The position numbers were made by a program, and so were the translations under genes. The notes under the pieces were generated by a model. That model saw nothing but the letters and a program-made list of their open reading frames with translations. It ran no database searches and was not told where the DNA came from. This document shows, one piece after another, positions 1 to 64,000 of a stretch of DNA of 64,000 bases; position 1 is the first letter of the stretch; every line of letters starts with the position of its first letter. The DNA lies in the IMG/VR virus record IMGVR_UViG_3300037042_002125, positions 1 through 64,000 of that record; one strand, 5' to 3'.

Positions 1-30
1 TTGATACCTTGACAAAACTATATGATTTCC

Positions 31-38
31 TATAAATA
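31..38 (+). promoter_or_regulatory. T4 late-promoter-like TATAAATA box
   Basis: Exact TATAAATA 20 nt upstream of ATG 59; related ATAAATAC boxes near 5194 and 11090 also precede genes. Confidence 0.55.
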
Positions 39-58
39 CGTTATTATAAAGGTAACGT

Positions 59-781
59 ATGGCACCATCTAAGGCATTATTGAGTGTAGAGGTATTGAGG
101 GCAATTTACGAATATGGGTTGGGGTGGTTATTAAATGTACCCCTCCAATTTATTTCGCCCAAAGGTGATAATCACCCTGTAATAATTATACCCGGTCTTG
201 GTACATCAGATGGTTCGACACACTTTATCAGACATTTTTTAACAAGTTTAGGTTACGACACTCATCCTTGGGGACTAGGTAGAAATCTGGGACCCAAGGA
301 TGGTATGGATGTACTTCTAGACAAACTAGTTGAAAGAACCGAGTATGTATCAAAGGCATCCGATGGGCAACAAGTCAGTATAATAGGATGGAGTTTGGGT
401 GGTATATACGCACGAGAGATAGCGAAAGTAATTCCCGATACAGTAAGACAAGTGATCACGCTAGGGACACCGTTCAAAGGTACCGACAGTACAAATGCTA
501 CCTTGCTATATGAATTGCTGAGCAAAGACACGAGCCACAAAGATCCCGATATATTAAGGAAAATAGCAGAACCGCCACCTGTGCCGTTTACCTCTATATA
601 TAGCAGAACAGACGGCGTAGTTCATTGGGAATCTTCTATCGAAATATCCGGCGCACAGTACGAAAATATCGAAGTACCCGGTGCATGCCATCTAGGATTA
701 GGTCATAATCCCATATCTATGTTTATTATTGCAAATAGATTATCACAGACAAAAGATAACTGGGCGCCATATAAAATCTAG
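59..781 (+). CDS. alpha/beta hydrolase (lipase/esterase-like)
   Basis: HPVIIIPG oxyanion region, GWSLG nucleophile elbow, TDGVV Asp, CHLGL His. Confidence 0.85.
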   Translation: MAPSKALLSVEVLRAIYEYGLGWLLNVPLQFISPKGDNHPVIIIPGLGTSDGSTHFIRHFLTSLGYDTHPWGLGRNLGPKDGMDVLLDKLVERTEYVSKASDGQQVSIIGWSLGGIYAREIAKVIPDTVRQVITLGTPFKGTDSTNATLLYELLSKDTSHKDPDILRKIAEPPPVPFTSIYSRTDGVVHWESSIEISGAQYENIEVPGACHLGLGHNPISMFIIANRLSQTKDNWAPYKI

Positions 782-796
782 TCCTGCGTCATTAGA

Positions 797-825
797 TTGA
801 CAAAACTTACAACTGTTGCTATAAT
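797..825 (+). promoter_or_regulatory. consensus sigma70 promoter
   Basis: TTGACA-17 bp-TATAAT with extended -10 TG. Confidence 0.9.
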
Positions 826-849
826 ACTACATTAACTAGTTAGGATAGC

Positions 850-1080
850 ATGGAAAAAGATATGTATGTACCCATGAATGAGATGAACCTACATAAAGAT
901 ATTGTTTGGACTTGTACACATCTGAATATTCCTTATTATGAAATTGCCAGAAGAGGCATTGTTATGTGGTGCGTTGATAATTTAGAGGCACACTGGACTA
1001 TGTTGGGTGGTAATAAATTTGGATTTGAAGATAGTACAGATGCATTAATGTTTAAGATACAATTCGGTTTAGGAAGTTAA
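850..1080 (+). CDS. hypothetical phage protein
   Basis: AGGA RBS, follows promoter, tight gene packing. Confidence 0.75.
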   Translation: MEKDMYVPMNEMNLHKDIVWTCTHLNIPYYEIARRGIVMWCVDNLEAHWTMLGGNKFGFEDSTDALMFKIQFGLGS

Positions 1081-1086
1081 TTCATA

Positions 1087-2256
1087 ATGATAAATGTTGC
1101 AAAGACTATTTATTTCGGATGTGATCCGACAAGTCAGTCACACGAGCTACCAGAAGCAGAAGTAATTCCGTATGGCGATTCTAACGCTGAAAGAAAGAAA
1201 CTCGAAGTAATCAGTAATCGATATTCAGATATCAAAGAATATGAAAATATACCTCTGCCGGGTTTTACACTACATAAAACTAAAAATAAGAATTATTCGA
1301 CTAGTACAAAATGGTTAGTTATTGATCCACGTGGAATACTAGTTAGCATAACTACTCAGAACCTAGAAGAGATATTACATGTAACAGGTATCATCGAAGG
1401 ACTAATACAGCAAAAGTGTGTATGGGCAAGAGAAGATTCTGATACAAAGATGAAATTAGTGCCGATAAATTCCGATACATATCTTGAAGCAATTAAAAAT
1501 ACAGAACTACTAGATTGCAAAGTAAACATGCAAGATGTATCCATAGGCGATACCGTTCTTTTGCAGAATGGTTTACAAGGCACATATTTGGGTGTAGCAT
1601 CATTATATGGTACACTGAGTAATTATACAACACCTGCCGAATATAAACCGCAGGCATTTTTACGAAGACAGATTTTAGAAATAAATTCGGACAAATTCTT
1701 TTATAATGCAGATTTAAAGATATTGAAAATTATTAAAAAAGATATTACGGGAATGTCGCGAGCTGATGCCATAAAAAGAATGAACGAAGCAATTCAACGA
1801 AAGAATTCATATTTCGGTAGTTCACAGTATGCAGCAATGACTAATTCACAGTATTTTTCAGGTGACGGTTTGATTAAATATGTATCTGATATTTCTGTTC
1901 CTAAAGTAGATATAACTCTCGAAGAAATAGATATCGTAGAGGCAGCAGTATTATTAGCAGAAGCAAGAGTACGCGAAGATATAGGCACATTAGTATTAGA
2001 GAAAACAAATAAAACTAGATATATAATAGATCTTCCATATATCTGGGGATCTACTATTCCTCCATCTAGTAAATTTAAGGTGTGTAATATAGTTGCTAAT
2101 AAAAATGCAGAAGATATTCATAAAATTACATTGGGTAAAACTAGACGATCTATATTTGCATCAGCTAAACAACAGGCTGCTGATGATTATAATCTGGCAG
2201 ATTTTAAGAAGTTCTATATAATGATCAAGCACGTAAGAAAAGAAACATACATTTAA
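1087..2256 (+). CDS. hypothetical phage protein
   Basis: 389-aa ORF in packed operon. Confidence 0.8.
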   Translation: MINVAKTIYFGCDPTSQSHELPEAEVIPYGDSNAERKKLEVISNRYSDIKEYENIPLPGFTLHKTKNKNYSTSTKWLVIDPRGILVSITTQNLEEILHVTGIIEGLIQQKCVWAREDSDTKMKLVPINSDTYLEAIKNTELLDCKVNMQDVSIGDTVLLQNGLQGTYLGVASLYGTLSNYTTPAEYKPQAFLRRQILEINSDKFFYNADLKILKIIKKDITGMSRADAIKRMNEAIQRKNSYFGSSQYAAMTNSQYFSGDGLIKYVSDISVPKVDITLEEIDIVEAAVLLAEARVREDIGTLVLEKTNKTRYIIDLPYIWGSTIPPSSKFKVCNIVANKNAEDIHKITLGKTRRSIFASAKQQAADDYNLADFKKFYIMIKHVRKETYI

Positions 2257-2264
2257 GGAAAATA

Positions 2265-2705
2265 ATGACAAAGAAAATTGATTTAAACAAGTACACTAAA
2301 TTCGTAGAAGGTGTAACAAGTAAGGCAAGTAATGATTTAACGACCTTTATGGATTCGTTAGATAGATTAGATGGAAATTTTAATACAGTCACCGATATGC
2401 ATGGGCCCGATGTTAATGTTCCTTTATTGCTTACAGCAGCAATGGGTATGTCCGGGGAAACAGGAGAATTTTCTGAAATTGTAAAGAAACTTGTATTTCA
2501 TGGTAAAGAACTTACAGTAGAGACACATCAGCATCTGCAAAAAGAATTAGGCGATGTAATTTGGTACTGGACAAATGCTTGCAGAGCATTAGGTGTAGAT
2601 CCCGATACAATTATTGCAGATAATGTAACTAAATTAGAATCACGCTACCCGGGCGGCAAGTTTGATCCATTCTATAGTGAAAATAGAAAAGATGGAGATA
2701 TTTAA
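2265..2705 (+). CDS. mazG: MazG-like nucleoside triphosphate pyrophosphohydrolase
   Basis: GETGEFSEIVKK and KELGDVIWY (ExxE/ExxD), N..KL..RYP. Confidence 0.9.
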   Translation: MTKKIDLNKYTKFVEGVTSKASNDLTTFMDSLDRLDGNFNTVTDMHGPDVNVPLLLTAAMGMSGETGEFSEIVKKLVFHGKELTVETHQHLQKELGDVIWYWTNACRALGVDPDTIIADNVTKLESRYPGGKFDPFYSENRKDGDI

Positions 2706-2707
2706 CT

Positions 2708-3019
2708 ATGGGTTACTTTAGAAAATTATCAAACAAATTTGTTAATTGGGCAACTTATTCCAACGCTATAGATTCGGGCAAGGTAGCCTCTACAGGAAAC
2801 TGGAAAAAAGGCGCCAATCTTACAAATGGCGAATTTGAGGATTCTTCGGGATTGTCATTTGTAGTGTATTCGGCAAAAAGCGGTGGCAAGATAATTCAGA
2901 CGGTAAATTATGATCGATTAATGGATACTCGAAAAACTGGTTTATATATTATTGCCAGCGAGGAAGATTTCGGTGAAGAACTTGCACAAATCATTACACG
3001 AGAAATGTTGTCACGATAA
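2708..3019 (+). CDS. hypothetical protein
   Basis: ORF coupled to neighbours. Confidence 0.7.
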   Translation: MGYFRKLSNKFVNWATYSNAIDSGKVASTGNWKKGANLTNGEFEDSSGLSFVVYSAKSGGKIIQTVNYDRLMDTRKTGLYIIASEEDFGEELAQIITREMLSR

Positions 3020-3480
3020 TGGATGTCTTGAATGAAAAATGGGCGAGTCGCCTATTAAAAATGGCTAAAGATGTGGCAGTTTGGTCTAAGGATGAGTCGA
3101 CCAAAGTCGGCGCAGTTATTACTACGTTAGATGGGTCTCCTGTCTCTTGGGGATTTAACGGTATGGCAAAAGGTATAGATGATACAGTAGCAGAACGTAA
3201 GGAACGTCCGCTTAAATATAAATGGATGTGTCATGCAGAACGCAATGCTATGGATTTATCTTCGCGTGGCGATTTAACTGATTGCGTTATGTTTGTTACA
3301 TTTTCACCGTGTACTAATTGTGCTCAATCTATTATACAGCGTGGTATTAAGACAGTTGTTATTGACGCAGATTATACCGCAGATAAATCTCCGGAAAGAT
3401 GGCAAGAAGATATGTTTGTTGCGTTAGAAATGATGAAGGAGGCAGGTGTGAAGATTTATGCATATCCTGCCGGAGGTTGA
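3019..3480 (+). CDS. dCMP deaminase
   Basis: HAERNA and PCTNC zinc motifs, SKD.STKVGA. Confidence 0.92.
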   Translation: MDVLNEKWASRLLKMAKDVAVWSKDESTKVGAVITTLDGSPVSWGFNGMAKGIDDTVAERKERPLKYKWMCHAERNAMDLSSRGDLTDCVMFVTFSPCTNCAQSIIQRGIKTVVIDADYTADKSPERWQEDMFVALEMMKEAGVKIYAYPAGG

Positions 3481-3505
3481 CTAATATAACAGGCTATAGT
3501 AAAAT
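3477..3505 (+). promoter_or_regulatory. sigma70-like promoter
   Basis: TTGACT-17 bp-TAAAAT upstream of ATG 3532. Confidence 0.7.
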
Positions 3506-3531
3506 AAACACTTATTAACAGAAAGCGTAAT

Positions 3532-3798
3532 ATGATCAAGCAAATCACAAAGGTAGAATCTCCTAACCTTAAAGAAAAAAATGCAATTCATTCCTTCCGC
3601 GTAACCATCCGTGACCGCGAACATTTTTATAAAATCGTAAACTGGTTGAATACAAATGTTGGGAAAGGTTCGGATAAGTGGACTATGGAAGGCCGTGTAT
3701 TGAAAACCATCTCTACAGGCAAGACTGTTAGTCCGAAAATTTATATTTTCCAAGAAGATTTTGACACAGGATCGGCACTGTATCTTAGTTTAATCTGA
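3532..3798 (+). CDS. hypothetical protein
   Basis: ORF after promoter, coupled to next gene. Confidence 0.7.
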   Translation: MIKQITKVESPNLKEKNAIHSFRVTIRDREHFYKIVNWLNTNVGKGSDKWTMEGRVLKTISTGKTVSPKIYIFQEDFDTGSALYLSLI

Positions 3799-4094
3799 TG
3801 GCATTATATACACCGGGTTTCGTCGTATCCGACGGCATCATTATAGGTATACCTTTTATCGAAAGTATTGATCTTCGCATTGAAGAAGGCGAAGAAATAA
3901 TTGATAAATTAAAAGGTGATGTCAAGTTTAATATAAGAACAACATCTGGAAAAGAATATACGTTGTCGATGTCTCAACATTTGGTCACATTGAAAGATTA
4001 TTCTATTCCTGCCAATGAAAAAGTATTGGGTCAGTCTATTTTAGAAAAATGGTGTCATGTTATGGAGAATAAATGTGGTAACCTTACCCGCTGA
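3798..4094 (+). CDS. hypothetical protein
   Basis: TGATG coupling. Confidence 0.7.
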   Translation: MALYTPGFVVSDGIIIGIPFIESIDLRIEEGEEIIDKLKGDVKFNIRTTSGKEYTLSMSQHLVTLKDYSIPANEKVLGQSILEKWCHVMENKCGNLTR

Positions 4095-4323
4095 TTTTGT
4101 TGCAACCAAATATACGGGATATTTCTGGAACTTAAAAGAACAGAAGCTCTACTCTATTAAGGTAGATGGCATTCTTAAGCCAATAAAGAAATATCCGCCC
4201 AATCAATGGAATCATTTTGTGGATGCATATAGAGTGTCTGTTAAAGGACATCGCCGTGCATTAATGATAGATTATCTAAAGAAACTCGTACCGTCGAATT
4301 CAGTTATACCATTGGAGAAGTAA
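4057..4323 (+). CDS. hypothetical protein (start may be slightly downstream)
   Basis: Packed ORF; GGAG inside 5' end suggests a later GTG start. Confidence 0.65.
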   Translation: MLWRINVVTLPADFVATKYTGYFWNLKEQKLYSIKVDGILKPIKKYPPNQWNHFVDAYRVSVKGHRRALMIDYLKKLVPSNSVIPLEK

Positions 4324-4566
4324 ATGAAGCAAGAAGGCAAATGCATTGTCGGTGACCCAATATCTGTTGATAGCTACACAGCAGATTGGATATCAGTAAA
4401 ATTACATCCTACCATGTTTTACCGCCGCCTAAATGAAATCCAAAAAGGATTCAAATCGGTAAAGGGGCTTTATGCCGAACTCGACATGGGACAATATGTT
4501 GTCCTACGTTTTTCTGAAAAGGATGATGTTACAGCATTCTATAAGCGACATCATATGTATGTATAA
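4324..4566 (+). CDS. hypothetical protein
   Basis: GGAG RBS, abuts neighbours. Confidence 0.7.
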   Translation: MKQEGKCIVGDPISVDSYTADWISVKLHPTMFYRRLNEIQKGFKSVKGLYAELDMGQYVVLRFSEKDDVTAFYKRHHMYV

Positions 4567-5174
4567 TGGACAAATCTCTATACACTGACGAATTTAGGAC
4601 ATTTAAGTTCTTACAGTTTTCGCCTAGTGCTGTAGACTATTATAAGAAAACGACAAAAATATTAAATGGTATACGACCGGAAGACCAGGTAGATAATCCC
4701 GATTTTGTATGGAAGTGTCGTGTCGAGTTTGTAGAGCAATTAATGGATTTTAGAGATAGCTCGCTGCATATAGTCGAGCAACCGAGTCCAAGTAGTAGTC
4801 AGGTAACATTTAAGAACGAACTTATACTACAATACGAGGATGCACGCATATACACGTTAGATAATCCCGTAATCTTCTATGGCCATCCTTTGATGCCTGC
4901 CACAAGAAGATTAGCAGAAGGAAGTGATATATCCGAGATAGAGGATGAAGACAGAATACCCAAATATTATTTATGTTCCGAAGAATATATGATTTCTGTC
5001 AATTTATTAGATAGCAGGATCTTCCCAATTTATCACCCTGGGTTGATAAGATCGGCAACAATAGAAAATTCTTTATTTACTGCTATATTTTATGATAAGG
5101 AATGGGCCGAGAAGTTCCAGAAAGCTTTAACTAAATATTTTAGAAAGAATTCTTCTACTAGCTCAGCATTATAG
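4566..5174 (+). CDS. hypothetical protein
   Basis: TAATG coupling, 202 aa. Confidence 0.75.
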   Translation: MDKSLYTDEFRTFKFLQFSPSAVDYYKKTTKILNGIRPEDQVDNPDFVWKCRVEFVEQLMDFRDSSLHIVEQPSPSSSQVTFKNELILQYEDARIYTLDNPVIFYGHPLMPATRRLAEGSDISEIEDEDRIPKYYLCSEEYMISVNLLDSRIFPIYHPGLIRSATIENSLFTAIFYDKEWAEKFQKALTKYFRKNSSTSSAL

Positions 5175-5217
5175 GGGTTGTAGTAATCTTAACATAAATA
5201 CATCAATAAGGAGTATT

Positions 5218-5466
5218 ATGCACCCTTTTCTAGATGCAAGTAAATTAACGGACGAAGAAATAATTGAACGATTAGGTCGAGCATATACATATATGAACGC
5301 TCAAGTAATGTTAGGACATAATCCTACTGTTCATAGTATCAAAGAAGTAATACAGACATTAGAGGATGTTCGTTTAGAGAGGCAACAAAAGAGTTCAGAA
5401 GATGAATTTAATAAGAAGTATCCTGATAAAAATAAGCCACTCGAATTAGGAAAATTAGATGATTAA
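5218..5466 (+). CDS. hypothetical protein
   Basis: ATAAATA box and GAG-rich RBS upstream. Confidence 0.75.
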   Translation: MHPFLDASKLTDEEIIERLGRAYTYMNAQVMLGHNPTVHSIKEVIQTLEDVRLERQQKSSEDEFNKKYPDKNKPLELGKLDD

Positions 5467-6172
5467 AAAAGGACGCCATCTTATCAAAAGTCATATGACG
5501 TTGGAATATGACTTTACAGGTATTAGGATACGAGATAGTGATCTAATACCCGTAGACTGGAAATTAACTATTGATCTTGTTGCTACCGGAAAAAAAGGTA
5601 AGGCAAAAGAACTCGTAGAATATGACGCAAGCATAACGTATCAAAAGATTTATTTTTGGTTAGATACGAATTTACCAAATATCGTAGTAGTGAATGTAAA
5701 TAATGAAGACGATCTGTATATTGCTAATTTATCGAGCAATATAATGATGTATTGCCCAGATACACCTAACGACGATATGCTTATACAGTTGTTACATTCT
5801 AAGATATCGGCATTAGCATTTCCTAATTTAATGGTGGGAGAGATACATTTAAAAGCAAGTGATACAGCACTCCAATATACATACGATTGCACAGACGGTA
5901 ATTATATACTTCCTATGACAACATCTGAGTATTATGCAGAAGGTACTACTCGCGATAAGATACCTTGGTGGATAAGAGATGACGGATTTTGTTTCGAATT
6001 TGTTAAGCCTCTTGATAATAAATTGACAGACGAAGAACTATTCAAGGATATAGTTGATCCAATGAGCGAGTTTCATCGTATTGTGACAGAAGTAGCAGAA
6101 ATACCTATGAGCATACTAAATGAGCCTGCCAGAATTGTACAGATAGAAAAATGGAAACCAAAGAAAGTTTAA
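5459..6172 (+). CDS. hypothetical phage protein
   Basis: 237-aa ORF overlapping neighbours. Confidence 0.75.
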   Translation: MIKKGRHLIKSHMTLEYDFTGIRIRDSDLIPVDWKLTIDLVATGKKGKAKELVEYDASITYQKIYFWLDTNLPNIVVVNVNNEDDLYIANLSSNIMMYCPDTPNDDMLIQLLHSKISALAFPNLMVGEIHLKASDTALQYTYDCTDGNYILPMTTSEYYAEGTTRDKIPWWIRDDGFCFEFVKPLDNKLTDEELFKDIVDPMSEFHRIVTEVAEIPMSILNEPARIVQIEKWKPKKV

Positions 6173-6684
6173 GAACTAATCTATATGGACAAGCCATACT
6201 CTCTGATACTGACCTCAGAGAGTTGCTACTCCAGGGAAAGAATATAAGTCATTTAAATGTTATATTCAATGAAGAGGTAGATTTATTCAAACAGTATCAA
6301 TCAATGTTACTGCCCGAAACTATTACATTTTTAGATGCCCCTGAGGAGAAGTTAACATTTGATGAGTTCCATCACAAATGTGCAGACGAATGGATATTTC
6401 CAATTATCTATCAGCAAATAGATGTACGTGCGTGGTTATATGATAAATGTACGACACAAGAAGAAATAAATAGAGTAGACGAAGAGTATCTACTTTACGA
6501 GGAACGAGAATTGATTATGCTACTAAGACTATTCATCTTTCTCATTGATTATATGAGAAAGAATAAATTTGTTTGGGGTGTTGGCAGAGGTAGTTCTACT
6601 AGTTCTTATATATTATATTTGATAGGTACACATCGTATTAATTCGATAAAATATAATTTAGATATAAGAGATTTTTTAAAATAG
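6151..6684 (+). CDS. short DnaE (DNA polymerase III alpha)-like fragment
   Basis: R..EE..L...GVGRGSS.SS..LYLIG.H.I.SIKY.L...FL matches DnaE palm region; ends before the PDxD catalytic motif. Confidence 0.8.
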   Translation: METKESLRTNLYGQAILSDTDLRELLLQGKNISHLNVIFNEEVDLFKQYQSMLLPETITFLDAPEEKLTFDEFHHKCADEWIFPIIYQQIDVRAWLYDKCTTQEEINRVDEEYLLYEERELIMLLRLFIFLIDYMRKNKFVWGVGRGSSTSSYILYLIGTHRINSIKYNLDIRDFLK

Positions 6685-6702
6685 TTTTTATAAGGAAAAG
6701 AT

Positions 6703-7029
6703 ATGGCTCGACATGTATCATACAGAGGTGCGACAATAGATATGGAATCTCTAAGTCGCGAAAATGAAAAGATTCCTGCAATTGGTAATATGAAGGTTAA
6801 CGCAAGGGGCGACCAAATTAATCGCGGCGTAATAACAAAAACAGCAGATCAAATAGCAAGAGATAATCATCGCGTTCAAACTATTATTACAAATACGGGG
6901 TTAAAAGGTAAACAGCCTATTGTACCCGATATTCAAATGGAAGCACCTAAGGCGCCTAAAGCAGTTAAGACACCTAAAGTAGCATCTAAAGAAACCGAGT
7001 TACCTTCTGGTGATATTATAGTAGAATAA
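6703..7029 (+). CDS. hypothetical protein
   Basis: AAGGA RBS, 108 aa. Confidence 0.75.
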   Translation: MARHVSYRGATIDMESLSRENEKIPAIGNMKVNARGDQINRGVITKTADQIARDNHRVQTIITNTGLKGKQPIVPDIQMEAPKAPKAVKTPKVASKETELPSGDIIVE

Positions 7030-7030
7030 T

Positions 7031-7204
7031 ATGGACGGCGATATCGAGGGAAATGTGAATGGTGTGAAATACACCATAGGCAAGGCCGTCTTGGAACAAC
7101 TGAAATTGCATAATATTGATGCAGTAAAAGAAGTGGAAGAAGCATTAAATACATTAATTAAAGAAGAAAGGCCTACAGATGCAAATCAAAGCAATGCCCG
7201 GTAA
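7031..7204 (+). CDS. small hypothetical protein (57 aa, below ORF-track cutoff)
   Basis: Manual translation MDGDIEGNVNGVKYTIGKAVLEQLKL...; fills the gap before GroES. Confidence 0.55.
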   Translation: MDGDIEGNVNGVKYTIGKAVLEQLKLHNIDAVKEVEEALNTLIKEERPTDANQSNAR

Positions 7205-7523
7205 AGTACTGGTAACAGATTTAGAACGCGGTTCTAGACTTATAAATGGAATTATTATTCCAGATGATAATGGTAAGAGCGAAGGCATTCGCCCTCGCTG
7301 GGGCCGGGTATATTCGATTGGCGAAGGTATCGATGAAATTTCTGTTGGACAATGGATATTGGTCGAGAATGGTCGCTGGACTCGCATGTTAAAGATAAGA
7401 GAAGACGATGGCACCTATATACAGGTATGGGGTGTAGAATGGCCTAAGTCTGTTATGCTTGTATCGGACGAAGATCCTGATATGAATATATTTTCTGAAT
7501 TTACCACATCACACGCATTTTAG
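7179..7523 (+). CDS. groES: GroES-like co-chaperonin
   Basis: IKAMPGKVLV..GIIIPD..GRVYSIGEG..VGQWIL pattern of Cpn10. Confidence 0.8.
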   Translation: MQIKAMPGKVLVTDLERGSRLINGIIIPDDNGKSEGIRPRWGRVYSIGEGIDEISVGQWILVENGRWTRMLKIREDDGTYIQVWGVEWPKSVMLVSDEDPDMNIFSEFTTSHAF

Positions 7524-7543
7524 GCCTGCATTAGCCGAAAGTC

Positions 7544-7572
7544 TTGCATAGCATGCCTTACTATGCTATTAT
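7544..7572 (+). promoter_or_regulatory. sigma70-like promoter
   Basis: TTGCAT-17 bp-TATTAT with TG extension. Confidence 0.55.
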
Positions 7573-7593
7573 TTGTCAATTAAGAAAGAACAT

Positions 7594-8532
7594 ATGAAGA
7601 ATCTGTGGACAGAAGTATATAGACCCAAGACGATAGGAGACTATGTCTTCAAAGATCAAAAACAAAAGAAACAAATAGAGAAGTGGATAGAGAGTGGTGC
7701 ACTTCCACATATCTTGTTGTCAGGGTCTCCGGGTACGGGTAAATCAACCTTAGTGAAAGTTCTGTTAAATGAACTAGGCGTAGATCCTTTTGATGTATTA
7801 GAAGTAAACGCATCTAGGGATAACGGTGTAGATTTTATTAGAGATACTATTACTCGATTTTCTGAAACAATGGGTGTGGGAGATATAAAGTATATATTTC
7901 TAGATGAAGCAGACGGTCTTTCGGCGCCAGCACAGGGTATTTTGAGAGGCACATTAGAAAAGTATGCAGGATCTGTAAGATTCTTACTTACATGTAATCA
8001 TCCACACAAGATTATAGATGCGATTAAATCCAGATGTGAAATTGGTCGTATGCATATAGAGAAATTAGATACAAGCGAATTTTATATGCGATTGGTTAAT
8101 GTGCTGGATAAAGAAAACGTCGAAATTGACCCAGATGCATTAGAAGCTATAGTACAGAAGACATATCCCGACCTACGCCGCGGGATTAGCATGATTCAGG
8201 CTAATTCCTTCAATGGAAAGCTAAATTCTCCCGACGCAGACTCTGAGGTTGTATCCGATTACAAGACTGATATGGTAGTGTTATTCAAGGCAGGTAGATA
8301 TACAGATGCTCGTAAGCTGATATGCGAAAAAATCAGTAAAGACGAATATGATGATGTATATACATTCATGTATAAGAATTTAGAAATTTGGAGTGAAAAT
8401 GATATAGAACAGAGTAGACTGATTATTGCAATTAGAAATGGATTAATCAATCATACTATGTGTTCTGATATTGAATTAAATCTTAGTGCAACTTTATGTG
8501 AACTTGAAATGATTTCGAAAGGTATTTTATGA
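7594..8532 (+). CDS. sliding clamp loader (RFC small subunit / T4 gp44-like AAA+)
   Basis: WTEVYRP, GSPGTGKS Walker A, LDEAD Walker B, SRC motif; ATG 7594 preferred to TTG 7573. Confidence 0.93.
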   Translation: MKNLWTEVYRPKTIGDYVFKDQKQKKQIEKWIESGALPHILLSGSPGTGKSTLVKVLLNELGVDPFDVLEVNASRDNGVDFIRDTITRFSETMGVGDIKYIFLDEADGLSAPAQGILRGTLEKYAGSVRFLLTCNHPHKIIDAIKSRCEIGRMHIEKLDTSEFYMRLVNVLDKENVEIDPDALEAIVQKTYPDLRRGISMIQANSFNGKLNSPDADSEVVSDYKTDMVVLFKAGRYTDARKLICEKISKDEYDDVYTFMYKNLEIWSENDIEQSRLIIAIRNGLINHTMCSDIELNLSATLCELEMISKGIL

Positions 8533-8885
8533 GTAAAGAAAAAGTTTTTATCGTGTTATCTCACAAACATAATTTAAAGAAGGGTTCTAGAACAGAGTGG
8601 GAAGTTGCAGAATCTGTAGAATTTGTTAATCAGTTAAGAAATAAGCATATCACTATGTCTAGCGCAATCGGCGATTATCTTAATAGAAAGATGATAAGCG
8701 GCGAAAGTAAAGGAATGGGCGATTATGCAAAGTTCGAAGAATATGTATGGAAGAAGTATTCTAAGCAAATGACAGAACTCGAGACTGCCTATAATGCATT
8801 ACGTGTTCCAGAAATTGTCATACCCGAAACAATGATTACTGATTCTTTCGGTAACGTAAGACCACATACGGTATTTGATATATGA
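8529..8885 (+). CDS. hypothetical protein
   Basis: ATGA coupling. Confidence 0.75.
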   Translation: MSKEKVFIVLSHKHNLKKGSRTEWEVAESVEFVNQLRNKHITMSSAIGDYLNRKMISGESKGMGDYAKFEEYVWKKYSKQMTELETAYNALRVPEIVIPETMITDSFGNVRPHTVFDI

Positions 8886-9487
8886 TTAAAGAGAAGATTA
8901 TCTTAACAGATTGCGACGGAGTACTCTGCAACTGGAACGACGGTTTTAATAAGTTCATGGAAGATAAAGGTATGCCACAATTACCCAATACGGATGATCA
9001 ATATCTATTATCGAAAAGGCACAATATTACTTCTGCATATGCTACAGAACTCGTCAGGGAATTTAATGAAGGCCCGAGTATTGCTGATTTGGAACCATTT
9101 GCTGATTCCGTAGAATATGTAGCCCGACTCTCAGATAAAGGTTTTAGATTTATTGTTGTCACAAGTCTTAGTGATGCGCCACATGCCCATTATTATAGAT
9201 CAAAGAATCTGCACAGTATTTTCGGTAGTCATGTATTTAAAGAAATCAATTGTATTGAAATGGGTGCAAGCAAAGCGCATATTTTAAAAAATTGGCAAGA
9301 TACGGGATATTTCTGGATTGAAGATCACATGCGTCAGGCAGAGGCTGGATATGAAGCTGGCCTACAAACAGTATTAATTAGACATCCATATAACGCACAT
9401 TACACAACTGATTTATTTCCAACAGTAAGTTACGAAAGACCGTGGGAAGAAATATATAATATGGTATGTAAGGAGTATAATTTATAA
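8882..9487 (+). CDS. HAD-family phosphatase (5'(3')-deoxyribonucleotidase-like)
   Basis: DCDGV motif I, VVTS, K, IEDH. Confidence 0.85.
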   Translation: MIKEKIILTDCDGVLCNWNDGFNKFMEDKGMPQLPNTDDQYLLSKRHNITSAYATELVREFNEGPSIADLEPFADSVEYVARLSDKGFRFIVVTSLSDAPHAHYYRSKNLHSIFGSHVFKEINCIEMGASKAHILKNWQDTGYFWIEDHMRQAEAGYEAGLQTVLIRHPYNAHYTTDLFPTVSYERPWEEIYNMVCKEYNL

Positions 9488-10212
9488 TGCTTATAAACGT
9501 ATTTTCATTGCATCGCACTGGATCTACCTGGTGGGCACATTATATTAAAAATCAATACCCTGGTAGTAAAATATATAATGAAATATTTAATCAGCTATGG
9601 TATTTTACTATTAATGAGAACGGAAGTTTTACATGGCACAACGAATATAGCGACGGATGCTTCTGGAGAGCACCAAATGCTTCCTGCACAGAAATTGTGC
9701 ATAATTACAGAGAACTTGCAACCAAGGATAATCTTAGATTCGACAGATGGTTAAAATTCTTAGAATTATCTACAGATACAATTATTTGCCATACTCATCT
9801 TTCACCCCTACAAGATGATAAGTATCTTACAGAATTATGCAAGATAGGTAATAAGAACTATTATGTCTATAGAGAAAATATCTTAGAGAAAATAGCATCT
9901 TTCGTAATATTAGAACATACAGGTGAATATACAGTATTTACTAAAGATAGAGCTAATATTAATGTAAAATTTACATATCCTATTATTAACATGAAATCAA
10001 CAGAATGGAAGATATATGAAATATTACATGCTAATGAATTCATAGAAAATAAATTATTTAATTATGAAAGAATTAAATATGAATTTATGCCATTCAACGA
10101 AACAATAGAGGGAATGCCACTAAAACAAAATGTGTCAGCATTCGACAGATTGTGCATTATAGATCAAGAATTAATAAAACAAATATATACAAGGACAAAA
10201 AATGGCAGGTAA
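9487..10212 (+). CDS. sulfotransferase-like protein
   Basis: N-terminal HRTGSTW 5'-PSB loop, NEIF, YREN....AS 3'-PB-like motif, KYE. Confidence 0.65.
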   Translation: MLINVFSLHRTGSTWWAHYIKNQYPGSKIYNEIFNQLWYFTINENGSFTWHNEYSDGCFWRAPNASCTEIVHNYRELATKDNLRFDRWLKFLELSTDTIICHTHLSPLQDDKYLTELCKIGNKNYYVYRENILEKIASFVILEHTGEYTVFTKDRANINVKFTYPIINMKSTEWKIYEILHANEFIENKLFNYERIKYEFMPFNETIEGMPLKQNVSAFDRLCIIDQELIKQIYTRTKNGR

Positions 10213-11056
10213 AATTTTAATAATGGGCCTACCAGGGTCTGGCAAAACAACACTCGCAATAGCACTTAAGAAGTATTTAGAAGATAATGGTACCGCAAAC
10301 AACATGTCATTATCTAATGCGATGACTACTGACATGCTTATCGGTGATTATAAGGTCACCGTTGACTGGTTCAACGCTGATGAAATTCGTAAACGCTTCA
10401 ACGACTGGGACTTCAGCCAAGACGGCCGTATCAGACAATCGCTACGCATGGCAGAGTTCGCCCTGAAATCATCAGGTGATTTTGTTATCGCTGACTTTGT
10501 TGCACCGCTAGTGGAGATGCGAAATAACTTTAAGGCAGACTGGACTATCTGGATGGATACTATCGATCAAGGTCGTTTCGATGATACAAACAAAGCATTC
10601 GTACCACCCACTATATATGACTTCCGTGTCACTGAACAGAACGCAGACAAGTGGGCCGAGTTTATTGGTACACATATTCTTGAAAATCGGCGCCGCCCAG
10701 TGTTTAATTGGCAAAAAGAAACTGTTATGCTACTAGGAAGATATCAGCCTTGGCATCAAGGGCATAGGGCATTATTTGATATTGCTATTGCTAAAACAGG
10801 GCAGGTAATTGTACAGATACGAGATTGTCAGGGTTGGAACGGTAGCAATCCTTTTACTCTTAAACAAGTGGCAGACTATATTAGACGAGATCTCGACCCC
10901 TTATATCAGGGCCAGTATGAAATACAAATTGTGCCCAACATTGTTGAAATTAATTATGGACGCGACGTGGGCTATAAAATAAACAAAATAGATCTTCCAG
11001 ATGAGATACAACAAATATCTGCTACTAAAATTCGTAAGGATATGGGTATAGAATAA
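10202..11056 (+). CDS. cysC: adenylyl-sulfate kinase-like P-loop domain fused to HxGH nucleotidyltransferase domain
   Basis: GLPGSGKT, NADEIR, DFVAP, F..P; C-terminal GRYQPWHQGH and ISATKIR. Confidence 0.8.
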   Translation: MAGKILIMGLPGSGKTTLAIALKKYLEDNGTANNMSLSNAMTTDMLIGDYKVTVDWFNADEIRKRFNDWDFSQDGRIRQSLRMAEFALKSSGDFVIADFVAPLVEMRNNFKADWTIWMDTIDQGRFDDTNKAFVPPTIYDFRVTEQNADKWAEFIGTHILENRRRPVFNWQKETVMLLGRYQPWHQGHRALFDIAIAKTGQVIVQIRDCQGWNGSNPFTLKQVADYIRRDLDPLYQGQYEIQIVPNIVEINYGRDVGYKINKIDLPDEIQQISATKIRKDMGIE

Positions 11057-11104
11057 AATTGTTGGGACGATGGCACAATGATAAATACATTAAGGGAGAA
11101 ATGT

Positions 11105-11245
11105 ATGGACTCATTTGTATATCAATGGACTAATTTAACATTAGATAAAATTTATATAGGATTTCATAAAGGGACAGAAGGTGATGGATACATTTGTTCA
11201 TCGGCATCTTCTATCTTCTGGGAAGATTTTCGTAATCCCAGTAGC
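11105..11245 (+). pseudogene. truncated GIY-YIG (Seg-like) endonuclease N-terminus
   Basis: FVYQWTN...KIYIGFHKG...DGYICSS then runs into the microsatellite (PSS x7). Confidence 0.7.
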
Positions 11246-11299
11246 CCCAGTAGCCCCAGTAGCCCCAGTAGCCCCAGTAGCCCCAGTAGCCCCAGTAGC
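11237..11299. repeat. 7 x CCCAGTAGC tandem repeat at the compositional junction
   Basis: Direct count; minus strand encodes (GAT)n collagen triplets. Confidence 0.97.
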
Positions 11300-11353
11300 C
11301 CCATCAATCCCTGCTGGCGCAGCATTGATGATTGTGTTTAGGTTTTTGGACAT
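11237..11353 (-). pseudogene. truncated 5' end of a collagen-like gene ([23 protein letters not shown]...)
   Basis: ATG at 11353 just after the previous stop; frame stops about 12 codons past the repeat, in AT-rich DNA. Confidence 0.7.
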
Positions 11354-11356
11354 GGT

Positions 11357-11731
11357 TTATTCCGGGTTTGCGGGTAATTCCACCCAAGATACTGTTGATT
11401 CATCCCATTGATATTGTTTGCCGTCCTCTGGGTAGGAGGCTGGAGGCTCCCACAAACACGATTCTTCGTTAAGCAGCCATGAGTCAAACGGTTTTGGAGC
11501 TATGAACGCATCACGGACGGCATCGTAGGTATATCCGACACCAGCGTAGTTCTTTCGGAAGTTTCCGTTGTAGCTTGTCTGTTTCCAGTTGGAATATCCA
11601 CCCGACCAATTTGTCAGGAACTCAATTCCCTTGGCCTCAGACTCAACTCCGTTGTCGAGTAATTCGTTGTTGTTCAAACAATTAACATCAACGACGATAT
11701 TGTTCGCGTCGAGTTTTGCAAAATGTGCCAT
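11357..11731 (-). CDS. tail-fibre-associated small protein
   Basis: MAHFAKLD..WKQTSYN.NFRKNYAG.GYTYD..RDAFI.PKPF.SW type usually found after Gly-rich fibre genes. Confidence 0.7.
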   Translation of the reverse strand: MAHFAKLDANNIVVDVNCLNNNELLDNGVESEAKGIEFLTNWSGGYSNWKQTSYNGNFRKNYAGVGYTYDAVRDAFIAPKPFDSWLLNEESCLWEPPASYPEDGKQYQWDESTVSWVELPANPE

Positions 11732-11739
11732 GTTGATTC

Positions 11740-14562
11740 CTAGAAAGTAATGGAGCCGTTGCCGGTCCATGTATAGATGCGATAACCACCTGATACGGTT
11801 ACCGTGGGGGAGCCTGTGGTTGCAGATGCGGCTGCATAACTGTCTGCATAACGGATGACTACTACGCCAGAACCCCCGGTTCCCCCTGTTCCTCCATTAT
11901 TAGCGCCGCCCCCACCACCACCGGTATTTGTTGTGCCGGAATATCCGTTGGCGCTTGACGAGACTGCCCCACCATTACCGCCACCACCTAACCCCCCAGT
12001 TCCCGGAGTTCCTGATGCGTAGCAGGTTCCGGCGCCGCCACCTGCATAATAAGTTGCAGTTCCAGATATAGAGGATTGTAATCCAACTCCGCCATTTCCG
12101 CCTTGTCCTGTTGATGCATTACCTCCAACAGCACCGGCGCCGCCGCCGCCACCTGATGGATATGGATTTGTACTTGCACTAGTTCCCCCGGTATTTCCTT
12201 GCCCCGATGTTCCAGCGCCGCCTGCATTAACGCCCCATGATGATCCGCCACCACCAGAACCGCCAGGTTGACCAACTCCCCCATTGCCAGTACCACCCCG
12301 GCCACCACCAATTGCAGTAATATCTGCCCAATTATTTGCACCGTCTGTAGTATCAGTCAAAATAGTTGCTGTTTGCGTGTCATTTGTACTATCTTTGTTA
12401 TAGTATAAAAATACTTTGTAACTAGTTCCCCCAGTTAATGAGACAGTTTCTGAATATATTACAGTATCACTAGTATCAGTGATAGAGAATACAATTGATG
12501 CTCCTGTTTTAGTTGCCCTAAGTCTAAATGGTGTGCTAGCGGCTAAACCTGCATAGGCGTAATTAATTAATTTTCTGGCTAATGCCGTGCCATACGCTGC
12601 ATATTGTGCATATTCTACCGCCTGTGTAAATGTATTGGCATTAGTGTTATTAAGACCAATACCTAGATATCCAGCATTAGTGGGGCGTGTTCCTGAAATT
12701 TGAACTTTGAAATCAAAGTTGGCACTAGCAGAAGTAAATATATCCGACACTACATAATTATTTGGAGATGGAGCATTAACTAACGTTAACGGAGGATGAG
12801 CTATTCCTAATGAAGAATTACTTCCATTGTTTGCCACGGTTGTAGACGAATTACCAGCACCTCCGGCTCCTATAGTAATTCTATAACCAATACCAGCAGT
12901 AACAGCAGTAGTAGTAAAATATCCACCCGCACCACCACCCCCTGATGGTTCTGCATAACCACCAGAACTGCCCCCACCTCCCGCCACGATAAGGCATTCA
13001 ACAGCAGGAGGACGCTCAACAGCTGCAACCGTCCAAGTAAATGTCCGGGTGGCAGTCTTGTTGGTAGTCGCAGTAGCAGCCGTGATGACGCTTGCTCCGC
13101 TGCTGATTGTCGTGGGTGCCCCGGTGATCTGATCGCCGCTGATGCTCACCCCCGCAGGAAGGGTGTCGGCTGAGTACGAAATCGTCCCTCCCGTTGCCGA
13201 AGCTGCAACCAGCGTGATCGCGCTCATGGCCGTGCTTTGCCCCAGTAAATAGGCGGTGCCATCAGCAGGGCTTGTCCAAGTCACCACATCGGGATTGACG
13301 GTGATTGAGAAACTGCGGTTTGTGGTCTGGTTCTGTGCGTCAACGGCCTTGATGACAAAGCTGTAGGTTGTCGAGCTTGCAGTTACAGCGTTGGTCCCGC
13401 TTATCAGGCCGGTGGAACTGTTCAGTGTGATGTTGGTTGGTAGAGAACCCGAAACGACCGAATAGGTTACTGGCGCATCACCTGTGGCAGCAAGCGTTGT
13501 GGATACCGCACCAGTCTCATAGGACGCTCCAAGGGTTCCAGCTGCCGTTGTCCAAGCGGGTATACCGCTGTACGAGATACCCGGAACTGCGATGGCCGTT
13601 GCACCGTCTGTATTGACAAGGTAGACCGGGTACGTTCCAGCGGCCACGGCTGGTGCAGTGAAGGTGATCGAGGTTGAGCTGACTACCGCCACCACGGATA
13701 CTGTGGTGAAAGGCGAGGTTCCAATCAGAAGTGAAGCCCCTGCTGCAAAGCCAGTGCCGACCAAGGTGACAGTCTCTCCACCAGCCACGTCTACGGCTGT
13801 CTCCGAACTGGGGTAGGTGATTCCCGTGATTTTGGGTACGTCTGCTCCTGCACCCGTAGCTCCAGTCGGGCCAGTAGGACCACCTGGAGTACCAGCGGCT
13901 CCAGTAGCACCAGTCAAACCCACCGTAGGCGTCTCGGCCACCTTCCAGTTGGATGTAGCGCCGATATAAACCAGCGGCACAAAGGCACCGTTGATGTTGA
14001 TGTTCAATCCAGTGCTTTCCCCCTCCACCGAACTTGCTCCAACCACCAGCACGTTATGAACCGCGCATTGGTTGGCAACGTCAAGGATTGAGATAAGAGC
14101 GCCGTCCACGCCTATAGGAAGGGTGATCGTGAATCCCCCAGCGGTTGAGTCCACCCGCACCAGATCGTTTGCCGCAGCCGTGTAGTTGGCCGTCTTGACT
14201 GCGGTTGGTGTGAGGCCGGAGCCACTTCCACCACTGCCAGCAGGGCCAGTTAAGCCGGTTGCACCTGTGGGACCTGTTACCGTAGAAGCAGCACCACCGG
14301 GTCCTGTCCAACCTGTGGGTCCTGTGACTGTGCTGGCTGCCCCGTTAGGACCTGTCCAGCCTGTGGGACCTGTTACCGTAGAAGCAGCACCACCGGGTCC
14401 TGTCCAACCTGTGGGTCCTGTGACTGTGCTGGCTGCTCCAGTGGGGCCTGTGACTGTGGAGGCTGCCCCGTTAGGACCTGTCCATCCAGTGGGACCTGTA
14501 ACCGACGGCCTGCCGTAGGTCGAAATTGCCCCAAGTCGTAAACCCGTTAAGGTTATTGCCAT
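11740..14562 (-). CDS. tail fibre/spike-like protein: collagen repeats, IPT/TIG and Ig-like domains, Gly-rich C-terminal domain
   Basis: GPT/GWT triplets, [27 protein letters not shown]...[10 protein letters not shown]. Confidence 0.8.
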
Positions 14563-14613
14563 GTTAGTTCCTTGAGCGTTAAAGTTAGAGTTACTGTTAT
14601 ACTACGGTACTAA

Positions 14614-17600
14614 TTACGGTATGAAGCGTTCTTCTAGATCGTGCAATCTTGCTTCCTGATCTTTTGCTATCTCGATCAAGAATGCCAGCAGAGGCAAGTA
14701 CGACACGGACTTCATGCCGTTTGCGTCATCCTTAACAAGCTCTGGCAATATCTTTTCAAGCTCTTGGGCGATCAAACCGTATGACTTATCCCCTGACTCT
14801 TTCCACGTAAAGGACACACCCATAAGACGTTTGATTGTCTCAATAGGATTCTGGAGCAACCGAATGTTTTCCTTATACCTTATGTCTGACGTCGTGTTCA
14901 GTATAGTTGAGTTGAGCGTGCCTGTTGATGGGTCAAACGTCAACTTGGTGCTAGACACATACGTATCTGCTTGAGTACCTGATGTTGCGCGCGTCATCCC
15001 AACGTACTGCGTAACCACAGTCGTTGTGTCGTTCGTGATCGTTACTGAGGTGCCTGCAGGACCCGTAACCGACGGCCCTGTCCAACCAGTGGGGCCTGTG
15101 ACTGTGCTGGCCGCTCCCTCAGGACCTGTCCAACCTGTGGGTCCTGTAACCGACGGCCCTGTCCAACCAGTGGGGCCTGTGACTGTGCTGGCCGCTCCCT
15201 CAGGACCTGTCCAACCTGTCGGTCCAGTAGGCCCTGTGACGGTCGATGCTGCCCCGTTGGGACCTGTCCAACCTGTGGGTCCAGTAACCGTAGAAGCAGC
15301 ACCACCGGGTCCTGTCCAACCTGTGGGTCCTGTGACGGTCGAGGCAGCACCGTTAGGTCCTGTCCAACCTGTGGGACCTGTTACCGACGGCCCTGTCCAA
15401 CCTGTAGGTCCAGTTACCGTAGAAGCCGCCCCTGTAGCGCCAGTAGGACCTGTGGGTCCTGTTACCGTAGACGCAGCCCCGTTAGGTCCAGTCCAACCTG
15501 TGGGTCCTGTGACTGTGCTGGCCGCTCCCCCGGGACCTGTCCAACCTGTGGGTCCAGTGACGGTCGAGGCTGCGCCTGTGGGTCCTGTTACCGACGGCCC
15601 AGTCCAGCCTGTAGGACCTGTAGGACCTGTGACGGATGGACCTGTCCAACCTGTAGGTCCTGTTACCGTAGAAGCAGCACCGTTAGGTCCTGTCCAACCT
15701 GTGGGACCTGTTACAGTAGACGCTGCGCCTGTGGGTCCTGTGACTGTCGATGCAGCGCCTGTAGCACCAGTGGGACCTGTGACTGTTGAGGCTGCACCAC
15801 CAGGCCCTGTCCATCCAGTGGGTCCAGTAACCGAAGGCCCTGTCCATCCAGTGGGGCCAGTTACGGATGGGCCAGTTACGGATGGGCCAGTAGGTCCTGT
15901 AATAGATACTATAGGTGTCTCAGCTACCTTCCAGTTTGTGCCGGTGCTGTTGTATACCAATACAACGTAAGCACCGCTGACGTTTGCAGACAGGCCAACT
16001 GCATCACCTTCAATGGTTTTGCCACCAGCAACCGCAATAAGCACTGGGTTCAAGCTACATTGGTTCGCAACGTCAAACAGACCAGCTCTATCACCATCTG
16101 AAGGAGAGGCTGGCAGTGTGATAGTAAACTCACCACCTGTACTATCTACTCGCACAACCTCATTCAATCCTACTGAATAAGCAGATGTCTTGATTGGAGT
16201 ATAGTTTACTTCGTAAGGACCTGTAGGGCCAGTAACTGAGGGACCTGTTGGTCCAGCAACGGTACTATCAGCTCCTGTTGGGCCAGTCAACGATGCTCCT
16301 GTTGGGCCAGTCAACGATGCTCCTGTTGGACCTGTGACAGAGGGGCCAGTCCAGCCAGTGGGACCTGTTACCGACGGACCTGTCCAACCTGTAGGTCCTG
16401 TGACTGTCGAGGCTGCCCCTGTAGCGCCAGTAGGACCAGCAACTAAGGCCACATTGTTGACGTAGAGACCAGAATTGTCTACCCTAATCCGCTCGCAGGT
16501 TCCAGCACCAAGCAACAGGGTACAGACGCAGCCAGCAGCACCGACCAAGGAGCCGATCACAGTGTTGTTAACACCTGTAGTAATCGCGTTACCCGCGTTA
16601 GCACCAATCGCTATGTTGTTACCTGTGGCGTTTGATGCGTACAAGGCGCAGCAACCGATACCGATATTATTATTACCTGTGGTGTTGCATGTTAGAGATT
16701 GAGATCCTTGAGCAATGTTGTTACAGCCTGTAGTATTACAGTAGAGCGCCGAGTATCCTTGGGCACTGTTGTTACAGCCTGTGGTGTTGGCGCATAACGC
16801 TGTGTTACCTTGAGCAATGTTGTTACAGCCTGTGGTGTTTTTCTTAAGCGCCATGTAGCCTACGGCCACGTTATTTGACCCAGCAGTGTTAGCTACTATG
16901 GCATTGTATCCAATAGCCGTGTTGTAGCATCCCGTGGTGTTACCGTATAGTGACCCATAGCCTAAGGCCACGTTACTCATGCCGTAAGTGTTAAACTTTA
17001 GAGCTTGTGATCCTATCGCCACATTAAAATGACCGGTAGTATTGCTACACAGAGTAAGACAGCCTGCCGCGAAATTGCGGCTACCTGTGGTATTCCCGTA
17101 CAGAGAACAGAAGCCGAAGGCGAAGTTACTGTAGCCAGTAGTTGTCTTGGCAAGAGCGCCTCGCCCAATTGCTACGTTATTCGAGCCATTGGTAATAGCA
17201 GCCAACGCACTAGCACCAACCCCAAAGTTATTGTAGGTGGCTGTGAGACTAGGATTACCAGTGAGTGCAACATTGTTGATGTAAAGGCCACTGTTATCAA
17301 CCCTTATACGTTCGCAGGTTCCAGCACCGAGGAGCAAGGTGCCTACACAACCTGCGGCTGCTGGTAGAGAACCAATAACAGTGTTATTGTTTCCAGTGGT
17401 TATGGCGCCACCCGCCCAGTAGCCTATGCCTATGTTACACGATCCAATCGTGTTCAGTCCGAGCGCGCAGTAGCCTTGGGCGATGTTATTGCAGCCTATT
17501 GTATTTTTGGCGAGACCGTAGGCTCCTATCGCAACGTTGTAGCTACCTGTGGTATTGCAACATAAGGCTATGAATCCGATGCTAGTATTGTATCCACCGA

Positions 17601-20283
17601 GCGTGTTGGCACGTAGTCCGAGGCAGCCTATAGCAATATTGTAGTCACCATGGGTGTTACCGTAGAGAGCCTTATTTCCTATTGCTATGTTATTACAACC
17701 AGTGGTGTTGGAGTATAACGCCATGTATCCTTGGGCGATATTGTCACTACCGTAGGTATTCTTGCAAAGGGCTGCGTACCCTATTGCAGTGTTGCTCATG
17801 CCTGTGGTGTTGGCGTAGAGTGCATTAAAACCTGACGCGAAATTATTACAACCAGTAGTGTTGCCGTAGAGTGTCTTGCAGCCGTGAGCAAAGTTGTTGC
17901 AACCAGTGGTATTCCCGTACAGAGCACAGAGGCCGAAGGCTGAGTTGTTACTGCCAGTAGTACTCTTGGCAAGAGCGCCTCGCCCAATTGCTACGTTATC
18001 ATGACCAATGGTAATAGCAGCCAACGCGCTTGTACCAATAGCCAGGTTGTTGTAGGTAGCACTTAGACTAGGATTACCAGTGAGTGCAACATTGTTGACG
18101 TAGAGACCACTGTTATCAACCCTAATCCGCTCGCAGGTTCCGGCACCTAGGAGGAGCGTACAGACGCAGCCTGCGGCTGCGGGTAGGTTTCCAATAACTG
18201 TGTTGTTAGCGCCTGTGGTTATACTCTTACCTGCAAACGCACCAATTCCGATGTTGCTACCAGCAGAATTTGCACCATAAAGAGAGCAAATTCCTATTGC
18301 AATGCTGCAACTGCCGGTGGTATTGTATCTGAGCCCATAGAATCCTATGGCAACGTTATTAGCGCCGGTGGTGTTCTTGTAGAGTGCCTTGTACCCTTGG
18401 GCAACGTTACTAGAGCCGTATATGTTACATGCAAGAGCTTGATATCCTTGAGCAAAGTTATCCCTACCTGCGGTGTTGCAATATAGGGACATGCATCCTT
18501 GGGCGAAGTTATTGCTACCAGTAGTTGTCTTGGCAAGGGCACAGACACCAATCGCAAGATTGTTAACACCTGTAGTTACTGAAGCCAACGCACCTGTACC
18601 AATAGCCAGGTTGTTGTAGGTAGCACTAAGACTAGGTGTTGCCCCCGTAGGGCCAGTGACAGAAGACCCACCTGGACCTGTCCAACCTGTGGGTCCTGTG
18701 ACTGTGCTGGCCGCTCCACCTGGACCTGTCCAACCAGTGGGACCTGTTACAGTAGACGCTGCACCAGTTGGGCCAGTGACAGTAGACGCAGCCCCTGTAG
18801 CACCAGTAGGGCCTGTTACTGTAGAATCAGCACCACCAGGTCCCGTCCAACCTGTGGGACCTGTGGCGGTGCTGGCTGCTCCAGTTGGACCTGTTACAGT
18901 AGACGCAGCCCCTGTAGCACCAGTAGGACCTGTGACGGTGCTGGCTGCTCCACCTGGACCTGTCCAACCTGTGGGACCTGTTACAGTAGACGCTGCACCA
19001 GTTGGGCCAGTTAACGACGCGCCTGTTGGGCCAGTCATGCTCGTCCACCCTTGGACAGTTGCAAGTTCAGCGTTGGTCAAGTGGTTGTATTCGTTGGCTA
19101 TCCCACCTTGCAGACCAGCAAGCAGATTGTGAGTTCCTATAGATACAGCCGTATTTGTAATGAGAGATGCGTTGATACGGACGGGCGTCCTCATCAGTGA
19201 GCATAAGCCTAGGCCAGCAGCATTTACCAGCCAAGTGAATTGATAGATGGCGACGAGTTCTTCTACAGGCGCACCGACCATTGAAAAGGAACCAAACGTT
19301 TCTGCGTAAGCTGTGGCGGTTGTAGTGAACAACGCACGACCTGGCACCCACATGAAGCACTCTTGGCCTTGAACGTTAGTACAGCACAGGTAGTAGTTGA
19401 CGTAACGATTCGAAGCAGCCGTAACTGCGGTCATTGTGCCTGCGTTGTCGTACTGGATACCACCAGCACCTGTGTACTTGAAGGGCACCAGACTACGCTG
19501 CCATTCCCAAGTGGACGCACCTGTGCGGTACATGATGGAGTAGAACAGATTCGATGTTGCGTTACCAGCAGTGACTGCAGGTAATGTTTCGTAAATGTCT
19601 TGATCGAAGATGTACGCGGTGCTAATTGCACACGTCTTATTAGCGTTGACGGCACTTGCTACTGTAGGGCCGGTAAGCACCGCACCACTAGAGTACTGAG
19701 TACCTTCTGTCAAGTGCTCGATCATCAAGTCACGCCGGGTTATCAAAACGGCATGGCGCTCCTCTGCCATAATGTACGTTGGTGTCAACCCAGAATTACG
19801 CGAGATTGTCACAATAGGTATTATGCTTGGGAGAGATAGGTCCCAAACAGTTGTGCTATATGACAACGTGCCGTCTGTTGCGTCGATGTAGATATAGTAC
19901 ATCGTTGTCGTCGCAGTTGCATTAGGCAAAGCGAGGGTCTTGCTGCCTGTTACGGTGTACTTTACGCCTGCACGATAGTAAGACCAAGGATTTGACCCAC
20001 CAGCGGTTGGTGCAATCGTGAAAGTACCGATGAATGGGGTTGTGCCCACAGCATCGGCAAAAGAAATCGTGGTTTCAGTTTGGTTCAGAAAACCGCACAT
20101 CTGAGTGTCTACGCGAGCTGCATCAGCATTTGCGCCTTGAGCTGCTGACGCGTAATCTACACCGGCTGTAGCCGCACTAAGGGCGCCAGCAGTTAACTTT
20201 GCCAAGCCACTTAGGGCTGTGTCGAGGGTTGTGTTGCCGAGGACGACTAGGCCATTTTTGGCCTTAAAAGGGACGTTTGCCAT
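14614..20283 (-). CDS. long tail fibre with collagen repeats, Cys-rich NTTG/NxAIG repeats and C-terminal intramolecular chaperone (peptidase S74)
   Basis: [28 protein letters not shown]; start placed at [11 protein letters not shown]. Confidence 0.88.
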
Positions 20284-20368
20284 TTCGCTTCCATTCCACG
20301 AAAGAGTTAAGAGAGGTCCTCTGTTACGAAGACCTCCCATAAGGACTACCTACTGATTAGATGTATAA

Positions 20369-22903
20369 TCAGACCACCAACATTGTTTTGCTGATGTTGA
20401 TAGTTGCAGACGTTGCCGCAGCCATCGTAACAATAAGACGAGCGTTACCGCCGCTAATATCGGCAGTGAAGTCGCCCAACACGCCGTTGGTTTCAAGAAC
20501 AGCGTACTCAGTCTTTGTCGTCGTCGTACCGTTATGGATCACCATTATCTCAGACACTTGGTAGTCAGTACCTTGCGTGATTTGAACAAGGTACTTGCAC
20601 GACCGGTACGTTGCAACTGCCCACGAATCAACTGCTGTAGCAGATACTGTAGCAACCGTAGCCTGGACAACGTCCTTGTTGGCGATAACTGCACCAGCAG
20701 ACAGAGATTCCAGTGTAGCGCCACCAATCGTCAGATTCTTGGCAATTGCAACACCGCCGCTAAACTGCATAGAGCCAGAAGACAGGTCGGTACTATCTGT
20801 GGTGTTAGTGAACGTCAGAGCAACCGCAGTAGTTGTACCACGACCAGTGACAGAGGCCAATGTGTCTGCCTCTGCGGTCAGGTACGTGCTAGTATCAATG
20901 CTGTACGTGTCAGCAGCAGTCTTCTTCAGGAAGCCTGCTCCTGCACCAGTCATTGCACTAGCCAAGGCCGTTATAGCTGGGCCAACGGTGTTCTTGATCG
21001 TAACGTTAGAGGCACTGTTGGCATCCCAAGAGCCGCTAAACGTAACTTCAACACCAGTGTTGGTTGCACCAGCCGTAGAAGTCGTTGCACCCAACGTACC
21101 AGAGTTAACCGTCGGCAAATCAGATGTCAACGCCATCGTGCCAGTTGCAGCCGGCATAGTGATGGTCGTCGAACCAGCAATAGCGGTCGGGACCAAGGTC
21201 GTAGAGCCAGATGTAGCTCCAGCAAACGCTACACTAAGAATGCCTGTAAGCGCCAGGTTAGCGGATGCACGATTAAGAGCGACCGACGTCGTACCGATGT
21301 TGACATTGCTATTACCTAGAACTGCACTAGGGATAGTACCGGACAAATTGCCAGCAGTCAGCGAGGTCAAGTTAGCGCCACTTACTGCGCCGAACGAGCC
21401 TGACCACGTACCGCTAGTGATTGTACCGACTGAGGTCAAGCTAGACGTAACAATCGTTGAACCGAGTGTTGTACCAGACAGGACTGCCACATTGTTGATC
21501 TTGAAGCCCTTGCCGGTAGGCACATTCCAGTCTTCACTTGATGTCCAATTTGCATTTGCAAGGTCCCAAATGATCGTCTTGTCTGTGGTGCCGAGCAACG
21601 TAATACCACCACCATCCGCTGTGATGTTGGTAGGTACTGCCACGTTACCCATCTCAATGTTCTTGTCCAACACCTTTATGGTCTGCGTATCAAGAGTTGT
21701 CGTAGTGCCCTTGACTGTCAAGTTACCGTTCACCACCGTTTCAGTGTTGGTATTACCGATGTTGACTGTATTAACGCTAGTGCCAGATGCCGCAATGTTA
21801 ACGATACCAGTTGTCAGACCAGCAGCAATGGACAGCGTACCAGTGGTCAAGCTTGCCCAAACACTTGGCGTACCAGTAGTGGTTGTGTCCACAGCCAACG
21901 TAGCCGCTGCACTGCCATTGTAGGTAGTGCCAGTGGACCAGACCAAGCCAACGCCAGCAGTCAGGCTAGCAAGATTTGATCCAAGTGCAACGCCAGAAAT
22001 GGTCGAGTTCGACAGAGCGCTGTTGGGGATGCTAGTAAAGTTAGTACCAGTCAACGTTGGTGTGTTAGACCAAGTAGGAGCAGTTGGGCTACCAACCAAA
22101 ACTTGGCTAGTAGTACCAGCAGCAAGAAACGCTGTAGTGTCAGCGCCTGATTGATACGGCAGGGAACCTGCAGCACCACCAGCAAGGTTAGTAGCCTTGG
22201 CCGCTGTACCAGATGTATCTTGGTTCAACGTCGGTACGTCAGCGGCCTGGATCGTTGACATCACCACGTTTGTGCCATTACCACGCAGGTAAGAGCCGCT
22301 TGTAACCGCCGCTGCAAACGCGTTCATTGCCAGTTGTGCGCTAACCTGACCAGAACCACCGTTTGCCAATGCCAAGGTGCCGCCAACAGTGACGGTGCCA
22401 CTTGTTGCAGTGTTAGGTGTAAGGCCTGTGGTGCCAAACGAAATGCTTGCAACACCAGTGGACGATGTCAGGTATGTGCTTGTATCCAAGCTATACGTGT
22501 CAGCAGCAGTCTTCTTGACGAAGCCTGTAGTTACGCCAGTCATCAACGTAGCTAGTGCGGAGATTGCAGGTCCCACCACGTTCTTGATCGTGACGTTCGA
22601 GGCGCTGTTGGCAGACCAAGATGCACTGAACGCTGTTTCAACCGTTGTGTTTGTTGCACCAGCGGTTGAACTAGCTGCACCCAAAGTACCATCGTTAACC
22701 GTTGAACCCAGCTGAGAAGTCAACGCAATAGTACCAGAGAGGTCTGGCATCGTCAACGTTCTGTCTGCAGACAGAGTCGTTGGGATAAGGGAAGAGGTAT
22801 AGGCGGAGTTAGCATCTTTGACTGCAGGCGTAACAAGTTGGCCTGCTGCATTGAATACTGTTACTGTTCCTATCTGCAAACTGTCTTTGATTTTGAATGA
22901 CAT
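20369..22903 (-). CDS. Thr/Ser/Gly-rich virion fibre/structural protein
   Basis: Fibre-like composition, internal ~80-aa duplication, C-terminal YRSCKYLVQ..SEIMVIHNG domain typical of large myovirus structural proteins. Confidence 0.75.
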   Translation of the reverse strand: MSFKIKDSLQIGTVTVFNAAGQLVTPAVKDANSAYTSSLIPTTLSADRTLTMPDLSGTIALTSQLGSTVNDGTLGAASSTAGATNTTVETAFSASWSANSASNVTIKNVVGPAISALATLMTGVTTGFVKKTAADTYSLDTSTYLTSSTGVASISFGTTGLTPNTATSGTVTVGGTLALANGGSGQVSAQLAMNAFAAAVTSGSYLRGNGTNVVMSTIQAADVPTLNQDTSGTAAKATNLAGGAAGSLPYQSGADTTAFLAAGTTSQVLVGSPTAPTWSNTPTLTGTNFTSIPNSALSNSTISGVALGSNLASLTAGVGLVWSTGTTYNGSAAATLAVDTTTTGTPSVWASLTTGTLSIAAGLTTGIVNIAASGTSVNTVNIGNTNTETVVNGNLTVKGTTTTLDTQTIKVLDKNIEMGNVAVPTNITADGGGITLLGTTDKTIIWDLANANWTSSEDWNVPTGKGFKINNVAVLSGTTLGSTIVTSSLTSVGTITSGTWSGSFGAVSGANLTSLTAGNLSGTIPSAVLGNSNVNIGTTSVALNRASANLALTGILSVAFAGATSGSTTLVPTAIAGSTTITMPAATGTMALTSDLPTVNSGTLGATTSTAGATNTGVEVTFSGSWDANSASNVTIKNTVGPAITALASAMTGAGAGFLKKTAADTYSIDTSTYLTAEADTLASVTGRGTTTAVALTFTNTTDSTDLSSGSMQFSGGVAIAKNLTIGGATLESLSAGAVIANKDVVQATVATVSATAVDSWAVATYRSCKYLVQITQGTDYQVSEIMVIHNGTTTTKTEYAVLETNGVLGDFTADISGGNARLIVTMAAATSATINISKTMLVV

Positions 22904-22926
22904 GGCGAATCCTTAAAAATGTTAAA

Positions 22927-23838
22927 CTAGACTAAGCGCCGAAACTTGAAAACGTAATTTGAATCTGAATCTGTAGGTGTGTTTGAATACATCTGCAATT
23001 TCAGATGGAGGGGATTTGCTGTCTCCGTTCGGTAGGTACGAAGATACAGACTTCCTTCTCCACTTGCCCCTGCCCGGTGTAATGCAATTTCGTCTGTAGG
23101 CAACGCCAGCGCGGAATTTGTGCTACCGCTATACCAACTCATAGTACCTGAGTAATATTCGTTGTTATTAGTTCCCCCAGAACTTAGATCATTTGCATAC
23201 ACTTGGACTATATAGGTACCTGTTTCAAGGTCAGTGTTGTTTATGCCTACGTCAGACCAATCAGTTGTGAGAGTCAATGCTTTAGTGAAAATCGCCACTT
23301 GATCAATGGCAGTCCCTTCGCTAAGTATCAATCCTCCGCCGTGTTGAAAAGTTCCTGTTATTTCAACATTGCCAGTTATGGTTCCCCCAGTTAGTGGTAA
23401 GGTTTCGTCTGCAATATCGTTCGTGTCCACCAACATTGAGTCAACGGTTGAACCCGGTGGCAGATTCGTGTAAACACTATCGCTCGGTAGCAAGCCATAT
23501 TTAAGCTTGGTTGATGGTTGGCATAGCAGAGAATACGAACCATTAGTAGGAGCATCGTCTTCAGTACCAAGCTCGTCCCATACGATGGTTCCACTTAAGG
23601 TATAGTTGTCAACAGGGGTTACTGTCGTAAATTTATACCTGTGAATTATTCCCGGAATAGGGGTTCCTAAAGCCAAGTCAGTTGCAGGAACATAGAGTAA
23701 GAACCCTACCTGTACATCGTATGCACCATTCCCTGTAGCGTCTGATTGATTTTCGAAAACCGCATTTGCGAAAGTATATTCACCTGGGCTACCACCTACA
23801 AAACTGTCAACGTATAAGGTTGCATTTATAGGTCTCAC
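22927..23838 (-). CDS. putative virion/tail protein
   Basis: LPLTGGTITG fibre motif; lies in the fibre cluster. Confidence 0.65.
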   Translation of the reverse strand: MRPINATLYVDSFVGGSPGEYTFANAVFENQSDATGNGAYDVQVGFLLYVPATDLALGTPIPGIIHRYKFTTVTPVDNYTLSGTIVWDELGTEDDAPTNGSYSLLCQPSTKLKYGLLPSDSVYTNLPPGSTVDSMLVDTNDIADETLPLTGGTITGNVEITGTFQHGGGLILSEGTAIDQVAIFTKALTLTTDWSDVGINNTDLETGTYIVQVYANDLSSGGTNNNEYYSGTMSWYSGSTNSALALPTDEIALHRAGASGEGSLYLRTYRTETANPLHLKLQMYSNTPTDSDSNYVFKFRRLV

Positions 23839-23853
23839 TGGAAGTACCTTTCA

Positions 23854-26124
23854 TTAAAAGTTTGCAAGAATATGTATACCAGTAGTAGACGCGGGCAATG
23901 CTCCCCATTGAAATGTACCAAAGTCACCAGCAGTATTTGTCACTATGGTAGATGCAACGACCACCAAACTATTGCCATCTTGGCGAACCGCTTGATTCGG
24001 AATGATGATGTCGTCCATGCCAGTGTCCGGACCTACACCATTGACATTTCCCTTAGGAACAGTCAGTGCATATATCGTTCCTGTTCGAGTACCTACTGCT
24101 AAGTGAATACGAATAGACATTAGCTGTGCATCTCCACCAGAAGGTGCGCTTAACGTACCACCATTGATAGAGCCAGCGCCTGCGTTATGAGCAAAGTTGA
24201 AGCCCATAGAATATGCACCATCACTGCCTGATAGGTTGCCAATTGGCGAACACGCAACCGTAAAGGTATCAGCATCATAAGAGGTTATTACCGCAACTTG
24301 GTAATCAACATTAGTGTTGTGTATGATTGCTCTATTGCCTGTAACGTGACCATGGGCAACCCTGGTGATAGTCAACGCAGAGCCAGAGCGTGTCCACGCC
24401 AAGCCGATGCGAACCGGGCTTGACGACATGCAGCTAACACCTTGACCAGTGGTAGACACCATCTGGTAGCGTGAAACAGGATTGTAGATATCGCCGCTAG
24501 TAGAGCCACCACCGGAAGGTCCAGTGGGGCCAGTGGGGCCAGCAGAGCCAGATCCAGTTGGGCCAGTAGCGCCTGCTGATCCGCCAGATCCTGTTGGGCC
24601 CGTTACTGTACTATCTGCACCTGTTGGGCCTGTTAAAGCGGGACCGGTAGACCCTGTTGGGCCAGTGACTGTAGATGCAGCACCAGTAGGTCCAGTAACT
24701 GACGGGCCAGTGGGGCCTGTTCCGCCTGGACCTGTTGGGCCTGTCGCACCGTTAACTCCTGCACCTGTTGCTCCAGTTGGCCCTGTTACTGTAGATGCGG
24801 CACCTGTTGGGCCTGTGACCGATGGACCTGTAGGTCCTGTTGAGCCGTTAGATCCAGAAGAACCAGTTGGCCCTGTTACTGTAGATGCGGCACCTGTTGG
24901 GCCTGTGACCGATGGACCTGTAGGTCCAGGAACAGTTGAGTCAGCACCAGTGGGACCTGTAAGAGAGGAACCTTGGGGACCAGTAAGAGAAGCGCCAGTA
25001 GGACCTGTTGCACCATTAACACCATCGGTACCTGTGGGTCCTGTGACTGTAGACGCAGCGCCAGTAGGACCTGTAAGAGAAGCCCCAGTTGGGCCTGTTA
25101 CTGAAGAACCTTGAGGACCTGTAAGAGATGCTCCTGTTGGACCTGTTAAAGAATTACCTTGGGGACCTGTTGGCCCAGGAGTTGTTGATGCGGCGCCAGT
25201 AGGACCAGTGACAGAGGGACCAGTAGCACCATCAATGCCAGCAGAGCCAGTTGGGCCAGTAGCACCATTTGAACCAGTAGGACCAGTTGCACCGTCAACG
25301 CCGTTCGTGCCAGCAGTGCCTGTTGGTCCTGTTACTGACGGACCCGTAGCGCCGTTCGTACCAGCGGTTCCCGTAGGACCAGTTGCACCACCAGAGCCAT
25401 AGGCACCAGTGGGGCCAGTAGCTCCATCCGTGCCGTTCGTACCAGCAGAGCCAGTGGGTCCAGTAACGCCGTCTGCTCCTGTCGATCCAGTTGGGCCAGT
25501 AGCACCGTCTGTCCCGTTCGTGCCGTCGATACCAGCAGCGCCAGTAGGACCTGTTGCTCCGGAGCCTGGACCAGTGGGGCCAGCGGTTCCGGTAGGACCA
25601 GTGGCGCCGTCTACGCCTGCAGAACCTGTGGGTCCAGTTCCACCAGGACCTGTTGGACCAGGTACGGTACTATCAGCACCAGTAGGGCCGGTTATGGATG
25701 TGCCATCATTTCCTGCTGGACCCGTAGGTCCTGGAACTGTTGACGTAGCACCAGTAGGACCAGTAGCCCCTCCGCCTGCGCCAGTAGGACCTGCAGAACC
25801 AGTTGGACCTGCCGCACCAGTTGGACCAGTGGAGCCTCCGCCTGTACCAACAGGGTCAATGAAGTCCATTGAATTCTGCTGGTATACTGGAAGACCATTT
25901 ACTGGGTCATACAATGTAACTGAATACAATTTTCCGTTTGGAATGTAGACAGTGATAGAACCTGTTGCATCTGTAGTTGTAGATCCAGTTGCACTAACAA
26001 GCAAACCTGGTTGCGTATAAATACGTGCAGGTTGATTAGACAAAGATTCATCAATTTGTGCGATGTACCCCACGTAGGGGTTATTATTGGCATCAACGAA
26101 GGTTTTGTGAAAAAGCTGTAGCAT
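23854..26124 (-). CDS. collagen-like virion protein
   Basis: About 440 aa of GPT/GAT triplets between globular ends. Confidence 0.85.
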
Positions 26125-26156
26125 GTAAATTCCTTGTTATCTGCGCTTGTATAAAA

Positions 26157-26588
26157 TTATAAAGTGACTGCGACAACTTCGCCTTTAGAACCCGCGGCGA
26201 ATACAAACTTGTATAGTGAGAACACCATCATGTTAGTCGTAATCACGTCACCAGTAGCCAAGCTACCAAGAGATTTCCAACGTCCTGTCATGATAGCAAT
26301 CAAACTTGCTTGAGTGTTGATCAGGTTTGCGTATTCCTTAGGAGCAATTGCCCCGAAAATTTCGCAAGCAACCGGCCCAAGGTTTTGGAATGTAGGCCCA
26401 ATGTTTAGGCCAACTCTATGTAAGCCTGTTCCATCCCACCATAGCTCGTTACCAGGTAGGTTTGCCTGTTGGCCTGATCCAGCTACAACACTCCCGTCAA
26501 ATAGGACCTGTAGTCTGTAGTTGGCAGGGAGAAGTCCTCCTCTCCTCTTAACCAACTGATGTGATTCGCTGTATGCGCGTGTACCCAT
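26157..26588 (-). CDS. hypothetical (possible structural) protein
   Basis: GGAG RBS, 143 aa. Confidence 0.75.
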   Translation of the reverse strand: MGTRAYSESHQLVKRRGGLLPANYRLQVLFDGSVVAGSGQQANLPGNELWWDGTGLHRVGLNIGPTFQNLGPVACEIFGAIAPKEYANLINTQASLIAIMTGRWKSLGSLATGDVITTNMMVFSLYKFVFAAGSKGEVVAVTL

Positions 26589-26617
26589 GAGATATTCTCC
26601 GGTTATCTACAATAAAA

Positions 26618-29600
26618 TTAGTCACGTCTGTTGACGAGTTTAAGCTTCTTGAATTGATCTTTTAGCTCGTCCAAGTTAGAAATGATTATTCCTGCGTCTT
26701 GCAATTGTTTAAGTACAGAGATAGCGTCGGGTTTGGAAGTAACGAAGCGAATCACTTCGTCCTCACCACCACCCTCAAGCCAGTTGATGTTCCGGCTAAT
26801 AAGTCTCTTGGCCTTAGCGTTACCTGCCTGACCCTTCTTTGGCAGCATCAGGTACAAGTTACCATCTTGGATAACAGGATATATCTTGATAATTGTCGGG
26901 TCAGCACTAGGCTTAACTTCTTCTCTGTAGAAGTTACGGATAGCCAACTTGGTGCTAAACCCAAACGCATTGAGACCAGCCTTATTAGACTTCATTGTCT
27001 CATAGATGTGTTTGAACATGCTACTTGTGTCTTTCTCGATTGTGAAGCCTTTATCTCTCCACATACGGAACAAGCGTAACAAGGCTTGGTGATATTTAAC
27101 ACGAGCAAACCAGTACTGAGGGCTGATCCGGAAGCCGAAGTTTTGCAGAGCATTTACCAAGGTAGAGTCAGTGCTATCACCACGGTACATGATTGCTAAA
27201 TGGTCATTCATGACAGTGAAGTCAAATTCGCCACTTAGGCCTTGCTCTGGCAGAACTTCCTCAACAGGTCCCTTGTTGCCTTTGCGTTTCTTGTCTTGCG
27301 GACTTTTTTCCACTGGCACAACGATAGGCGTGTCGATTGGGATTTCGCCAACTTGCTTCAGCAGTTCATTACGCATGTCGATTCCATTCGTAGTGGATCG
27401 AGTAATGACAAACACAGACATCTTTGGCACTATGACTATATCGCCATTGCTAAGGCGTACACGGATTTTCTTCTTGCCAATGCCAGTACATACACCATCA
27501 CCGAACTCTGTGTGGACGGCCCTATGCTTGATCAACAGACGTTCTTTACGGACTGCTTCCCGGAGAGCCAACCTGACTAGTTCCTTTGGATCAGTCGTGT
27601 CATTATCGACGTCCTCTTGTGGGACGTCATCCATAGAATCATCATCTTCATCCTCGCTATCATCTCCATCTTCATCAGAATCGTCAGCGTCGTCACCGGC
27701 GTCTATGTCAGTGCTTTCCATATCCTGACGGACAAACTCGTCGTAGCGGATTAGGCCAAGTTCGCTGGCATTGTAGATTTCCATTTCTGGAACATACGGT
27801 ACACGGCTGATCAGCTTTGAATCTGGTAGAAGACCCTTTGTTGGGCAAGGAACTGCTTCAACAGAGTTAGGATTATCAATAAGGTATTGAGCATAATCAT
27901 CTTTGACAATGCTTTGATACCGTTGGAACTCTTCCAAGTACACGCTGAGGTGCTCGTTGAAATCATTGTTTGCCTTGATAGAGTCAAGGGTAATGGGCGT
28001 AGGCGGAAGGTCCTCCAGGCCTGCGTAGTCTGAATTATCTGCTTCATCAAATTTTGCAGCATCGATGATCTTGGCAACTAACCGGCTGACCTTTGTAATG
28101 TCAACAGAGCGATTAACAACCAACCAGTCAAAGTAAATGTCTGTACGCAATTCCTCAGACTTCATTTGTGGTCTGTTAATACGCGAGTTACCTTGCTCCA
28201 ACGTACCAGGTGTCCAGACAGTCTCCATGCGGATTAAGCGAGACACATGCTGGAAGTTCAAACCAGTATCCATGGAGGACGAAACACCAACCATGAACAT
28301 CATGTTATCTTCGCGTTCGAAAGCTGTGCGACCTTCAATCTTGTTACCTGCCGTATAGTGAATCATCATCTGCTTGATATGCCCAGGAGCATTATCATAG
28401 ACGGCTTCCGCACTGGCTTTATATTGGGTAAATATTAAGACCTTACCGATGATCTTTTTGTCCAAATGCTCTTGGCAAATCTTGTAGATCTCTTTTGCTT
28501 TGGGGCTTACATTATCCTCAGCATCTTTTAAGAAGACTTTAGCAGCAGGGTCAGCATCTGGGGCACTAAGGAAGCGTTCAAGGCGAGCCATATAAGGCTT
28601 CAACATAGACTCAAGTTGCTCAGCTACTGTGTCATCCTTAGACTCAAGCATATCTTTCAGCTTAGGCTTTTTAGCCATAGCTTCTTCGATCAGCTTGACA
28701 GTTTCTTCTAAGATTGATTCGTAGAGAATACGTTGGTTATCACTAAGCTCGACACCAATGAAACGCTCGTGTTTAGTAGGCAGCAAGGCCGCCCACTCTT
28801 TACGTTTGGCACTGGCATAAACGCAATGCTCGTTGATCAAGTCTTTCATTGCCTTGATGCCACCAGGCTTGTATGCCAAGATCTTTTCACCTTTAGCCTC
28901 TGCTGCATAGTCCTTGATGAAGTTAGCAACGCTACCGAAGATAGTTGGGTCCAACAGAGCAACTTGAGACACAACGTCTTTAGGCGTGTCTGCAACAAAC
29001 GTACCGCTAGCAAGACGCTTCATTGGGACGTCTTGCATGAAACGTGCCACAGCACCACGACGTGCGGACTTCACATTCTTCAGGAAGTGGCACTCGTCAA
29101 TAATGACCATGTCGAACTCAAACTGTCTCATGAACTCTGCGTTCTTGAAGACCTTGATGCTCTTTGTTCCGTAAGCGACCGTATCAGTGCGGTTCTTCAT
29201 GAAGTTGAAATCGGCCAACACAATGGTGTTCTTAGGAGCATGTTCGATCAGCTTCTTCAACGCATCTTCGCCTTGGGAAGCAAACGTCGTATTAGTTACT
29301 GGAATGACATTCATGCGACCGCTTGTGAAGTACACAATGTCTTTCACATAGTTAGAGATCAGATGCGATGGGCACAAGATTATTGGCTTGAGGCAACGCT
29401 TCTTGTCCAACTCGTTAATAGTGTTGGTGATTGCCAGCGGCGTCTTTCCCCCACCTGCAGCAACCGCCCATATAGCAAATTTGGGACCACGGCGCATTCT
29501 GTTCTGCACACGGAACTGATGCGGTGCATACTTCAAATCCTTGCGGATATTTGGAAGTGCCTCAGGTTTGTACTCGGGATCAAGACCTTGGTCAAGGTAG

Positions 29601-31201
29601 GCTTCACGTTCTGTTCTGTCTGTAGCAACGATCTGGTCTCTATCTTTGGAATACTTAGCTATGATGTTGAGTACTGCCAGAACCTGACGCGTTGTGATGA
29701 CTGAGAGTTTGCTGTACATCACGTCTACGTTATTGCTCAGCAGAGCATTTGCATCCTTGACAATACGGCCAAGAAACCTCAAGCTGGCAACACCGTTAAC
29801 AGGATCTATCTGGTACACACGAGGTGTATAGTCTCCGTCGATATGGTCAAACTCCAGAAGGTCACCAAAGGCATCTGAGTGGACTACAAGAGCTGCCTTG
29901 ATAAGATCAGGGAAGCTGTTTGCTCCACGGAAACGACGGTCGATCATATCCTGATCCCATCCGCCGAGTTCGGCAGAGGTAGGACGAATCTGGAGTAAGT
30001 CGGTTCTAAGCTGCGCCGCCGCGTTAATACCAGTTAGAAGCATTGCAATGCCAGCGTCATCGCTGTCAACTGCCTTAAGCGGCAAGTTTATCAGCTTTTG
30101 CAGATGATAGGCTTTAACTGGCACGGTTGTACCCAAGTCCATTACTGTCAACGCACCTGAGGTGTTGGAGTAGACAAACTTATCGTTCAACCAGTCAGTG
30201 AACACTGGTATGTTGGCTGGCATCCGTTTCTTAGGAGCAGGGTTAGACATGTCGAAGACTTGATTACCGTTCTCGTCAAGATCTACCTTTTGTTGCCAGG
30301 TATATGAACCGTCTTCTTGCAGACCAAAGTCCATGAGACGCTGTTCATACTCTGATGCGCGATCTTCTTCTGGCAAGGTGTAGTACCGCAGGTTAATATC
30401 GACGATCATGTCGTCAATACCTACACGTGGTTTGATGTTGCTACCTTGCAGAGTCTTCTTTACGTCAGAGGTTACGGCAATAACACTGCTAACAGTGACA
30501 GGAACCTGCCCTATTTCACCGTAGATAGTCGAACCCCATTCAGACAATGAGGGGTAGAAGTTGCTGAGCTTTATTTCAAGGAACGGAGCATTGTTCAAAT
30601 ACTCTGCTTCCTTCTGGTGGATAATCCAGTTTGCCCATATAACAAAGTCGTTACCAGAGGTGTCTGCTTCGAGACTTACCAGACAATTCTTTAGGATTTC
30701 TTTGGTACGCATCGAGGTTTCGACAAACTTAATTACCTCGGCACACGGGATGATTGGGGTTTGACCAAATGGTGTTTTCTCAACGCCTATTACAGAGTTG
30801 ATCATATCCAATTTTTCTCTTAGGGGTGCGTTACCTAGAGATTGAATCAAAATTGTCTCACACTCGCTAACAGGACGAACGCCGTTGTATTTAGGAGTAT
30901 GGTAAATGACTGAGCGGAAGTGCAAATCTTTATTTGCAGAGTCCCTGCGGAGAACAGACTTGCCACGGTATGTATTGGATGCTACCTGTAGCGCACAGAA
31001 CTTCTTCATGTCCTTTGCGGGAATGCCACCAAGTTTACCTTTGGTAAACGGATACAAGATGTTCAAAGCCATAGAAGCCGCAAACTCATAGATGTTTTTA
31101 GCACCCGAGCGAGAATTCCAAAGAGAGATAAACGTATTGCTCTTCTGTGCCTTTGTCAGTTTGAACTGTTGATTGGACTTTAGGTTACTTGATGGGCGCA
31201 T
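26618..31201 (-). CDS. SNF2-family helicase/ATPase
   Basis: AGGGKT, DECH, SGT, TGLN, QGNSRINR motifs. Confidence 0.9.
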   Translation of the reverse strand: MRPSSNLKSNQQFKLTKAQKSNTFISLWNSRSGAKNIYEFAASMALNILYPFTKGKLGGIPAKDMKKFCALQVASNTYRGKSVLRRDSANKDLHFRSVIYHTPKYNGVRPVSECETILIQSLGNAPLREKLDMINSVIGVEKTPFGQTPIIPCAEVIKFVETSMRTKEILKNCLVSLEADTSGNDFVIWANWIIHQKEAEYLNNAPFLEIKLSNFYPSLSEWGSTIYGEIGQVPVTVSSVIAVTSDVKKTLQGSNIKPRVGIDDMIVDINLRYYTLPEEDRASEYEQRLMDFGLQEDGSYTWQQKVDLDENGNQVFDMSNPAPKKRMPANIPVFTDWLNDKFVYSNTSGALTVMDLGTTVPVKAYHLQKLINLPLKAVDSDDAGIAMLLTGINAAAQLRTDLLQIRPTSAELGGWDQDMIDRRFRGANSFPDLIKAALVVHSDAFGDLLEFDHIDGDYTPRVYQIDPVNGVASLRFLGRIVKDANALLSNNVDVMYSKLSVITTRQVLAVLNIIAKYSKDRDQIVATDRTEREAYLDQGLDPEYKPEALPNIRKDLKYAPHQFRVQNRMRRGPKFAIWAVAAGGGKTPLAITNTINELDKKRCLKPIILCPSHLISNYVKDIVYFTSGRMNVIPVTNTTFASQGEDALKKLIEHAPKNTIVLADFNFMKNRTDTVAYGTKSIKVFKNAEFMRQFEFDMVIIDECHFLKNVKSARRGAVARFMQDVPMKRLASGTFVADTPKDVVSQVALLDPTIFGSVANFIKDYAAEAKGEKILAYKPGGIKAMKDLINEHCVYASAKRKEWAALLPTKHERFIGVELSDNQRILYESILEETVKLIEEAMAKKPKLKDMLESKDDTVAEQLESMLKPYMARLERFLSAPDADPAAKVFLKDAEDNVSPKAKEIYKICQEHLDKKIIGKVLIFTQYKASAEAVYDNAPGHIKQMMIHYTAGNKIEGRTAFEREDNMMFMVGVSSSMDTGLNFQHVSRLIRMETVWTPGTLEQGNSRINRPQMKSEELRTDIYFDWLVVNRSVDITKVSRLVAKIIDAAKFDEADNSDYAGLEDLPPTPITLDSIKANNDFNEHLSVYLEEFQRYQSIVKDDYAQYLIDNPNSVEAVPCPTKGLLPDSKLISRVPYVPEMEIYNASELGLIRYDEFVRQDMESTDIDAGDDADDSDEDGDDSEDEDDDSMDDVPQEDVDNDTTDPKELVRLALREAVRKERLLIKHRAVHTEFGDGVCTGIGKKKIRVRLSNGDIVIVPKMSVFVITRSTTNGIDMRNELLKQVGEIPIDTPIVVPVEKSPQDKKRKGNKGPVEEVLPEQGLSGEFDFTVMNDHLAIMYRGDSTDSTLVNALQNFGFRISPQYWFARVKYHQALLRLFRMWRDKGFTIEKDTSSMFKHIYETMKSNKAGLNAFGFSTKLAIRNFYREEVKPSADPTIIKIYPVIQDGNLYLMLPKKGQAGNAKAKRLISRNINWLEGGGEDEVIRFVTSKPDAISVLKQLQDAGIIISNLDELKDQFKKLKLVNRRD

Positions 31202-31232
31202 GGTATTTACCTAGTTGAATTTATGCAATGTC

Positions 31233-31514
31233 TTACTCGGACACAATCTTGTTCCAGTACATATTCGTCTTGTCTGGAAAGTGGTTTATTAGGGCACGGC
31301 AAAGAGCTTTTGTAAACTCTGGTGTCTCATCGCTAAAGAAAACAGAGTTGTACATCTCACAAGCATGGTAGTAGTCGTCATACCCGTTACCAATGGTAGA
31401 TACGATGAACGCAACCTTTGCTTCAATCTCATTTGTTGTTTCAGAGGCGTCTAACTCACTCAACTCCTGAGTGTGTTTGGCAGCTTGTGGATGAGTGTGA
31501 AAAGATGTGAGCAT
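31233..31514 (-). CDS. hypothetical protein
   Basis: ORF on the coding strand. Confidence 0.65.
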   Translation of the reverse strand: MLTSFHTHPQAAKHTQELSELDASETTNEIEAKVAFIVSTIGNGYDDYYHACEMYNSVFFSDETPEFTKALCRALINHFPDKTNMYWNKIVSE

Positions 31515-31563
31515 GATTTAGTGTGCCTAATAAGTATATTTACATTGCATGAAATTACTGTCT

Positions 31564-32385
31564 CTAGAATATCCTTGTACGGACGTTCTCGAAACGGTGT
31601 GCCTTGATCAAAGGGAAATAAATTGTTCGGTCAATGAAGTCATCTACTTCCAATCTTGTCGCTAGTGGATCGCCTGGGACGCGCACATGGCCGTCAATGT
31701 CGATCTCAAATCCAATGCGAACACGGTACCGGTTGAGGAACCGTACCCACATACGAATACGAGGCGGGCGTACAAACTTGACGTACCTGTTGTTCGTCAT
31801 TTTGTACATGCGAGGCATGGGGGAGGTTGTTAGCCACTTCTCAAATCCGTCTGCGACGTCAGTGTCCATTGGATATAGATCAGCCCAGGAAATGAGAGTC
31901 ATTCCGTTGTCATTGCGAACGTATTCCCGGAAGGCTTTGCGAACTTTAACGCGTTCAAACAGCTTGGCTTCGTCTGCATACTGCACCAACAAAATACGCG
32001 CGTACCTGACAGCATCTTTAAAGGCTTCGTTCTCAGACACTTCCATATTGAGATCAATAGGATCAACACCCAATGTCTCGCAATCGTTCATGAAGTTCTG
32101 GATTGTGTTAGCCCAGATTTCGTTAATAGTTCCCCAGCTCTTGACTTGTGCCTTGTAGTCCTCGCCTTGAAGCATCTCATTCCAGATAGGTCTAGCGAGT
32201 TTGCTAAACGACCTTGGGTAAGCGTCTTGAAAAGGCAAACGTGCCTGGTACTTAGCAGGCACGCCAATGAGAGTCAAATCTGTCAGTTTGTCGATCGCCG
32301 AGTCAGGTTTGTTGGTGTAGCTATACGGATCAGTACGACCAGGAACTGGTAGCAGATCCGATTTTACTAACAGTTTGATTGCCAT
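31564..32385 (-). CDS. hypothetical protein (MAIKLLV start)
   Basis: Start chosen at MAIKLLVKSD, just after the upstream stop. Confidence 0.75.
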   Translation of the reverse strand: MAIKLLVKSDLLPVPGRTDPYSYTNKPDSAIDKLTDLTLIGVPAKYQARLPFQDAYPRSFSKLARPIWNEMLQGEDYKAQVKSWGTINEIWANTIQNFMNDCETLGVDPIDLNMEVSENEAFKDAVRYARILLVQYADEAKLFERVKVRKAFREYVRNDNGMTLISWADLYPMDTDVADGFEKWLTTSPMPRMYKMTNNRYVKFVRPPRIRMWVRFLNRYRVRIGFEIDIDGHVRVPGDPLATRLEVDDFIDRTIYFPLIKAHRFENVRTRIF

Positions 32386-32392
32386 GATTGTT

Positions 32393-33070
32393 TTAGTCGT
32401 TAAATATAAATTCAATCTTGGAGGCAGAACCTCCGCCAGTTACTGACAGAACATACTTCTCATCATGAGACCATTCTTTGTATCTGTCATCATAAAGCCA
32501 ACCTGCATCTGTCAAAATTTTATCGACCCCTTTAGGGGAAGTGTGAACAATCAAATGGTTATCGCCATAACGTTCACAGTTTACGCTACTGTCTGTAAAC
32601 AAGTGTATCACGTCTTTCTTAAGACGTTTTAGATCAGCAGTGTCTGCGATAACTAACAGTTTGATTGCCTTTTGATTGTTAGATGTTTCTTCATCAAGGG
32701 CAACCAAAGATTTGCCAAATACGGTGGGTCCGGAAGTCTCTATCAAACGTGCTGTGCTCTTAATTTTGTCAAGAGCTTTCTCCGCTTGCCCTTGTGTTTT
32801 AAACGTAGCATCTGGACCTGGACCAAATTGGCCGGTCTTTCCACCTTTGTCTATACTAAAGGTGCCAAGTATCCACACGCCTTCATTGAAGTCTGGACCT
32901 ATGTATCGGATAGTATCCCCAACTCGTTTCGCCTTATGTATGTCTGCAATTGATACTTCATCTCCACTCTTCTTAGCCAATTTTAGAAGAAGGTCTACAA
33001 CTGGGCCCTTAGGAGACGCCAAAGTTTGCAGACGTGCGAGTGCTTTGATTTTGAGTGGTTGGATTGACAT
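32393..33070 (-). CDS. leader-bearing multi-module hypothetical protein
   Basis: MSIQPLKIKALARLQTLA; internal STARLIETSG and AIKLLVIAD segments. Confidence 0.75.
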   Translation of the reverse strand: MSIQPLKIKALARLQTLASPKGPVVDLLLKLAKKSGDEVSIADIHKAKRVGDTIRYIGPDFNEGVWILGTFSIDKGGKTGQFGPGPDATFKTQGQAEKALDKIKSTARLIETSGPTVFGKSLVALDEETSNNQKAIKLLVIADTADLKRLKKDVIHLFTDSSVNCERYGDNHLIVHTSPKGVDKILTDAGWLYDDRYKEWSHDEKYVLSVTGGGSASKIEFIFND

Positions 33071-33105
33071 GGCGTGTTTCCTTTGTAAGTGAGAGTTATG
33101 TTGGG

Positions 33106-33588
33106 TTAAGAGTTACTGTGACTATGTCCGAAATGTTTCTGTGCTTGGGCCAAACGTGCAATACTGGGTTCGTCTTTCAGAAGTGCGTCAAGGCCGTAAT
33201 GCCTGCGTTCTGTTGGGATATGATCTGGGTGGCACCAAACGTGCCCGTGTGTCTCCCAGTTCAACGTTGGATGAAACTGCTGGGGCACAATCCCAAGGAA
33301 ATTGTGGAACTTTAGCTTGGGTTCATCATAGGTGTAGATCGGGATTTGAGTCATCTTGCCTTTGTAGCCCAACTCTTCTTCGATCTCACGCCGAGAGGCT
33401 TGCATCGGGTCTTCACCAGGTTCGATTTTGCCACCCGCTCCGCACCATAGGTTAGGATCGACTACATCCGATGATCGGTAGACCACCAGGACGTTGCCCG
33501 TGTCAGCTGCAAATATCAGGGCACCTGCTGCCTGCACTTGCTTTCCATCTTGTCCAGCGTACTGAACATTTTTTTCTTTGATTGCCAT
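33106..33588 (-). CDS. Nudix hydrolase
   Basis: GGKIEPGEDPMQASRREIEEELG Nudix box. Confidence 0.92.
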   Translation of the reverse strand: MAIKEKNVQYAGQDGKQVQAAGALIFAADTGNVLVVYRSSDVVDPNLWCGAGGKIEPGEDPMQASRREIEEELGYKGKMTQIPIYTYDEPKLKFHNFLGIVPQQFHPTLNWETHGHVWCHPDHIPTERRHYGLDALLKDEPSIARLAQAQKHFGHSHSNS

Positions 33589-33611
33589 GATGTGGTCTAT
33601 CCTTTGTTGAT

Positions 33612-33971
33612 TCAGTATCCGTTGTAGCTAACAGTCTCAAGGGCTCCAGGGCTCAAATAAACGTGGAAAGAACCACTGTAGCGGCCAAAATTACCACCCC
33701 AGGCTCCGCTATAGGTATCAGGATACTTTGGATCGCTTTTTAGATTAAGACCTTGGGGGGGTCAACTAAAAAATCAATAATCTTTTGGCGTTCTTCGTCA
33801 CTCACTTTCTTATCCGAGAATTCCCAACGCCAGTCTGCGCCTTTTGTAGAGCGTACTCTTTTGAAGGAAATCCCTTCCCCCTTTCAAAAAGGATTCAAGA
33901 TGTTTCCCACCCAGGCTTTTCATCTTAGGGGCAGCTAAAGTTTGGAGACGTGATAGTGATTTGATTGCCAT
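33612..33971 (-). pseudogene. leader-bearing ~119-aa gene broken by two compensating homopolymer indels
   Basis: MAIKSLSRLQTLAAP...; removing one base in the G5 run (~33877-33881) and adding one in the C7 run (~33755-33761) gives one open frame to TGA 33612. Confidence 0.65.
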
Positions 33972-33996
33972 GGTTGTTCCTAAAGTTAAAACTCTA

Positions 33997-34365
33997 TTAC
34001 TTTCTGGGAAAGAAATCTATGAAACTTTTGAAGGATGGGCGGTGGTCTAAATGTAATTGCATTTTTACACCTTGTGGATCCCTCCACGCATAAGCTGACC
34101 AGGCATACTCAGGTCCTTGTCCTGCTGCTCTCCCCCTCACTGGTTTGGCATTGTGTTTAGTTTGGAGAGTTTCAAGAATGATCTGCTCTTTAGCTTTAGG
34201 TACAACTACAGTGATACAATAGTCATCATCTGTTGTGTTGGTTAGCCTGCACTTTTTAACAGAAAATCTTAGATTCTTTTTTATCCAATCTTTTGCATCC
34301 TGCTCGGTAAATAAAACCTGTGCAGCCAAACTTTGGAGACGGGCGAGGGCAAGTGTCTTGATCAT
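33997..34365 (-). CDS. leader-bearing hypothetical protein
   Basis: MIKTLALARLQSLAA. Confidence 0.75.
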   Translation of the reverse strand: MIKTLALARLQSLAAQVLFTEQDAKDWIKKNLRFSVKKCRLTNTTDDDYCITVVVPKAKEQIILETLQTKHNAKPVRGRAAGQGPEYAWSAYAWRDPQGVKMQLHLDHRPSFKSFIDFFPRK

Positions 34366-34369
34366 AAGG

Positions 34370-35059
34370 TCATCCTTTTAGTGCGTCGTACATTTTCTGG
34401 CTAACCTCTCGGTAAGCCGCTGTCATTTTGTTGGCCAAATCCTTAGCGAGATTTCTCAACTCTTCGCTATGCTTGCTAACATGCTCGACCTTCACGTAGG
34501 TCTCTGTAGCCCTACGGAAGTCATGGTGATCGTTAATTATGTCCTGGGCCAAGCCCATGAACGCTGGCTTGAGGATGGTCTCGGCAATGCTTTGCGCGAT
34601 GTATTTCCTATCCTCATCAGCCTTGATATCTGTTATCAGCTCACGTACCTGGGACACCAATGTAGCAAACTGGTATACACCCTTTTGCGCTCCGCTATCA
34701 ACAAGTTGCTGCTCTGCCGCTGGCAATACGTTAACCGTCATCTGCAACAACCGCTTCTTCAGCAAGGTGATACCACCATCGTTGTTGTTCATTTCCAGCA
34801 TATTTATGATGGTCTGGCTATGCTTGCCGAAGTTGCTCTCGATTGCCCTTTGGGTTGCCTTGTTGCTGACTACCAAGGCCGTTCCAACCGTCTTAGTCTT
34901 CAACTTCGAACTAGGTCGGATCTTTATGGCCTTGGCTTCAACATCAACGACGAGGTCTTCCTTGGCCTTACGCGCCTTTCGTTCGGCCTTCGTCTCTTTC
35001 TTGTCCAACTGACTGCGCGTAAACCCACCTGCTATGTTTGATTTTTTGTGTTTAAGCAT
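34370..35059 (-). CDS. hypothetical helical protein with basic N-terminus
   Basis: 229-aa ORF. Confidence 0.75.
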   Translation of the reverse strand: MLKHKKSNIAGGFTRSQLDKKETKAERKARKAKEDLVVDVEAKAIKIRPSSKLKTKTVGTALVVSNKATQRAIESNFGKHSQTIINMLEMNNNDGGITLLKKRLLQMTVNVLPAAEQQLVDSGAQKGVYQFATLVSQVRELITDIKADEDRKYIAQSIAETILKPAFMGLAQDIINDHHDFRRATETYVKVEHVSKHSEELRNLAKDLANKMTAAYREVSQKMYDALKG

Positions 35060-35106
35060 GACGTGATTTTTTCTTGGTGTTGTGTTTAGTGTGTATCTTA
35101 TAACCG

Positions 35107-35376
35107 TTAGCCCCCGTACTTTCTTGACCCAGTTGCTTTGATTTTTATATCTGTGAACGTACCAGTGCTTTCACTGTGTATCCTTATGTAGCCAGATTCT
35201 TTATCAAGAGCATTTACCTGAGGTTCAGCGTCGTATCCTTTTGCCTTAAGAGCAGTTGCGCCTGCTTTTAATACTTGCCAAACTATTTTCCGCATGTCTT
35301 TAGGTTCTTTACCCTTTGCAGCCGTTGTCTTGAGACGAGCCAAAGCCATTTGTGCGATTTGTTTGTTCGATTTCAT
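35107..35376 (-). CDS. leader-bearing hypothetical protein
   Basis: MKSNKQIAQMALARLKTTAA. Confidence 0.75.
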   Translation of the reverse strand: MKSNKQIAQMALARLKTTAAKGKEPKDMRKIVWQVLKAGATALKAKGYDAEPQVNALDKESGYIRIHSESTGTFTDIKIKATGSRKYGG

Positions 35377-35414
35377 GATGGTGTTACCTTTAGTGATAAT
35401 TGATGTTTGAAACC

Positions 35415-35843
35415 TCAGTCGCGACTACCTTTAAAGCCAAAATCTTCTAACATAAGGATAGCAATGTTACTCATTCTCTGGACTGTAACGTTAAAAGTTA
35501 GATCTTTGTATTTTGCATTTTCTGCGTAGGCTAGTTTCTCACTTTTATCTTTAAAAGTGGCCTTAAATGTCTTCTGACAAAATTCTTTGAGTTTGGCGGC
35601 CTCCGTTGCAGCCTCATCTCTAGACTCAGTCTTGAATGTGTGGGAGAACATACTCCCAGTAACTACCCGTAATTCCTTAACAGAAACGGCTTTTGCTATA
35701 ACAACAGACAAAGCGATGAGAGCTCTCATCCTGTCTATTTCTGTTTGCATCTGTGCAATGCTTTCTTCTAAGTCAGACTTTGCAGCCGTTGTCTTGAGAC
35801 GGGCAACTGCCATACGAGCGATTTGTTTGTTTGATTTGATCAT
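35415..35843 (-). CDS. leader-bearing hypothetical protein
   Basis: MIKSNKQIARMAVARLKTTAA; start chosen by similarity to neighbour. Confidence 0.75.
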   Translation of the reverse strand: MIKSNKQIARMAVARLKTTAAKSDLEESIAQMQTEIDRMRALIALSVVIAKAVSVKELRVVTGSMFSHTFKTESRDEAATEAAKLKEFCQKTFKATFKDKSEKLAYAENAKYKDLTFNVTVQRMSNIAILMLEDFGFKGSRD

Positions 35844-35922
35844 GATGTGTTTCCAATAGTTAAAAATTAGGAATTGGGTAGGGTCCACCTTCAATAGAAA
35901 GCAGACCCCTAAACCTGTTAGA

Positions 35923-36756
35923 TCAGGCGAACGAGTGTTGATCAATCATATCGATCAGTTGCTGGATGTATTCCGGAGCGTAACCGTATGCCTTCTTGTA
36001 GTATTGGATCTGCAGTTCGCGATCAATAACACCACCAGCGGTAACGGCCATCTTGCTGCCGAATTGCTTCTCATCTTCACCCTCGAAGGCGGCCACTTCG
36101 ACCAGTTGATCGACGCCAACCTCTTCTGGTTCACCTTCACCGTCGAACGCCAGCACAGTCATCTTGGTGTTGTCATCCGAGCGGGCGACCACGTAACCGT
36201 GCATGACTTCTTCTTGGTTTTGATCAACGTAGGCAGCGAACTCACGGCACTCACCAGGAACCTTGGCGATTTGTGCCAGAGTGGGCTGACCATGTTTCTT
36301 GGCGTGAGCCAGATGTACCAACTCGCTCAAGTCTTCTTCGCCCTTGCGTACCAGGTACTTGCCAGTCGAGCCGGCCTTGATTTGCCACATAGACTTGTCT
36401 TCGGTGTCCATCAGCAAGTTGCTTGCCATTTGCTTGTAACGACCTTCGTTGGCAGCGGTTGCCGTCTCGTCGTATTCCTTGACGTCCGACTGGTAGCGGA
36501 TGAAACCAGCCAAGGTCTTGGAACCACCGGTGCGCTCCAGGCTACGGAACGAATTGGCTACAGGGGAAGCTTGTTGGCCAAACAATTTGGCAATAGCGGC
36601 TCTCACTTCTTCCTTGATCGGTGCTGTACCACTGTAGGTGATCAGAACCTTAGCCAGCGTAGGCGTAAGGACTTCGTAGTCTTGCAGGTTGACGCTGAAG
36701 GTGTTTACTTTGGCCAGCAGAGCGTCGGTATCCCAGTTTTTGAAAGATGCGGTCAT
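35923..36756 (-). CDS. putative virion structural protein
   Basis: GC-richer codon usage suggesting high expression; context. Confidence 0.6.
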   Translation of the reverse strand: MTASFKNWDTDALLAKVNTFSVNLQDYEVLTPTLAKVLITYSGTAPIKEEVRAAIAKLFGQQASPVANSFRSLERTGGSKTLAGFIRYQSDVKEYDETATAANEGRYKQMASNLLMDTEDKSMWQIKAGSTGKYLVRKGEEDLSELVHLAHAKKHGQPTLAQIAKVPGECREFAAYVDQNQEEVMHGYVVARSDDNTKMTVLAFDGEGEPEEVGVDQLVEVAAFEGEDEKQFGSKMAVTAGGVIDRELQIQYYKKAYGYAPEYIQQLIDMIDQHSFA

Positions 36757-36831
36757 GATAATTTTCCAGTACAAAAGTTAAATGATAAATGTTGTGGGTG
36801 AGTGTTGGTCTGTCTGTGGTTTAGAAAATGT

Positions 36832-37386
36832 TTAGGTCAATACATCTTCCTCCATATCCATATCCACATCGTCTTCGAGTTCTTCATCGTCTAAGTCTTC
36901 GAGACCTGACAGTTCGCCCTCTTCATCCAAGTCGTCTAAGTCGTCCAGATAAGGATCAATTCCCTGATCTTGAACAAGCAGACGATTTATGCGTGTGTCT
37001 AAATCTCCTACTGACATACCAAGTAGCTCAGCTAGATCGTTGATCATGCCGTTCGACAGGTTAGGTTCAAATAAGAAGAGCGCCAGCATAAACAGATCAA
37101 GCGTATCCCTGTGTAGATCATGATCTTCTGGATCTTCTGGATCTTCTGGATTGAAGTCATGAAGGACCTCATCTTGATACAGCAGTTCAGAAATCTTGGC
37201 CTCAAATTCATGTGGCTCAAAACCAAGAATCCTACCCAAGTAGAAAACTTGCTCGTCTGTTGGGTCAGGGAACGCGTCGAGAAAGGAGTAGATTACCGTA
37301 TCTACATCGACGTCCTTTTCAAGGGGAGGTGGTGTAGGCAGGTTTGGATTTGCCGTACTAGGCGGCAACTTGGTTTGGGCGGACAT
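36832..37386 (-). CDS. very acidic protein with an internal two-copy helical repeat
   Basis: DPTDEQVFYLGRILG vs NLSNGMINDLAELLG; D/E-rich tail. Confidence 0.75.
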   Translation of the reverse strand: MSAQTKLPPSTANPNLPTPPPLEKDVDVDTVIYSFLDAFPDPTDEQVFYLGRILGFEPHEFEAKISELLYQDEVLHDFNPEDPEDPEDHDLHRDTLDLFMLALFLFEPNLSNGMINDLAELLGMSVGDLDTRINRLLVQDQGIDPYLDDLDDLDEEGELSGLEDLDDEELEDDVDMDMEEDVLT

Positions 37387-37453
37387 ATAGGTCTCCGGAT
37401 TGATAGTGGAACATTGGACTCGAAGTCACTATTAAATTACTGTAGGCAACGAT

Positions 37454-37819
37454 TTACCGCCAACCAGAAAATTTTGATTTGGGCGCAGTAGATACAAGCA
37501 TAGTCAGAGACCTAATAGGTGGGACATATGGTCCGCTCTTCATGTGACCATGCTTGGGCCTCTTGGCATGACACTTGTCGCAGCAAGTACCTAGGTTGGC
37601 TCGGGTCGTTGTCCCACCGTCTGCTATGCGTACCAAATGGTGAACGTCATGGAAGATATTTGCCTTAGGTTGCTCAGGTGCGCCACAGAAGATGCACTTG
37701 TGACCATCCCTTTGCTTTATGATCTTGCACAAGGCAAACCACTCAGCCTTGGAGCCGTATCCATCGCGGACTATCCGTGTAACCCCGCTTGCTCTGTGTC
37801 GGAAGAATGGTTTTGCCAT
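37454..37819 (-). CDS. HNH endonuclease
   Basis: RDGHKCIFC..VHH..GG....NL..CCDKCH. Confidence 0.88.
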   Translation of the reverse strand: MAKPFFRHRASGVTRIVRDGYGSKAEWFALCKIIKQRDGHKCIFCGAPEQPKANIFHDVHHLVRIADGGTTTRANLGTCCDKCHAKRPKHGHMKSGPYVPPIRSLTMLVSTAPKSKFSGWR

Positions 37820-37825
37820 GGCCTG

Positions 37826-38203
37826 TCACTCTTTTGATTTGAGTTTTGTCTCGGCTACTGCCTGAGATTTTTGGACTTCTGCTATATCCAAGGAACGGCG
37901 CTTGTACCTTTGGAGCATTGCCTCGTCAACCGGTGTCCAATCCTTAGGCTTGTCAGCTTTCTTCATGTCAAGCTCGAACACTTTGTCCTCAAGACGGTCA
38001 GCTTCAATCTTGGTGATCTGCTTCTGTTGGGTCAAAGCTTCTTTTTGGATGTCAGCCGCATGGGCGTACCTTGCGTCAACTGTCAAGATCGCTCCAATGA
38101 TAGTTGCGGCTGCGGCTACCGTAGCCGCAGTTGCCTTCAATGGGTTCTCTTTTATAGGAGTGGGAAGGCGCTTGTGCATTTGTGAAAAGCTTAGTACGTC
38201 CAT
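37826..38203 (-). CDS. small membrane-anchored protein
   Basis: Hydrophobic ATAATVAAAATIIGAILTV followed by coiled coil; GGAG RBS. Confidence 0.65.
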   Translation of the reverse strand: MDVLSFSQMHKRLPTPIKENPLKATAATVAAAATIIGAILTVDARYAHAADIQKEALTQQKQITKIEADRLEDKVFELDMKKADKPKDWTPVDEAMLQRYKRRSLDIAEVQKSQAVAETKLKSKE

Positions 38204-38231
38204 AGAATTCTCCTTTAGTAACTGTTTTTCT

Positions 38232-39716
38232 TTAACGGATGCCCCATCTGGCATTCCACTTACCCCAACCAGTAGCAGGACTCAACGAGATTGCCACAGC
38301 ACCAGCGGCACCACGCATTTGGTTTGTACCATTAGCCGGACCAAGATTGCCGTCACCAGCCATGTGGCCTTTGATAACAAGGTTTTGCTTGAACGGTTTG
38401 ACTTCATTGTCGATTCCTGACTGTATGCTGTCTGCCAACTGAGAGTAGAAACCAGTGCGATCAACATCCAACGATATGGCCTGGCCACTAAAGTTGAACA
38501 CCTTCTCGCCCTCCGCAAGGAACTGAGCACGGAGTGTCATTACCTCCGCAAAACGCAACCAGAACTCTCGCACACTGCCAGTAGCGTTAGTCATTGTGAA
38601 GCCTGTCATCACACCTTGGGCACCATTGAAACCATCACGGCCACGGCGTAAGTATGCAAGCAAGAGTGGTGTGGTAAACAGTAGGTCCTTGCGGTGTGCA
38701 ATGGTAGTAGCACTCTTGTTTACCAAGATCCGCATGTCGTTCACTGCGCTCATGATGGACGGGTTAACAATAAAGATGCGACCGGTTTCCCTCATTTTGC
38801 CAGCAGGGTTAACCTGGTTCCAGCCTGTCCAGACAATCGTGTAGCTCTCAAGAGCAGCAGGCATGTTCAACGGTGATTGGATTACGCCTGCGTACATATA
38901 ACCGTCAGGAGTAAGTACATTGCTATTTACAGAGACTGGTGCCACCACCATGCTGTTTTCCCTGTAGACCTCGAACGTCACATACTCATAAGGTTGATCA
39001 AAAATAACATAAACAGGGATATCATTAAAGGCAAGTTCAACAACATCTTCAACTCCTTCAGGTGTAGTGTTAGGGCCAGTGACGACCAGAGATTCAAACG
39101 AGTAATAGGTCTGCCCGTTGACGGTCAAGCCCCAACGTATTTGGTAGTTCTGCCCAGACAGAGTTGGAACCATGTCAGTGGGTGTGTTGATAACGGCGCT
39201 GCCTGTGATTTTCACATCGCTGCTAAGGTTAACACCTTCATAGGAGTGGGCAACACCTGAGCTATAGACAACACCGTCACGATCAATCAAGCACCATTGG
39301 ATGTTTCCATTGGCGTAATCGAAGGGCAAGGGAAACATGAAGGACACAGAGCCTATACCAGCCTGACCTGCTTCAAGTTCACCCACCAAATCAGAGAACG
39401 CGTCAACGTTCTTGGTCTGATAGTCAGTGGCGAGATTGGAGTTGACCACTACCGCCAATGTCTTTGTGTAGATGTGCGCCTGGTCCGTGTTGACCGTTAC
39501 GTTGATACCGTAGGATTGCAGGTCAGTACCTCCCGACACCTGCAGCTCAATTACAGGTGACGACACAGATAGGACCGTCGTCGCTATCGTGTTGGGGTCT
39601 ATCTGGGTAATGGCGCCCGCGCTGATAACTTCTCCACCGACGAATACGTCTGAGAAGTCGATCTGGACTCTCCGTGTATCCTGGGGAAATTTTACGATCA
39701 CTTTACTAGATTGCAT
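38232..39716 (-). CDS. putative virion structural (neck/adaptor-like) protein
   Basis: Ig-like beta-rich N-terminal part, helical C-terminal part; context. Confidence 0.55.
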   Translation of the reverse strand: MQSSKVIVKFPQDTRRVQIDFSDVFVGGEVISAGAITQIDPNTIATTVLSVSSPVIELQVSGGTDLQSYGINVTVNTDQAHIYTKTLAVVVNSNLATDYQTKNVDAFSDLVGELEAGQAGIGSVSFMFPLPFDYANGNIQWCLIDRDGVVYSSGVAHSYEGVNLSSDVKITGSAVINTPTDMVPTLSGQNYQIRWGLTVNGQTYYSFESLVVTGPNTTPEGVEDVVELAFNDIPVYVIFDQPYEYVTFEVYRENSMVVAPVSVNSNVLTPDGYMYAGVIQSPLNMPAALESYTIVWTGWNQVNPAGKMRETGRIFIVNPSIMSAVNDMRILVNKSATTIAHRKDLLFTTPLLLAYLRRGRDGFNGAQGVMTGFTMTNATGSVREFWLRFAEVMTLRAQFLAEGEKVFNFSGQAISLDVDRTGFYSQLADSIQSGIDNEVKPFKQNLVIKGHMAGDGNLGPANGTNQMRGAAGAVAISLSPATGWGKWNARWGIR

Positions 39717-40189
39717 TGTAATTCTTTCCAAGTTAATTCATGAAAATTAGATATTCTAGTAATATGTTTAGTTTTTGGATTTACTACCCACACCCTTAAA
39801 TCAATGCCTAAACTATCTGCAGCCTTAGCTTTCATTTTGATACGTTTGAAAGTATCGAGGTCCGTTAAACCCACAGTGTACAAGCTTTTAACCTCTATAC
39901 ATATGTCTTTATTCTTGTATTTTATTCGTATGTCTGGGTAGTATAGGCTATCCTTGTTCCGTTTTGGATTGAACCACCATATTTTAGGTTGATCTCTTTT
40001 TCTAACATAAATATTCTTGGCGGGGACTTTCAACTGATTTACTAGAACGCCTAAAACATGACCTTCGTACCCTTGATAAATAAATTCCTTACCTTGCAAA
40101 CATGCAGAATGACGTAAGTATCTACTTAACAAAAATTTATCTGCAATATCTGGATCTTGACTAGGAAAATCTACACCATAGCGACGTTG
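39698..40189 (-). pseudogene. 5'-truncated PD-(D/E)xK endonuclease-like gene
   Basis: YGV..PSQ, QGYE, YYPDI, IEVKS.YT motifs; AT-rich; no convincing start. Confidence 0.65.
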
Positions 40190-40269
40190 GCATCTTCCCA
40201 CTTCTTTTCCAGCTTAGCCTTGGTGCCTTTGCCGTCTTTGACAAGTTTGTTTATGTAGGTATTTGGCAT
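40171..40269 (-). pseudogene. 32-codon partial duplicate of the 5' end of the 42218 gene
   Basis: 40190-40269 vs 42139-42218: 69/80 nt identical by manual alignment. Confidence 0.8.
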
Positions 40270-40271
40270 GG

Positions 40272-41360
40272 TTAACCCCGATTAGCTAAGTAAACGCACA
40301 GATCAAGTCTGTCCTTCCAGGTGCTCGCTATCTTTGCCAACGTGTATTTGCCCATGTCCTTGTACCACATTTTGTATTCTCCAGTGGCATCCCCTTCTCC
40401 TTCCATGTCACGCTCCAAATTCATCATAATGCTTTCACCAATATCCTTTGTGGAACGTTTGGCTAAATCATATGATACGGCTCTTCCCATGGTTGTAACG
40501 CTTAGGATGCTGCCACTGAATTCAGATTCACCAAGACCCATGTTGCTAACAGTGAACATGGCGGCAAAAAACTCCCTCTCATAGGGCTTTAGTGCTCTAT
40601 CCTTGGCTTTAAGTGCCTTTAGAGCACCGCTTGATTTTTTGACTTCACCAAACGCAGATTTGAGAAGATTGTCAAAAGCTTCCTTTGCTTGAGCTGTTGA
40701 AGAGTCTAAATCAAGAGTTATTTTTGTTACTTTAGACGTCTTGTACGGGTTAACTGTCAGATGCAGTGTATGCGGCGTACCTCGTATGCTACGCCCTTTT
40801 GCATCTTCCTCCCTTTCAATGTACACCAAAAGATTTGTGTCCTTTGCTTTGGACATCTTTATCATCAGCAAACCCTCACGAGTAGGCTCCTTAAAAGAAT
40901 ACCCCTTAAGAGACGTGCCCAAGGATTTGAGATCCATTACAGCTAAAAGCTTGTTGGCCTTAGCCACAAGTACCTGGCCTGCTTTTTGATTCTCTTCCGC
41001 GTTTGCTTGTAGAGCCTTGGCATAGGCTTTCATGGCCTTACTTGAAGCTACTTTATCAAGTTCTTTTGGCCACTCCGGTATGCTTTTTATCTTTGCAGCC
41101 AACTTCACCAAACCCTTTGCAATACCTGTTTTGTAGGTAAAAGTTGAAGGACAGTAATCACCATCAAAATCAACTTTAATATCACCAATACTTTGCGGCA
41201 TACTATATGCCGGTAGGTCATCACCCAATATTCTGTTAGTGACCCTTTCCCCCAACTTGTACATCCACTGTGAGATTTTTATCAGAAGAGAAATGTCCTC
41301 TGCAGATATAGTAGGTTTGGCCCCTAAACTTTGCAGACGTGCGAGTGCTTTGATCATCAT
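40272..41360 (-). CDS. leader-bearing hypothetical protein
   Basis: MMIKALARLQSLGA. Confidence 0.8.
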   Translation of the reverse strand: MMIKALARLQSLGAKPTISAEDISLLIKISQWMYKLGERVTNRILGDDLPAYSMPQSIGDIKVDFDGDYCPSTFTYKTGIAKGLVKLAAKIKSIPEWPKELDKVASSKAMKAYAKALQANAEENQKAGQVLVAKANKLLAVMDLKSLGTSLKGYSFKEPTREGLLMIKMSKAKDTNLLVYIEREEDAKGRSIRGTPHTLHLTVNPYKTSKVTKITLDLDSSTAQAKEAFDNLLKSAFGEVKKSSGALKALKAKDRALKPYEREFFAAMFTVSNMGLGESEFSGSILSVTTMGRAVSYDLAKRSTKDIGESIMMNLERDMEGEGDATGEYKMWYKDMGKYTLAKIASTWKDRLDLCVYLANRG

Positions 41361-41531
41361 AGTGTTTCCTTATCAATGAACTTTTTGGGATTTGGCTTTA
41401 TAGCCTGTACGGCCTTTGAACTCTTTCTTATTCAAAAGGTCTGCCTGTTTGGCTGCGTCTTGCTTGGTGAATTTCTTGGGGTTAGATCCACCTAACCAAC
41501 ACGTTACAGTTCGAGTTGACCCGCCTGTGGT

Positions 41532-42218
41532 TTATTTCCAGATTTGCCATATCCCAAATTCTTTTGGTTCTGCTGCCAAACTTTGGAGGCGAGCCAAAGC
41601 GAGTGTCTTGATTTGGGTCATGGTGTTTCCTTCTTCGGTTTCAGGTTCGGGGGTGGTCCATATTTTGGAGTAGTCGTCCATTGTGAGAACGTCTTTCTCC
41701 TTGGAGAGTTTGAGGACGGCCTCCACTACGTCGTGGAGTTCAACATCACCTTTCAGTGTCTCGCGAGCAAGCTCAAGCAAGCGTATGAACAAAGGGACAT
41801 CAACGGTTATTGTGTCGAGTGGGTCTTTTGCTGACAAGCTTACCATAGCAACATCTGCTTTCACTAAAGTTTGAAACACGCTCATAATGTGACTCCATGT
41901 ATCTGCATGACCTGCCTTGTGGACCACGTCTTCTGCCTCACGCCACTTCTGGAGCAAGAACTTCTTGTCGCCTTTACCATCTTTAATTAGCCTAGCCAAG
42001 TAGTGGTCAGGTGGTGGAGGACACATATTGGAATGAGACAACACCAAGCCTGATCCAGCAACGTGAGCCATCTTCTGGAAGATGCTCATGATATACGCCC
42101 AATCTTCTTTGTGTCCTTGTGCGGCAGCGGCTGCCTTTGCATCTTCCCATTTCTTTTCCAACTTGGCCTTGCTGCCTTTTCCCTGTTTGACAAGTTTGTT
42201 GATGTAGCTGTTGGGCAT
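41532..42218 (-). CDS. multi-module protein (two-copy helical domain, DTITVDVPLFIRLLE domain, terminal leader module)
   Basis: Internal repeat Y..KL.K.GKG.K..L..KW..A; internal MTQIKTLALARLQSLAA. Confidence 0.75.
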   Translation of the reverse strand: MPNSYINKLVKQGKGSKAKLEKKWEDAKAAAAAQGHKEDWAYIMSIFQKMAHVAGSGLVLSHSNMCPPPPDHYLARLIKDGKGDKKFLLQKWREAEDVVHKAGHADTWSHIMSVFQTLVKADVAMVSLSAKDPLDTITVDVPLFIRLLELARETLKGDVELHDVVEAVLKLSKEKDVLTMDDYSKIWTTPEPETEEGNTMTQIKTLALARLQSLAAEPKEFGIWQIWK

Positions 42219-42220
42219 GT

Positions 42221-42439
42221 TTATTTCCCAATTGAAGGGTTTACAATTATTTCGTTTAGTTGTAGAACTTTATCACTAGAGCGTGACCACAACCTGGTAC
42301 AGTCATCTAATCTCCTGCGCCTATCAAAGTCTACCTGTTGTTGGACTATACGCCTGTCTTTTATAATTCTTCGTTCTTTCAAGGCGAACGTAGCAGCGTC
42401 ATTCCGCTCGTCTTTTTGTGCTTCTGTATCCTGACCCAC
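42221..42439 (-). CDS. hypothetical protein
   Basis: Fills gap on the coding strand, GTG start. Confidence 0.45.
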   Translation of the reverse strand: MGQDTEAQKDERNDAATFALKERRIIKDRRIVQQQVDFDRRRRLDDCTRLWSRSSDKVLQLNEIIVNPSIGK

Positions 42440-42442
42440 AAG

Positions 42443-42811
42443 CTACACGTCAATGACGTCCAAATTGGACGTAACTACAAGGATGCCAGACCTAGCACAG
42501 TAATTAACCGTGGTTGAGATAGTTCCCGACTCAGGACGGAACCCACCGTATATGCCGCTTACATCGCTCCGACCGGGTGTGAAATCAAACTCGTTCAATA
42601 GAGCGTATACCTTACGACCCATCATAGGCTTACCTGCTAGAACGTGGTGCGTAAACTTGGATGGGTACGTCTTGAACGCACTGTTCTGCTTCTTGAACGG
42701 CCCTAACAAGTGAGTAAGGGCATCCATAAGAGTAGGCAGCAAGTCCTTTGCGGTGAGAGACTCACCTAGGCGTTCTGCCTGCTCTTTTGTTTTAAGTTTT
42801 CTAATTGACAT
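42443..42811 (-). CDS. hypothetical protein
   Basis: Start MSIRKL just after upstream stop. Confidence 0.7.
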   Translation of the reverse strand: MSIRKLKTKEQAERLGESLTAKDLLPTLMDALTHLLGPFKKQNSAFKTYPSKFTHHVLAGKPMMGRKVYALLNEFDFTPGRSDVSGIYGGFRPESGTISTTVNYCARSGILVVTSNLDVIDV

Positions 42812-42813
42812 AG

Positions 42814-43587
42814 TTAGGCCTTGGTAATGGTCCAAAAATCTGCAGACAAAACACGATCAGATAGATAGGCGTAAGGCATTGTGAAGTATCCCCCAAGACC
42901 CCAGTCAACACCCCAGGAGTTGCGTACTAACCCGCGTTGAGTCTCGTCATCATACCCAACGAGCAACACTGCATGGCATCCGTTGCATTTGGCCTTCGGG
43001 CCTGGCATAGGAAGCTCACCAGTGACTGCCACATCCTCAGAGTCGAATTCGTCGTAGACGTCAAAGCAGAACACAATAGGGTAACCAGACGCTAAGGTGC
43101 GCTTAACTTCCAGCATATTCTTGTCTCGGCTGACGCGGGCGTAGGCGCTTATCTTATGCTTGGCCGCCTTATCAAATACTTCGGGTGGAGGACGGATTCC
43201 TACTTTAGCAGCACGGTACGGCCATATTTCCTCCAACGGCGTACCATACTTCTCGACCACCTTGAGGCCAGTACGTATTTGCGTACCCACGTCCTTGTTG
43301 ACGGTGCGCTCTACCACGCGACCATTGTAGAACGGGAACAAACGGCTGAGATCAGAGTAGTGGTGATCGTGGTGATGCTTGATTTCCAGGTACTCCATAG
43401 CCCCAACTATTGAGTTGTAGACACAGCTACTCAAACTCGCCTGGTTCTCTACAGGAGAACAATGTGGGCGCAGATCGACCTTAGCTGGTAAGTCCTCGGC
43501 ATGTTTCAGTTTGAAGAAATCAGATGTGTGGACATATTGGTCGCGAGCGTCATGCGTGTCACGGCTGGCATTAAAACGTTCAAACAT
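42814..43587 (-). CDS. papain-like (C1A) cysteine peptidase
   Basis: LPAKVDLR, NQ....SC, GCHAVLLVGYD, RNSWG..WG..GYF. Confidence 0.92.
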   Translation of the reverse strand: MFERFNASRDTHDARDQYVHTSDFFKLKHAEDLPAKVDLRPHCSPVENQASLSSCVYNSIVGAMEYLEIKHHHDHHYSDLSRLFPFYNGRVVERTVNKDVGTQIRTGLKVVEKYGTPLEEIWPYRAAKVGIRPPPEVFDKAAKHKISAYARVSRDKNMLEVKRTLASGYPIVFCFDVYDEFDSEDVAVTGELPMPGPKAKCNGCHAVLLVGYDDETQRGLVRNSWGVDWGLGGYFTMPYAYLSDRVLSADFWTITKA

Positions 43588-43596
43588 AAAAATCCT

Positions 43597-44052
43597 TTAT
43601 AATTTACCCTTGTAACCCAATTCCTTTAATGCTTTGTCTGCATCAAGGTGTTTTGACTGTGCATACTTACGGAAGATTTCAAAGGTCTTTTTACATCCGT
43701 TTACTTCATCCTCAACAGTAGGATCTTCTTCAGAAAGCCCATCTTCCTGTATGTAGTTCAATGTCTCTAAGGCTTCTTGTACCTTACGTATTACTGCCTG
43801 TGGAAATCTTGGTACCTCAAGAGGCTTACCATCGTCACCACTTAGTGGTAAGAGTTCAAAAGATTTAACCTCTTGGTCTGTTAATTCACGTGTGTAGGTA
43901 ACAATCCCATGTCGTACCCTGTCAATACCTTCACAGTCTTTGTCATACGTGTACTCACCTTTGGGTACAGCCCCTAAACCAGGTGGTCTGTTGACAAGCC
44001 CATACCTGAACTGTTTATTTGCCAAGATTTTGTGAAGTGGTTGGATTGCCAT
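43597..44052 (-). CDS. DarA C-terminal-like domain protein
   Basis: YGLVNRPPGLGAVPKG...RHGIVTY.RELT..EV.SFEL resembles the DarA_C family. Confidence 0.7.
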   Translation of the reverse strand: MAIQPLHKILANKQFRYGLVNRPPGLGAVPKGEYTYDKDCEGIDRVRHGIVTYTRELTDQEVKSFELLPLSGDDGKPLEVPRFPQAVIRKVQEALETLNYIQEDGLSEEDPTVEDEVNGCKKTFEIFRKYAQSKHLDADKALKELGYKGKL

Positions 44053-44054
44053 TG

Positions 44055-44285
44055 TTATTCCTGGTACATTGCATCCGCTTGAACACCATTTAGAATTCCT
44101 GCAACTATTTTGGCATCTTCCTTAGAACAGGAACCTGGTGGAAAATTAAATGTCCAAGTATGGCCCTTAGACTCCCCTGATATGTGCAAAGTCATACCAG
44201 CAGTTACTTTAAGTTTTACCTTAGACATTGAAAGAGACCCTGCGGCTGTTGTAGAATGTAAACGTGCAATTGCTTTGATTGTCAT
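44055..44285 (-). CDS. leader-bearing small protein
   Basis: MTIKAIARLHSTTAA. Confidence 0.7.
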   Translation of the reverse strand: MTIKAIARLHSTTAAGSLSMSKVKLKVTAGMTLHISGESKGHTWTFNFPPGSCSKEDAKIVAGILNGVQADAMYQE

Positions 44286-44300
44286 GATTGTTCCTAAATT

Positions 44301-45152
44301 TCAATATTTCTTAGGTTCGAGGTGGGTCTTCAACTTGTTAACCAACCCCATGTCGTTCATCTTGCGAGCGCCTGTGAACACAAATGCAATGGCGAGGTTG
44401 GCTATATTTGAAGCAAGCCAAGCTACACCAAGGCCAGTAAACAAGCCTGCACCCAACAAGGTAAGCATAGTCAATCCATCTGCGCTAAGGAACAGGTCGG
44501 TCAGATCAAACTGTCCTTTGAATGCGGCTACGATCACCGCAATGTCAAAGTCAAATTGCGGGTTGCCTGTAAAGGACATTGAGAGCCATATCCAGAGCAG
44601 CAAACCTGCAAGAGCAATACCAGCCAGCTTCGTCAACAGAGGGTGGGCATGAAGAATCTCGTCGATCTTCATTGTGCCTTTTCTCAGGCCGTCAAGTGCG
44701 CCACTCTTTACCAGCGCATCAAATGCCTTGAACAGACCCTTAGGCACAAGGCTGGTAAATGCAGTGATTGCCTTCCACAATGCCTTGACATTGAATGCCA
44801 CGCCTTTGAGGAGGGCGAACACATCTTTTTGCTTGAACGCCTTAACCACTTCCTCAAAACCAACCTTGAAGTCGTTCGCAATGTCTGTCAGCAATTGCTT
44901 CAGGTCACCAAAGGCTTTTACCAGTATACCTGGGAGGCTGAAATCAAAGGCAAGGACCTCACCAACTGGCAGGCACATCTGATCCATTACCTGGCAATAG
45001 ACAGCGTAGTTGATTTCATCTGCACTGGCTATAGTAATCAGTTTAGGACCTTGTGTTAAGGCAGTCGCGAACGCGGCGCTCACTTCTGTGTTGAGCGCCA
45101 AGCGTCTCTTCAACTGATCATGGAATTGCTTCGCGTTATACGTCTGGTTCAT
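44301..45152 (-). CDS. membrane protein with C-terminal hydrophobic helices
   Basis: LAGIALAGLLLWIWL and GLTMLTLLGAGLFTGLGVAWL segments. Confidence 0.75.
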   Translation of the reverse strand: MNQTYNAKQFHDQLKRRLALNTEVSAAFATALTQGPKLITIASADEINYAVYCQVMDQMCLPVGEVLAFDFSLPGILVKAFGDLKQLLTDIANDFKVGFEEVVKAFKQKDVFALLKGVAFNVKALWKAITAFTSLVPKGLFKAFDALVKSGALDGLRKGTMKIDEILHAHPLLTKLAGIALAGLLLWIWLSMSFTGNPQFDFDIAVIVAAFKGQFDLTDLFLSADGLTMLTLLGAGLFTGLGVAWLASNIANLAIAFVFTGARKMNDMGLVNKLKTHLEPKKY

Positions 45153-45171
45153 GGTCTGTCAGTCCTTTAGA

Positions 45172-46725
45172 TTACTGAGCTTCATCTTGAATGTAATCCC
45201 AGACCTTATCTGGTATTTGTTCGAGGCTTGATGTATCCATTGAAGAATACCTGTCAACCTTCTTGACTTGAATGTAATCCCAGGCCTTATCTGGTATTTG
45301 TTCGCGGCTTGATGTATCCATTGAAGAATACCTGTCAACCTTCTTGATGTTGTTTTCCAAGAAAGCAGAAGCAAGGCGAATGTGATCGGCAGCGTCACCA
45401 ATTACCATAGCTGCCATACCCAGACCAAAATCCTCTTCTTCGTCAGAGATCCAACCAATAGCATTTTCAGCACTCAGCTCTCCCTTGAACGCATTTTTGA
45501 AGGTAAGCATACCCAAGGAATTCATCTTTGCATCTTTGCCAAGTTTTGCTTTTGGTCCCCTAGCCTTTTCAACAAGTTTGGCAACCTGTTCTACAAACTT
45601 GAGTACTTCCTCAGTACCTTTATAAAACTTTTTGTTCTTCTCGACAGCATTGAGTACCTTAGCGATACTGGCCAAGAAGTCAGCACAAGCTTCTGTAGGG
45701 CCTAAAGCCTTGGCCTTACTGTAAGCTGCCTTGAGAATCTTAGGAGCATTCTGATCTACAATTTTGTAGATTTCTGCCAAGTTATCTTCTTCGGTATCGT
45801 GCTCAAGAACATCTTCAGCAGGTTTTTTGCCTGCGTTCTTGGCAGGTTTGGATTGCTTTGCCAACTTGTTTGCCAGGTCCAAAGTGAGAGTAAACACCTT
45901 GTTAGGTCCAAGCTCTGGGCTTATCATGCGAATCTTTTTGCCGTCTGCTGATTTACGCACACCAAATTTTTCACCAGGGCCAAGGGTCAACTTAGTCCCT
46001 GCCCCAGATTTAAGAGGAAGACTTTTCCCTTTATAGATAAACCAATCATAGGCAGATTCTCCTTTGGGGGTCGCAATGGCCTGGAGGCGGGCACTTGACT
46101 CTTCTTTGATCTTGGTAGTCCTGACTACGGCTGAGTGCATGCCTTTGCCAGCTTTGTAACCTTTTTGGTCATTGTAGTCAGAGGCAAATTTATCAGCCTT
46201 TGCTTTATCAGTAAACGTCTTTAACAGATCGTAGTCAGGGCCGCCTGCCCTATCACCTTTGACCTTGTGGTAGACGTAAAAGGTAGTCGCAATGGCTTGG
46301 AGGCGGGCGAGTGCTTGAATCTGGGTCTTGATTGTAGTCATGGTATGGTCTTCCTTTGATTGTGATGCCATTGCGTTCGTGTCGTCGATGTTGACGGCGT
46401 TGATAAGTGTTACTATCCGTTGGTACCAGCCATCGCATATACCGTCGAGATAGGACGAAAGGTGTTGCATTGCCCGCAAAGCTTCTTGGCGAGACTTAGC
46501 CCCAATGAGATTGGTGTAAGCCTTACGGACATACGGCAAGGCTTTTTCATAAGGGAGAGCCTTTGATCGTCCAGCGTAATCGGTGCTACCAGGTGTGATG
46601 ATCCTTTCCAGAGAATCACCGAGGTGTTCAAGAGCTTCTAGGGCAGCAGGGAACATGCAGTCTTGCGTAGGACCCGCGGTCACAGAATTTTTCCAAGGGC
46701 TAGGTATGTTGGTATTGCTCATCAT
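45172..46725 (-). CDS. multi-module protein with two internal leader motifs
   Basis: IQALARLQAIA and SSARLQAIA; C-terminal 27-aa duplication. Confidence 0.8.
   Translation of the reverse strand: MMSNTNIPSPWKNSVTAGPTQDCMFPAALEALEHLGDSLERIITPGSTDYAGRSKALPYEKALPYVRKAYTNLIGAKSRQEALRAMQHLSSYLDGICDGWYQRIVTLINAVNIDDTNAMASQSKEDHTMTTIKTQIQALARLQAIATTFYVYHKVKGDRAGGPDYDLLKTFTDKAKADKFASDYNDQKGYKAGKGMHSAVVRTTKIKEESSARLQAIATPKGESAYDWFIYKGKSLPLKSGAGTKLTLGPGEKFGVRKSADGKKIRMISPELGPNKVFTLTLDLANKLAKQSKPAKNAGKKPAEDVLEHDTEEDNLAEIYKIVDQNAPKILKAAYSKAKALGPTEACADFLASIAKVLNAVEKNKKFYKGTEEVLKFVEQVAKLVEKARGPKAKLGKDAKMNSLGMLTFKNAFKGELSAENAIGWISDEEEDFGLGMAAMVIGDAADHIRLASAFLENNIKKVDRYSSMDTSSREQIPDKAWDYIQVKKVDRYSSMDTSSLEQIPDKVWDYIQDEAQ
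45186..45347. repeat. 81-bp tandem duplication (2 mismatches)
   Basis: 45186-45266 vs 45267-45347, in frame. Confidence 0.95.
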
Positions 46726-47987
46726 TCATTGTCCATGTTGATAATGTCAATAACGCGGCGCAGTTTCTTAGCGTCAAGACCAAATTGGTCTTGAAGGAAG
46801 TCAATGTCATTCACGCTAACTTTATTCTCAGGCGACAGGTTGGTCAAGGTAAACTTGATTACCTTAGGGTCTGTGCCTTGGTCAATCTTCATGCTAACGG
46901 TTGCCTTCTTGATCTTAGCAAAAATACCCTTAACGTCTTTGAGAAGGGAAACGGCAACCGCTTGTATGTCCTTGGCCTTAACGCCCTTCTTGAGCATAAA
47001 GTTGATTGAGCTAGGGGTGAACTCAATGCTCTCAATGCTCTGGCTAGCCTCAAATTTACCTTTAGGGTAATCATCTGGGTTGAGGTTGTGAGGTTGAGTA
47101 CCGATAGCTGTATAGATGTTTTCCATCTCCAGCATGGTACCTAGCATGGTTGCAGCTTCTTTAGAAGAAGTGACCTTACGACCCAAGGCGTATTTGCCAG
47201 GTGTGGCAAAATCATGCATCACAGTCAAGTAGTAAATTGTCTCTACTTTTGTCAAATCCTTGGTAGGTTTCAATACGCAATTGAACACAATGTAGAACTT
47301 GGGATAGATATTACCTTCGTCATCTGTGAGGCTGGTGAGTTCGAGATAGACGGCAAATGCCAAGTTGCCTTCTTTTGTCTCATACCCGTACATAAAAGTC
47401 TTGTGGGATTTGAACGTCAACTCCGGGCTAACTTGGGTGATTGTGTCTTTAATCAAGTCCTTAAAGTTCTTAGGAGTATGGCGCTCGCCAATGTCACCCA
47501 AGAAGGTAAGTGCCTTATCTAAAGAGGATTTTGCGGTACGTTGCAGGCTTTTGATTGCCTTGAGCATCTCGTTAGAACCGCGGATGCCCCTAAAGTTAAC
47601 CGACGTAGAGTTGTACAGCTTGTCTAAGTCATCGACCTTGTCTGCTATCTCGTCAACGATGGTGAAGTTCTTTCTAAGCACATCGATCTTTGGGATAACG
47701 ACCTTATCAATGATGTCTGTATTGATGGTATTTCCGCCTTTAGGTTTTCTAGGACCTTTAGGTGTGTTTACATCAATGTCAAAGATGATTGACTCGGCGG
47801 CAGTAACAGGAGATTGGACCCTTGAGAATTGCAGCTGGTATTGTTTTATCAAACCATCCAAATCCTGAAGATCATTCTCAATCCCGTCCAGATATTTTTG
47901 CACCTCTTGTAAGGACCGAAATGCACCTTCTGCAATCTCCACAATCCTGGGGACTTGTTTGATGAGGTGAAGTGGTTTAATTGACAT
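46722..47987 (-). CDS. putative virion protein
   Basis: 421 aa, MSIKPLH start, VTAA motif, context. Confidence 0.65.
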   Translation of the reverse strand: MSIKPLHLIKQVPRIVEIAEGAFRSLQEVQKYLDGIENDLQDLDGLIKQYQLQFSRVQSPVTAAESIIFDIDVNTPKGPRKPKGGNTINTDIIDKVVIPKIDVLRKNFTIVDEIADKVDDLDKLYNSTSVNFRGIRGSNEMLKAIKSLQRTAKSSLDKALTFLGDIGERHTPKNFKDLIKDTITQVSPELTFKSHKTFMYGYETKEGNLAFAVYLELTSLTDDEGNIYPKFYIVFNCVLKPTKDLTKVETIYYLTVMHDFATPGKYALGRKVTSSKEAATMLGTMLEMENIYTAIGTQPHNLNPDDYPKGKFEASQSIESIEFTPSSINFMLKKGVKAKDIQAVAVSLLKDVKGIFAKIKKATVSMKIDQGTDPKVIKFTLTNLSPENKVSVNDIDFLQDQFGLDAKKLRRVIDIINMDNE

Positions 47988-48022
47988 AGTTAGCCCTAAT
48001 GATTATTTCTATCAAAATTAAA

Positions 48023-48382
48023 TTATTTTGCGTGTGTGCCAAGATTCCTTAGGCGCATAACCGAGGAAAAGGAACTAGATGGGGCGCTGCTCTTGAAATC
48101 GGTTATCTTTCTCAATTCATCTGGACCTGTGTTGATGTCACTAGGAGGATGATTGCCTGTGTAATCCGTGTTAGGGAACGTCAACGACTCTTCTAATTCT
48201 TTGTCAGTGAAAGATTGGTTGCCTTCAAACTCAATCTCGTAACGCTCTTGGCCTTCGTCCCAACCTTCTGGATCACCGCTGTTCATATCCGGAGCGTTGC
48301 CAGTTCCTTGCCTTAAACCGTCGTTGAAATTGTGTTGCATGTTCGGGGCTTCGTCATACCCTGACAGATGTTTGATGCTCAT
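48023..48382 (-). CDS. acidic hypothetical protein
   Basis: ATGA coupling. Confidence 0.7.
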   Translation of the reverse strand: MSIKHLSGYDEAPNMQHNFNDGLRQGTGNAPDMNSGDPEGWDEGQERYEIEFEGNQSFTDKELEESLTFPNTDYTGNHPPSDINTGPDELRKITDFKSSAPSSSFSSVMRLRNLGTHAK

Positions 48383-49644
48383 GTTCTGGGTCCCTTTCCA
48401 TTGTCACGGACAAGTGTGGTGTTGCGTTGATTGAGTTGCCTGCGACGGGGGAGGTTGTGCAGGAGCTCACTAGGTTGGATGACGCGCGCGGTCACATCCC
48501 AACCAAGGACATTACGATCACGATCATTCCACCAACTAGACGATCCTACTACGAACGCCTTGCCGAATGTAGATTCCACCAGCACATCGTAGGTAGACAG
48601 TTTAGGTATGCTAGGGCTGCCGACGATTGAAACATCTTCCGTCAAGTCACGTACTTCGATCGCCGTACCGCTTGTCAGCTTAGGGAATTCAATCATTGCC
48701 GTTTCGCGGCTAAGGCCTATCTGGACTTCGAGGTGAGACCAGTAAGTCAAGTCCTGGAACTTGAGTGTGATACTGTGGACCCGTCCATCACAAAAGGCAG
48801 CAAGCAACTGATCAGAATACGGCAAAGTATCTATCTGCACTTGATCAGGTGTGACCCTCTGATCGTTGTTCCAGACTTTGAACGCGTCGAGGTAGACGAA
48901 TCCTTTTGGTAGGATAGTCTTGAACGTAACAGAGGTGGCAAAGAAGCGATTGGGAATTTCGTTTGCCTCAATAGTTCCTGTCACCGCAAAGCATTCTGGG
49001 CTATGTCCCGTGAATACTTTTCTCCAGCTGTGGAGAACAGAATATCCGCCTACAAAACCGGTACCAAAGCAAACGGTGCATTTGGAACTGGAGTAGTCGA
49101 GGATGTTTGTATCAAACATTTCGACCGCATCATCTAAAGTATCAATTTGGACAGGGCCGTTGTCACCACGTTCGCCAGGCGTACCCAAAGGAGTTCTGTC
49201 TATGTAAGGACTTTCAAGCGGTCCAACGTTGTCACCTAACAGGCTATCCTCTGAGGTTAGTTCTCCGTAGAGTTGATCATCGCGAACAAGAGGAGGAATT
49301 TTCCGTATAGGTCTCAGATCATCTCGACCGCTTGCTCTTGATCCATACGGTTGGATCTTGAACTCCATACCACCGGTCAATAAATCGTTCATAGTACCAA
49401 TAGGCATTTTCCCATCTTCACCCAGCAATGTCGTAAAAACCTTTTGGTGGGATTGGCAAGAGCAAGCGAGACCTTGAGTCAAACGATTGTAGACTAAGCT
49501 TTCGTAACCTTGGACCTTAAATACATTGTCATACTTGCGTTGCTGAACAGGCATCAAGTCTCTGATAGCTTCTTTAGCGACATCAACGGTTCTTGAATTA
49601 GGGGGTAGCAGCCTACTGTGTGTTCTTCCAGAATTAAAAGGCAT
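48379..49644 (-). CDS. putative head-completion/neck protein with Zn-binding motifs
   Basis: CSC and CTVCFGTGFVGGY motifs. Confidence 0.55.
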   Translation of the reverse strand: MPFNSGRTHSRLLPPNSRTVDVAKEAIRDLMPVQQRKYDNVFKVQGYESLVYNRLTQGLACSCQSHQKVFTTLLGEDGKMPIGTMNDLLTGGMEFKIQPYGSRASGRDDLRPIRKIPPLVRDDQLYGELTSEDSLLGDNVGPLESPYIDRTPLGTPGERGDNGPVQIDTLDDAVEMFDTNILDYSSSKCTVCFGTGFVGGYSVLHSWRKVFTGHSPECFAVTGTIEANEIPNRFFATSVTFKTILPKGFVYLDAFKVWNNDQRVTPDQVQIDTLPYSDQLLAAFCDGRVHSITLKFQDLTYWSHLEVQIGLSRETAMIEFPKLTSGTAIEVRDLTEDVSIVGSPSIPKLSTYDVLVESTFGKAFVVGSSSWWNDRDRNVLGWDVTARVIQPSELLHNLPRRRQLNQRNTTLVRDNGKGPRT

Positions 49645-49766
49645 TTCGCACCATCCTTAAGTAATTTGATTTGGCATATTGAGCAAGACTACGCCAAAAT
49701 TTGTACGCATTAAATTAAAGTTGCCGCGGGTTTGCTGTTTCACGTCCGATGGTTGTAAATAACAGT

Positions 49767-50372
49767 ATGGAACCAATAATGATAAATATCCTAAGCTGCG
49801 ATCCTGGTTCAATAAACTTTGGATTTTCGGTACTGACAGGCAGAATACAGGACGGAGAAATATCGTTCAAGGTTGTTGCGAACGGAATGTGCCCTTGTCC
49901 ATTGAAACGTGTCAAGAAAAGTAAAGACCTCCGTGATCAGCAGGTACAATTCCAACTGTGGTTTGAAAACCTGATCTTCAAACACAACATAGACGCTGTC
50001 TGTGCAGAGCGTTTTATGGCGCGAGGTCTTTTGGGACCCCTTGGTGAGTACATTGGAATCATGTTGGGCATGATGGGCTTGATCTTGATACAGAAGAATA
50101 AGAAACCTCTCAAGATATTTCCAGCAGCAACATGGAAGAACGCCGTACGCCGTAATGCAGACGACAAAGAGTTTCTGGACAAGACGTACAAGATAGCCAA
50201 GGTTCCACCACACCAACTTGACGCATCTCTAATGGGTGTGTGGACATTGTACCAAGGTTATAACAGAACAGATTTCGAGGGATTGGATCTAGTCCAAATC
50301 CGAGATAAGCTTCTTGATCAGATAGAAGCAACAAGTGAAACCAAGTTAATCAACCGTAAAATAAAGAGGTGA
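49767..50372 (+). CDS. ruvC: RuvC-like Holliday junction resolvase
   Basis: ILSCDPGSINFG, AERF, TWK, HQLDA; start uncertain (49749/49767/49779). Confidence 0.8.
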   Translation: MEPIMINILSCDPGSINFGFSVLTGRIQDGEISFKVVANGMCPCPLKRVKKSKDLRDQQVQFQLWFENLIFKHNIDAVCAERFMARGLLGPLGEYIGIMLGMMGLILIQKNKKPLKIFPAATWKNAVRRNADDKEFLDKTYKIAKVPPHQLDASLMGVWTLYQGYNRTDFEGLDLVQIRDKLLDQIEATSETKLINRKIKR

Positions 50373-50376
50373 TGCC

Positions 50377-50523
50377 ATGTTAGATAAATTTCGGAATGCT
50401 TGCCAGATAATTTGCTATGCAGTCGCGTTCTGCATTGCTCTTGGTATAGGGTTGGCTATTGTTGCATCTACTGCTACAGTTATGTACCAAAAACTTATTA
50501 CATCTTCCTTCCCATCACGTTGA
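50377..50523 (+). CDS. small membrane protein (48 aa)
   Basis: GAGG RBS; one hydrophobic helix; manual translation. Confidence 0.55.
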   Translation: MLDKFRNACQIICYAVAFCIALGIGLAIVASTATVMYQKLITSSFPSR

Positions 50524-50532
50524 GACTAAAAA

Positions 50533-50988
50533 GTGTTCTGCCCAATAGAAAAACTCGAACTAAAGGTTAACACTTGTCCCGCATGTGGCTGCATCTACAA
50601 AGGTGTAGGGGGTGCTTGCCACTTTACGACATTGACAAAGGAGAATGTAGGAGTTAAAGATATTGCCGCGGCTAGGCAAAAGAAACCGTATATGGTGCAG
50701 ACCATGGCATCAACGGCAAAACACTCTGTAACCCTTGGCGCTACTCTGTTATCTTATGCACAATACATCAAAGACAGTTTTCCAGGCAGACAAAATTCCA
50801 GTCAAACTGTAAATAAACAGGACGATACGCAATTGAGCAAAGCATTGTATGTCATTTTTGGTTTATCGCAGGAACAACAAAAATACTTCTGGGACGAATC
50901 AAGAGTAATTGAGTGGTCAAAGCGGAAAAACATAACGCTTACCATTTCAGACATACGGGCCTTACTTTTAGCCGCGTCAATATCTTGA
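50533..50988 (+). CDS. Cys-rich hypothetical protein
   Basis: N-terminal CP..CPACGC..C. Confidence 0.65.
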   Translation: MFCPIEKLELKVNTCPACGCIYKGVGGACHFTTLTKENVGVKDIAAARQKKPYMVQTMASTAKHSVTLGATLLSYAQYIKDSFPGRQNSSQTVNKQDDTQLSKALYVIFGLSQEQQKYFWDESRVIEWSKRKNITLTISDIRALLLAASIS

Positions 50989-51024
50989 CAATAACTCACT
51001 CAACTGGAAACTGGAGAAATACCC

Positions 51025-51741
51025 ATGTCACTTAGTACAAAATCTGCCCCTAAAAGAACAGTCGCGCCCGTATCTATGGTCACGTCGAAGGTCAAAAAAT
51101 TCATGAGCATTGAACAGCTCGAAGAAGTAGAAAAGGGCCCTGTGTTCGTAATCAACGCAACCTCAGGTGAACTAGGTGGCAACCTTTTGTTCAGTGTGCC
51201 TAAGTTGAACGGCAACGGACATGATCTCATCCGTGTACCCAAGACGTTCATTCCGATCGACCTGTCGATGCAGGTTAGCCGCCAGCAATTGATTGCAAGC
51301 TCTGAATTCCGTTCAACGGTAAACAAAGGGCTGATCAAGATTGCCAGCCGTGAGTATGCTAATATGCTGTTGCAGAGCGAAGATGGACGCGCAGAACAAT
51401 TGCGTATTCAGAACGAAATGAAAGCCGCTCGTATGGTGGTTGAGAATGCTGTTGTCCAAGAAGACTCGGATGATGATTACATCGAGGTGAAGGCAGCGGA
51501 GAAAGAAGCTAAGAAGGCATCTGATGCAGATACAAACACAGTAAGCATCAAGTTGAAGACGCTGGTGAATAATGCCAAGCATGAAGAGTGGGCGCAGACA
51601 AAGGTCACCACAAGCCTGCGTAACTATGGCGAATTAAGCCGCAAAGATGTTTCGTACCTGAGCAAACAGTTCAAGGACAGCCCACGTATCCGCAAATACT
51701 TGCAAGAGGTTGCCAAGGAAAAAGGGTACCTTGCTAAGTAA
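51025..51741 (+). CDS. hypothetical protein
   Basis: GGAG RBS, 238 aa. Confidence 0.8.
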   Translation: MSLSTKSAPKRTVAPVSMVTSKVKKFMSIEQLEEVEKGPVFVINATSGELGGNLLFSVPKLNGNGHDLIRVPKTFIPIDLSMQVSRQQLIASSEFRSTVNKGLIKIASREYANMLLQSEDGRAEQLRIQNEMKAARMVVENAVVQEDSDDDYIEVKAAEKEAKKASDADTNTVSIKLKTLVNNAKHEEWAQTKVTTSLRNYGELSRKDVSYLSKQFKDSPRIRKYLQEVAKEKGYLAK

Positions 51742-51762
51742 GACGATTTCCTAGTCGTAAAG

Positions 51763-51796
51763 ATGGGGCGTAGATTTACGTAAATCTACGCCCCAT
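51763..51796. terminator. 34-bp perfect palindrome between convergent genes
   Basis: ATGGGGCGTAGATTTAC|GTAAATCTACGCCCCAT. Confidence 0.75.
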
Positions 51797-51815
51797 TGTC
51801 ATGAGCAAAACAAAG

Positions 51816-52091
51816 TTAACGTTTGTGTGGAATCAAATACTCTTCACCTTCAAAGTCTCCGGGGTCTGTTGGGACTTTGTACGAGTGAGTTTCTGGAACT
51901 GGTGCTGGTTGTGCCTTATGTCTCTTGCTTGTTAAGTGTGACGAAATAGGCGGGACGCTAACCTGGGAAGTGTGGTGATCTAGAGCGGCATGCCACGCCC
52001 TACGCATGAGGTATATCTCTTTCACAGATGGGTGAGGAGAGAATTTCTTGGCAGCTATCTGACTATCTATCCAAGTATCAAAATCTGACAT
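51816..52091 (-). CDS. hypothetical protein
   Basis: AGGAG RBS downstream of rSAM gene. Confidence 0.7.
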   Translation of the reverse strand: MSDFDTWIDSQIAAKKFSPHPSVKEIYLMRRAWHAALDHHTSQVSVPPISSHLTSKRHKAQPAPVPETHSYKVPTDPGDFEGEEYLIPHKR

Positions 52092-52105
52092 GGTATCTCC
52101 TAATG

Positions 52106-53224
52106 TTATGGCATCACTTCTACGAACTCGTATACCTCACAGGTCATAATCTTCTCCCGCACAGGCGAGGATACGTTCTTGAACCATTCGAGCGGAGAGT
52201 GCCTGTCTATTTCTTGACCCATGAAACGGATTAGATCACATATTGGGTCTGTGACATTGGAACGATACGCGAGATCGCGTTCAACGTAGCCCTTATTCAA
52301 GTTCTTTAGACAATTACCTCGGCACCAAGAGTAAGCCTCACACTTGGAACATGGCATTTCAGGGGTTAGTTGGAGAGGACTTGGCTTAAGCCAGTTGTTC
52401 TGTATATCTCCCATGCACATCGCAGGATCGTACAGCATATCAGGACACGGATAGATTGCACCGCTTGGCATAACGTTTAGCAAATGTGTTGATGTGCGGC
52501 ACTGAGTTTGGCCGTCATACAAATACTGTGCTAGGTTAGGAAACACTTTGTTTCGTACAATGCCCATAATAGGAATCATGGGGTACAATACGTCAGTAGA
52601 CTCGAAGAAACGGTCGATGAGTTTGGTCAACACGGTTTTCCGTTTACTCATCGAGTCGCCTCCGTACATAGCGTCTGCGACGAATTGCCAATACATATAG
52701 TCAAAGGGTGTACTGCCACTAACCAGTTCGTCAAGTTCTTCAAACGTCGTGTCTGGGTTGCTCCACGTAACTCTTGCAGTAACCGACCCACCAATGTGGT
52801 GACGGACCTCTTTCAACTTAGCTATTACTTGACGGTAGATTCCTCTACCTCTATAGTGGTCGGTAGTGGACTCGCCGCCGTCGATTGATGCTAGAACGTT
52901 TGATAGTTTTCCTAATGCCCATACTGGCATCTTGTCTATAAGAGTAGCGTTGGTCTGAAGCTGGAAACGGAAGTGAGGGAACCTCTCCATTACCTCAAGC
53001 ATCATAGGTTTGTTGAGCGTAGGCTCACCGCCGTAGAACGTGACGTAGATGTCCTTACCGCGCAGATGCATTTTGACGAACGCCTCAAGCTGGTCCAAGC
53101 TGTACTCGATCTTTGTCTGCGAGTCACGTACATCACCAACGCCCAATGAGCAGTATGTGCATTTGAGATTGCACTTGAGCGTGGTCAGCAATTGAAGTTC
53201 TACTTTGCCGCACTGTATTGTCAT
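52106..53224 (-). CDS. radical SAM/SPASM enzyme (resembles AF0577-type putative peptide-modifying family)
   Basis: CNLKCTYC, YGGEP, C-terminal C...G.IYPC...CSKC....WCRGNC...C. Confidence 0.85.
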   Translation of the reverse strand: MTIQCGKVELQLLTTLKCNLKCTYCSLGVGDVRDSQTKIEYSLDQLEAFVKMHLRGKDIYVTFYGGEPTLNKPMMLEVMERFPHFRFQLQTNATLIDKMPVWALGKLSNVLASIDGGESTTDHYRGRGIYRQVIAKLKEVRHHIGGSVTARVTWSNPDTTFEELDELVSGSTPFDYMYWQFVADAMYGGDSMSKRKTVLTKLIDRFFESTDVLYPMIPIMGIVRNKVFPNLAQYLYDGQTQCRTSTHLLNVMPSGAIYPCPDMLYDPAMCMGDIQNNWLKPSPLQLTPEMPCSKCEAYSWCRGNCLKNLNKGYVERDLAYRSNVTDPICDLIRFMGQEIDRHSPLEWFKNVSSPVREKIMTCEVYEFVEVMP

Positions 53225-53946
53225 TGAGGTGCCTCTATTATAATGCAATGCTGTATCTCTGGAGATACAAACCTTTTTATTGTGCAGGTTGGGAACACGG
53301 CTTTTATAAATTCATCTTTGTGAAACGCCAGCATCAAGTGCTGCTCAGTCAAAGCCTCTAGTTCTTCGTTCTTCAACAACACATTAGCAGACCCAACTAA
53401 GTACCCGTACCAACGTCCTTTAAATTTGTTGCGTACACTTAGCTTCAACTTCTCTTGGAAGCCTAAACGTTTCTGCAGGAAGAAAGATAGCGGGGCTTGC
53501 GCGTCTAAGCTCAAGTAGGTAGTCATCAACACACCGCCTGGATTAAGCAGGGGCATCAACTCGTTGCCTATTGTCTCTTGCATCTCCGTTACTGCCGTTG
53601 TGGTGAATACAGAGAACACAATGATGACGTCAAACTTTTGATCAGTTACTGACGTAGGCAAAGGCTCACCTTTAACCCCCTTGAAGTTGTATACCAAATT
53701 GAAGCGGTTGTACAAATGCCAATGCGCCTCAGGGAAAGCAGCATTACCATTTTCTAATGCGGCCTGTGACACATCCAAGCAGTGATAATTCTCTGGTTTG
53801 ATGGTGCAGTTGGGATCCCGTAAAATATTCCCCCAGTTGCCACCAAAGTCCAATACCTTTTTGTCCTCCCACCAACTTAGCGGTTGCCCCAACTGGGTTG
53901 CAAAGTATGAGAAGATTGGGTAGTAATTGTGAACGTGGTTATCCAT
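53221..53946 (-). CDS. class I SAM-dependent methyltransferase
   Basis: VLDFGGNWG, LDVS, FDVI..FSVFT, LNPGG. Confidence 0.8.
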   Translation of the reverse strand: MDNHVHNYYPIFSYFATQLGQPLSWWEDKKVLDFGGNWGNILRDPNCTIKPENYHCLDVSQAALENGNAAFPEAHWHLYNRFNLVYNFKGVKGEPLPTSVTDQKFDVIIVFSVFTTTAVTEMQETIGNELMPLLNPGGVLMTTYLSLDAQAPLSFFLQKRLGFQEKLKLSVRNKFKGRWYGYLVGSANVLLKNEELEALTEQHLMLAFHKDEFIKAVFPTCTIKRFVSPEIQHCIIIEAPQ

Positions 53947-53947
53947 G

Positions 53948-55057
53948 TTAGTTCCTAAAGTCCTTGAGCTGTTCTCTTAAGCCAACTACAAATTTCCTTG
54001 CGATCGGGACAGGCATGTCCAAATACTTGCGTACCTTGTTAGCATAAGCCTTCCTGTCAATACGAGAGCACATAGAGTCGTTATCGTGGCCAAGCCACTC
54101 ACTAAACTCTTTGTTGTAAATCCCCATAAGTAAATTCAGGAACAGCTTCTTTTTGCTAGACTTTGTCTCACTCATTATGTGATCAACAGTTTGCTCTAAG
54201 TCCCTGCGCCTGTCTACGTCTATGAATTGCTCACCTTCAACCACACGCCCGTCCAAGCCTGTAACTAAGGAGTTAGCTATCAACGTAGGGCCAAATCCCA
54301 TGTCAGGTATGCGATCAGATACAAGTAACTGTCCAAGGCTGACCAGCGTACCAGCAAATGTACCATCCCTTTGCTTGGACAACCTCATACGACCGGTTGT
54401 CGTCTGCTCTTTGATCACATTCATGCCACGGTTATGTATGGCAGTCTTTGCAATGTTGAGCATGTGCAGGCTACTCTTAATAACAGGGTAAGCCTTGTAG
54501 ATAGCGTAGACACCAAACTCTAGCAAGCCTTGCCGTATATCATCTTTCCCAAGCTGACCAGACTGTGTCAAGAACAAGAATTTGCGGTTAACAAACTTCT
54601 TGCAGTACACGTCAAGGTCACGCACCACACCGTTGAGCACGGTGCTGAACTTATAAGGAGACTTAGGTGTGTACCCCTTACGGCAATAATACTTGCACCT
54701 CTTCACAAGCTTAAGTGCTAGCCCATCTTTGGATCGTAGAACACTGTTAACAAGCTTAATATCATCAGCATGTACTTCAAGTCCTTTGGCTGGTTCCTTG
54801 ATTTGATTTATGCGAGCGTAGGCGTACAGCTTTAGGTCACGCTGAATCCTGCCACTCGTTTTCAAGTTTGATCTGAAATCAATGCAGTCCTGCCCTGACC
54901 AACCCATGTTCCCTTTGAGTGTTTTGCTCAACGTAGGGCTGTCAATGATGCGGAACATGTACATCAAGACTGAATACACAATTTCGCGGCGTGATGCTTT
55001 GCTCAACAGAATGTAATCTGGATCCTGATTAGCAAGTAGTCTTCCTATGGAGTTCAT
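53948..55057 (-). CDS. possible divergent sigma-factor-like protein
   Basis: DDIRQGLL..GV.AI..AYP...IAKTAIHNRGMN resembles sigma region 2; weak. Confidence 0.4.
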   Translation of the reverse strand: MNSIGRLLANQDPDYILLSKASRREIVYSVLMYMFRIIDSPTLSKTLKGNMGWSGQDCIDFRSNLKTSGRIQRDLKLYAYARINQIKEPAKGLEVHADDIKLVNSVLRSKDGLALKLVKRCKYYCRKGYTPKSPYKFSTVLNGVVRDLDVYCKKFVNRKFLFLTQSGQLGKDDIRQGLLEFGVYAIYKAYPVIKSSLHMLNIAKTAIHNRGMNVIKEQTTTGRMRLSKQRDGTFAGTLVSLGQLLVSDRIPDMGFGPTLIANSLVTGLDGRVVEGEQFIDVDRRRDLEQTVDHIMSETKSSKKKLFLNLLMGIYNKEFSEWLGHDNDSMCSRIDRKAYANKVRKYLDMPVPIARKFVVGLREQLKDFRN

Positions 55058-55068
55058 GTAAGTAACTC

Positions 55069-55767
55069 CTATACATTAAAGACCAGCGTACCATCCAAAC
55101 GCTTCTTAGCAGAAGGCGTAACCTTAGCTGACTTTTTCGCTTTGTCAAACCATTCCTTAGGGGCTGAGTCCATGCTAGGCGGGTTGTAGTCCAACTTGGC
55201 TAACACCTTATCATCCTCCTCCATTTGGAAGTTAGGCTTGGGATCTACTAGCTTACCGGCTTTTTGCAGGCGTACCTTCCGCTTCGCAAACTCCGTTGCT
55301 GTGTATATGCTATCCCTAAGGAACGTGCCAATCATAGGCTTGTTTCGTTGCGCCTTAGCCAAATCGGAGGTCACGTACACTAGCTGTGGTGACTGGGTTG
55401 TCACATTCAAAACAAACCCGCGGTAGTAGTTGCCCAAATAGTCATTGCCAATGCAGAAGTACACAGGCATGCCAAAGTGCAACTTGACCTTCTCAAACGT
55501 CTTGGACTTTTTCAACAATGACATGAACACTCGCGTCTCTTGTGACGTGAAATCTTTGTACAGCAAAGCCAAGTTGAACAGCAGCTCTGAATTGTGACGT
55601 GCCAACAGGTACACATCAGGCGCATAACAATCAGGAGCATCTGCGAAATGCTTTCGTCCTAGCTCACTGCAAGGTTTGCCAAACTTTTGCATCCGTTTGT
55701 AATGGATGCAATCTCCGCATTTTATCCCTATAGTGGCTTTGCCAATTGGGATTATTTTTCTTGCCAT
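55069..55767 (-). CDS. Cys-motif hypothetical protein
   Basis: CGDCIHY..C..C; GAGG RBS. Confidence 0.75.
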   Translation of the reverse strand: MARKIIPIGKATIGIKCGDCIHYKRMQKFGKPCSELGRKHFADAPDCYAPDVYLLARHNSELLFNLALLYKDFTSQETRVFMSLLKKSKTFEKVKLHFGMPVYFCIGNDYLGNYYRGFVLNVTTQSPQLVYVTSDLAKAQRNKPMIGTFLRDSIYTATEFAKRKVRLQKAGKLVDPKPNFQMEEDDKVLAKLDYNPPSMDSAPKEWFDKAKKSAKVTPSAKKRLDGTLVFNV

Positions 55768-55775
55768 AAATGCCT

Positions 55776-56228
55776 CTACTTAAAGTGTGTGTTATAAAGC
55801 TTATTGACCGCAAATTCGATAAGTCTCTCTCGGGAGACGTTACCGTAGACTTTTTTAAGTTGTTTGAGTTGAAGAAGAGTCTCTCCTTTAGGTGAAATCA
55901 CTAGCACTTGTTTCTTGTTTGGATCATTCTCAGTTGCGATGCGAGCATTGCATACAACGGAAGCCAACCAAAGAAGCTTCTTGTTTTGGTCTTCGTATTT
56001 GGTGAGTAGTTCTGTAAAGGGCCTTTTTGAATAAAGTCTAAGCGCGATATTGTTAAGTGCGGTGTGGTGAGAGTCACACAGGCTAACCTGTGGTCCGTCT
56101 ACTCCCCCATACGCTCTCGGAATAATATGGTGATCTTCCCTTTGATTGGAACTGTCAAAGGGGACCTTGCATACCCAACAATATGGAAGTATTGTTGTCT
56201 GTGTAATGGAAAATTCTTGTGTTGCCAT
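55776..56228 (-). CDS. HNH endonuclease-like protein
   Basis: CWVC..HHIIPRAYGG....LCDSHH. Confidence 0.8.
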   Translation of the reverse strand: MATQEFSITQTTILPYCWVCKVPFDSSNQREDHHIIPRAYGGVDGPQVSLCDSHHTALNNIALRLYSKRPFTELLTKYEDQNKKLLWLASVVCNARIATENDPNKKQVLVISPKGETLLQLKQLKKVYGNVSRERLIEFAVNKLYNTHFK

Positions 56229-56243
56229 ATTAGGCTAAGCGAG

Positions 56244-56678
56244 TTACACGCTGATCAAGAAATCTTTTTCAAAAGTAAAGGGTTCAAATTCTTTCATGAC
56301 AAGTGTATCACTTACACTAACCAGAAAGCTTTTGTTGGTGTGGCTCAAAGGAGGAGCCTGATCAAGGAACACCAACCGGATTGGATAATCATCTAGCGTA
56401 CCTAGGTCCAAAGCACGTTGCTTGAGTGCTATACTACCTAGTCCGCCACTTAGCTCAGATATCTCATGAGTTGGACTCCACGAGCGCCCAAAGCTTGTGA
56501 ACTTTGATTGGTAAGGTCCTTGAGGAGAGAAGCCTTTCGGATAACCTCCGCCTTCATCTCCAATCCACAGAGGCACATACAAGTGATCGAAGTCAACGGA
56601 TATAGGCGCTGACATGAAAATCTCTATAAGACGCTTCTTGGTCCGCTCTGTTGGGACAGTTACTACAAGGTGCCTCAT
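56244..56678 (-). CDS. hypothetical protein
   Basis: AGGAG RBS before MRHLVV. Confidence 0.7.
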   Translation of the reverse strand: MRHLVVTVPTERTKKRLIEIFMSAPISVDFDHLYVPLWIGDEGGGYPKGFSPQGPYQSKFTSFGRSWSPTHEISELSGGLGSIALKQRALDLGTLDDYPIRLVFLDQAPPLSHTNKSFLVSVSDTLVMKEFEPFTFEKDFLISV

Positions 56679-57493
56679 TTGTAATCTCCTTGGAAGGGGA
56701 ACGTCCATGACTTCAAGATAAAGTGCCCACCTAACGTACATGCACTAAGCTTCTTAAGGTCTGCATCTGTTATAAGCCACACCCACTGAACAAATCCAAC
56801 CTTCTTGGCGTTCCCAAGCATAGTGTATGACTTGCCCGTCCTCTCCTTGAGAGTCTCTATGATGTAGTTGACAGCAGCTGGTAACTGCCTCTTGTAAGAG
56901 GAGGTTATCCAATCCATGTCAAGACCAATCACAACTTGGTTATCGAGCACAGGGTAGCCCTCAAATGATCCTGAACTCAAGTGCAGCGTCTTAAGCTTGT
57001 CACTTATGAGCATGTTCTTGGTAATAGCTATCACAGGAGCTCTTGTAGCTTTGAACTTCTTGCCCAACAGCTTCTTTACTATTACCTTCTTGAAGACCGC
57101 ATACTTCTGCAGCATCTTCTGGCCTTCCTTCTTCATGTCAATGCCGTGCATGTCTTGGAGGGTATCTTGCTCTTCTTCAGATGGGGTCAAAGGAAGATTT
57201 TTGCTCTTTTTGTACTCCATCTTCTTGCAGTCGTCCCACAGGTTGTGGACGTCGCCTGCAAGTTGGTTAACTTCTTTCTCGCCCGCATCATCAGATGCTA
57301 GGCCGTCTTTCAAACTTTGTACACCGTTATATGCCTTCTTGTAGAAGACCTTAAACGGAGCAGGCGTACTATCCACATACTTATCGAGGATCGTACATAA
57401 ACGGGTTAGGCTTTGAATCTGAAAGTTGACTGGACGCCCAGCCAATTTTTTCACACCACTCAGGAGTTGAAATAGTTTATCAGAATGTTCCAT
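56675..57493 (-). CDS. hypothetical protein
   Basis: 272-aa ORF. Confidence 0.75.
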   Translation of the reverse strand: MEHSDKLFQLLSGVKKLAGRPVNFQIQSLTRLCTILDKYVDSTPAPFKVFYKKAYNGVQSLKDGLASDDAGEKEVNQLAGDVHNLWDDCKKMEYKKSKNLPLTPSEEEQDTLQDMHGIDMKKEGQKMLQKYAVFKKVIVKKLLGKKFKATRAPVIAITKNMLISDKLKTLHLSSGSFEGYPVLDNQVVIGLDMDWITSSYKRQLPAAVNYIIETLKERTGKSYTMLGNAKKVGFVQWVWLITDADLKKLSACTLGGHFILKSWTFPFQGDYK

Positions 57494-57531
57494 GGTATCA
57501 TGTTACTCTAGTAGCCCTTAAAAACGCACAT

Positions 57532-57578
57532 ACCCTGCCAAGGTTGCCCAGAGACACTTTGGCAGGGTTAGTAGCTGA
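57532..57578 (-). terminator. hairpin downstream of H1-like gene
   Basis: ACCCTGCCAA...TTGGCAGGGT inverted repeat. Confidence 0.5.
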
Positions 57579-57601
57579 ATACGTCAAGACGTTAGCCTAG
57601 A

Positions 57602-58042
57602 CTAAATCCAGGAGTCATCATCCTTAGCAGCCTTCTTGGAAGCCTTTTTGTCACCTTTGGACTTCTTGGACTTCTTGTCAGCTTTTTCTGCCTTTGCTTT
57701 CTTAGCAGGAGGCAGGCTTGCTTTGGCAGCGACCTTCTTGGCTGCCACTTTCTTAGCAGCGACCTTCTTGGCTGCCACTTTCTTAGCAGCTACCTTCTTG
57801 GCTGCCACTTTCTTAGCAGCTACCTTCTTGGCCGGAACAGCATTGTCTTTTTTGGCCTGCTTTGCAGCAAGCTTGGCGGCCTTCCGCTCTGCTTTAGATG
57901 GCTTAGCCGCTTTTTCCGCCTTTACCTTCTTTGCCTTTACCTTCTCAGCCTTCGCTGGCTTTGCAGCCTCGTTGGTGTCCAAAGCCTTGATTGCCTTGAA
58001 CAGGGCCTTGACTTGGGTCAGGAGTTCTTTTTTGGTTGACAT
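57602..58042 (-). CDS. histone H1-like Lys/Ala-rich DNA-binding protein
   Basis: 7 KKVAA pentapeptides, very basic. Confidence 0.8.
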   Translation of the reverse strand: MSTKKELLTQVKALFKAIKALDTNEAAKPAKAEKVKAKKVKAEKAAKPSKAERKAAKLAAKQAKKDNAVPAKKVAAKKVAAKKVAAKKVAAKKVAAKKVAAKKVAAKASLPPAKKAKAEKADKKSKKSKGDKKASKKAAKDDDSWI

Positions 58043-58195
58043 ACTCTTCTCACTTCTTAAGTTATTAACTTACCACTAGCACAAATGTTATCAACGTTTT
58101 ACAGATAACCAGAGTTATGGCTTTCCGTAACTACATTATAACACAATTCTTTTTGTTGTTTAGGCACAACAATCCAGTTGTTTAGGAGCAACAAA

Positions 58196-58435
58196 TTATC
58201 TATTGGCGTTTTGTGTACTTCCTTTCCTTTCAAGATGTTTTTGGACGGCTGATACAGTGTGACGTTCGATAGTGACCCCACCTTCGATATTGGATGTCAA
58301 GTGAAGGCTATCGTCGTCAAAGCTCTGTATGTTCCCGACCAGTTTTACTCCGTTTACAAGATACACGTCAACAAGAGTTTTGTTGGACTGCAGATCGCGC
58401 AACCGGGAATTCATGATTGAATCTTTGGTCGTCAT
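58196..58435 (-). CDS. hfq: Hfq-like Sm protein
   Basis: VYLVNGVKLVGNIQSFD in exact register with E. coli IYLVNGIKLQGQIESFD; ERHTVS for YKHAIS. Confidence 0.88.
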   Translation of the reverse strand: MTTKDSIMNSRLRDLQSNKTLVDVYLVNGVKLVGNIQSFDDDSLHLTSNIEGGVTIERHTVSAVQKHLERKGSTQNANR

Positions 58436-58449
58436 ATCTTCTTTCTTCT

Positions 58450-59178
58450 TTAGAACACTGCCATGAACCTCGATCCAATAGGGGTTTTCATCTCACCCTG
58501 TAGAAGCGGCTCAGTATTAAAATACTTTGACAAATCTTCTACGCTATGCACCAAGTTGGTGTGATCGTCTGCAGGCATGTTAGTTCCTTGCAAAAGCCAA
58601 CGTATAGTAGGGTGAGCCCTACTTATGAAATTCAATATACGGTTAGGTTCAAAGTGTTCAATTCCTGTCCATACAACCAACGAGCCAGCATCCAAAGAAG
58701 CGGGATTTAAATCCCATACATCGGTATGTCCCCAGGATGAATTATTATGCGTCCTGTTATCTCTGTGGGCAGTCTCTGATACTACTAAGGCAGTTTTGTC
58801 CAAGTCAAAATAGTACCTGCTTGTCTGATCATCCTTGTATCCAATTCGGAGAGCATCAAATGCGCCTTGCATACCAAACCATGACCCAAAATAGTAAACC
58901 TTCTTCATAGGGAATTGAGCCCACAGCCACAAGTAGGCATTTGATGCCCACCGGCGACTAAGTATCTGGAAGGGGCTTAGAGCATCCAACACAGACTGTT
59001 TGAACTCTATATCCTTATGGTAGCTTTGCCTCACAAGTGATGCAACAAAATTCCCAGGAGTAGTGTCTTGTATATGTATCAGCTTGGTGCATACTGCCCT
59101 GTTACTTGCATTGTTGCTGACAAACCATTCAACTTCTAGTCCTCCGTAACACTGTACATGGTCAGCTTTGGCAGTCAT
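58450..59178 (-). CDS. methyltransferase-like protein
   Basis: YYFGSWFG, FDLD, TGIEH, DH.N, RFM pattern of phage class I MTase-like proteins. Confidence 0.55.
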   Translation of the reverse strand: MTAKADHVQCYGGLEVEWFVSNNASNRAVCTKLIHIQDTTPGNFVASLVRQSYHKDIEFKQSVLDALSPFQILSRRWASNAYLWLWAQFPMKKVYYFGSWFGMQGAFDALRIGYKDDQTSRYYFDLDKTALVVSETAHRDNRTHNNSSWGHTDVWDLNPASLDAGSLVVWTGIEHFEPNRILNFISRAHPTIRWLLQGTNMPADDHTNLVHSVEDLSKYFNTEPLLQGEMKTPIGSRFMAVF

Positions 59179-60590
59179 TTAGATGCCCCTATCTCACGTT
59201 GCTTAAGGTCCTGATCGCCTCTGTTTGACTGAACGTAGTCTTCACGCATGTCCACAGGAAAATCAAGTTGCTCCTTAGCAGTAATTGATTTGTGTAGACT
59301 GTGGCACCACTCACGCAGAGTAGGATGCACAGACGTCTTGGTACGAAGGGCCAGAACGTACTTCAACTGTGACTTGGACCAGAACATACCTGTAGGCACC
59401 TGAGTCATCATTGGGTGTGCATACTGCAACTCAAACACAGACCCAGATTGAAAGTTGGTAAGGACTACCAACTGATCGTATATGTCAAGCGCCTTACGGA
59501 ACAGATCAAAATCAACTGCCTTAAGTATCTTGTGGTAGAAATGATTGATAGCCCCAGCCCTTGCGTTGACTAGTGGCATCTGATTCTTACCATTGCGATG
59601 CCTCTGCAAATCCCTGTATGACCCAAAGTCAATGCAGCCTTGAATCCCATACCAAGTGTTATCATCATCGTTTGCCAAATACTGACCTGACCCACCTAGA
59701 TTAACTACATCACGAACGTTTGCATAGCTTGTTGAGCCGTATACCTTGCGGGTCATGTAGAACTCACGAGCAGGTGTATCACTAATCTTGCGTATAGGCT
59801 TGAATGTGTTTGGGTACCTAGCAAATAACAAATCGTTGATATAGATAGCGAGCTTACGCACCTCCAGCAACGGATGTGTAGATAACTGGGTCAGGTGGTC
59901 TCGGTATTGCCTAAGAGACATATACATGGACAAGGACGTCGTTGCGCCACACGGTAGCAACCCCCTAGCGATGTCAAAGGAGATTGCTTTGCACGTCTTA
60001 TTCCACAAAGCTTCCCTTTTCTTGTCGTACGCAAGTAAAGCAGACATCTGATCTCCGCCAAATGACGCAGAGGCCCCGCTAGGGGTATTATCGTCAGGCA
60101 TGATGCGGTCACGCTTGTCCTTGTATGCCGCCTTCACCCACGCTTCGATCTTAGGCAAGTAGGCAACGTATAGCTCGCGCCACTTTTCCACAGCGTCCTT
60201 GCTGAACTCTGACTCGGCGTAGAATGGAACCTTAGAGAAGTCTTGGTATCGTGTGCTACGTTCCTGCCCGTTGTATAAAGGATTGTCTTGCATAGCCTTA
60301 GCAGCCAGCATAGACACACCCTCAATAAACACAGGTACGTTGGCGCAGTCGGCAATTGAGGCATGTCCGTAGTCAAGGTAGTAAGTCTTGATAGCTGCCT
60401 TAATTCGCTTCTGCTTTGTGTCGGCATCGCCATCTGCCAAATCAGCTAGGCGTGCTTCGATAGGCATGTCACTGCGGCTGTACATGCTCTGCAACATAGC
60501 CAGAATCTCAGGATCATTCAGTTCGTTATGATCTGGAATGAACACATGGGGCTCTGGGTTTATAGCTAACTCAAGTTCTTTTGTTTTCAT
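59175..60590 (-). CDS. thyX: FAD-dependent thymidylate synthase (tandem-domain ThyX)
   Basis: GHASI, QERSTRY, DIARGLLP, RDLQRHR. Confidence 0.88.
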   Translation of the reverse strand: MKTKELELAINPEPHVFIPDHNELNDPEILAMLQSMYSRSDMPIEARLADLADGDADTKQKRIKAAIKTYYLDYGHASIADCANVPVFIEGVSMLAAKAMQDNPLYNGQERSTRYQDFSKVPFYAESEFSKDAVEKWRELYVAYLPKIEAWVKAAYKDKRDRIMPDDNTPSGASASFGGDQMSALLAYDKKREALWNKTCKAISFDIARGLLPCGATTSLSMYMSLRQYRDHLTQLSTHPLLEVRKLAIYINDLLFARYPNTFKPIRKISDTPAREFYMTRKVYGSTSYANVRDVVNLGGSGQYLANDDDNTWYGIQGCIDFGSYRDLQRHRNGKNQMPLVNARAGAINHFYHKILKAVDFDLFRKALDIYDQLVVLTNFQSGSVFELQYAHPMMTQVPTGMFWSKSQLKYVLALRTKTSVHPTLREWCHSLHKSITAKEQLDFPVDMREDYVQSNRGDQDLKQREIGASK

Positions 60591-60786
60591 CAGAAGTCTT
60601 TTTAGAAAAGTCAATCGTGCATTTCATGGTAGGCACATTGGCGCTTATGAACGCCAGGTAGCATACGGGGCAGACCGGGTCACCACCTATAACAGGGTGA
60701 TCGCTGTGTTTGTATGCGTGTGGGCTATATTGTTCTGTGTGCCCACACTTAGGACACGAATAGGGTTGAGGCAGTATGTAAGTCAT
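60571..60786 (-). CDS. small zinc-ribbon protein
   Basis: CPKC and CPVC. Confidence 0.7.
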   Translation of the reverse strand: MTYILPQPYSCPKCGHTEQYSPHAYKHSDHPVIGGDPVCPVCYLAFISANVPTMKCTIDFSKKTSDENKRT

Positions 60787-61148
60787 AAGGCAGGATCATC
60801 TTCCCACTTCTCTTCCGCTTTAGACTCTGGGTTTTCATCATCATCCAAATCTTCTTGCGGATCCAACTCATCATCTTCGTCTAGGTCACCATCATCGTCC
60901 TCTTGGTCATCAACTTCGTCAACAAGATCGTCCAGCAAGGACCTAAGCATCTCAAGGGCATTTTCTTTCTGCTCTTTGGTTATAGGGCTCTCGCGCATAT
61001 AGTGTACAAGAGAAGCCGCAATGCTTTCGATCTTAAGGCGCTCTAACGTGTCATCAATATCAGAGAAATCTGCATCGAACGTTTCTAGAACAGAAAGGCT
61101 ATCCATGTCGATTGCGGAAAATTCAAGCATATCGTCTGTGGTTGACAT
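60783..61148 (-). CDS. very acidic protein
   Basis: D/E-rich C-terminal half. Confidence 0.75.
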   Translation of the reverse strand: MSTTDDMLEFSAIDMDSLSVLETFDADFSDIDDTLERLKIESIAASLVHYMRESPITKEQKENALEMLRSLLDDLVDEVDDQEDDDGDLDEDDELDPQEDLDDDENPESKAEEKWEDDPAL

Positions 61149-61202
61149 AATAATTTCTTTCGAGGTTGATTGGTTGTTGTCTATACAATCCTAATTTACA
61201 AC

Positions 61203-61733
61203 CTACAGAAATATAACCTCATCTCGTATTGAGTCAGAATCGTCTGCAAGAAACCTTTTGGCTTTGCAGTAGATATCGAATGTAACCCCATCCTCTGGAT
61301 TGCATTGTAAGAAGGCCCCTGTTTTAAGATCCCGGTCGTCAAGCACCACGTACTTTTCTACTTTGTGTTCTACGATGAAGCTTCGTATCTCACCTTCTCG
61401 CGTCCTGCCCTGTACTGTAACTTCGGATGATAGATACTCGGTTGGGTCTTCTAACCAAATAGGTGTCACCGCACACAGGCCTGAGTAGGTTTCTGGAGCA
61501 TTTCTAAGTGTGCTAGTCAAAACTATCTGCGCATCGTAATCAACAGCAAGCTTGTACACCATCGCCATACCTTCACGGTCGATGAACCGATGCCATCCAG
61601 TATACCCGCCACGATAGAACTCGCCTTTAGTAGGACAGTGTTGTCGCACAATACTGCGATGAGTTACAACCACGCCCTCTATGTCAAGGAAGATCACCTT
61701 GCGATATTTATTAGGCTCAAGGACGTTAGTCAT
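61203..61733 (-). CDS. HAD-like domain protein (Swiss-Army-knife type)
   Basis: FLDIEGV, IVLTST, R..EI, YVVLDD. Confidence 0.75.
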   Translation of the reverse strand: MTNVLEPNKYRKVIFLDIEGVVVTHRSIVRQHCPTKGEFYRGGYTGWHRFIDREGMAMVYKLAVDYDAQIVLTSTLRNAPETYSGLCAVTPIWLEDPTEYLSSEVTVQGRTREGEIRSFIVEHKVEKYVVLDDRDLKTGAFLQCNPEDGVTFDIYCKAKRFLADDSDSIRDEVIFL

Positions 61734-62073
61734 GTTTAGCATCCGATGGTTCAACTTGAAGACTGACCCTAATGTTTCCAGCTTCCTCGTCTACGCTAGG
61801 AGGAACATCGCCAAAGGCACACCCAGCATAGTCACGCCAACTCATAGTGCCTTCATCGAAGTCAGTTAGGCGCTCTTCGATGTAGTCCCTGTATGGCTCG
61901 TACAAAGCCAACAAAGGTTGGAACTGCTCTAATGTAATGCAGATTCTACGAGACGGTATGCCCAATGATTCGGCTATCTCAATACTCTTGTTGGCGCCAG
62001 TATCACCCTCAACTATTAGGTCCCACTGCCAGGCCAAGTAGTCATCAAGTTTGTATCCAGGTAGGCTGCTCAT
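61726..62073 (-). CDS. hypothetical protein
   Basis: TAATG coupling. Confidence 0.7.
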   Translation of the reverse strand: MSSLPGYKLDDYLAWQWDLIVEGDTGANKSIEIAESLGIPSRRICITLEQFQPLLALYEPYRDYIEERLTDFDEGTMSWRDYAGCAFGDVPPSVDEEAGNIRVSLQVEPSDAKHD

Positions 62074-62468
62074 TATGTCAAGGTACTCACGTGGATTACA
62101 TTAAATATCGTTTGCTGGTAGTCTATCCGTACCTTATCTAAGTACTCTTGCTCAGAAGGTACAGTGACAACAAACTGTGGAGTCAGCTTGTATTCGTGGG
62201 GTGGGTTGAACCATTCGAGCGGGCCACCTTTGCGGAAGCCTTTCCCCCAGCGGTAAGCAGGAATAGGTTCAAGGACAGCCCGACCTGCATTGCGAGCAAC
62301 TGAGTCGGTGTAATTAACAATTGCATGGGAGCCTGTGTCAGTGTATAGCTCAACTCGCTCACGGTCGATAAGAGCCTGGAGCTCTTCAACTGAGTCAGCA
62401 CGGCACACACGAGTCAATTCCTCTACATGAGAGGACCTCATGTCATTTAAGAATAGGAAGAAAGGCAT
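62073..62468 (-). CDS. hypothetical protein
   Basis: GGAG RBS. Confidence 0.7.
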   Translation of the reverse strand: MPFFLFLNDMRSSHVEELTRVCRADSVEELQALIDRERVELYTDTGSHAIVNYTDSVARNAGRAVLEPIPAYRWGKGFRKGGPLEWFNPPHEYKLTPQFVVTVPSEQEYLDKVRIDYQQTIFNVIHVSTLT

Positions 62469-62511
62469 TTTGCTTCTCCAAAATTATTTTTGTTGATGTT
62501 GGTAAAAATTT

Positions 62512-62766
62512 TTACCAACTGATAATGAATTTGAGAATAGGGTCAACTCCAATCTGTGTTATGTCGTAGCCTTGGGCAACAAACAACTCAGTCAGATTAA
62601 AGTGTTGGAAGGAACTAACCTCCAAAATATCTAGAGACGTCTGATCAAGTTTGACGTACTCTTTAACCTTTGTCATGATGGTGTTGAACGCCAATATGCG
62701 GTTGACGTCATAGTCTTGTGTAACGTCCAAGGCAGCTTGCGCTGCGGGGTATTGAATGTAGCCCAT
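62512..62766 (-). CDS. hypothetical protein
   Basis: GAGG RBS. Confidence 0.7.
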   Translation of the reverse strand: MGYIQYPAAQAALDVTQDYDVNRILAFNTIMTKVKEYVKLDQTSLDILEVSSFQHFNLTELFVAQGYDITQIGVDPILKFIISW

Positions 62767-62775
62767 TGTGTGTCC

Positions 62776-62979
62776 TCAGTAAACCCCGCCGCCAGAAATG
62801 CACATAAGCCGCCTCTCGTTCAGGCCTAAGTCCATTGGAACTCTGCGGGGTGTAGCTGAAATTATTTTGGCCTTGACTTCTTCACAAGCCTTTTCTGAAT
62901 TGAACTTTGCAACAGTGGCAGTGGTGTACGGATACGGGCTAATGCTAATCAGCAACCACACAATAATCGTTTGTGTCAT
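62776..62979 (-). CDS. small secreted/membrane protein
   Basis: Hydrophobic N-terminus, F.SE.ACE..K...C. Confidence 0.65.
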   Translation of the reverse strand: MTQTIIVWLLISISPYPYTTATVAKFNSEKACEEVKAKIISATPRRVPMDLGLNERRLMCISGGGVY

Positions 62980-62988
62980 AAAAGTTCC

Positions 62989-64000
62989 TTAGTCAAGTAA
63001 GTGGATAAAGCCTTTGAGTTGCTCTGCCATGAACGCTGCGGGCTTGGCTTTGCGATGCTCCAAAGTCTTCTTCTTTGTCATGACCTCTTTCATCTGCTGT
63101 TCAAGGGCTTTGCGCTCAAGTGCCCTAAGTTGGCGTACCTTCAGGTCATAAATGAAGGCGGCCTCAGCTTGCGTGATCTTCAACTTTGCAGCAAGCCACT
63201 TTTCCAACTCGTCTTGGCTAAGTGTTTTGTCCAGCGACTCAATGATGATCTTGCGATTATCCACAGCAAGCATGAGTAGCTCTAGCTTTCGTATTTGCTT
63301 TACCGTCTCTCCAATCCAATACGAGCATGCCTTACGCTCCAAGTCTGTGCGCCACTCGACCCAGTTGGTTAAAGCCTCCGTTACAGATTGCGGTTTCATG
63401 CGGGCTTGGCCTTGCCCCTCTTTGTCCAAGTAACGCTCTGTGAAGTTCAGGATGTAGTTCTCCCGCGAACTAACTTCCTCGTCAATGCGAGTCAATAGCT
63501 TGGCGTAATCTTTTGTTGTGAGGTTGCGCCTAACGTTGACCTTGACCGTGCCGTACTTCTCGCCCTTGGTAGAATTGTCCAAAGCGGACGCTACACCGTT
63601 CATCGCGCCTAAGTTTCCTAGCAACTTCTCTACGTTGACTTTGCTATTGCCGAAGCGAGAGATAGTTATGGTCTTGGCCTTATCATCAAACACAGGGTTG
63701 CCGTACAGAGTAGCTCTGCCTGTCATACCCTTGAACATAGCAAGCCGCTCAAGCTTCTCTTCTTTAGGCGCTTCCTCGAGGCGCTCGACACCACCAAAGA
63801 GTGTGCATAGCTTCAATCCCTTATAGAGCAACTTAGCGGTGATCTCTTCACCATCATAGATTGCCTTGAGAGTCTTCAACACGCTCTTGAATGTGAAGCT
63901 TGGGATGTTGGTCTGCGCGCCAGGTGCAATACCAAAGCGTCCGTTTAGGAAAACAATGGGTAGCAAAGCTGGCAACACTACAGGCTCTTTGCCGCTGCTA
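62989..64000 (-). CDS. type IIA topoisomerase subunit A (GyrA/ParC-like), 5' part outside window
   Basis: KEPVVLPALLPIVFLNGRFGIAPG..TNIP, A..I.DLKVRQL..LE; frame open to window edge. Confidence 0.85.
   Translation of the reverse strand, partial: SSGKEPVVLPALLPIVFLNGRFGIAPGAQTNIPSFTFKSVLKTLKAIYDGEEITAKLLYKGLKLCTLFGGVERLEEAPKEEKLERLAMFKGMTGRATLYGNPVFDDKAKTITISRFGNSKVNVEKLLGNLGAMNGVASALDNSTKGEKYGTVKVNVRRNLTTKDYAKLLTRIDEEVSSRENYILNFTERYLDKEGQGQARMKPQSVTEALTNWVEWRTDLERKACSYWIGETVKQIRKLELLMLAVDNRKIIIESLDKTLSQDELEKWLAAKLKITQAEAAFIYDLKVRQLRALERKALEQQMKEVMTKKKTLEHRKAKPAAFMAEQLKGFIHLLD

Follow-up and report, generated by a model that had tools for sequence, protein, structure and literature searches.

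Sulfate is activated for transfer in two steps, the formation of APS by an ATP sulfurylase and its phosphorylation to PAPS by an APS kinase, and PAPS is then used by sulfotransferases. In the metazoan bifunctional PAPS synthases (PAPSS1/2) a single chain carries an N-terminal APS kinase and a C-terminal adenylyltransferase of the HxGH superfamily, the latter of about 390 aa. Rhizobia encode a private PAPS supply (NodP/NodQ) beside the sulfotransferase that it feeds (NodH) for sulfation of Nod factors; here, as in CysD/CysN-CysC, the adenylyltransferase (NodP/CysD) is a PP-loop enzyme that needs a GTPase partner. Other branches of the HxGH superfamily include the NadM/archaeal-type NMN adenylyltransferases (NMNATs), NadR, which joins an NMNAT to a P-loop kinase, and phosphopantetheine adenylyltransferase (PPAT, CoaD).

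Here we examined a 64,000-nucleotide window (positions 1 to 64,000 of IMG/VR virus record IMGVR_UViG_3300037042_002125), in which a divergent sulfotransferase-like gene (ORF-X) lies next to an APS-kinase-like domain fused to a very small nucleotidyltransferase (the fusion). The initial annotation proposed three coupled genes, with a minimal one-protein PAPS synthase feeding a phage sulfotransferase that acts on virion glycans, the host surface or DNA, and speculated that an upstream HAD enzyme removes PAP. The features of the locus are:

8882..9487 (+), HAD phosphatase of the NT5C type, 201 aa, probably belonging to the replication and nucleotide block
9487..10212 (+), ORF-X, 241 aa, divergent PAPS-type sulfotransferase-fold protein (predicted) from a small, mostly viral family
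9514..9528 (+), R10-T-G-S-T14 loop of ORF-X, candidate 5'-phosphosulfate-binding loop without a Walker A lysine
9790..9807 (+), H102-T-H104-L-S-P107 of ORF-X, at the end of a strand, candidate catalytic-base histidine
9871..9900 (+), R129...S138 of ORF-X, candidate 3'-phosphate-binding pair
10202..11056 (+), kinase-nucleotidyltransferase fusion, 284 aa, proposed one-chain PAPS synthase
10202..10711 (+), APS-kinase-like P-loop domain (residues 1 to about 170), including a 25-aa insert that distant relatives lack
10226..10249 (+), Walker A motif GLPGSGKT (residues 9-16)
10715..11053 (+), minimal HxGH nucleotidyltransferase domain (residues 172-284), proposed non-canonical ATP sulfurylase
10754..10765 (+), H185-Q-G-H188 (HxGH), within GRYQPWHQGH (residues 179-188)
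11015..11035 (+), I272-S-A-T-K-I-R278 (ISxTxxR)

The observation itself was confirmed: the three same-strand open reading frames are present at exactly these limits, with the HAD DxD in 'LTDCDGV', 'HRTGSTWW' at ORF-X residues 9-16, and the P-loop, HxGH and ISAT motifs where they had been placed. The junctions are tight (ATGA at 8882, TAATG at 9487 and an 11-nt overlap at 10202-10212). However, the two upstream clamp-loader genes overlap in the same way, so tight packing is a feature of the whole block and not of these three genes. The one part that did not hold is the grouping of the HAD with the other two genes.

Sequence and predicted structure of the proteins

ORF-X returned no Pfam, PHROG, NCBIfam or PDB sequence hit, and its family comprises only 17 clusters in 5.8 billion proteins and 68 representatives in 1.84 billion. 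Among 61 family members, going down to about 20% identity, only sub-threshold matches were found (Sulfotransfer_1 at 0.019 for two members, Stf0 at 0.078); NodH gave E 0.21, and hhalign against a phage Sulfotransfer_3 profile gave P of about 4e-4 to 9e-4. To ask whether the protein nevertheless has a sulfotransferase fold, an AF2 model (pLDDT 80) was compared with known structures. By VIA, sulfotransferases aligned over 168-182 residues across 1-240 with Z 7.1-8.2, while kinases aligned over about 140 residues with Z up to 8.9, so that in PDB the Z-scores tie. By ESM-Atlas shape search, sulfotransferase clusters gave TM 0.56-0.64 and kinases 0.45-0.46, and by ESM features every nearest named cluster was Stf0, Sulfotransfer_3 or Sulfotransfer_1.

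Within these 61 sequences R10, G12, R129 and S138 are invariant, and S13 and H104 are at least 90% conserved. In the model the R10 loop lies between strand E2-7 and helix H13-23, H104 follows strand E99-103, and R129 and S138 sit at the end of E123-128 and inside H132-145, each at the expected secondary-structure position. The loop aligns weakly with 'ARSGSS' of NodH (E 0.21) and with 'PRSGST' of the phage Sulfotransfer_3 profile, and R129...S138 align with the R...S of both. The H104 segment may resemble the K-T-H-L-P motif of cytosolic sulfotransferases. The functional assignment of these residues is by analogy.

The fusion matches phrog_10255 (2.4e-46) and has at least 7814 related clusters. 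Its N-terminal domain matches Pfam APS_kinase (PF01583) at 1.2e-8, with 35.6 bits against a cut-off of 21.1, and in a profile search of PDB the kinase hits were almost all APS kinases (best 2yvu, 4.7e-9). NCBIfam equivalog cut-offs were not reached (28 bits against 139). G9, L10, P11, G12, G14, K15 and T16 of the Walker A motif are invariant in the alignment examined. Invariant D60, R63, F71 (in F71-S72), R76, F99 and P102 line up with the D-x-x-R, F-S, R and F-I-S-P positions of APS kinases, including 2pey and 2yvu, although the first Asp of D-G-D is Asn and the Ser of F-I-S-P is Ala. The Pfam match covers residues 5-111 and profile positions 5-93 of 152; the C-terminal half is divergent and appears shorter, and phosphorylation of APS is inferred.

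The C-terminal domain is about 113 aa, as a kinase-only paralogue ends at about residue 170 of the fusion. Forty-one of its columns are invariant in 72 sequences, including S273, T275 and R278, and R180, Q182, P183, H185, G187 and H188 are invariant or at least 90% conserved. A profile search of PDB returned the NadM NMNATs 2qjt (7.1e-7) and MJ0541 (2.9e-4), limited to the first 57 residues or so of the domain, and a weak PPAT signal (3do8, E 0.25), but no ATP sulfurylase at E up to 10. NCBIfam cut-offs for NadM were not reached (26.5 bits against 181). Comparison of an AF2 model of only moderate confidence (pLDDT 78) by VIA gave Z 10.0 for PPAT over 110 residues, 9.2-9.5 for NMNATs, 7.8 for Thermus ATP sulfurylase over 115 residues and 6.1 for both human PAPSS1 and yeast ATP sulfurylase. 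By sequence and predicted fold the domain is therefore closer to NadM and PPAT than to canonical ATP sulfurylase, and the HxGH and ISAT motifs that it shares with the latter are generic to the superfamily. The QxRNP and GRD(H/M)AG sulfate/phosphate-binding motifs of ATP sulfurylase were not found: the domain has GRYQP of the NadM type, and hhalign against a Synechococcus Sat aligned only the VPN..GY..ISAT tail (P 0.012), without aligning GRDVGY of the domain with GRDMAG of Sat. The domain lacks roughly one beta-alpha unit of a normal HxGH enzyme, with three strands in the model where the NadM family has five.

Genomic context in phages and bacteria

To assess whether the fusion is linked to sulfation, its neighbourhoods were examined. 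The genome itself contains a second locus with a 79%-identical fusion paralogue, a stand-alone, kinase-only APS kinase (4.6e-15), DUF2061, two Sulfotransfer_3 genes, a carbamoyltransferase, GT9, GT1 and an FkbM methyltransferase. No ATP sulfurylase (PF01747, at E up to 1) and no CysD were found in the virus genome, and none of 27 fusion-bearing virus records has Sat or CysD. Sulfotransferases are the commonest neighbours of the fusion across 80 phage loci; Sulfotransfer_3 is represented by 37 proteins in 27 of 82 loci, at a median distance of 1.1 kb and always on the same strand. In 26 long contigs (3.2 Mb), 8 of 10 sulfotransferase genes lie within 5 kb of the fusion where about 0.9 would be expected by chance (binomial estimate about 1e-7). 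Conversely, only about a quarter of the fusion loci with full flanks (9 of 35) have a recognisable sulfotransferase within 5 kb. A recurring cassette runs methyltransferase, sulfotransferase(s), fusion, DUF2061, and DUF2061 lies directly downstream of the fusion in 6 of 9 strong hits. HAD, ORF-X and the fusion or an APS kinase stay in synteny down to 41% identity, and a related arrangement is seen in L044.

The HAD passes the Pfam NT5C cut-off (9.2e-7; 29.3 bits against 24.8), matches phrog_420 (1.6e-34) and has the DxD nucleophile motif ('DCDGV', residues 10-14). While it is adjacent to ORF-X and translationally coupled, it occurs in only 3 of 82 fusion loci, and in 1068 phage records against 15 for the fusion. 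Its homologues sit beside the clamp loader in PA5oct-like, phiM12-like, Atu_ph07 and Phosso phages (0.35 kb away in PA5oct-like and Phosso phages), none of which appears among the fusion's phage matches. A place for the HAD in the module, or a role as PAP phosphatase, is not supported; it is most likely an unrelated nucleotide phosphatase of the replication block.

In bacteria, one 555-aa Rhizobium ORF contains Sulfotransfer_2, APS_kinase and the nucleotidyltransferase, and sulfotransferases lie directly upstream of the fusion in Bradyrhizobium, Chelatococcus and another proteobacterial MAG. Three of the four alphaproteobacterial genomes tested also have CysD, so the unit is not always the only possible source of APS. 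A Pelagibacteraceae contig carries sulfite reductase, CysH, DUF2061, kinase and nucleotidyltransferase in a row, and no Sat or CysD was found in that partial genome; this cysI-cysH operon context was seen in one contig only. All 12 SAR86 genomes have 1-4 strong sulfotransferases and the kinase-nucleotidyltransferase pair, but no Sat and no CysD. In the 5 checked there is no true AprA and the only APS_kinase hit is this pair, whereas CoaE and separate CTP_transf_like ORFs, one of CoaD size, are present. The SAR86 and Pelagibacteraceae genomes are incomplete SAGs and MAGs. SAR86 is reported to lack sulfate-assimilation enzymes (Dupont 2012, PMC3358033). DUF2061 also sits in Mesorhizobium nodH/nodP/nodQ loci (preprint 10.1101/2022.04.26.489235).

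A model for sulfate activation and its alternatives

Taken together, these results support, with moderate confidence, a model in which ORF-X and the fusion form a two-gene sulfation unit. In this view the C-terminal mini-domain adenylylates sulfate (ATP + sulfate gives APS + PPi), the N-terminal domain phosphorylates the 3'-OH of APS to give PAPS, which would pull the unfavourable first step forward, and ORF-X would transfer the sulfate to an acceptor. Because the second copy lies inside a glycan-modification island with two canonical sulfotransferases, a glycan on the virion or the host envelope is the most likely kind of target. The domain identities, the (model-based) fold classes and the gene-context associations are established by the analysis. 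APS formation by the mini-domain, sulfotransferase activity of ORF-X and the target are inferred without biochemical evidence, the first resting on fusion and operon logic and on the absence of Sat and CysD. The initial interpretation is thus partly supported.

The alternative that survives best, though unlikely, is that only the kinase domain works in sulfate activation, converting APS from the host's own ATP sulfurylase to PAPS, while the mini-domain is a regulatory, nucleotide-binding or oligomerisation module or an enzyme for another substrate. The domain is truncated and nearest to NMNAT and PPAT, three of the four alphaproteobacterial genomes keep CysD, and fungal ATP sulfurylases, which carry an inactive APS-kinase-like allosteric domain, provide a precedent for degenerate partner domains. 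However, all catalytic signature residues and many polar residues are invariant, no other source of APS was found in SAR86 or with the Pelagibacteraceae operon, and where the nucleotidyltransferase is a separate gene it always overlaps or adjoins the kinase gene.

It is also possible, but less likely still, that ORF-X is a degenerate P-loop kinase-fold protein with another function. The top PDB Z-scores belong to kinases such as PSTK and shikimate kinase (8.3-8.9), no sulfotransferase HMM reaches significance, and distant family members sit in unrelated bacterial contexts. Against this, ORF-X has no Walker A GK[ST], its conserved set is R-x-G-S, H and R...S, sulfotransferases cover 30-40 more residues than kinases and give higher TM in the Atlas, all named embedding neighbours are sulfotransferases, and adjacency to the PAPS-synthase-like gene is conserved.

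A NadR-like NAD salvage enzyme (nicotinamide-riboside kinase plus NMNAT, rebuilding NAD+ during infection) is very unlikely. The best matches of the C-terminal domain include NadM and NadR NMNATs and a NADAR gene sits beside the fusion in Xylella phage Bacata, but the kinase matches APS kinases (the RNK-type family AAA_28 scores only 0.035), about 50 residues of a normal NMNAT between the NPF and ISxT motifs are missing, the neighbours are sulfotransferases, DUF2061, CysH and CysI rather than NAD genes, and SAR86 already has other CTP_transf_like enzymes. A CoA-synthase-like enzyme, suggested by the PPAT match and by the 3'-OH kinase chemistry shared with dephospho-CoA kinase, is likewise very unlikely, since CoaE is not among the best 25 Pfam hits, SAR86 has a canonical CoaE and a PPAT-sized CTP_transf_like gene, and the context concerns sulfation. 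Equally improbable is a nucleotide-activated sugar pathway of all three genes (kinase, phosphatase, nucleotidyltransferase, as in HldE/GmhB, with ORF-X as a transferase or kinase for the product): despite weak GmhB-like and phosphoheptose-isomerase-PHROG hits of the HAD (0.053 and 0.0079) and glycosyltransferases, an epimerase and a carbamoyltransferase near fusion copies, the HAD travels with the clamp loader, the kinase is not of the sugar-kinase type, and neither the fusion with a sulfotransferase nor the operon with CysH and CysI is explained.

A broader reading, about as likely as not, is that the APS-kinase-like protein, the roughly 115-130-aa NadM-like mini-nucleotidyltransferase and often the small DUF2061 membrane protein form a third type of sulfate-activating system alongside Sat and CysDN, of which we found no description. 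The unit is widespread, occurring fused in phages and Alphaproteobacteria and as two overlapping genes in SAR86 and Pelagibacteraceae. In this reading it would be the only route to APS and PAPS in SAR86 and some Pelagibacteraceae, lineages described as unable to activate sulfate, although SAR86 genomes carry sulfotransferases and one Pelagibacteraceae contig carries an APS-reductase/sulfite-reductase operon, and phages of several families would have taken it up to drive their own sulfotransferases. If the mini-domain does make APS, it would be the smallest known ATP sulfurylase and an independent recruitment of the NMNAT/PPAT branch. It would account for how SAR86 supplies its sulfotransferases and call for a fresh look at claims that streamlined marine bacteria cannot activate sulfate. 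Thousands of phage genes now listed as 'cysC / adenylylsulfate kinase' auxiliary metabolic genes, or as 'kinase' and 'cytidyltransferase', would be re-read as a self-contained PAPS supply for phage-directed sulfation, a modification of virions or host envelopes that has hardly been studied. A 284-aa one-chain PAPS synthase would also be attractive for PAPS regeneration.

Comparison with known systems

The fusion shares with PAPSS1/2 its domain order, and the kinase domains are detectably homologous (2ofw and 2pey at about 1e-7), while its C-terminal domain lacks the PUA-like domain, fails the ATP-sulfurylase HMM and belongs to the NadM/PPAT-like branch. With NodP/NodQ and NodH it shares the logic of a dedicated activation unit beside a sulfotransferase, DUF2061 as a neighbour and, at the second locus, carbamoyl-, methyl- and glycosyltransferases as in nod clusters, but no CysD-type gene is found in the phages. 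With NadM and NadR it shares the GR[FYW]QPxHxGH and NPF motifs and the N-terminal half of the fold. However, a complete NadM domain is about 170 aa, the segment between the NPF and ISxT motifs, which is the NMN-binding part, is about 30 residues shorter than in MJ0541, and the fusion partner is an APS kinase rather than an RNK or the Nudix domain of Francisella NadM. CoaD is the best structural match, yet the sequence signal is weak and canonical CoaE and a CoaD-sized gene coexist with the pair in SAR86. Finally, ORF-X shares with Stf0, NodH and Sulfotransfer_3 proteins the predicted fold, the P-loop-like R-x-G-S-T loop, the R...S pair and a conserved histidine, while falling below every Pfam threshold.

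Three overlapping ORFs and their predicted domains

The region examined contains three co-directional ORFs, which overlap by 4, 1 and 11 nt and which were read without recourse to an alternative genetic code:

8882-9487, plus strand: HAD phosphatase, 201 aa
9487-10212, plus strand: ORF-X, 241 aa, a putative divergent sulfotransferase
10202-11056, plus strand: kinase-nucleotidyltransferase fusion, 284 aa

The arrangement described in the initial annotation was therefore confirmed in its coordinates. However, the ORFs follow an RFC-like clamp loader (7573-8532) and a small ORF (8529-8885) that are packed just as tightly, so the coupling is not special to this trio. The window is the first 64 kb of a 222,078-bp virus record estimated to be 93% complete. 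Megablast of the region against the phage collection gave no match, indicating that the genome has no near-identical relative there, and its closest clamp-loader relatives are PA5oct-like jumbo phages at 50% identity. A weak GroES-like ORF (Cpn10, 9.6e-4) lies upstream of the clamp loader at 7179-7523, and relatives of this phage (contig L009 and related contigs) encode eIF-1a-like, DnaJ, ClpB-like and PhoH proteins a few kb downstream of the fusion.

The N-terminal domain of the fusion is APS-kinase-like. Pfam APS_kinase scores 35.6 bits for residues 5-111, above its cut-off of 21.1, and a profile of the family searched against PDB returned, among kinases, almost only APS kinases (2yvu at 4.7e-9, Arabidopsis APK1, human PAPSS1/2, Penicillium and CysNC). 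The Walker A motif and residues D60, R63, F71, R76, F99 and P102 are invariant, and in the alignments they line up with the substrate-side motifs of APS kinases. The match covers only the first 93 of 152 profile positions, and the lid half is divergent.

The C-terminal domain (residues 172-284) carries GRYQPWHQGH and ISATKIR, and 41 columns are invariant in 72 sequences. By sequence it is nearest to NadM and archaeal NMNAT (2qjt 7.1e-7, MJ0541 2.9e-4), with no ATP sulfurylase hit at E up to 10. The AF2 model has a pLDDT of 78 and is thus of moderate confidence. Foldseek found PPAT, NadM, NadR and archaeal NMNAT, while VIA gave PPAT Z 10.0, NMNATs 9.2-9.5, NadR 8.3-8.4, Thermus ATP sulfurylase 7.8, and PAPSS1 and yeast ATPS 6.1. 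So the domain is a genuine but stripped-down HxGH nucleotidyltransferase, although structure alone does not name its substrate. PF01747 found nothing in the genome. To investigate whether GRDVGY of the domain corresponds to the GRDHAG motif of ATP sulfurylase, the domain was aligned with a real Sat sequence; the two motifs do not align.

ORF-X gave no Pfam, PHROG, NCBIfam or PDB sequence hit, and tblastn against phages gave no match. The family is small, with 17 clusters in 5.8 billion proteins and 68 representatives in 1.84 billion. Across 61 members going down to about 20% identity, R10, G12, R129 and S138 are invariant, and S13 and H104 are at least 90% conserved. In the AF2 model (pLDDT 80, again of moderate confidence) these residues sit in the strand-1/helix-1 loop, at a strand end, and at a strand end plus the following helix. 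This is the layout of the 5'-phosphosulfate loop, the catalytic histidine (the K-T-H-L-P motif) and the 3'-phosphate Arg/Ser pair of sulfotransferases, to which the ORF-X residues are assigned by analogy, and there is no Walker A lysine. One metagenomic member of the family (P0156, 428 aa) is fused at its C-terminus to an Asp/Arg beta-hydroxylase-like domain (PF05118, 3.7e-6).

Structural comparisons of ORF-X favoured sulfotransferases, though not uniformly. Foldseek against PDB gave low TM (0.3-0.4) with sulfotransferases and kinases mixed together. In PDB, sulfotransferases align over 168-182 residues spanning the whole model (Z 7.1-8.2), while kinases align over about 140 residues (Z up to 8.9). 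In the ESM Atlas shape search, sulfotransferase clusters gave TM 0.56-0.64 and kinases 0.45-0.46, and all named feature-space neighbours are Stf0, Sulfotransfer_3 or Sulfotransfer_1 clusters, mostly viral. Sequence-level signals are weak but consistent: NodH was matched at 0.21 with both motifs aligned, and a profile-profile comparison (hhalign) with a phage Sulfotransfer_3 profile gave only P of about 4e-4 to 9e-4. An hhalign comparison of the ORF-X family alignment with a single canonical sulfotransferase was uninformative (probability 0.2%). We consider it likely that ORF-X is a divergent sulfotransferase.

To assess whether the HAD gene belongs with the other two, its distribution was compared with that of the fusion. 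The protein passes the Pfam NT5C cut-off. Its homologues lie about 0.35 kb from the clamp loader in PA5oct-like and Phosso phages. Those phages, and the phiM12-like and Atu_ph07 phages that also carry it, are not among the 15 phage records that match the fusion. In Stenotrophomonas phage DLP6 the HAD and the fusion are 50 kb apart, and the HAD appears in only 3 of 82 fusion loci. It therefore probably belongs to a conserved clamp-loader/HAD block, next to which ORF-X and the fusion have been inserted. The order HAD, ORF-X, fusion is kept in close relatives, with a rearranged version in contig L044. The role in PAP removal that the initial annotation had raised as speculative was dropped on these co-occurrence grounds; it is not excluded, but nothing supports it.

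Downstream of the fusion, the short convergent gap contains a perfect 9-bp tandem repeat (CCCAGTAGC x 7.4) at 11237-11303. It lies inside an 87-aa ORF (11078-11341) that reads as (PSS)n and has no Pfam hit. From about 11,000 onward G+C jumps from about 0.35 (1-10 kb) to 0.43-0.57, where the genes switch to the minus strand. These encode Gly-rich, He_PIG/Gly_rich_2 structural proteins (11740-14562, 939 aa), with 48/96-bp collagen-like repeats at 14263-14481.

Gene neighbourhoods in the same genome and in other phages

A 79%-identical fusion paralogue lies outside the window at 207,731-208,570 of the virus record, within a second island (207,500-217,000, minus strand; equivalent to 5433-15300 of locus L007). 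Around it, on one strand, are DUF2061 (207547-207702), a kinase-only APS kinase (4.6e-15), a Sulfotransfer_3 gene (5.9e-14), a carbamoyltransferase, a GT9-like gene, an FkbM methyltransferase, a second Sulfotransfer_3 gene and a GT1 gene. The island lies between a family-A DNA polymerase gene and a tail-fibre gene with an S74 chaperone domain. This is a glycan-decoration island with its own sulfate-donor genes, similar in logic to nodPQ-nodH with nodU and nodS. Elsewhere in the record (107,803-108,201), a 198-aa ORF has a weak PAPS_reduct (PF01507) match, 36.5 bits summed over two stretches, and does not match the CysD model.

The fusion family is very large, with at least 7814 clusters. In 80 IMG/VR loci the commonest neighbour family is Sulfotransfer_3, with 37 proteins in 27 of 82 loci at a median distance of 1.1 kb and always on the same strand. 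In 26 long contigs totalling 3.2 Mb, 8 of 10 sulfotransferase genes lie within 5 kb of the fusion, where about 0.9 would be expected by chance (our binomial estimate is about 1e-7). Nevertheless, only about a quarter of fully flanked phage loci show a recognisable sulfotransferase nearby. None of 27 fusion-bearing virus records has Sat or CysD, an absence that rests on incomplete viral contigs.

A recurrent cassette reads RCC1 protein, methyltransferase, sulfotransferase(s), sometimes an extra kinase-like protein, fusion, DUF2061, then neck and terminase genes. The extra protein, of about 300-320 aa and directly upstream of the fusion in some phages (contigs L038:9449-10411, L034:59-1018 and L079:9500-10393), has an unknown N-domain of about 170 aa plus a kinase-like domain. 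In L038 and L034 its Walker A motif has lost its lysine (GLPGSSRSS), so it may be a degenerate or regulatory paralogue. In T4-like phage contigs, radical-SAM/SPASM, NifU and Fe-S assembly (IscA-like) genes, as well as RCC1-repeat proteins, recur within a few kb of the fusion (for example L091:7077-8369 and L049:11621-12305). In distant Salvovirus homologues (35-38% identity) the gene follows a NADAR gene and a weak Sulfotransfer_4-like ORF; in Xylella phage Bacata (L001:4978-6741; 35% identity) these are a NADAR-domain gene (9e-27) and a 192-aa ORF with a sub-threshold Sulfotransfer_4 match (9.3e-4).

The small DUF2061 membrane protein is a tight third partner of the kinase/NTase unit (for example L079:11084-11386, L049:7146-7379 and L154:8399-8614). 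It lies directly downstream of the fusion in 6 of 9 strong hits, sometimes sits between the kinase and NTase genes, and is also reported in Mesorhizobium nodH/nodP/nodQ loci. Sulfate entry or membrane anchoring are possibilities for its role.

Homologous units in bacterial genomes

Cellular homologues gave the most informative evidence, and a scan of genome contigs found the unit in three settings. In SAR86, dozens of SAGs and MAGs carry it on chromosomal contigs as two overlapping genes of 136 and 130 aa next to tyrS (L143:7998-8793 and many other SAR86 loci among L126-L178). All 12 SAR86 genomes examined, which are incomplete SAGs and MAGs, lack Sat and CysD, and all 12 have 1-4 strong, large Sulfotransfer_3 proteins (1e-40 to 1e-50). 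In the 5 examined further, a check for an AprAB route to APS found no true AprA, the only APS_kinase hit is this pair, and CoaE plus several other CTP_transf_like ORFs, one of CoaD size, are present separately. Dupont et al. 2012 (PMC3358033) had already noted that SAR86 lacks sulfate uptake and assimilation enzymes. No paper in the literature searched mentions both SAR86 and sulfotransferases.

In Alphaproteobacteria the unit is fused. In Rhizobium sp. BK376 (L104:7131-8798) a single 555-aa ORF contains Sulfotransfer_2, APS_kinase and the NTase, while in Bradyrhizobium, Chelatococcus and another MAG, Sulfotransfer_3 genes lie immediately upstream.

In Pelagibacteraceae, one chromosomal MAG contig (L158:411-3918) has the gene order sulfite reductase, CysH, DUF2061, kinase, NTase; it also carries RNase E/G, PBP1 and RF-2. 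This cysI-cysH operon is a single example, and no Sat or CysD was found in that partial genome. Its CysH has the CC...CxxC cysteines that mark APS reductases. If it is one, that operon specifically needs a source of APS.

A proposed compact PAPS synthase and its comparison with known systems

The best-supported reading of these results is that the fusion is a compact PAPS synthase. In this model the mini-NTase adenylylates sulfate, the fused kinase traps APS as PAPS, and sulfotransferases use the PAPS, these being ORF-X at this locus and the canonical ones at the second locus. The domain families, the folds, and the fusion, operon and neighbourhood associations are established by the analysis, whereas APS formation by the mini-domain, sulfate transfer by ORF-X and the nature of the acceptor are inferred, without experimental data; a glycan is favoured as the acceptor because of the second locus. 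The interpretation offered in the initial annotation, of a one-protein PAPS synthase feeding a phage sulfotransferase, is thus supported in part.

The main rival is that only the kinase matters and that APS comes from the host. The gene content of SAR86 and of the Pelagibacteraceae contig argues against it, but those genomes are incomplete SAGs and MAGs. CoA-synthase and NadR readings were checked against SAR86 gene content and dropped.

Searches for a prior description, covering phage sulfotransferases with APS kinase, SAR86 sulfotransferases, and fusions of APS kinase with a cytidylyltransferase, found nothing relevant in the searchable literature. The finding would be of high interest if confirmed by assay. 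Functionally the fusion resembles metazoan PAPSS and NodPQ/CysDNC. It is not a member of the ATP-sulfurylase family, since it neither matches the HMM nor carries the specific motifs, and it is not a complete NMNAT either.

What the first reader, a model, noticed from the sequence alone, without database searches (positions are those of the whole stretch)
11105..11353. Head-on junction of two different genomes at a 9-bp microsatellite
Seen: a plus-strand GIY-YIG gene and a minus-strand collagen-like gene are both cut off at (CCCAGTAGC)x7. GC content, coding strand and promoter style all switch here. Inference: chimeric assembly or template switch via CCCAGTA microhomology; less likely a real recombinant. 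Cross-junction gene-neighbourhood claims are unsafe.
Basis: partly seen in the sequence, partly recalled or inferred. Interest (0 to 1): 0.6.

Follow-up and report, generated by a model that had tools for sequence, protein, structure and literature searches.

The report
Real deletion scar, misassembly next door
The head-on join at the 9-bp microsatellite is most likely a genuine deletion scar inside a low-GC jumbo phage, while the true mis-join of this 222-kb contig lies 2.3 kb further right, where a 13.5-kb tail from that phage is hooked onto the 208-kb circular genome of a second phage.

Summary
(CCCAGTAGC)x7.4 at 11237-11303 separates a homing-endonuclease gene cut after codon 45 from a collagen-like gene cut after 39 codons. 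GC and coding strand switch there.

The join is not a one-off chimera:
- A contig from a second JGI metagenome spans it with the same 67-bp tract.
- Two further independent assemblies, one apparently from an unrelated ENA dataset, carry the left flank running into the tract.
- Homology to the intact endonuclease gene stops at 11238, and only CC is shared with the tract, not CCCAGTA.

The contig is chimeric, but elsewhere. Its last 127 nt equal window 13541-13667 exactly, and 127 is the largest metaSPAdes k in the JGI workflow. The record is therefore a lariat: a 208,411-bp circle (phiRSL1-like phage, GC 0.47) plus a 13,540-bp tail.

The tail belongs to a PA5oct/G001-like low-GC jumbo phage, strain B1. 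Its sibling strain B2 has a GC-richer, convergent collagen gene block at the same locus.

Best reading: an illegitimate deletion within B1 ending at the microsatellite. I could not map reads, so coverage and pair support remain untested. Interest is low to moderate.

The parts
1..11238 (+). Low-GC (0.33-0.39) replication and nucleotide-metabolism block of jumbo phage strain B1. Genes: abhydrolase, MazG, dCMP deaminase, PolIII-alpha-like fragment, gp44-type clamp loader 7573-8532, NT5C 8882-9487, a 241-aa ORF unique to B1 at 9487-10212, and the kinase.
   Evidence: Pfam and PHROGs annotation. It is 90-96% nt identical and colinear with G001:116857-128978. It is 99.98-100% identical to Logan SRR11849211_31517, which runs 20 kb further upstream in low-GC sequence. 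The clamp loader's best isolates are PA5oct-like phages at 50% aa.
10202..11056 (+). P-loop kinase / cytidylyltransferase-like gene (284 aa), the last intact gene of the low-GC block.
   Evidence: phrog_10255, E 2.4e-46. A 79% aa copy lies in the circle at about 207731-208570. The exact protein is also found on Logan and ENA contigs that end in the tract.
11105..11238 (+). 5' fragment (about 45 codons) of a homing-endonuclease gene. The ORF then reads on through the tract as (P-S-S)n to a stop at 11341.
   Evidence: One base differs from L005-L009, L172 and L173 up to 11238. All seven continue as an intact 211/220-aa gene. phrog_314.
11237..11303 (.). Perfect microsatellite (CCCAGTAGC)x7.4, which is (Gly-Ala-Thr)n on the minus strand. 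Its left edge is the breakpoint; CC at 11237-11238 is the only overlap with the endonuclease gene.
   Evidence: The same tract occurs as (GAT)n inside collagen-like ORFs in 7 other IMG/VR contigs.
11198..11353 (-). 5' fragment of a collagen-like gene: 16 unique residues, then G-X-Y triplets to 11237. The last 12 codons and the stop are antisense endonuclease sequence.
   Evidence: The start is tightly coupled to the stop of the upstream 137-aa gene. No intact homologue was found.
11357..11770 (-). phrog_7759 protein (137-aa ORF; JGI aa, 11357-11731), a gene commonly found after fibre genes.
   Evidence: phrog_7759, E 4e-46. In 54 of 80 related loci it sits beside a homologue of the 940-aa protein. 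There is no homologue in the 208-kb circle. The exact protein is on the junction-spanning contig of the second sample.
11740..13540 (-). Tail-specific 3' part (about 600 codons; Gly_rich_2, He_PIG) of a fibre-like gene. The annotated 940-aa ORF 11740-14562 is probably an assembly hybrid.
   Evidence: Pfam. This stretch is only paralogous to the circle: 88% over 141 bp and 74% over 104 bp.
13541..13667 (.). 127-nt exact repeat identical to the last 127 nt of the 222,078-bp record. This is the graph vertex where the 13.5-kb tail enters the 208,411-bp circle, and so the real inter-genome join.
   Evidence: JGI uses metaSPAdes with k = 33, 55, 77, 99, 127.
13668..14562 (-). 5' part of the circle phage's fibre-like gene X. 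Joined across the closure to 221951->220934, it gives an intact ORF of about 679 aa.
   Evidence: a 691-aa stop-to-stop frame across the closure. Paralogy is shown.
14614..64000 (-). Start of the 208,411-bp circular-mapping genome of the GC 0.47 phage. It continues to base 222078 of the record, outside the window, and carries fibre genes, an SNF2 helicase and virion genes.
   Evidence: Its PolA, clamp loader and RecA lie at 194-207 kb. PolA's best hits are BCSR5, Motura and phiRSL1 at 37-39% aa.

Best explanation
The 222-kb record is a lariat-shaped metaSPAdes path. It consists of a circle of 208,411 bp (window 13541 to record end, GC 0.47) and a 13,540-bp tail (window 1-13540). The circle is a phiRSL1/Motura-like jumbo phage with its own PolA, clamp loader and RecA.

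The tail comes from a different, co-occurring phage that I call strain B1. B1 is a low-GC PA5oct/G001-like jumbo phage. Tail and circle meet in a fibre-like gene where both phages share at least 127 identical bases.

The microsatellite junction lies inside the tail and is a real feature of B1's DNA. In this lineage the low-GC, plus-strand replication block ends after the kinase module. It faces a GC-richer, minus-strand collagen/fibre block. In B1, an illegitimate deletion or recombination with 2-nt (CC) overlap joined codon 45-46 of a homing-endonuclease gene to the distal edge of the (Gly-Ala-Thr)n tract of a collagen-like gene. That removed the 3' parts of both genes and whatever lay between them, including the DUF2061 gene that follows the kinase in all relatives.

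Shown: the lariat topology, the recurrence of the joint, the intact endonuclease allele in relatives, and the native convergent GC-richer block in sibling strain B2.

Inferred: that 11304-13540 belongs to B1 rather than to a variant of the circle phage; that the event was a deletion; and that the repeat tract favoured the break.
For: 1. Lariat topology. The last 127 nt of the record equal 13541-13667 exactly, and the next base differs. 127 is the largest k of the JGI metaSPAdes workflow. Closing the circle restores an intact fibre-like ORF of about 679 aa.

2. Recurrence of the joint. JGI 3300037485 contig Ga0393267_0042398 (1,854 bp) spans window 10827-12680 with the identical joint, an identical 67-bp tract and 3 SNPs. 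Logan SRR11849211_31517 and ENA ERZ4201063 NODE_10691 (cov 4.5) both run from the kinase through ...CGTAATCC into the tract. They stop after 30 and 55 nt of it, close to the word size of each assembler (31 is the tool's stated Logan index word; 55 is my assumption for a default SPAdes run).

3. No graph shortcut at the microsatellite. No 15-mer is shared between 1-11238 and the rest. A 67-bp tract is shorter than k = 77, 99 or 127.

4. The tail's low-GC part is a separate phage.
   - It continues 20 kb upstream in low-GC sequence colinear with G001.
   - It is 99.5% identical over 20 kb to strain B2, whose JGI contig is 164.8 kb.
   - G001 (166 kb) and G003 (223 kb) are uniformly GC 0.32-0.41 and share only about 20 ORFs with the circle, at 22-58% aa.
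   - Three B1 proteins tested were on record in 5 of 6 cases in the ERZ4201063/ERR3856787 and SRR35119656 data. Four proteins from the high-GC side (one in the tail, three in the circle) were on record in 0 of 8.

5. Native module boundary. In B2 the order is NT5C, kinase, DUF2061, followed by a convergent block of GC 0.44-0.53. That block holds three 210-226-aa genes and a collagen-like gene of at least 1,723 aa. Both the JGI and the Logan contig cross this boundary.

6. Intact ancestral-type allele. Seven contigs carry the identical left flank and continue as a full endonuclease gene followed by conserved low-GC genes.

7. The tract is native to collagen genes. In 7 other contigs it reads (GAT)n in frame. 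Collagen-like repeats have been proposed as recombination hot spots in phages, and a spontaneous deletion spanning one is described (PMC7242381).

8. Segment 11304-13540 has no counterpart in the circle beyond short paralogy. Its tetranucleotide profile falls below the 5th percentile of circle windows (r = 0.21).
Against: - Coverage of tail versus circle and pair support at both sites are therefore unknown.
- The assignment of 11304-13540 to B1 rests on topology and on one 1.85-kb contig from a sibling sample of the same project. Index hopping between sibling libraries cannot be excluded for that contig.
- In the ENA and SRR35119656 data, which hold B1, the 124-aa gene to the right of the tract is not on record. 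The same look-up also misses it in Logan SRR11849211. That run yields contigs 99.99-100% identical to both parts of this record, so it is probably the source run, and this absence is weak evidence.
- No intact version of the collagen-like gene was found anywhere.
- The tetranucleotide profile of 11357-13540 also differs from the low-GC block (r = 0.14).
- Whether vertex 13541-13667 has a second outgoing edge is unknown without the assembly graph.
- That this particular sample was assembled with the published workflow is inferred from the 127-nt overlap.
Confidence: 0.62

Rival explanations
1. One real hybrid molecule. A phiRSL1-like phage genome, or a variant of it, physically carries at least 31 kb of PA5oct/G001-like DNA joined at the microsatellite. 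The 127-nt repeat is then just an intragenomic paralogue repeat at which the assembler stopped.
For: The joint is read-supported and recurs in a second sample that also contains the high-GC phage. The path from tail to circle was accepted by metaSPAdes. The two lineages do exchange genes: the kinase-DUF2061 module is 79-85% aa identical between them. The fibre genes on both sides of the closure are paralogous.
Against: - The circle closes exactly at k = 127 and restores an intact gene without the tail.
- The low-GC phage occurs in other datasets where three tested circle proteins are not on record.
- B1 is a 99.5% sibling of a strain with a 165-kb low-GC contig.
- A hybrid would carry two replication systems and two clamp loaders.
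- A hybrid would have at least 240 kb.
Confidence: 0.12
2. The microsatellite join itself is an artefact, either an in-vitro chimera (template switch or ligation) or an assembler mis-join through the repeat, between two genomes that are not physically linked there.
For: There is a sharp GC, strand and lineage switch at the tract. Both genes are truncated. Chimeric contigs were under 5% of contigs of 10 kb or more in virome assembly benchmarks (PMC5610896). One IMG/VR contig (L180) ends inside such a tract.
Against: - The same joint and tract length appear in a second metagenome with SNPs nearby.
- The left flank plus tract appears in Logan and ENA assemblies, one apparently from an unrelated dataset.
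- No k-mer of 15 nt or more is shared across the joint, and only CC overlaps.
- JGI libraries are unamplified, reads are filtered at a minimum count of 2, and k reaches 127, which exceeds 67.
Confidence: 0.06
3. Recurrent graph artefact. B1 and the other phage each own a (CCCAGTAGC)n tract with different partners, and the assembler hops between them in every sample where both occur.
For: The left flank plus tract is seen without the right flank in two assemblies. The full joint is seen only in samples that hold both phages.
Against: - A collapsed tract would be about k long: roughly 55-63 or at least 126 nt for the JGI k values, not 67 (inference).
- Four or more units of this exact tract occur in only 7 of 2.9 million IMG/VR contigs, so two unrelated co-occurring phages sharing it by chance is unlikely.
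- B1 would still need a truncated endonuclease gene abutting a collagen tract, which is the same kind of scar.
Confidence: 0.05

Closest known systems
Chimeric contigs in virome and metagenome assemblies (Roux et al. 2017, PMC5610896)
   Same: One contig contains DNA of two phages, joined where they share an identical stretch as long as the assembler's k (127 nt at 13541-13667).
   Different: The join is not where composition changes most visibly. The path is a lariat, a complete circle plus a tail, rather than two fragments end to end.
SPAdes circular contigs recognised by a k-long overlap of their ends (own knowledge of the assembler; k values from the JGI workflow paper)
   Same: The last 127 nt repeat an earlier 127-mer exactly, and closing the circle restores an intact gene.
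   Different: The repeat partner is internal (13541), not at base 1. End-repeat checks therefore miss it and IMG/VR lists the record as linear.
Deletions and recombination at collagen-like repeats of phage and virophage fibre genes (S. thermophilus phage Sfi21 and Guarani virophage, as discussed in PMC7242381; Duplessis and Moineau 2001, as cited in PMC5601072)
   Same: A G-X-Y coding repeat marks the endpoint of a rearrangement in a fibre-type gene.
   Different: Those cases are in-frame repeat losses or domain swaps that keep a working gene. Here the collagen gene is fused antisense to an unrelated gene and destroyed.
Seg-type (GIY-YIG) homing endonuclease genes of T4-like phages (own knowledge)
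   Same: A free-standing endonuclease gene lies between conserved genes. It is present in some close relatives and absent in others. The N-terminal motif pattern and the C-terminal repeated DNA-binding-like motifs of the intact relative also fit.
   Different: Pfam GIY-YIG was not hit. Only 45 of 211 codons remain, so no activity is expected.
PA5oct-like and phiRSL1-like jumbo phages
   Same: The tail's clamp loader is 50% identical to that of PA5oct-type phages. The circle's PolA is 37-39% identical to those of BCSR5, Motura and phiRSL1, whose genomes are 221-231 kb.
   Different: Both are distant, uncultured freshwater relatives. No megablast match was found in 50,697 phage records.

Membership tests
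   GC 0.36 versus 0.47; tetranucleotide r = 0.16 against at least 0.63. PA5oct-like versus phiRSL1-like marker genes.
   No shared 15-mer between 1-11238 and the rest. Only CC is common to the intact endonuclease gene and the tract.
   The full joint is in JGI 3300037485. The left flank plus tract is in Logan SRR11849211 and ENA ERZ4201063.
Lariat (tail plus circle) de Bruijn contig | The contig end repeats an internal site over exactly the assembler's largest k | tested here: met
   127 nt exact, 13541-13667 equal to the last 127 nt. JGI k = 33, 55, 77, 99, 127.
Lariat (tail plus circle) de Bruijn contig | Closing the circle gives intact genes and a plausible genome size | tested here: met
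   An ORF of about 679 aa is restored across the closure, and the circle is 208,411 bp. Relatives are 221-231 kb.
Lariat (tail plus circle) de Bruijn contig | The tail belongs to another genome | tested here: inconclusive
   1-11238 clearly belongs to strain B1, a separate jumbo phage. The assignment of 11304-13540 is inferred from the recurring joint and the lack of a counterpart in the circle.
Lariat (tail plus circle) de Bruijn contig | A coverage step and read pairs supporting both entries into the shared vertex | not testable with these tools
GIY-YIG (Seg-like) homing endonuclease gene | Recognised GIY-YIG catalytic domain | tested here: not met
   No Pfam hit for the fragment or for the intact 211-aa relative. 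No PDB sequence match.
GIY-YIG (Seg-like) homing endonuclease gene | Profile membership in a phage homing-endonuclease family | tested here: met
   phrog_314, E 1.3e-12 for the intact relative and 5.9e-4 for the fragment; phrog_655, E 3e-4.
GIY-YIG (Seg-like) homing endonuclease gene | Complete reading frame | tested here: not met
   Homology ends after codon 45-46 of 211.
GIY-YIG (Seg-like) homing endonuclease gene | Patchy presence among close relatives at the same locus | tested here: met
   Present after the kinase in L004-L009. Absent in G001 and strain B2.
Collagen-like phage fibre gene | A run of G-X-Y triplets in frame | tested here: met
   G-I-D plus (G-A-T)x7. Pfam Collagen scores 21.5 bits, below the 27.2 cut-off. 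Thirteen PHROG families matched, mostly tail-fibre or tail families.
Collagen-like phage fibre gene | A complete gene with a distal domain | tested here: not met
   The ORF ends 12 codons after the tract, inside antisense endonuclease sequence.
Illegitimate deletion or recombination scar | Both abutting genes are truncated, with at most a few bases of overlap | tested here: met
   CC only.
Illegitimate deletion or recombination scar | Intact alleles of the broken genes exist in close relatives | tested here: inconclusive
   Met for the endonuclease side, with seven contigs. No intact version of the collagen-like gene was found.
Illegitimate deletion or recombination scar | The same joint occurs in independent samples of the population | tested here: met

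The most novel reading that the evidence does not exclude
The record is one physical molecule. It would be a natural hybrid in which a phiRSL1-like jumbo phage has captured 30 kb or more, including a second replication module, from an unrelated PA5oct-like jumbo phage. The capture would have happened by illegitimate recombination at a collagen microsatellite. The hybrid would persist in the lake population across samples.
Probability: 0.08. Interest if true: 0.75.

Novelty: new member of a known kind. Interest (0 to 1): 0.25.

Why it matters
For users of the record: a public IMG/VR entry listed as 'linear, 93% complete' is probably a complete 208.4-kb circular-mapping genome with 13.5 kb of another phage hanging on it. 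Genes in the first 13.5 kb would be credited to the wrong virus. These include MazG, dCMP deaminase, a gp44-type clamp loader, the kinase and part of a fibre gene. The annotated 940-aa fibre protein is probably a hybrid of two phages.

For method: the most eye-catching compositional break was not the mis-join. An internal match to the contig's last k bases located the real one. That check is cheap and general.

For biology:
- A perfect coding microsatellite in a collagen-like gene marks the endpoint of a natural rearrangement in a jumbo phage.
- The locus after the kinase is a variable slot for GC-richer collagen/fibre cassettes. G001/G002, B1 and B2 each carry something different there.
- Two unrelated jumbo phages in one lake share at least 127 identical bases in a fibre gene. 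This hints at recent module exchange and perhaps a common host.

Tried and rejected
- Megablast of either side against 50,697 phage records found no match.
- An exact right-flank pattern in viral contigs found none.
- A degenerate pattern for the collagen N-terminus in metagenome contigs found none.
- The left-flank pattern in metagenome contigs found only two contigs, both with the intact endonuclease allele.
- A pattern from the 127-mer in viral contigs found none.
- A homologue search with the 51-aa collagen fragment returned only generic G-X-Y hits.
- A homologue search with the 940-aa protein, meant to recover a full-length gene X or an intact collagen gene, gave relatives of 57% identity or less with other N-termini.
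- The last look-up, on the 127-aa Peptidase_S74 product next to the vertex, found only the own contig.
- My first working model was that the 11.2-kb piece was grafted on at the microsatellite and that the orphan collagen N-terminus continued into the far end of the contig. I abandoned it.
- I considered a single-genome reading in which the high-GC part is simply the rest of the low-GC phage. I rejected it because G001 and G003 are low-GC throughout and lack the circle's PolA.
- I tried to explain the tract length by k-mer collapse. 67 nt does not fit k = 33, 55, 77, 99 or 127.
- Promoter and terminator scans gave nothing usable.

Full report
**1. The observation**

The window is the first 64 kb of a 222,078-bp IMG/VR record (JGI 3300037042, Ga0393277_0000004).
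- TRF finds a perfect (CCCAGTAGC)x7.4 at 11237-11303.
- To the left, all genes are on the plus strand and GC is 0.33-0.39. To the right, genes are on the minus strand and GC is 0.41-0.60. No other low-GC stretch exists in the remaining 211 kb.
- The plus-strand ORF starting at 11105 has 45 residues of a homing endonuclease and then reads the tract as P-S-S repeats.
- The minus-strand ORF starting at 11353 has 16 unique residues, then G-X-Y triplets through the tract, then 12 codons of antisense endonuclease sequence and a stop.
- The label 'GIY-YIG' is only an inference from motifs. Pfam does not hit the fragment or an intact relative. PHROGs places the relative in phrog_314, 'homing endonuclease'.
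- A change of 'promoter style' could not be substantiated.

**2. The left side**

- Window 1-9489 is colinear with, and 90-96% identical to, the interior of a 166-kb low-GC contig, G001.
- Window 11040-11238 differs at one base from seven other contigs (L005-L009, L172, L173). In all seven the endonuclease gene continues intact (211/220 aa) and is followed by conserved low-GC genes: DUF2061, a 119-aa gene, PhoH, DnaJ and Clp.
- Similarity stops between 11238 and 11239. The intact gene reads CC-TCTAT where the window reads CC-CAGTAGC. The overlap is therefore two bases, not CCCAGTA.
- The clamp loader's nearest isolates are PA5oct-type jumbo phages at 50% aa.

**3. The right side**

- The bulk of the record encodes its own family-A DNA polymerase, clamp loader, RecA-like protein and a second kinase-DUF2061 pair.
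- The polymerase is closest to those of Burkholderia phage BCSR5, Achromobacter phage Motura and Ralstonia phage phiRSL1, whose genomes are 221-231 kb.
- The tetranucleotide profile of 1-11236 correlates at 0.16 with the rest, against at least 0.63 for 36 windows of the rest. It correlates at 0.95 in raw frequency with non-homologous G001 sequence.

**4. The turn: the joint recurs**

Exact-protein look-ups in other public assemblies changed the picture.
- The window's kinase is also on Logan contig SRR11849211_31517 (31.4 kb) and on ENA contig ERZ4201063 NODE_10691 (6.7 kb, cov 4.5). Both run through ...CGTAATCC into the tract and stop after 30 and 55 nt of it. A 67-nt period-9 repeat would end contigs built with words of about 31 and 55 in just this way; the 55 is my assumption for a default SPAdes run.
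- The 124-aa gene product to the right of the tract, and the 53-aa ORF that JGI called across the tract, are both on a 1,854-bp contig of a second JGI metagenome (3300037485, Ga0393267_0042398). That contig spans window 10827-12680 with the same joint, the same 67-bp tract and three SNPs.
- No 15-mer is shared between 1-11238 and the rest of the record, so no de Bruijn shortcut exists at this site.
- The JGI workflow uses unamplified libraries, a minimum k-mer count of 2 and metaSPAdes with k = 33, 55, 77, 99, 127. A 67-bp tract is then bridged by real read k-mers.

A one-off chimeric molecule, a PCR template switch and a repeat collapse at this spot are all unlikely.

**5. Where the contig really is chimeric**

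- The last 127 nt of the record are exactly window 13541-13667, and the next base differs. Since 127 is the assembler's largest k, the path returned to a vertex it had already visited.
- The record is therefore a circle of 208,411 bp (13541 to the end) with a 13,540-bp tail (1-13540).
- Closing the circle joins 14562->13541 to 221951->220934 into an intact fibre-like ORF of about 679 aa.
- The fibre genes at the far end are paralogues of those at 11.7-20 kb.
- The tail-specific segment 11304-13540 has only short paralogous matches in the circle. The phrog_7759 gene has no match there at all.
- The annotated 940-aa protein is thus probably a hybrid of two phages' genes.

**6. The tail's owner**

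- The low-GC sequence continues 20 kb upstream of window base 1 in the Logan contig, colinear with G001.
- The record starts at base 1 because of a strain bubble. Another contig of the same assembly (Ga0393277_0002815) is identical upstream and carries an 89.6% allele of window 1-710.
- A sibling strain, B2, is 99.5% identical over 20 kb. It sits on a 164.8-kb JGI contig (3300036985) and a 33-kb Logan contig.
- G001 (166 kb) and G003 (223 kb) are uniformly GC 0.32-0.41. They lack the circle's polymerase and share only about 20 ORFs with it, at 22-58% aa.
- Three B1 proteins were on record in 5 of 6 tests in the ERZ4201063/ERR3856787 and SRR35119656 data. Four proteins from the high-GC side (one tail gene, three circle genes) were on record in 0 of 8.

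The low-GC phage is therefore an independent jumbo phage and not part of the circle.

**7. Why GC and strand switch at the tract**

In strain B2 the order is NT5C, kinase, DUF2061. A convergent minus-strand block of GC 0.44-0.53 follows. It holds three 210-226-aa genes and a collagen-like gene of at least 1,723 aa. Both the JGI and the Logan contigs cross this boundary, where all genes are complete. A GC-richer, convergent collagen/fibre block after the kinase module is therefore native to this lineage. G001 and G002 carry other genes at that position, so the locus is variable.

**8. Mechanism proposed**

In B1 a deletion or other illegitimate recombination joined endonuclease codon 45-46 to the distal edge of the (Gly-Ala-Thr)n tract of the first gene of the convergent block. 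It used a CC overlap. The 3' parts of both genes and the intervening DUF2061 were lost.
- The endonuclease remnant is still identical, apart from one base, to intact alleles, so the event is recent.
- The same exact tract occurs in frame in collagen-like ORFs of seven other viral contigs.
- Collagen-like repeats have been proposed as recombination hot spots in phages, and a spontaneous deletion spanning one is described.
- That the tract itself promoted the break is inference.

**9. What remains open**

- I could not map reads. Depth of tail versus circle, pair support at the vertex and direct tract-spanning reads are untested.
- The only full-joint replicate comes from a sibling sample of the same project.
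- The assignment of 11304-13540 to B1 is inferred.
- No intact copy of the collagen-like gene was found.
- A single hybrid molecule is not excluded. I give it about 0.1.

**10. Verdict**

The feature is a real but ordinary rearrangement scar at a module boundary of a low-GC jumbo phage. It sits on a tail that an assembler attached to another phage's complete genome 2.3 kb away. Its value is mainly curatorial and methodological, with modest biological interest.

Noticed in passing
window 13541 to record base 222078 (outside the window beyond 64000): With the 13.5-kb tail removed, the record is a circular-mapping genome of 208,411 bp (GC 0.466) belonging to a phiRSL1/Motura-like jumbo phage. IMG/VR lists it as linear and 93% complete, because the repeat partner of the contig end is internal.
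   Followed up: yes
window 10202-11056; record ~207523-209092 (L170 15511-17092): The kinase-DUF2061 module occurs in both phage lineages at 79-85% aa. G001's kinase is closer to the circle's copy (85%) than to B1's (80%). The circle also has a separate 165-aa APS-kinase-like gene just upstream. The module evidently moves between otherwise unrelated jumbo phages.
   Followed up: partly
window 1-710; L211 9139-9848 (Ga0393277_0002815): A second contig of the same assembly carries an 89.6% allele of the abhydrolase region, with identical sequence upstream. This two-strain bubble explains why the record starts at base 1.
   Followed up: yes
L187 9396-9977, L191, L194, L216 1-549: An HNH_3 endonuclease gene sits directly upstream of window base 1 in strains B1 and B2 but is absent at that site in G001. 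It is another mobile endonuclease polymorphism in this phage.
   Followed up: no
window 9487-10212: A 241-aa ORF lies between NT5C and the kinase. It is present only in strain B1, is absent in G001, G002 and B2, and has no Pfam or PHROG hit. The ENA variant L183 carries an indel that splits it.
   Followed up: partly
L216 13029-18200 (minus strand): Strain B2 carries a collagen-like gene of at least 1,723 aa made of S-G-W-S-G-T-S-G-type triplets. It runs off the contig end. JGI gene calls there are off-frame fragments.
   Followed up: partly
window 11164-11325 (minus) and 11740-14109: The public gene calls around the junction are unreliable. A 53-aa ORF is called across the tract in a Leu-Gly-Leu frame, the fibre gene is called as 789 aa, and the end of the 1908-aa ORF is called as a separate 127-aa Peptidase_S74 gene.
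   Followed up: no
window 5459-6684: The low-GC block encodes short ORFs (237 and 177 aa) matching only a piece of a PolIII-alpha-type polymerase (PF07733; phrog_11127). This suggests a split or fragmented polymerase gene in this lineage.
   Followed up: no
window 14614-20340 and 23854-26124; record 217415-220810: Very large fibre genes (1908, 756 and 1132 aa) carry long, near-perfect internal repeats of period 48-177 bp and an intramolecular chaperone domain (Peptidase_S74). They are paralogous across the circle closure.
   Followed up: partly
L198, L199 (Logan ERR12084952, ERR12084954): Relatives of the circle phage at 94-97% nt identity occur in sequencing runs with different accession prefixes, probably from another study. 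The high-GC phage lineage is therefore not confined to the JGI sample series.
   Followed up: no

Follow-up and report, generated by a model that had tools for sequence, protein, structure and literature searches.

A short N-terminal leader shared by unrelated proteins of RSL1-like jumbo phages, a candidate address tag for the phage head

About ten unrelated genes beside the head genes of an uncultured jumbo phage begin with the same short leader peptide, and the same leader starts 136 distinct proteins in the head regions of relatives of Ralstonia phage RSL1. Most likely, the leader is an address label that loads proteins into the phage head; encapsidation, removal of the leader and ejection have not been tested. 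The sequence under study, hereafter the window, is the first 64,000 nucleotides of a 222-kb IMG/VR contig (IMGVR_UViG_3300037042_002125) from a distant relative of RSL1 and Burkholderia phage BcepSauron. An earlier note, made from the sequence alone, had listed ten copies of a motif around A-R-L in this region, and its observation proved to be correct: every copy is present at, or within a few bases of, the position given, on the minus strand and inside real open reading frames (ORFs). Table 1 lists the copies and the neighboring genes.

Table 1. Leader copies and associated genes in the window
Coordinates	Strand	Feature	Observations
33014..33070	-	Leader MSIQPLKIKALARLQTLAS at the N terminus of the 225-aa gene 32393-33070	Orphan cargo; top hit of the profile built from relatives only
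32735..32767	-	Weaker internal leader-like copy KIKSTARLIET at about residue 102 of the same gene	13.5 bits, third-best profile hit in the window; suggests that the gene is a fusion of two modules
33930..33971	-	Leader MAIKSLSRLQTLAA of a 53-aa ORF (33810-33971)	May be frameshifted, because an ORF continues in another frame; sequence identical in a second assembly
34321..34365	-	Leader MIKTLALARLQSLAA of the 122-aa gene 33997-34365	Repeat family D1
35317..35376	-	Leader MKSNKQIAQMALARLKTTAA of the 89-aa gene 35107-35376	Repeat family D6
35781..35843	-	Leader MIKSNKQIARMAVARLKTTAA of the 142-aa gene 35415-35843	With its upstream DNA, a tandem duplicate of the 35376 leader with different cargo (core 82%, upstream 64%, downstream 38% identical)
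41319..41360	-	Leader MMIKALARLQSLGA of the 362-aa gene 40272-41360	Orphan with no relative among 5.8 billion proteins
41376..41621	-	Leader with its own RBS and ATG (MTQIKTLALARLQSLAA, 41571-41621), fused in frame to the end of gene 41532-42218	Followed by 12 codons, an in-frame stop (41532-41534) and 52 more open codons (41376-41531); probably a dead cargo gene; identical in a second assembly; no family match for the piece after the stop
44241..44285	-	Leader MTIKAIARLHSTTAA of the 76-aa gene 44055-44285	Repeat family D2
46285..46341	-	Internal leader with its own RBS and ATG (MTTIKTQIQALARLQAIAT)	At residue 129 of the 517-aa ORF 45172-46725
46069..46116	-	Second internal copy in the same ORF (TKIKEESSARLQAIAT), motif SSARLQAIAT at 46092	No ATG; a KMPT-N domain starts 6 residues after it; repeat family D14
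38232..39731	-	Head-tail connector gene in the middle of the cluster	37% identical to RSL1 ORF118 and BcepSauron gp092; anchors the cluster in the head module
43597..44052	-	DarA_C-domain protein	No canonical leader; N terminus MAIQPLHKILAN looks like a degenerate leader; a relative in locus L031 has MRIEAKQRLLAS before the same domain; phrog_1926 "released from the phage upon host infection"
42814..43587	-	Papain-family (C1) cysteine peptidase next to the DarA_C gene	No leader; possible accessory processing enzyme or cargo
26618..31201	-	1527-aa SNF2-type helicase	Conserved beside the head genes in the clade; its PaBG homologue (1969 aa, ~221 kDa) fits the largest band of the PaBG virion proteome (PMC7412058, Table 1)
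46722..47987	-	Homologue of BcepSauron gp094	Conserved backbone; N terminus MSIKPLHLIKQVPRIVEIAEG is a possible divergent leader; repeats D5/D8
48379..49644	-	Homologue of RSL1 ORF115 / BcepSauron gp095	36% identical; conserved backbone gene at the upstream edge of the cluster
31564..32415	-	Homologue of RSL1 ORF128 / BcepSauron gp089	Conserved backbone gene at the downstream edge of the cluster

To determine whether the motif could have arisen by chance, a possibility that the earlier note had accepted as grounds for rejecting its own proposal, we searched the window for [A/S]-R-L-[Q/K/H]-x-x-[A/G/T]-[A/S/T]. The pattern occurs 10 times on the minus strand between 33.0 and 46.3 kb, compared to a mean of 0.15 (maximum, 3) in 2000 triplet shuffles and 0.02 expected from amino-acid composition, and chance is thus excluded. 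Seven copies are N-terminal and three are internal (41621, 46341, and 46092, the last placed at ~46095 in the note), and a profile trained only on relatives, which ranked the window's copies at the top, added the eleventh, weaker one. We next examined whether the genes are full-length paralogues, the other outcome that the note had said would count against it. All-against-all BLASTP found only the leader; the one weak pair, the 33070 gene against the 41360 gene, had an E value of 7e-5 with the leader included and 6.5 without it. Thus, the sequences after the leader are unrelated, and the cargo is mostly orphan.

The DNA of the leaders was then compared. The pairs named in the note are indeed similar, with a core that is 82% identical for 33037/41342, 34344/41594, and 35340/35804; however, the similarity stops at the edges of a ~39-nt core, and the flanks are 29-32% identical, which is background. 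Moreover, the invariant A, R, and L use different codons in different copies (GCA/GCC/GCT/TCA, CGT/CGC, and CTG/CTC/TTA). These data indicate that the tag is conserved as a peptide and not as a DNA cassette. The AGGAAAC-type ribosome-binding site (RBS) and the M-x-I-K start are also found on neighboring genes that lack the motif (NUDIX, DarA_C, 47987, and 53946) and are therefore generic rather than specific to the leader.

To determine whether the leader is used elsewhere, as the note had suggested testing with a profile search of related jumbo phages, we examined RSL1-like head regions. In these regions, 195 of 2471 forward ORFs start with the leader, compared to 6 of 2127 reverse-strand ORFs, giving 136 distinct proteins in about 84 cargo clusters. 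The clade consensus is M-K-(L/I)-(Q/E/N)-A-(A/K)-x-R-L-x-A, whereas the leader in the window reads M-x-I-K-A-L-A-R-L-Q-S/T-L-A-A, and the Met sits exactly 7 residues before the Arg in 90 of 135 clade leaders. Leader density is 0.174 per kb where the capsid protein is at least 60% identical to that of RSL1 and 0.02-0.04 per kb in more distant or unrelated phages. Most related loci were collected around capsid genes, which biases the impression that leaders lie near head genes; only the whole RSL1 genome and the first 82 kb of the source contig were scanned without that bias. In the complete RSL1 genome, all seven convincing copies (ORF109, 111, 112, 120, 124, 126, and 133) lie within 19 kb, at 58-78 kb of 231 kb, in a region that flanks the connector, helicase, and protease genes just before the capsid gene. 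Leader-bearing proteins of BcepSauron include gp075, gp077, and gp091. In the window, the leader genes are accessory insertions into a conserved head backbone composed of gp095, gp094, the connector, gp089, and the helicase.

In L058 and L064, two loci of relatives, the prohead protease itself starts with the leader (MKIYSSSRLK.. and MKIQAASRLK..), and a prohead protease has to be enclosed in the procapsid to work. The L058 protein is 56% identical to the RSL1 protease, and its model (pLDDT 81) has the predicted fold of BFVD proteins annotated as prohead serine protease / COG3740 / XkdF (E = 1e-7 to 1e-10), with the first 22 residues forming an unstructured extension. The protease assignment, made on relatives and not on the source phage, is further supported by a PHROG "head maturation protease" match (E = 7e-113), by H103 and S161, which are invariant in 21 sequences, and by its location beside the capsid gene, although searches returned no Pfam hit, no PDB sequence hit, and no PDB fold hit. 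At the syntenic position just after the protease, 14 proteins share only the R and L of the leader as invariant residues. Other carriers belong to families tied to packaged or injected phage proteins, namely, DarA_C proteins (loci L031 and L061), a NUDIX hydrolase (RSL1 ORF109), and an exonuclease (locus L056). On the other hand, the RSL1-type proteases and the capsid proteins do not carry the leader, so it is not the only route into the head.

We consider it more likely than not that the motif is the core of a procapsid-targeting leader that phages of the RSL1/BcepSauron lineage attach to many unrelated proteins. In this view, the leader would be recognized by a component of the assembling head, which could be the scaffold-like protein encoded between the protease and capsid genes, the N-terminal region of the capsid protein, or the portal; any protein carrying it would be enclosed in the procapsid, probably be trimmed by the prohead protease, and later leave the head with the DNA. 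Internal copies most likely mark places where two leader-bearing genes fused, and they may also serve as cutting marks. Our analysis establishes the motif, its position at N termini, the unrelated cargo, selection at the peptide level, use across the clade, confinement to the head-gene neighborhood, and presence on the prohead protease of some members, whereas the binding partner, encapsidation, cleavage, and ejection are inferred. No leader-bearing protein of any of these phages has been shown in a virion, and no mature N terminus is known for any clade member; the capsid, protease, and scaffold genes of the source phage were not recovered, so the partner was not examined in this genome. Indirect support comes from PaBG, a sister-group phage in which the capsid protein loses about 20% of its mass on maturation and several virion proteins are processed, the processing being reported only in bulk (PMC7412058), and in which the predicted mass of the helicase homologue fits a 221-kDa virion band. 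For encapsidation, the only indirect support is the gene neighborhood, the protease that carries the tag in some phages, and this PaBG helicase. The leader is not more amphipathic than random 12-mers from the same proteins, and the only model that includes a window leader is of low confidence (pLDDT 43).

The interpretation given in the earlier note is thus supported in part. A portable N-terminal leader on diverse cargo encoded among head genes holds, with stronger support than the window alone could give, and the T4 capsid-targeting sequence is the best available analogy. In contrast, the proposed DNA cassette and the special RBS do not hold, and the proposed cleavage near the xAA site has no evidence: the residue after A-A varies (P, K, E, Q, G, or T) and is often proline, which argues against a fixed cleavage site there, and no cleavage rule is known for this protease family. 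Packaging in virions and ejection into the host are inferences, and the DarA_C gene that the note placed in the cluster does not carry a canonical copy.

Alternative roles were also considered. It is possible, though unlikely, that the motif is mainly a recognition or cutting mark for the prohead protease, a propeptide boundary, and that proteins reach the head by other means. Internal copies in the window (46092 and 32735-32767), the KMPT-N domain that follows one of them, similar motifs about 70-90 residues inside RSL1 ORF116, ORF117, and ORF125 that often end in A-A-E, and the maturation cleavage seen in relatives (PMC7412058) are consistent with this. However, given the fixed Met-Arg spacing, cutting there would remove only a dozen residues, which is pointless unless those residues do something first; the residue after A-A is not conserved; the capsid proteins of this clade lack the motif although the PaBG capsid protein is processed; and the L058 protease carries the motif at its own N terminus. 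Equally unlikely in our view is that the leader directs proteins to another shared partner, such as the neck, tail, or baseplate, a phage chaperone or unfoldase, a controlled-degradation system, or a site in the infected cell. Two BcepSauron carriers (gp077 and gp075) flank the tail tube gene, the cluster in the window surrounds the head-tail connector rather than the capsid gene, and no binding partner has been identified; on the other hand, the leader-bearing proteases, the constant position just after the protease gene, and the DarA_C and "released upon infection" families among the carriers speak against it. The leaders also do not resemble secretion or lipoprotein signals, since they are Ala/Leu/Lys/Gln-rich with a single Arg and a mean hydrophobicity of about 0.1 and have no hydrophobic core of 10 or more residues, no twin arginine, and no Cys.

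Conservation at the nucleic-acid level, as a translation-initiation or regulatory RNA element or a recombination cassette that happens to be translated, is very unlikely and already close to refuted. Several copies share core DNA, one adjacent pair also shares upstream DNA, and two internal copies keep an RBS; nonetheless, besides the synonymous codons and the generic RBS, the same peptide is kept in relatives whose capsid and connector proteins are only 37-80% identical and whose DNA gives no match in the phage collection, and a DNA-pattern scan found no other genuine leader copy in IMG/VR. Least likely is that the genes are paralogues of one family or that the motif is a compositional accident; the single weak BLASTP pair is the only support, and it is outweighed by the loss of that match without the leader, the shuffles, and the 84 clade-wide cargo clusters.

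[quoted passage not shown] The leader described here likewise starts several otherwise unrelated, fast-evolving proteins of one phage, but it does not resemble the T4 tag, which is MKTYQEFIAE-like and ends in the L/I-x-E site of gp21. No constant acidic cutting site follows the leader, as Glu occurs after the A-A pair in only 1 of 10 window copies. The protease annotations matched by our model correspond to the HK97-like class and not to the T4 gp21 type. Furthermore, there are many more carriers per genome region (up to 10 in 21 kb), internal copies occur, and in some phages the protease itself carries the tag. The heads of the jumbo phages phiKZ, SPN3US, and 201phi2-1 hold many extra proteins that are processed by the prohead protease and ejected (PMC10052503 and PMC7411985); in those phages, the shared element is only a three-residue cutting consensus, S/A/G-x-E, after long, dissimilar propeptides, whereas here a 12-15-residue peptide is conserved, usually at a fixed distance from the initiator Met. 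RSL1 internal copies (ORF116 and ORF125) and one window copy (41594) end in A-A-E while the other nine window copies do not, an outcome that points neither way as to phiKZ-type processing.

In the phage P1 Dar system (DarA, Hdf, DarB, DdrA, DdrB, and Ulx), head-internal anti-restriction proteins occur, and the N-terminal ~70-90 residues of DarA are removed by the prohead protease Pro (PMC12810830). The window and its relatives encode DarA_C-domain proteins and a very large helicase next to the head genes. However, no shared short leader is known in P1, where incorporation is hierarchical through DarA/Hdf. The DarA_C domain of the window covers residues 13-70 of a 151-aa protein that lacks the DarA N-terminal (hexon-binding) domain, and no DarA-N or Hdf match was found among the cluster proteins scanned. 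Cargo-loading peptides of encapsulins and the C-terminal procapsid-targeting tail of the HK97 protease are also short portable peptides that dock diverse cargo, or the protease, on the inner face of an HK97-fold shell; these are usually C-terminal, have other consensus sequences, and are not removed, and similarity to them was not examined. The polyvalent proteins of phages (Iyer et al. 2017, PMC5512222) have the same domain repertoire, including DarA-type domains, peptidases, NUDIX-like enzymes, and large helicases, and are predicted to be packaged and injected, with peptidase domains proposed to cut them into units. There, the effectors are strung into one giant protein, whereas here they are mostly separate genes, each with its own leader, plus a few fusions that keep internal leaders.

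A further-reaching possibility, which we hold tentatively as somewhat less likely than not, is that the leader is a self-contained address tag for encapsidation that can be read directly from sequence and is used by a whole clade of jumbo phages, comprising RSL1, BcepSauron, and hundreds of uncultured relatives. It would mark more than 80 cargo families, including enzymes and sometimes the prohead protease, and internal copies would act as marks that split fused cargo. If so, the injected protein arsenal of any member of the clade could be listed from its genome alone, and foreign proteins could be loaded into these very large heads by adding about 15 residues.

Proteins that phages carry in the head and inject with their DNA are a main source of counter-defense functions, and they are hard to recognize because they evolve fast and have no relatives. 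A short shared targeting tag has been established experimentally only for T4-like phages. A second, unrelated tag in a large and mostly uncultured jumbo-phage lineage would provide a handle for loading proteins into large capsids and would make the question of what jumbo phages inject directly testable in the culturable relatives RSL1 and BcepSauron. Moreover, it would give a simple sequence test for listing candidate injected proteins in hundreds of genomes, with about 84 cargo families already visible here, and it would show that this solution arose more than once.

To place the leader-bearing genes in their genomic context, we compared the region with other phages at the nucleotide and protein levels. 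The window constitutes the first 64 kb of a 222,078-bp IMG/VR contig, IMGVR_UViG_3300037042_002125 or JGI Ga0393277_0000004, and a megablast search of the region against 50,697 phage records found no nucleotide-level relative. Nonetheless, the head-tail connector gene is 37% identical to those of Ralstonia phage RSL1, Burkholderia phages BcepSauron and BcepSaruman, and Achromobacter phage Motura. Protein comparison with the RSL1 and BcepSauron regions further revealed a conserved backbone on the minus strand, whose members are listed in the table below. In the relatives, the prohead protease and major capsid genes follow the helicase, whereas in the window tail-fibre genes follow it instead. 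The source phage's own capsid, scaffold and protease genes were not retrieved: two capsid-protein alignments, a partial search with a gapped DNA pattern for two invariant capsid blocks, and the best 120 of 430 hits of a profile search did not return the source contig. Extension of the contig by exact-protein look-ups reached 82 kb and found only early and replication genes, and the head genes probably lie near the far end of the contig. The leader-bearing genes are all extra genes inserted between the backbone genes.

Features of the window and their coordinates. For the internal leaders at 41594, 46092 and 46308, the position is the first base of the Ala/Ser codon.
Position	Strand	Feature	Remarks
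1-11400		Low-G+C segment	35-36% G+C, genes on the plus strand; G+C then jumps to 50-57%
26618-31201	minus	SNF2-type helicase	1527 aa; backbone
31564-32415	minus	RSL1 ORF128 / BcepSauron gp089	Backbone
32735-32767		Eleventh, weaker internal leader copy	
33070 (gene start)	minus	N-terminal leader	
33106-33588	minus	NUDIX hydrolase	Backbone
33971 (gene start)	minus	N-terminal leader	53-aa ORF; may be frameshifted
34365 (gene start)	minus	N-terminal leader	
35376 (gene start)	minus	N-terminal leader	Adjacent pair with 35843
35843 (gene start)	minus	N-terminal leader	Adjacent pair with 35376
36832-37386		Very acidic protein	184 aa; Asp/Glu-rich C-terminus; 9-bp tandem repeat at 37122-37151 encoding PED repeats
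37454-37819		HNH endonuclease	Next to the connector gene
38232-39731	minus	Head-tail connector	Backbone
40187-40274 and 42136-42223		88-nt direct repeat	85% identical
41360 (gene start)	minus	N-terminal leader	362-aa protein
41376-41531		Piece after the in-frame stop	52 open codons
41594	minus	Internal leader	Own AGGAA-type ribosome-binding site and ATG (41621)
41532-42218		Gene with a leader fused at its C-terminus	Two copies, by eye, of a ~65-residue unit in 41622-42218
42814-43587		Papain-family (C1) cysteine peptidase	Directly beside the DarA_C gene, inside the cluster
43597-44052		DarA_C-domain protein	Starts MAIQPLHKILAN
44285 (gene start)	minus	N-terminal leader	
45172-46725		517-aa ORF	Two internal leaders; KMPT-N domain
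45186-45347		81-bp tandem duplication	Perfect register; 97-98% identical
46092	minus	Internal leader	
46308	minus	Internal leader	Own AGGAA-type ribosome-binding site and ATG (46341)
46722-47987	minus	BcepSauron gp094	Backbone
48379-49644	minus	RSL1 ORF115 / BcepSauron gp095	Backbone
about 58196-58414	minus	72-aa gene with an Hfq family hit	L228 14055-14273

The source contig itself may be an assembly chimera or a mosaic joined near 11.0-11.4 kb. Its first protein is encoded identically on other contigs, namely, a 166-kb JGI contig, a 50-kb ENA contig, and a 31-kb Logan contig that ends at about window 11.2 kb, where it sits among different replication genes. The Hfq hit was taken from the precomputed annotation of the source contig (the locus designated L228); phage-encoded Hfq is uncommon. 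Within the cluster, the HNH endonuclease is homologous to RSL1 ORF122, which sits in the equivalent place, and the acidic protein, which lies between the connector and the leader genes, could be a DNA mimic or a scaffold-like protein. The cysteine peptidase could be packaged cargo or a processing enzyme, as proposed for peptidase domains of polyvalent proteins.

To verify the motif, a regular expression for [A/S]-R-L-[Q/K/H]-x-x-[A/G/T]-[A/S/T] was searched in the six-frame translation. Ten matches were found, all on the minus strand, all between 33037 and 46308, and all inside real ORFs; seven lie at N-termini and three are internal. Whether the motif exceeds its frequency in shuffled N-termini had been posed beforehand as a point on which the leader could fail; triplet shuffles of the region gave a mean of 0.15 matches (maximum, 3 in 2,000), and the amino acid composition of the region's proteins predicts 0.02. 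Thus, the observation of the earlier note, that a shared ARL leader recurs on about 10 genes of this cluster, holds. The internal copies at 41594 and 46308 look like gene starts that have become fused in frame to the gene upstream. The 41621 leader is followed by only 12 codons, an in-frame stop, and 52 more open codons before the next gene, and is probably a dead cargo gene. A visual resemblance between the piece after the stop and the middle module of the 517-aa ORF was not significant (E = 1.1). Both the in-frame stop and the possible frameshift of the 33971 ORF are identical in a second assembly, Logan SRR11849211, which is 100% identical over 18.6 kb; they are therefore not errors of one assembler, although the reads may come from the same sample.

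That the downstream regions might be full-length paralogs of one family had likewise been named in advance as an outcome that would overturn the leader. All-against-all BLASTP of 25 proteins of the region found similarity only in the leader, and one weak pair, the 33070 and 41360 genes, dropped to E = 6.5 once the leader was removed. The protein of the 41360 gene has no relative among 5.8 billion proteins, and Pfam and PHROGs recognize almost nothing in the cargo parts. The exception is a KMPT-N domain that begins six residues after the second internal leader of the 517-aa ORF, so that an internal leader sits exactly at a module boundary. The tandem duplication in this ORF duplicates 27 residues at its C-terminus (KKVDRYSSMDTSS.EQIPDK.WDYIQ), and an independent Logan contig breaks within the ORF, by our estimate near the repeat. 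The single-sequence AlphaFold model of the 33070 protein had a pLDDT of 43 and was not used. The idea that the leader is an unusually amphipathic helix was rejected, since its hydrophobic moment is 0.26, compared to 0.29 for random 12-mers.

Other possible rearrangements lie around the dead leader gene. The lower copy of the 88-nt direct repeat encodes a truncated 32-aa duplicate of the start of gene 41532-42218 (MPNTYINKLVKDGKG...), and a DUF7487 fragment that lacks its first ~98 profile positions follows in another frame. The two repeats bracket the dead leader gene and the 41360 gene, which looks like a scar of duplication or insertion. By eye, the protein encoded at 41622-42218 contains two copies of a repeated unit (Y-I/L-x-x-L-V/I-K-x-G-K-G ... 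K-K-W ... G-H ... W ... I-M-S-x-F-Q), and its first ~55 residues are 41-47% identical to RSL1 ORF112 and BcepSauron gp098. RSL1 ORF112 has the leader at its N-terminus, whereas the window protein has a leader fused at its C-terminus instead.

We next asked whether conservation acts on the DNA or on the peptide. Pairwise DNA identity among the 10 copies averages 57% in a 39-nt core, but it is 32% in the 42 nt upstream and 29% in the 60 nt downstream, which is background. The invariant Ala, Arg, and Leu are written with different codons in different copies. Only the adjacent pair 35376/35843 also shares upstream DNA, as expected of a tandem duplication followed by cargo replacement. The AGGAAAC-type ribosome-binding site and the M-x-I-K start also occur on neighbors without the motif. 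A second N-terminal motif, M-[S/A]-I-[Q/K]-P-L-[K/H], is shared by the genes starting at 33070, 44052, and 47987, and the DNA around their starts is also similar (repeat families D5 and D8); it precedes a full leader in one gene and decayed or divergent leader-like sequences in the other two. The interpretation in the earlier note is therefore supported in part only: a portable DNA cassette and a special ribosome-binding site are not supported, while a portable peptide is.

A leader-peptide search and a leader-DNA pattern search of IMG/VR returned only the source contig plus chance hits. To determine whether relatives use the leader, as the earlier note had suggested examining with a motif model, we collected about 100 loci around RSL1-type capsid genes from IMG/VR and scanned them with a profile of the motif, which gave N-terminal copies in many distant relatives. 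A simple N-terminal pattern (M, up to 8 residues, [LIVM]-x-[A/S]-x-x-R-[L/I]) matched 195 of 2,471 forward-strand ORFs and only 6 of 2,127 reverse-strand ORFs, yielding 136 distinct proteins; we quote the distinct proteins because the ORF counts include some contigs collected twice. Their consensus is M-K-(L/I)-(Q/E/N)-A-(A/K)-x-R-L-(L/K/Q)-A-(A/T/S), and the initiator Met lies exactly seven residues before the Arg in 90 of 135. One 21-kb locus (designated L051) has 10 carriers, and the cargo parts fall into 84 BLAST clusters. The pattern was refined after hits had been seen, against which the strand control, a relatives-only profile, and a whole-genome scan of RSL1 serve as safeguards. The profile trained only on these relatives, with no window sequence, ranked the window's leaders as its best hits and added the eleventh copy. 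Leader density is 0.174 per kb in loci whose capsid protein is at least 60% identical to RSL1's, compared to 0.02-0.04 per kb in more distant capsid relatives and in unrelated phage DNA. No description of this leader was found in the papers searched, although prior mention cannot be excluded, since these did not include the original RSL1 virion-protein paper (PubMed 20034649) and the RSL1 cryo-EM paper.

Since the related loci were chosen around capsid genes, we also scanned the complete RSL1 genome, the only one scanned in full. The seven convincing leader-type N-termini are those of ORF109 (a NUDIX hydrolase), ORF111, ORF112, ORF120, ORF124, ORF126, and ORF133. All lie between 58 and 78 kb of 231 kb, flanking the connector, the helicase, and the protease, just upstream of the capsid gene; the only other match is a reverse-strand shadow ORF. 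In addition, leader-like motifs ending in A-A-E or A-A-S lie about 70-90 residues inside three RSL1 proteins next to the connector, ORF116, ORF117, and ORF125 (LARLKLQAAE, IRRLQTTAAS, and TARLRLTAAE), and may be internal processing sites. In the 82 kb of the source contig that were scanned, the leaders occur only at 32.7-46.3 kb.

The carriers include the prohead protease itself, which begins MKIYSSSRLK... and MKIQAASRLK... in the related loci L058 and L064. The L058 protein is 56% identical to the RSL1 "head maturation protease" (E = 7e-87). A model built on 21 sequences has a pLDDT of 81, and its first 22 residues, which include the leader, are unstructured. The protease had no match in the PDB by sequence or by fold; only the viral predicted-structure library gave matches, to proteins annotated as prohead serine protease, COG3740, or XkdF (E = 1e-7 to 1e-10). 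In many clade members, the gene directly after the protease starts with the leader, and in an alignment of 14 such syntenic proteins the only invariant residues are the leader's Arg and Leu, while the rest cannot be aligned. Other carriers are DarA_C-domain proteins (loci L031 and L061), an RNase T-type exonuclease (locus L056), and BcepSauron gp075, gp077, and gp091. The N-terminus of the window's own DarA_C protein resembles a decayed leader, since L031 has MRIEAKQRLLAS before the same domain; the protein also matches a PHROG described as "released from the phage upon host infection." The N-termini of the capsid protein (K-V-K-A-S-K-x-P-V-V-A-A) and of the scaffold-like protein (M-A-I-x-T-K-K-K-R-V-L-A-A-E) look vaguely similar to the leader but do not fit its spacing and were not counted. 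The latter N-terminus is conserved in the ~430- to 580-aa protein encoded between the protease and capsid genes (loci L001 to L101) and is followed in most members by H-F-P-N-E-T-T-K-P. From its position this protein is a scaffold candidate, and the "ATPase" label given to RSL1 ORF134 in RefSeq looks doubtful.

Experimental hints come from PaBG, a sister group of the RSL1 genus, in which the capsid protein loses about 20% of its mass on maturation and several virion proteins are processed; the largest virion band is a 221-kDa "helicase-like" protein (PMC7412058). The PaBG homologue of the window's helicase (E = 2e-62) is a 1,969-aa coding sequence, which fits that band by predicted mass and annotation. 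This shows that the conserved neighbor of the leader cluster is a virion protein in a related phage, but says nothing direct about the leader.

Altogether, an N-terminal peptide, mostly at a fixed distance from the Met, unrelated and rapidly replaced cargo, restriction to one capsid lineage and to the head-gene neighborhood, and use by the one enzyme that must be enclosed in the procapsid are best explained by a procapsid-targeting tag working like the T4 capsid-targeting sequence. These features come from the sequences themselves, whereas the targeting role is inferred from them, as there are no virion or N-terminal data for any carrier, and we hold it with moderate confidence. No receptor was identified; the candidates are the ~540-aa protein between the protease and capsid genes (RSL1 ORF134), the ~80-residue N-terminal region of the capsid protein, ORF135, or the portal. 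Removal of the tag by the protease is plausible but unsupported, since the residue after the A-A pair is P, K, E, Q, G, or T in the window and the cutting rule of this protease family is not known.

Other explanations appear less likely. A pure protease-recognition mark would fit the internal copies and the A-A-E endings in RSL1, but it does not explain the fixed N-terminal position, the variable residue after A-A, or why capsid proteins lack the motif, and we consider it unlikely. Targeting to another partner, such as the tail, the neck, a chaperone, or a degradation system, is equally unlikely in our view but is not excluded, because two BcepSauron carriers flank the tail tube gene. An RNA- or DNA-level element is contradicted by synonymous variation and by conservation of the peptide across genomes without DNA similarity, and a single paralogous family or chance is contradicted by the BLASTP comparisons with and without the leader, the shuffles, and the cargo clusters; both are very improbable.

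Internal copies probably record fusions of leader-bearing genes, although whether they are cut is open. The dead and fused copies, the tandem pair with different cargo, and the orphan cargo all point to fast turnover of this gene set. Such turnover would fit an arms-race role, but this last step is inference.
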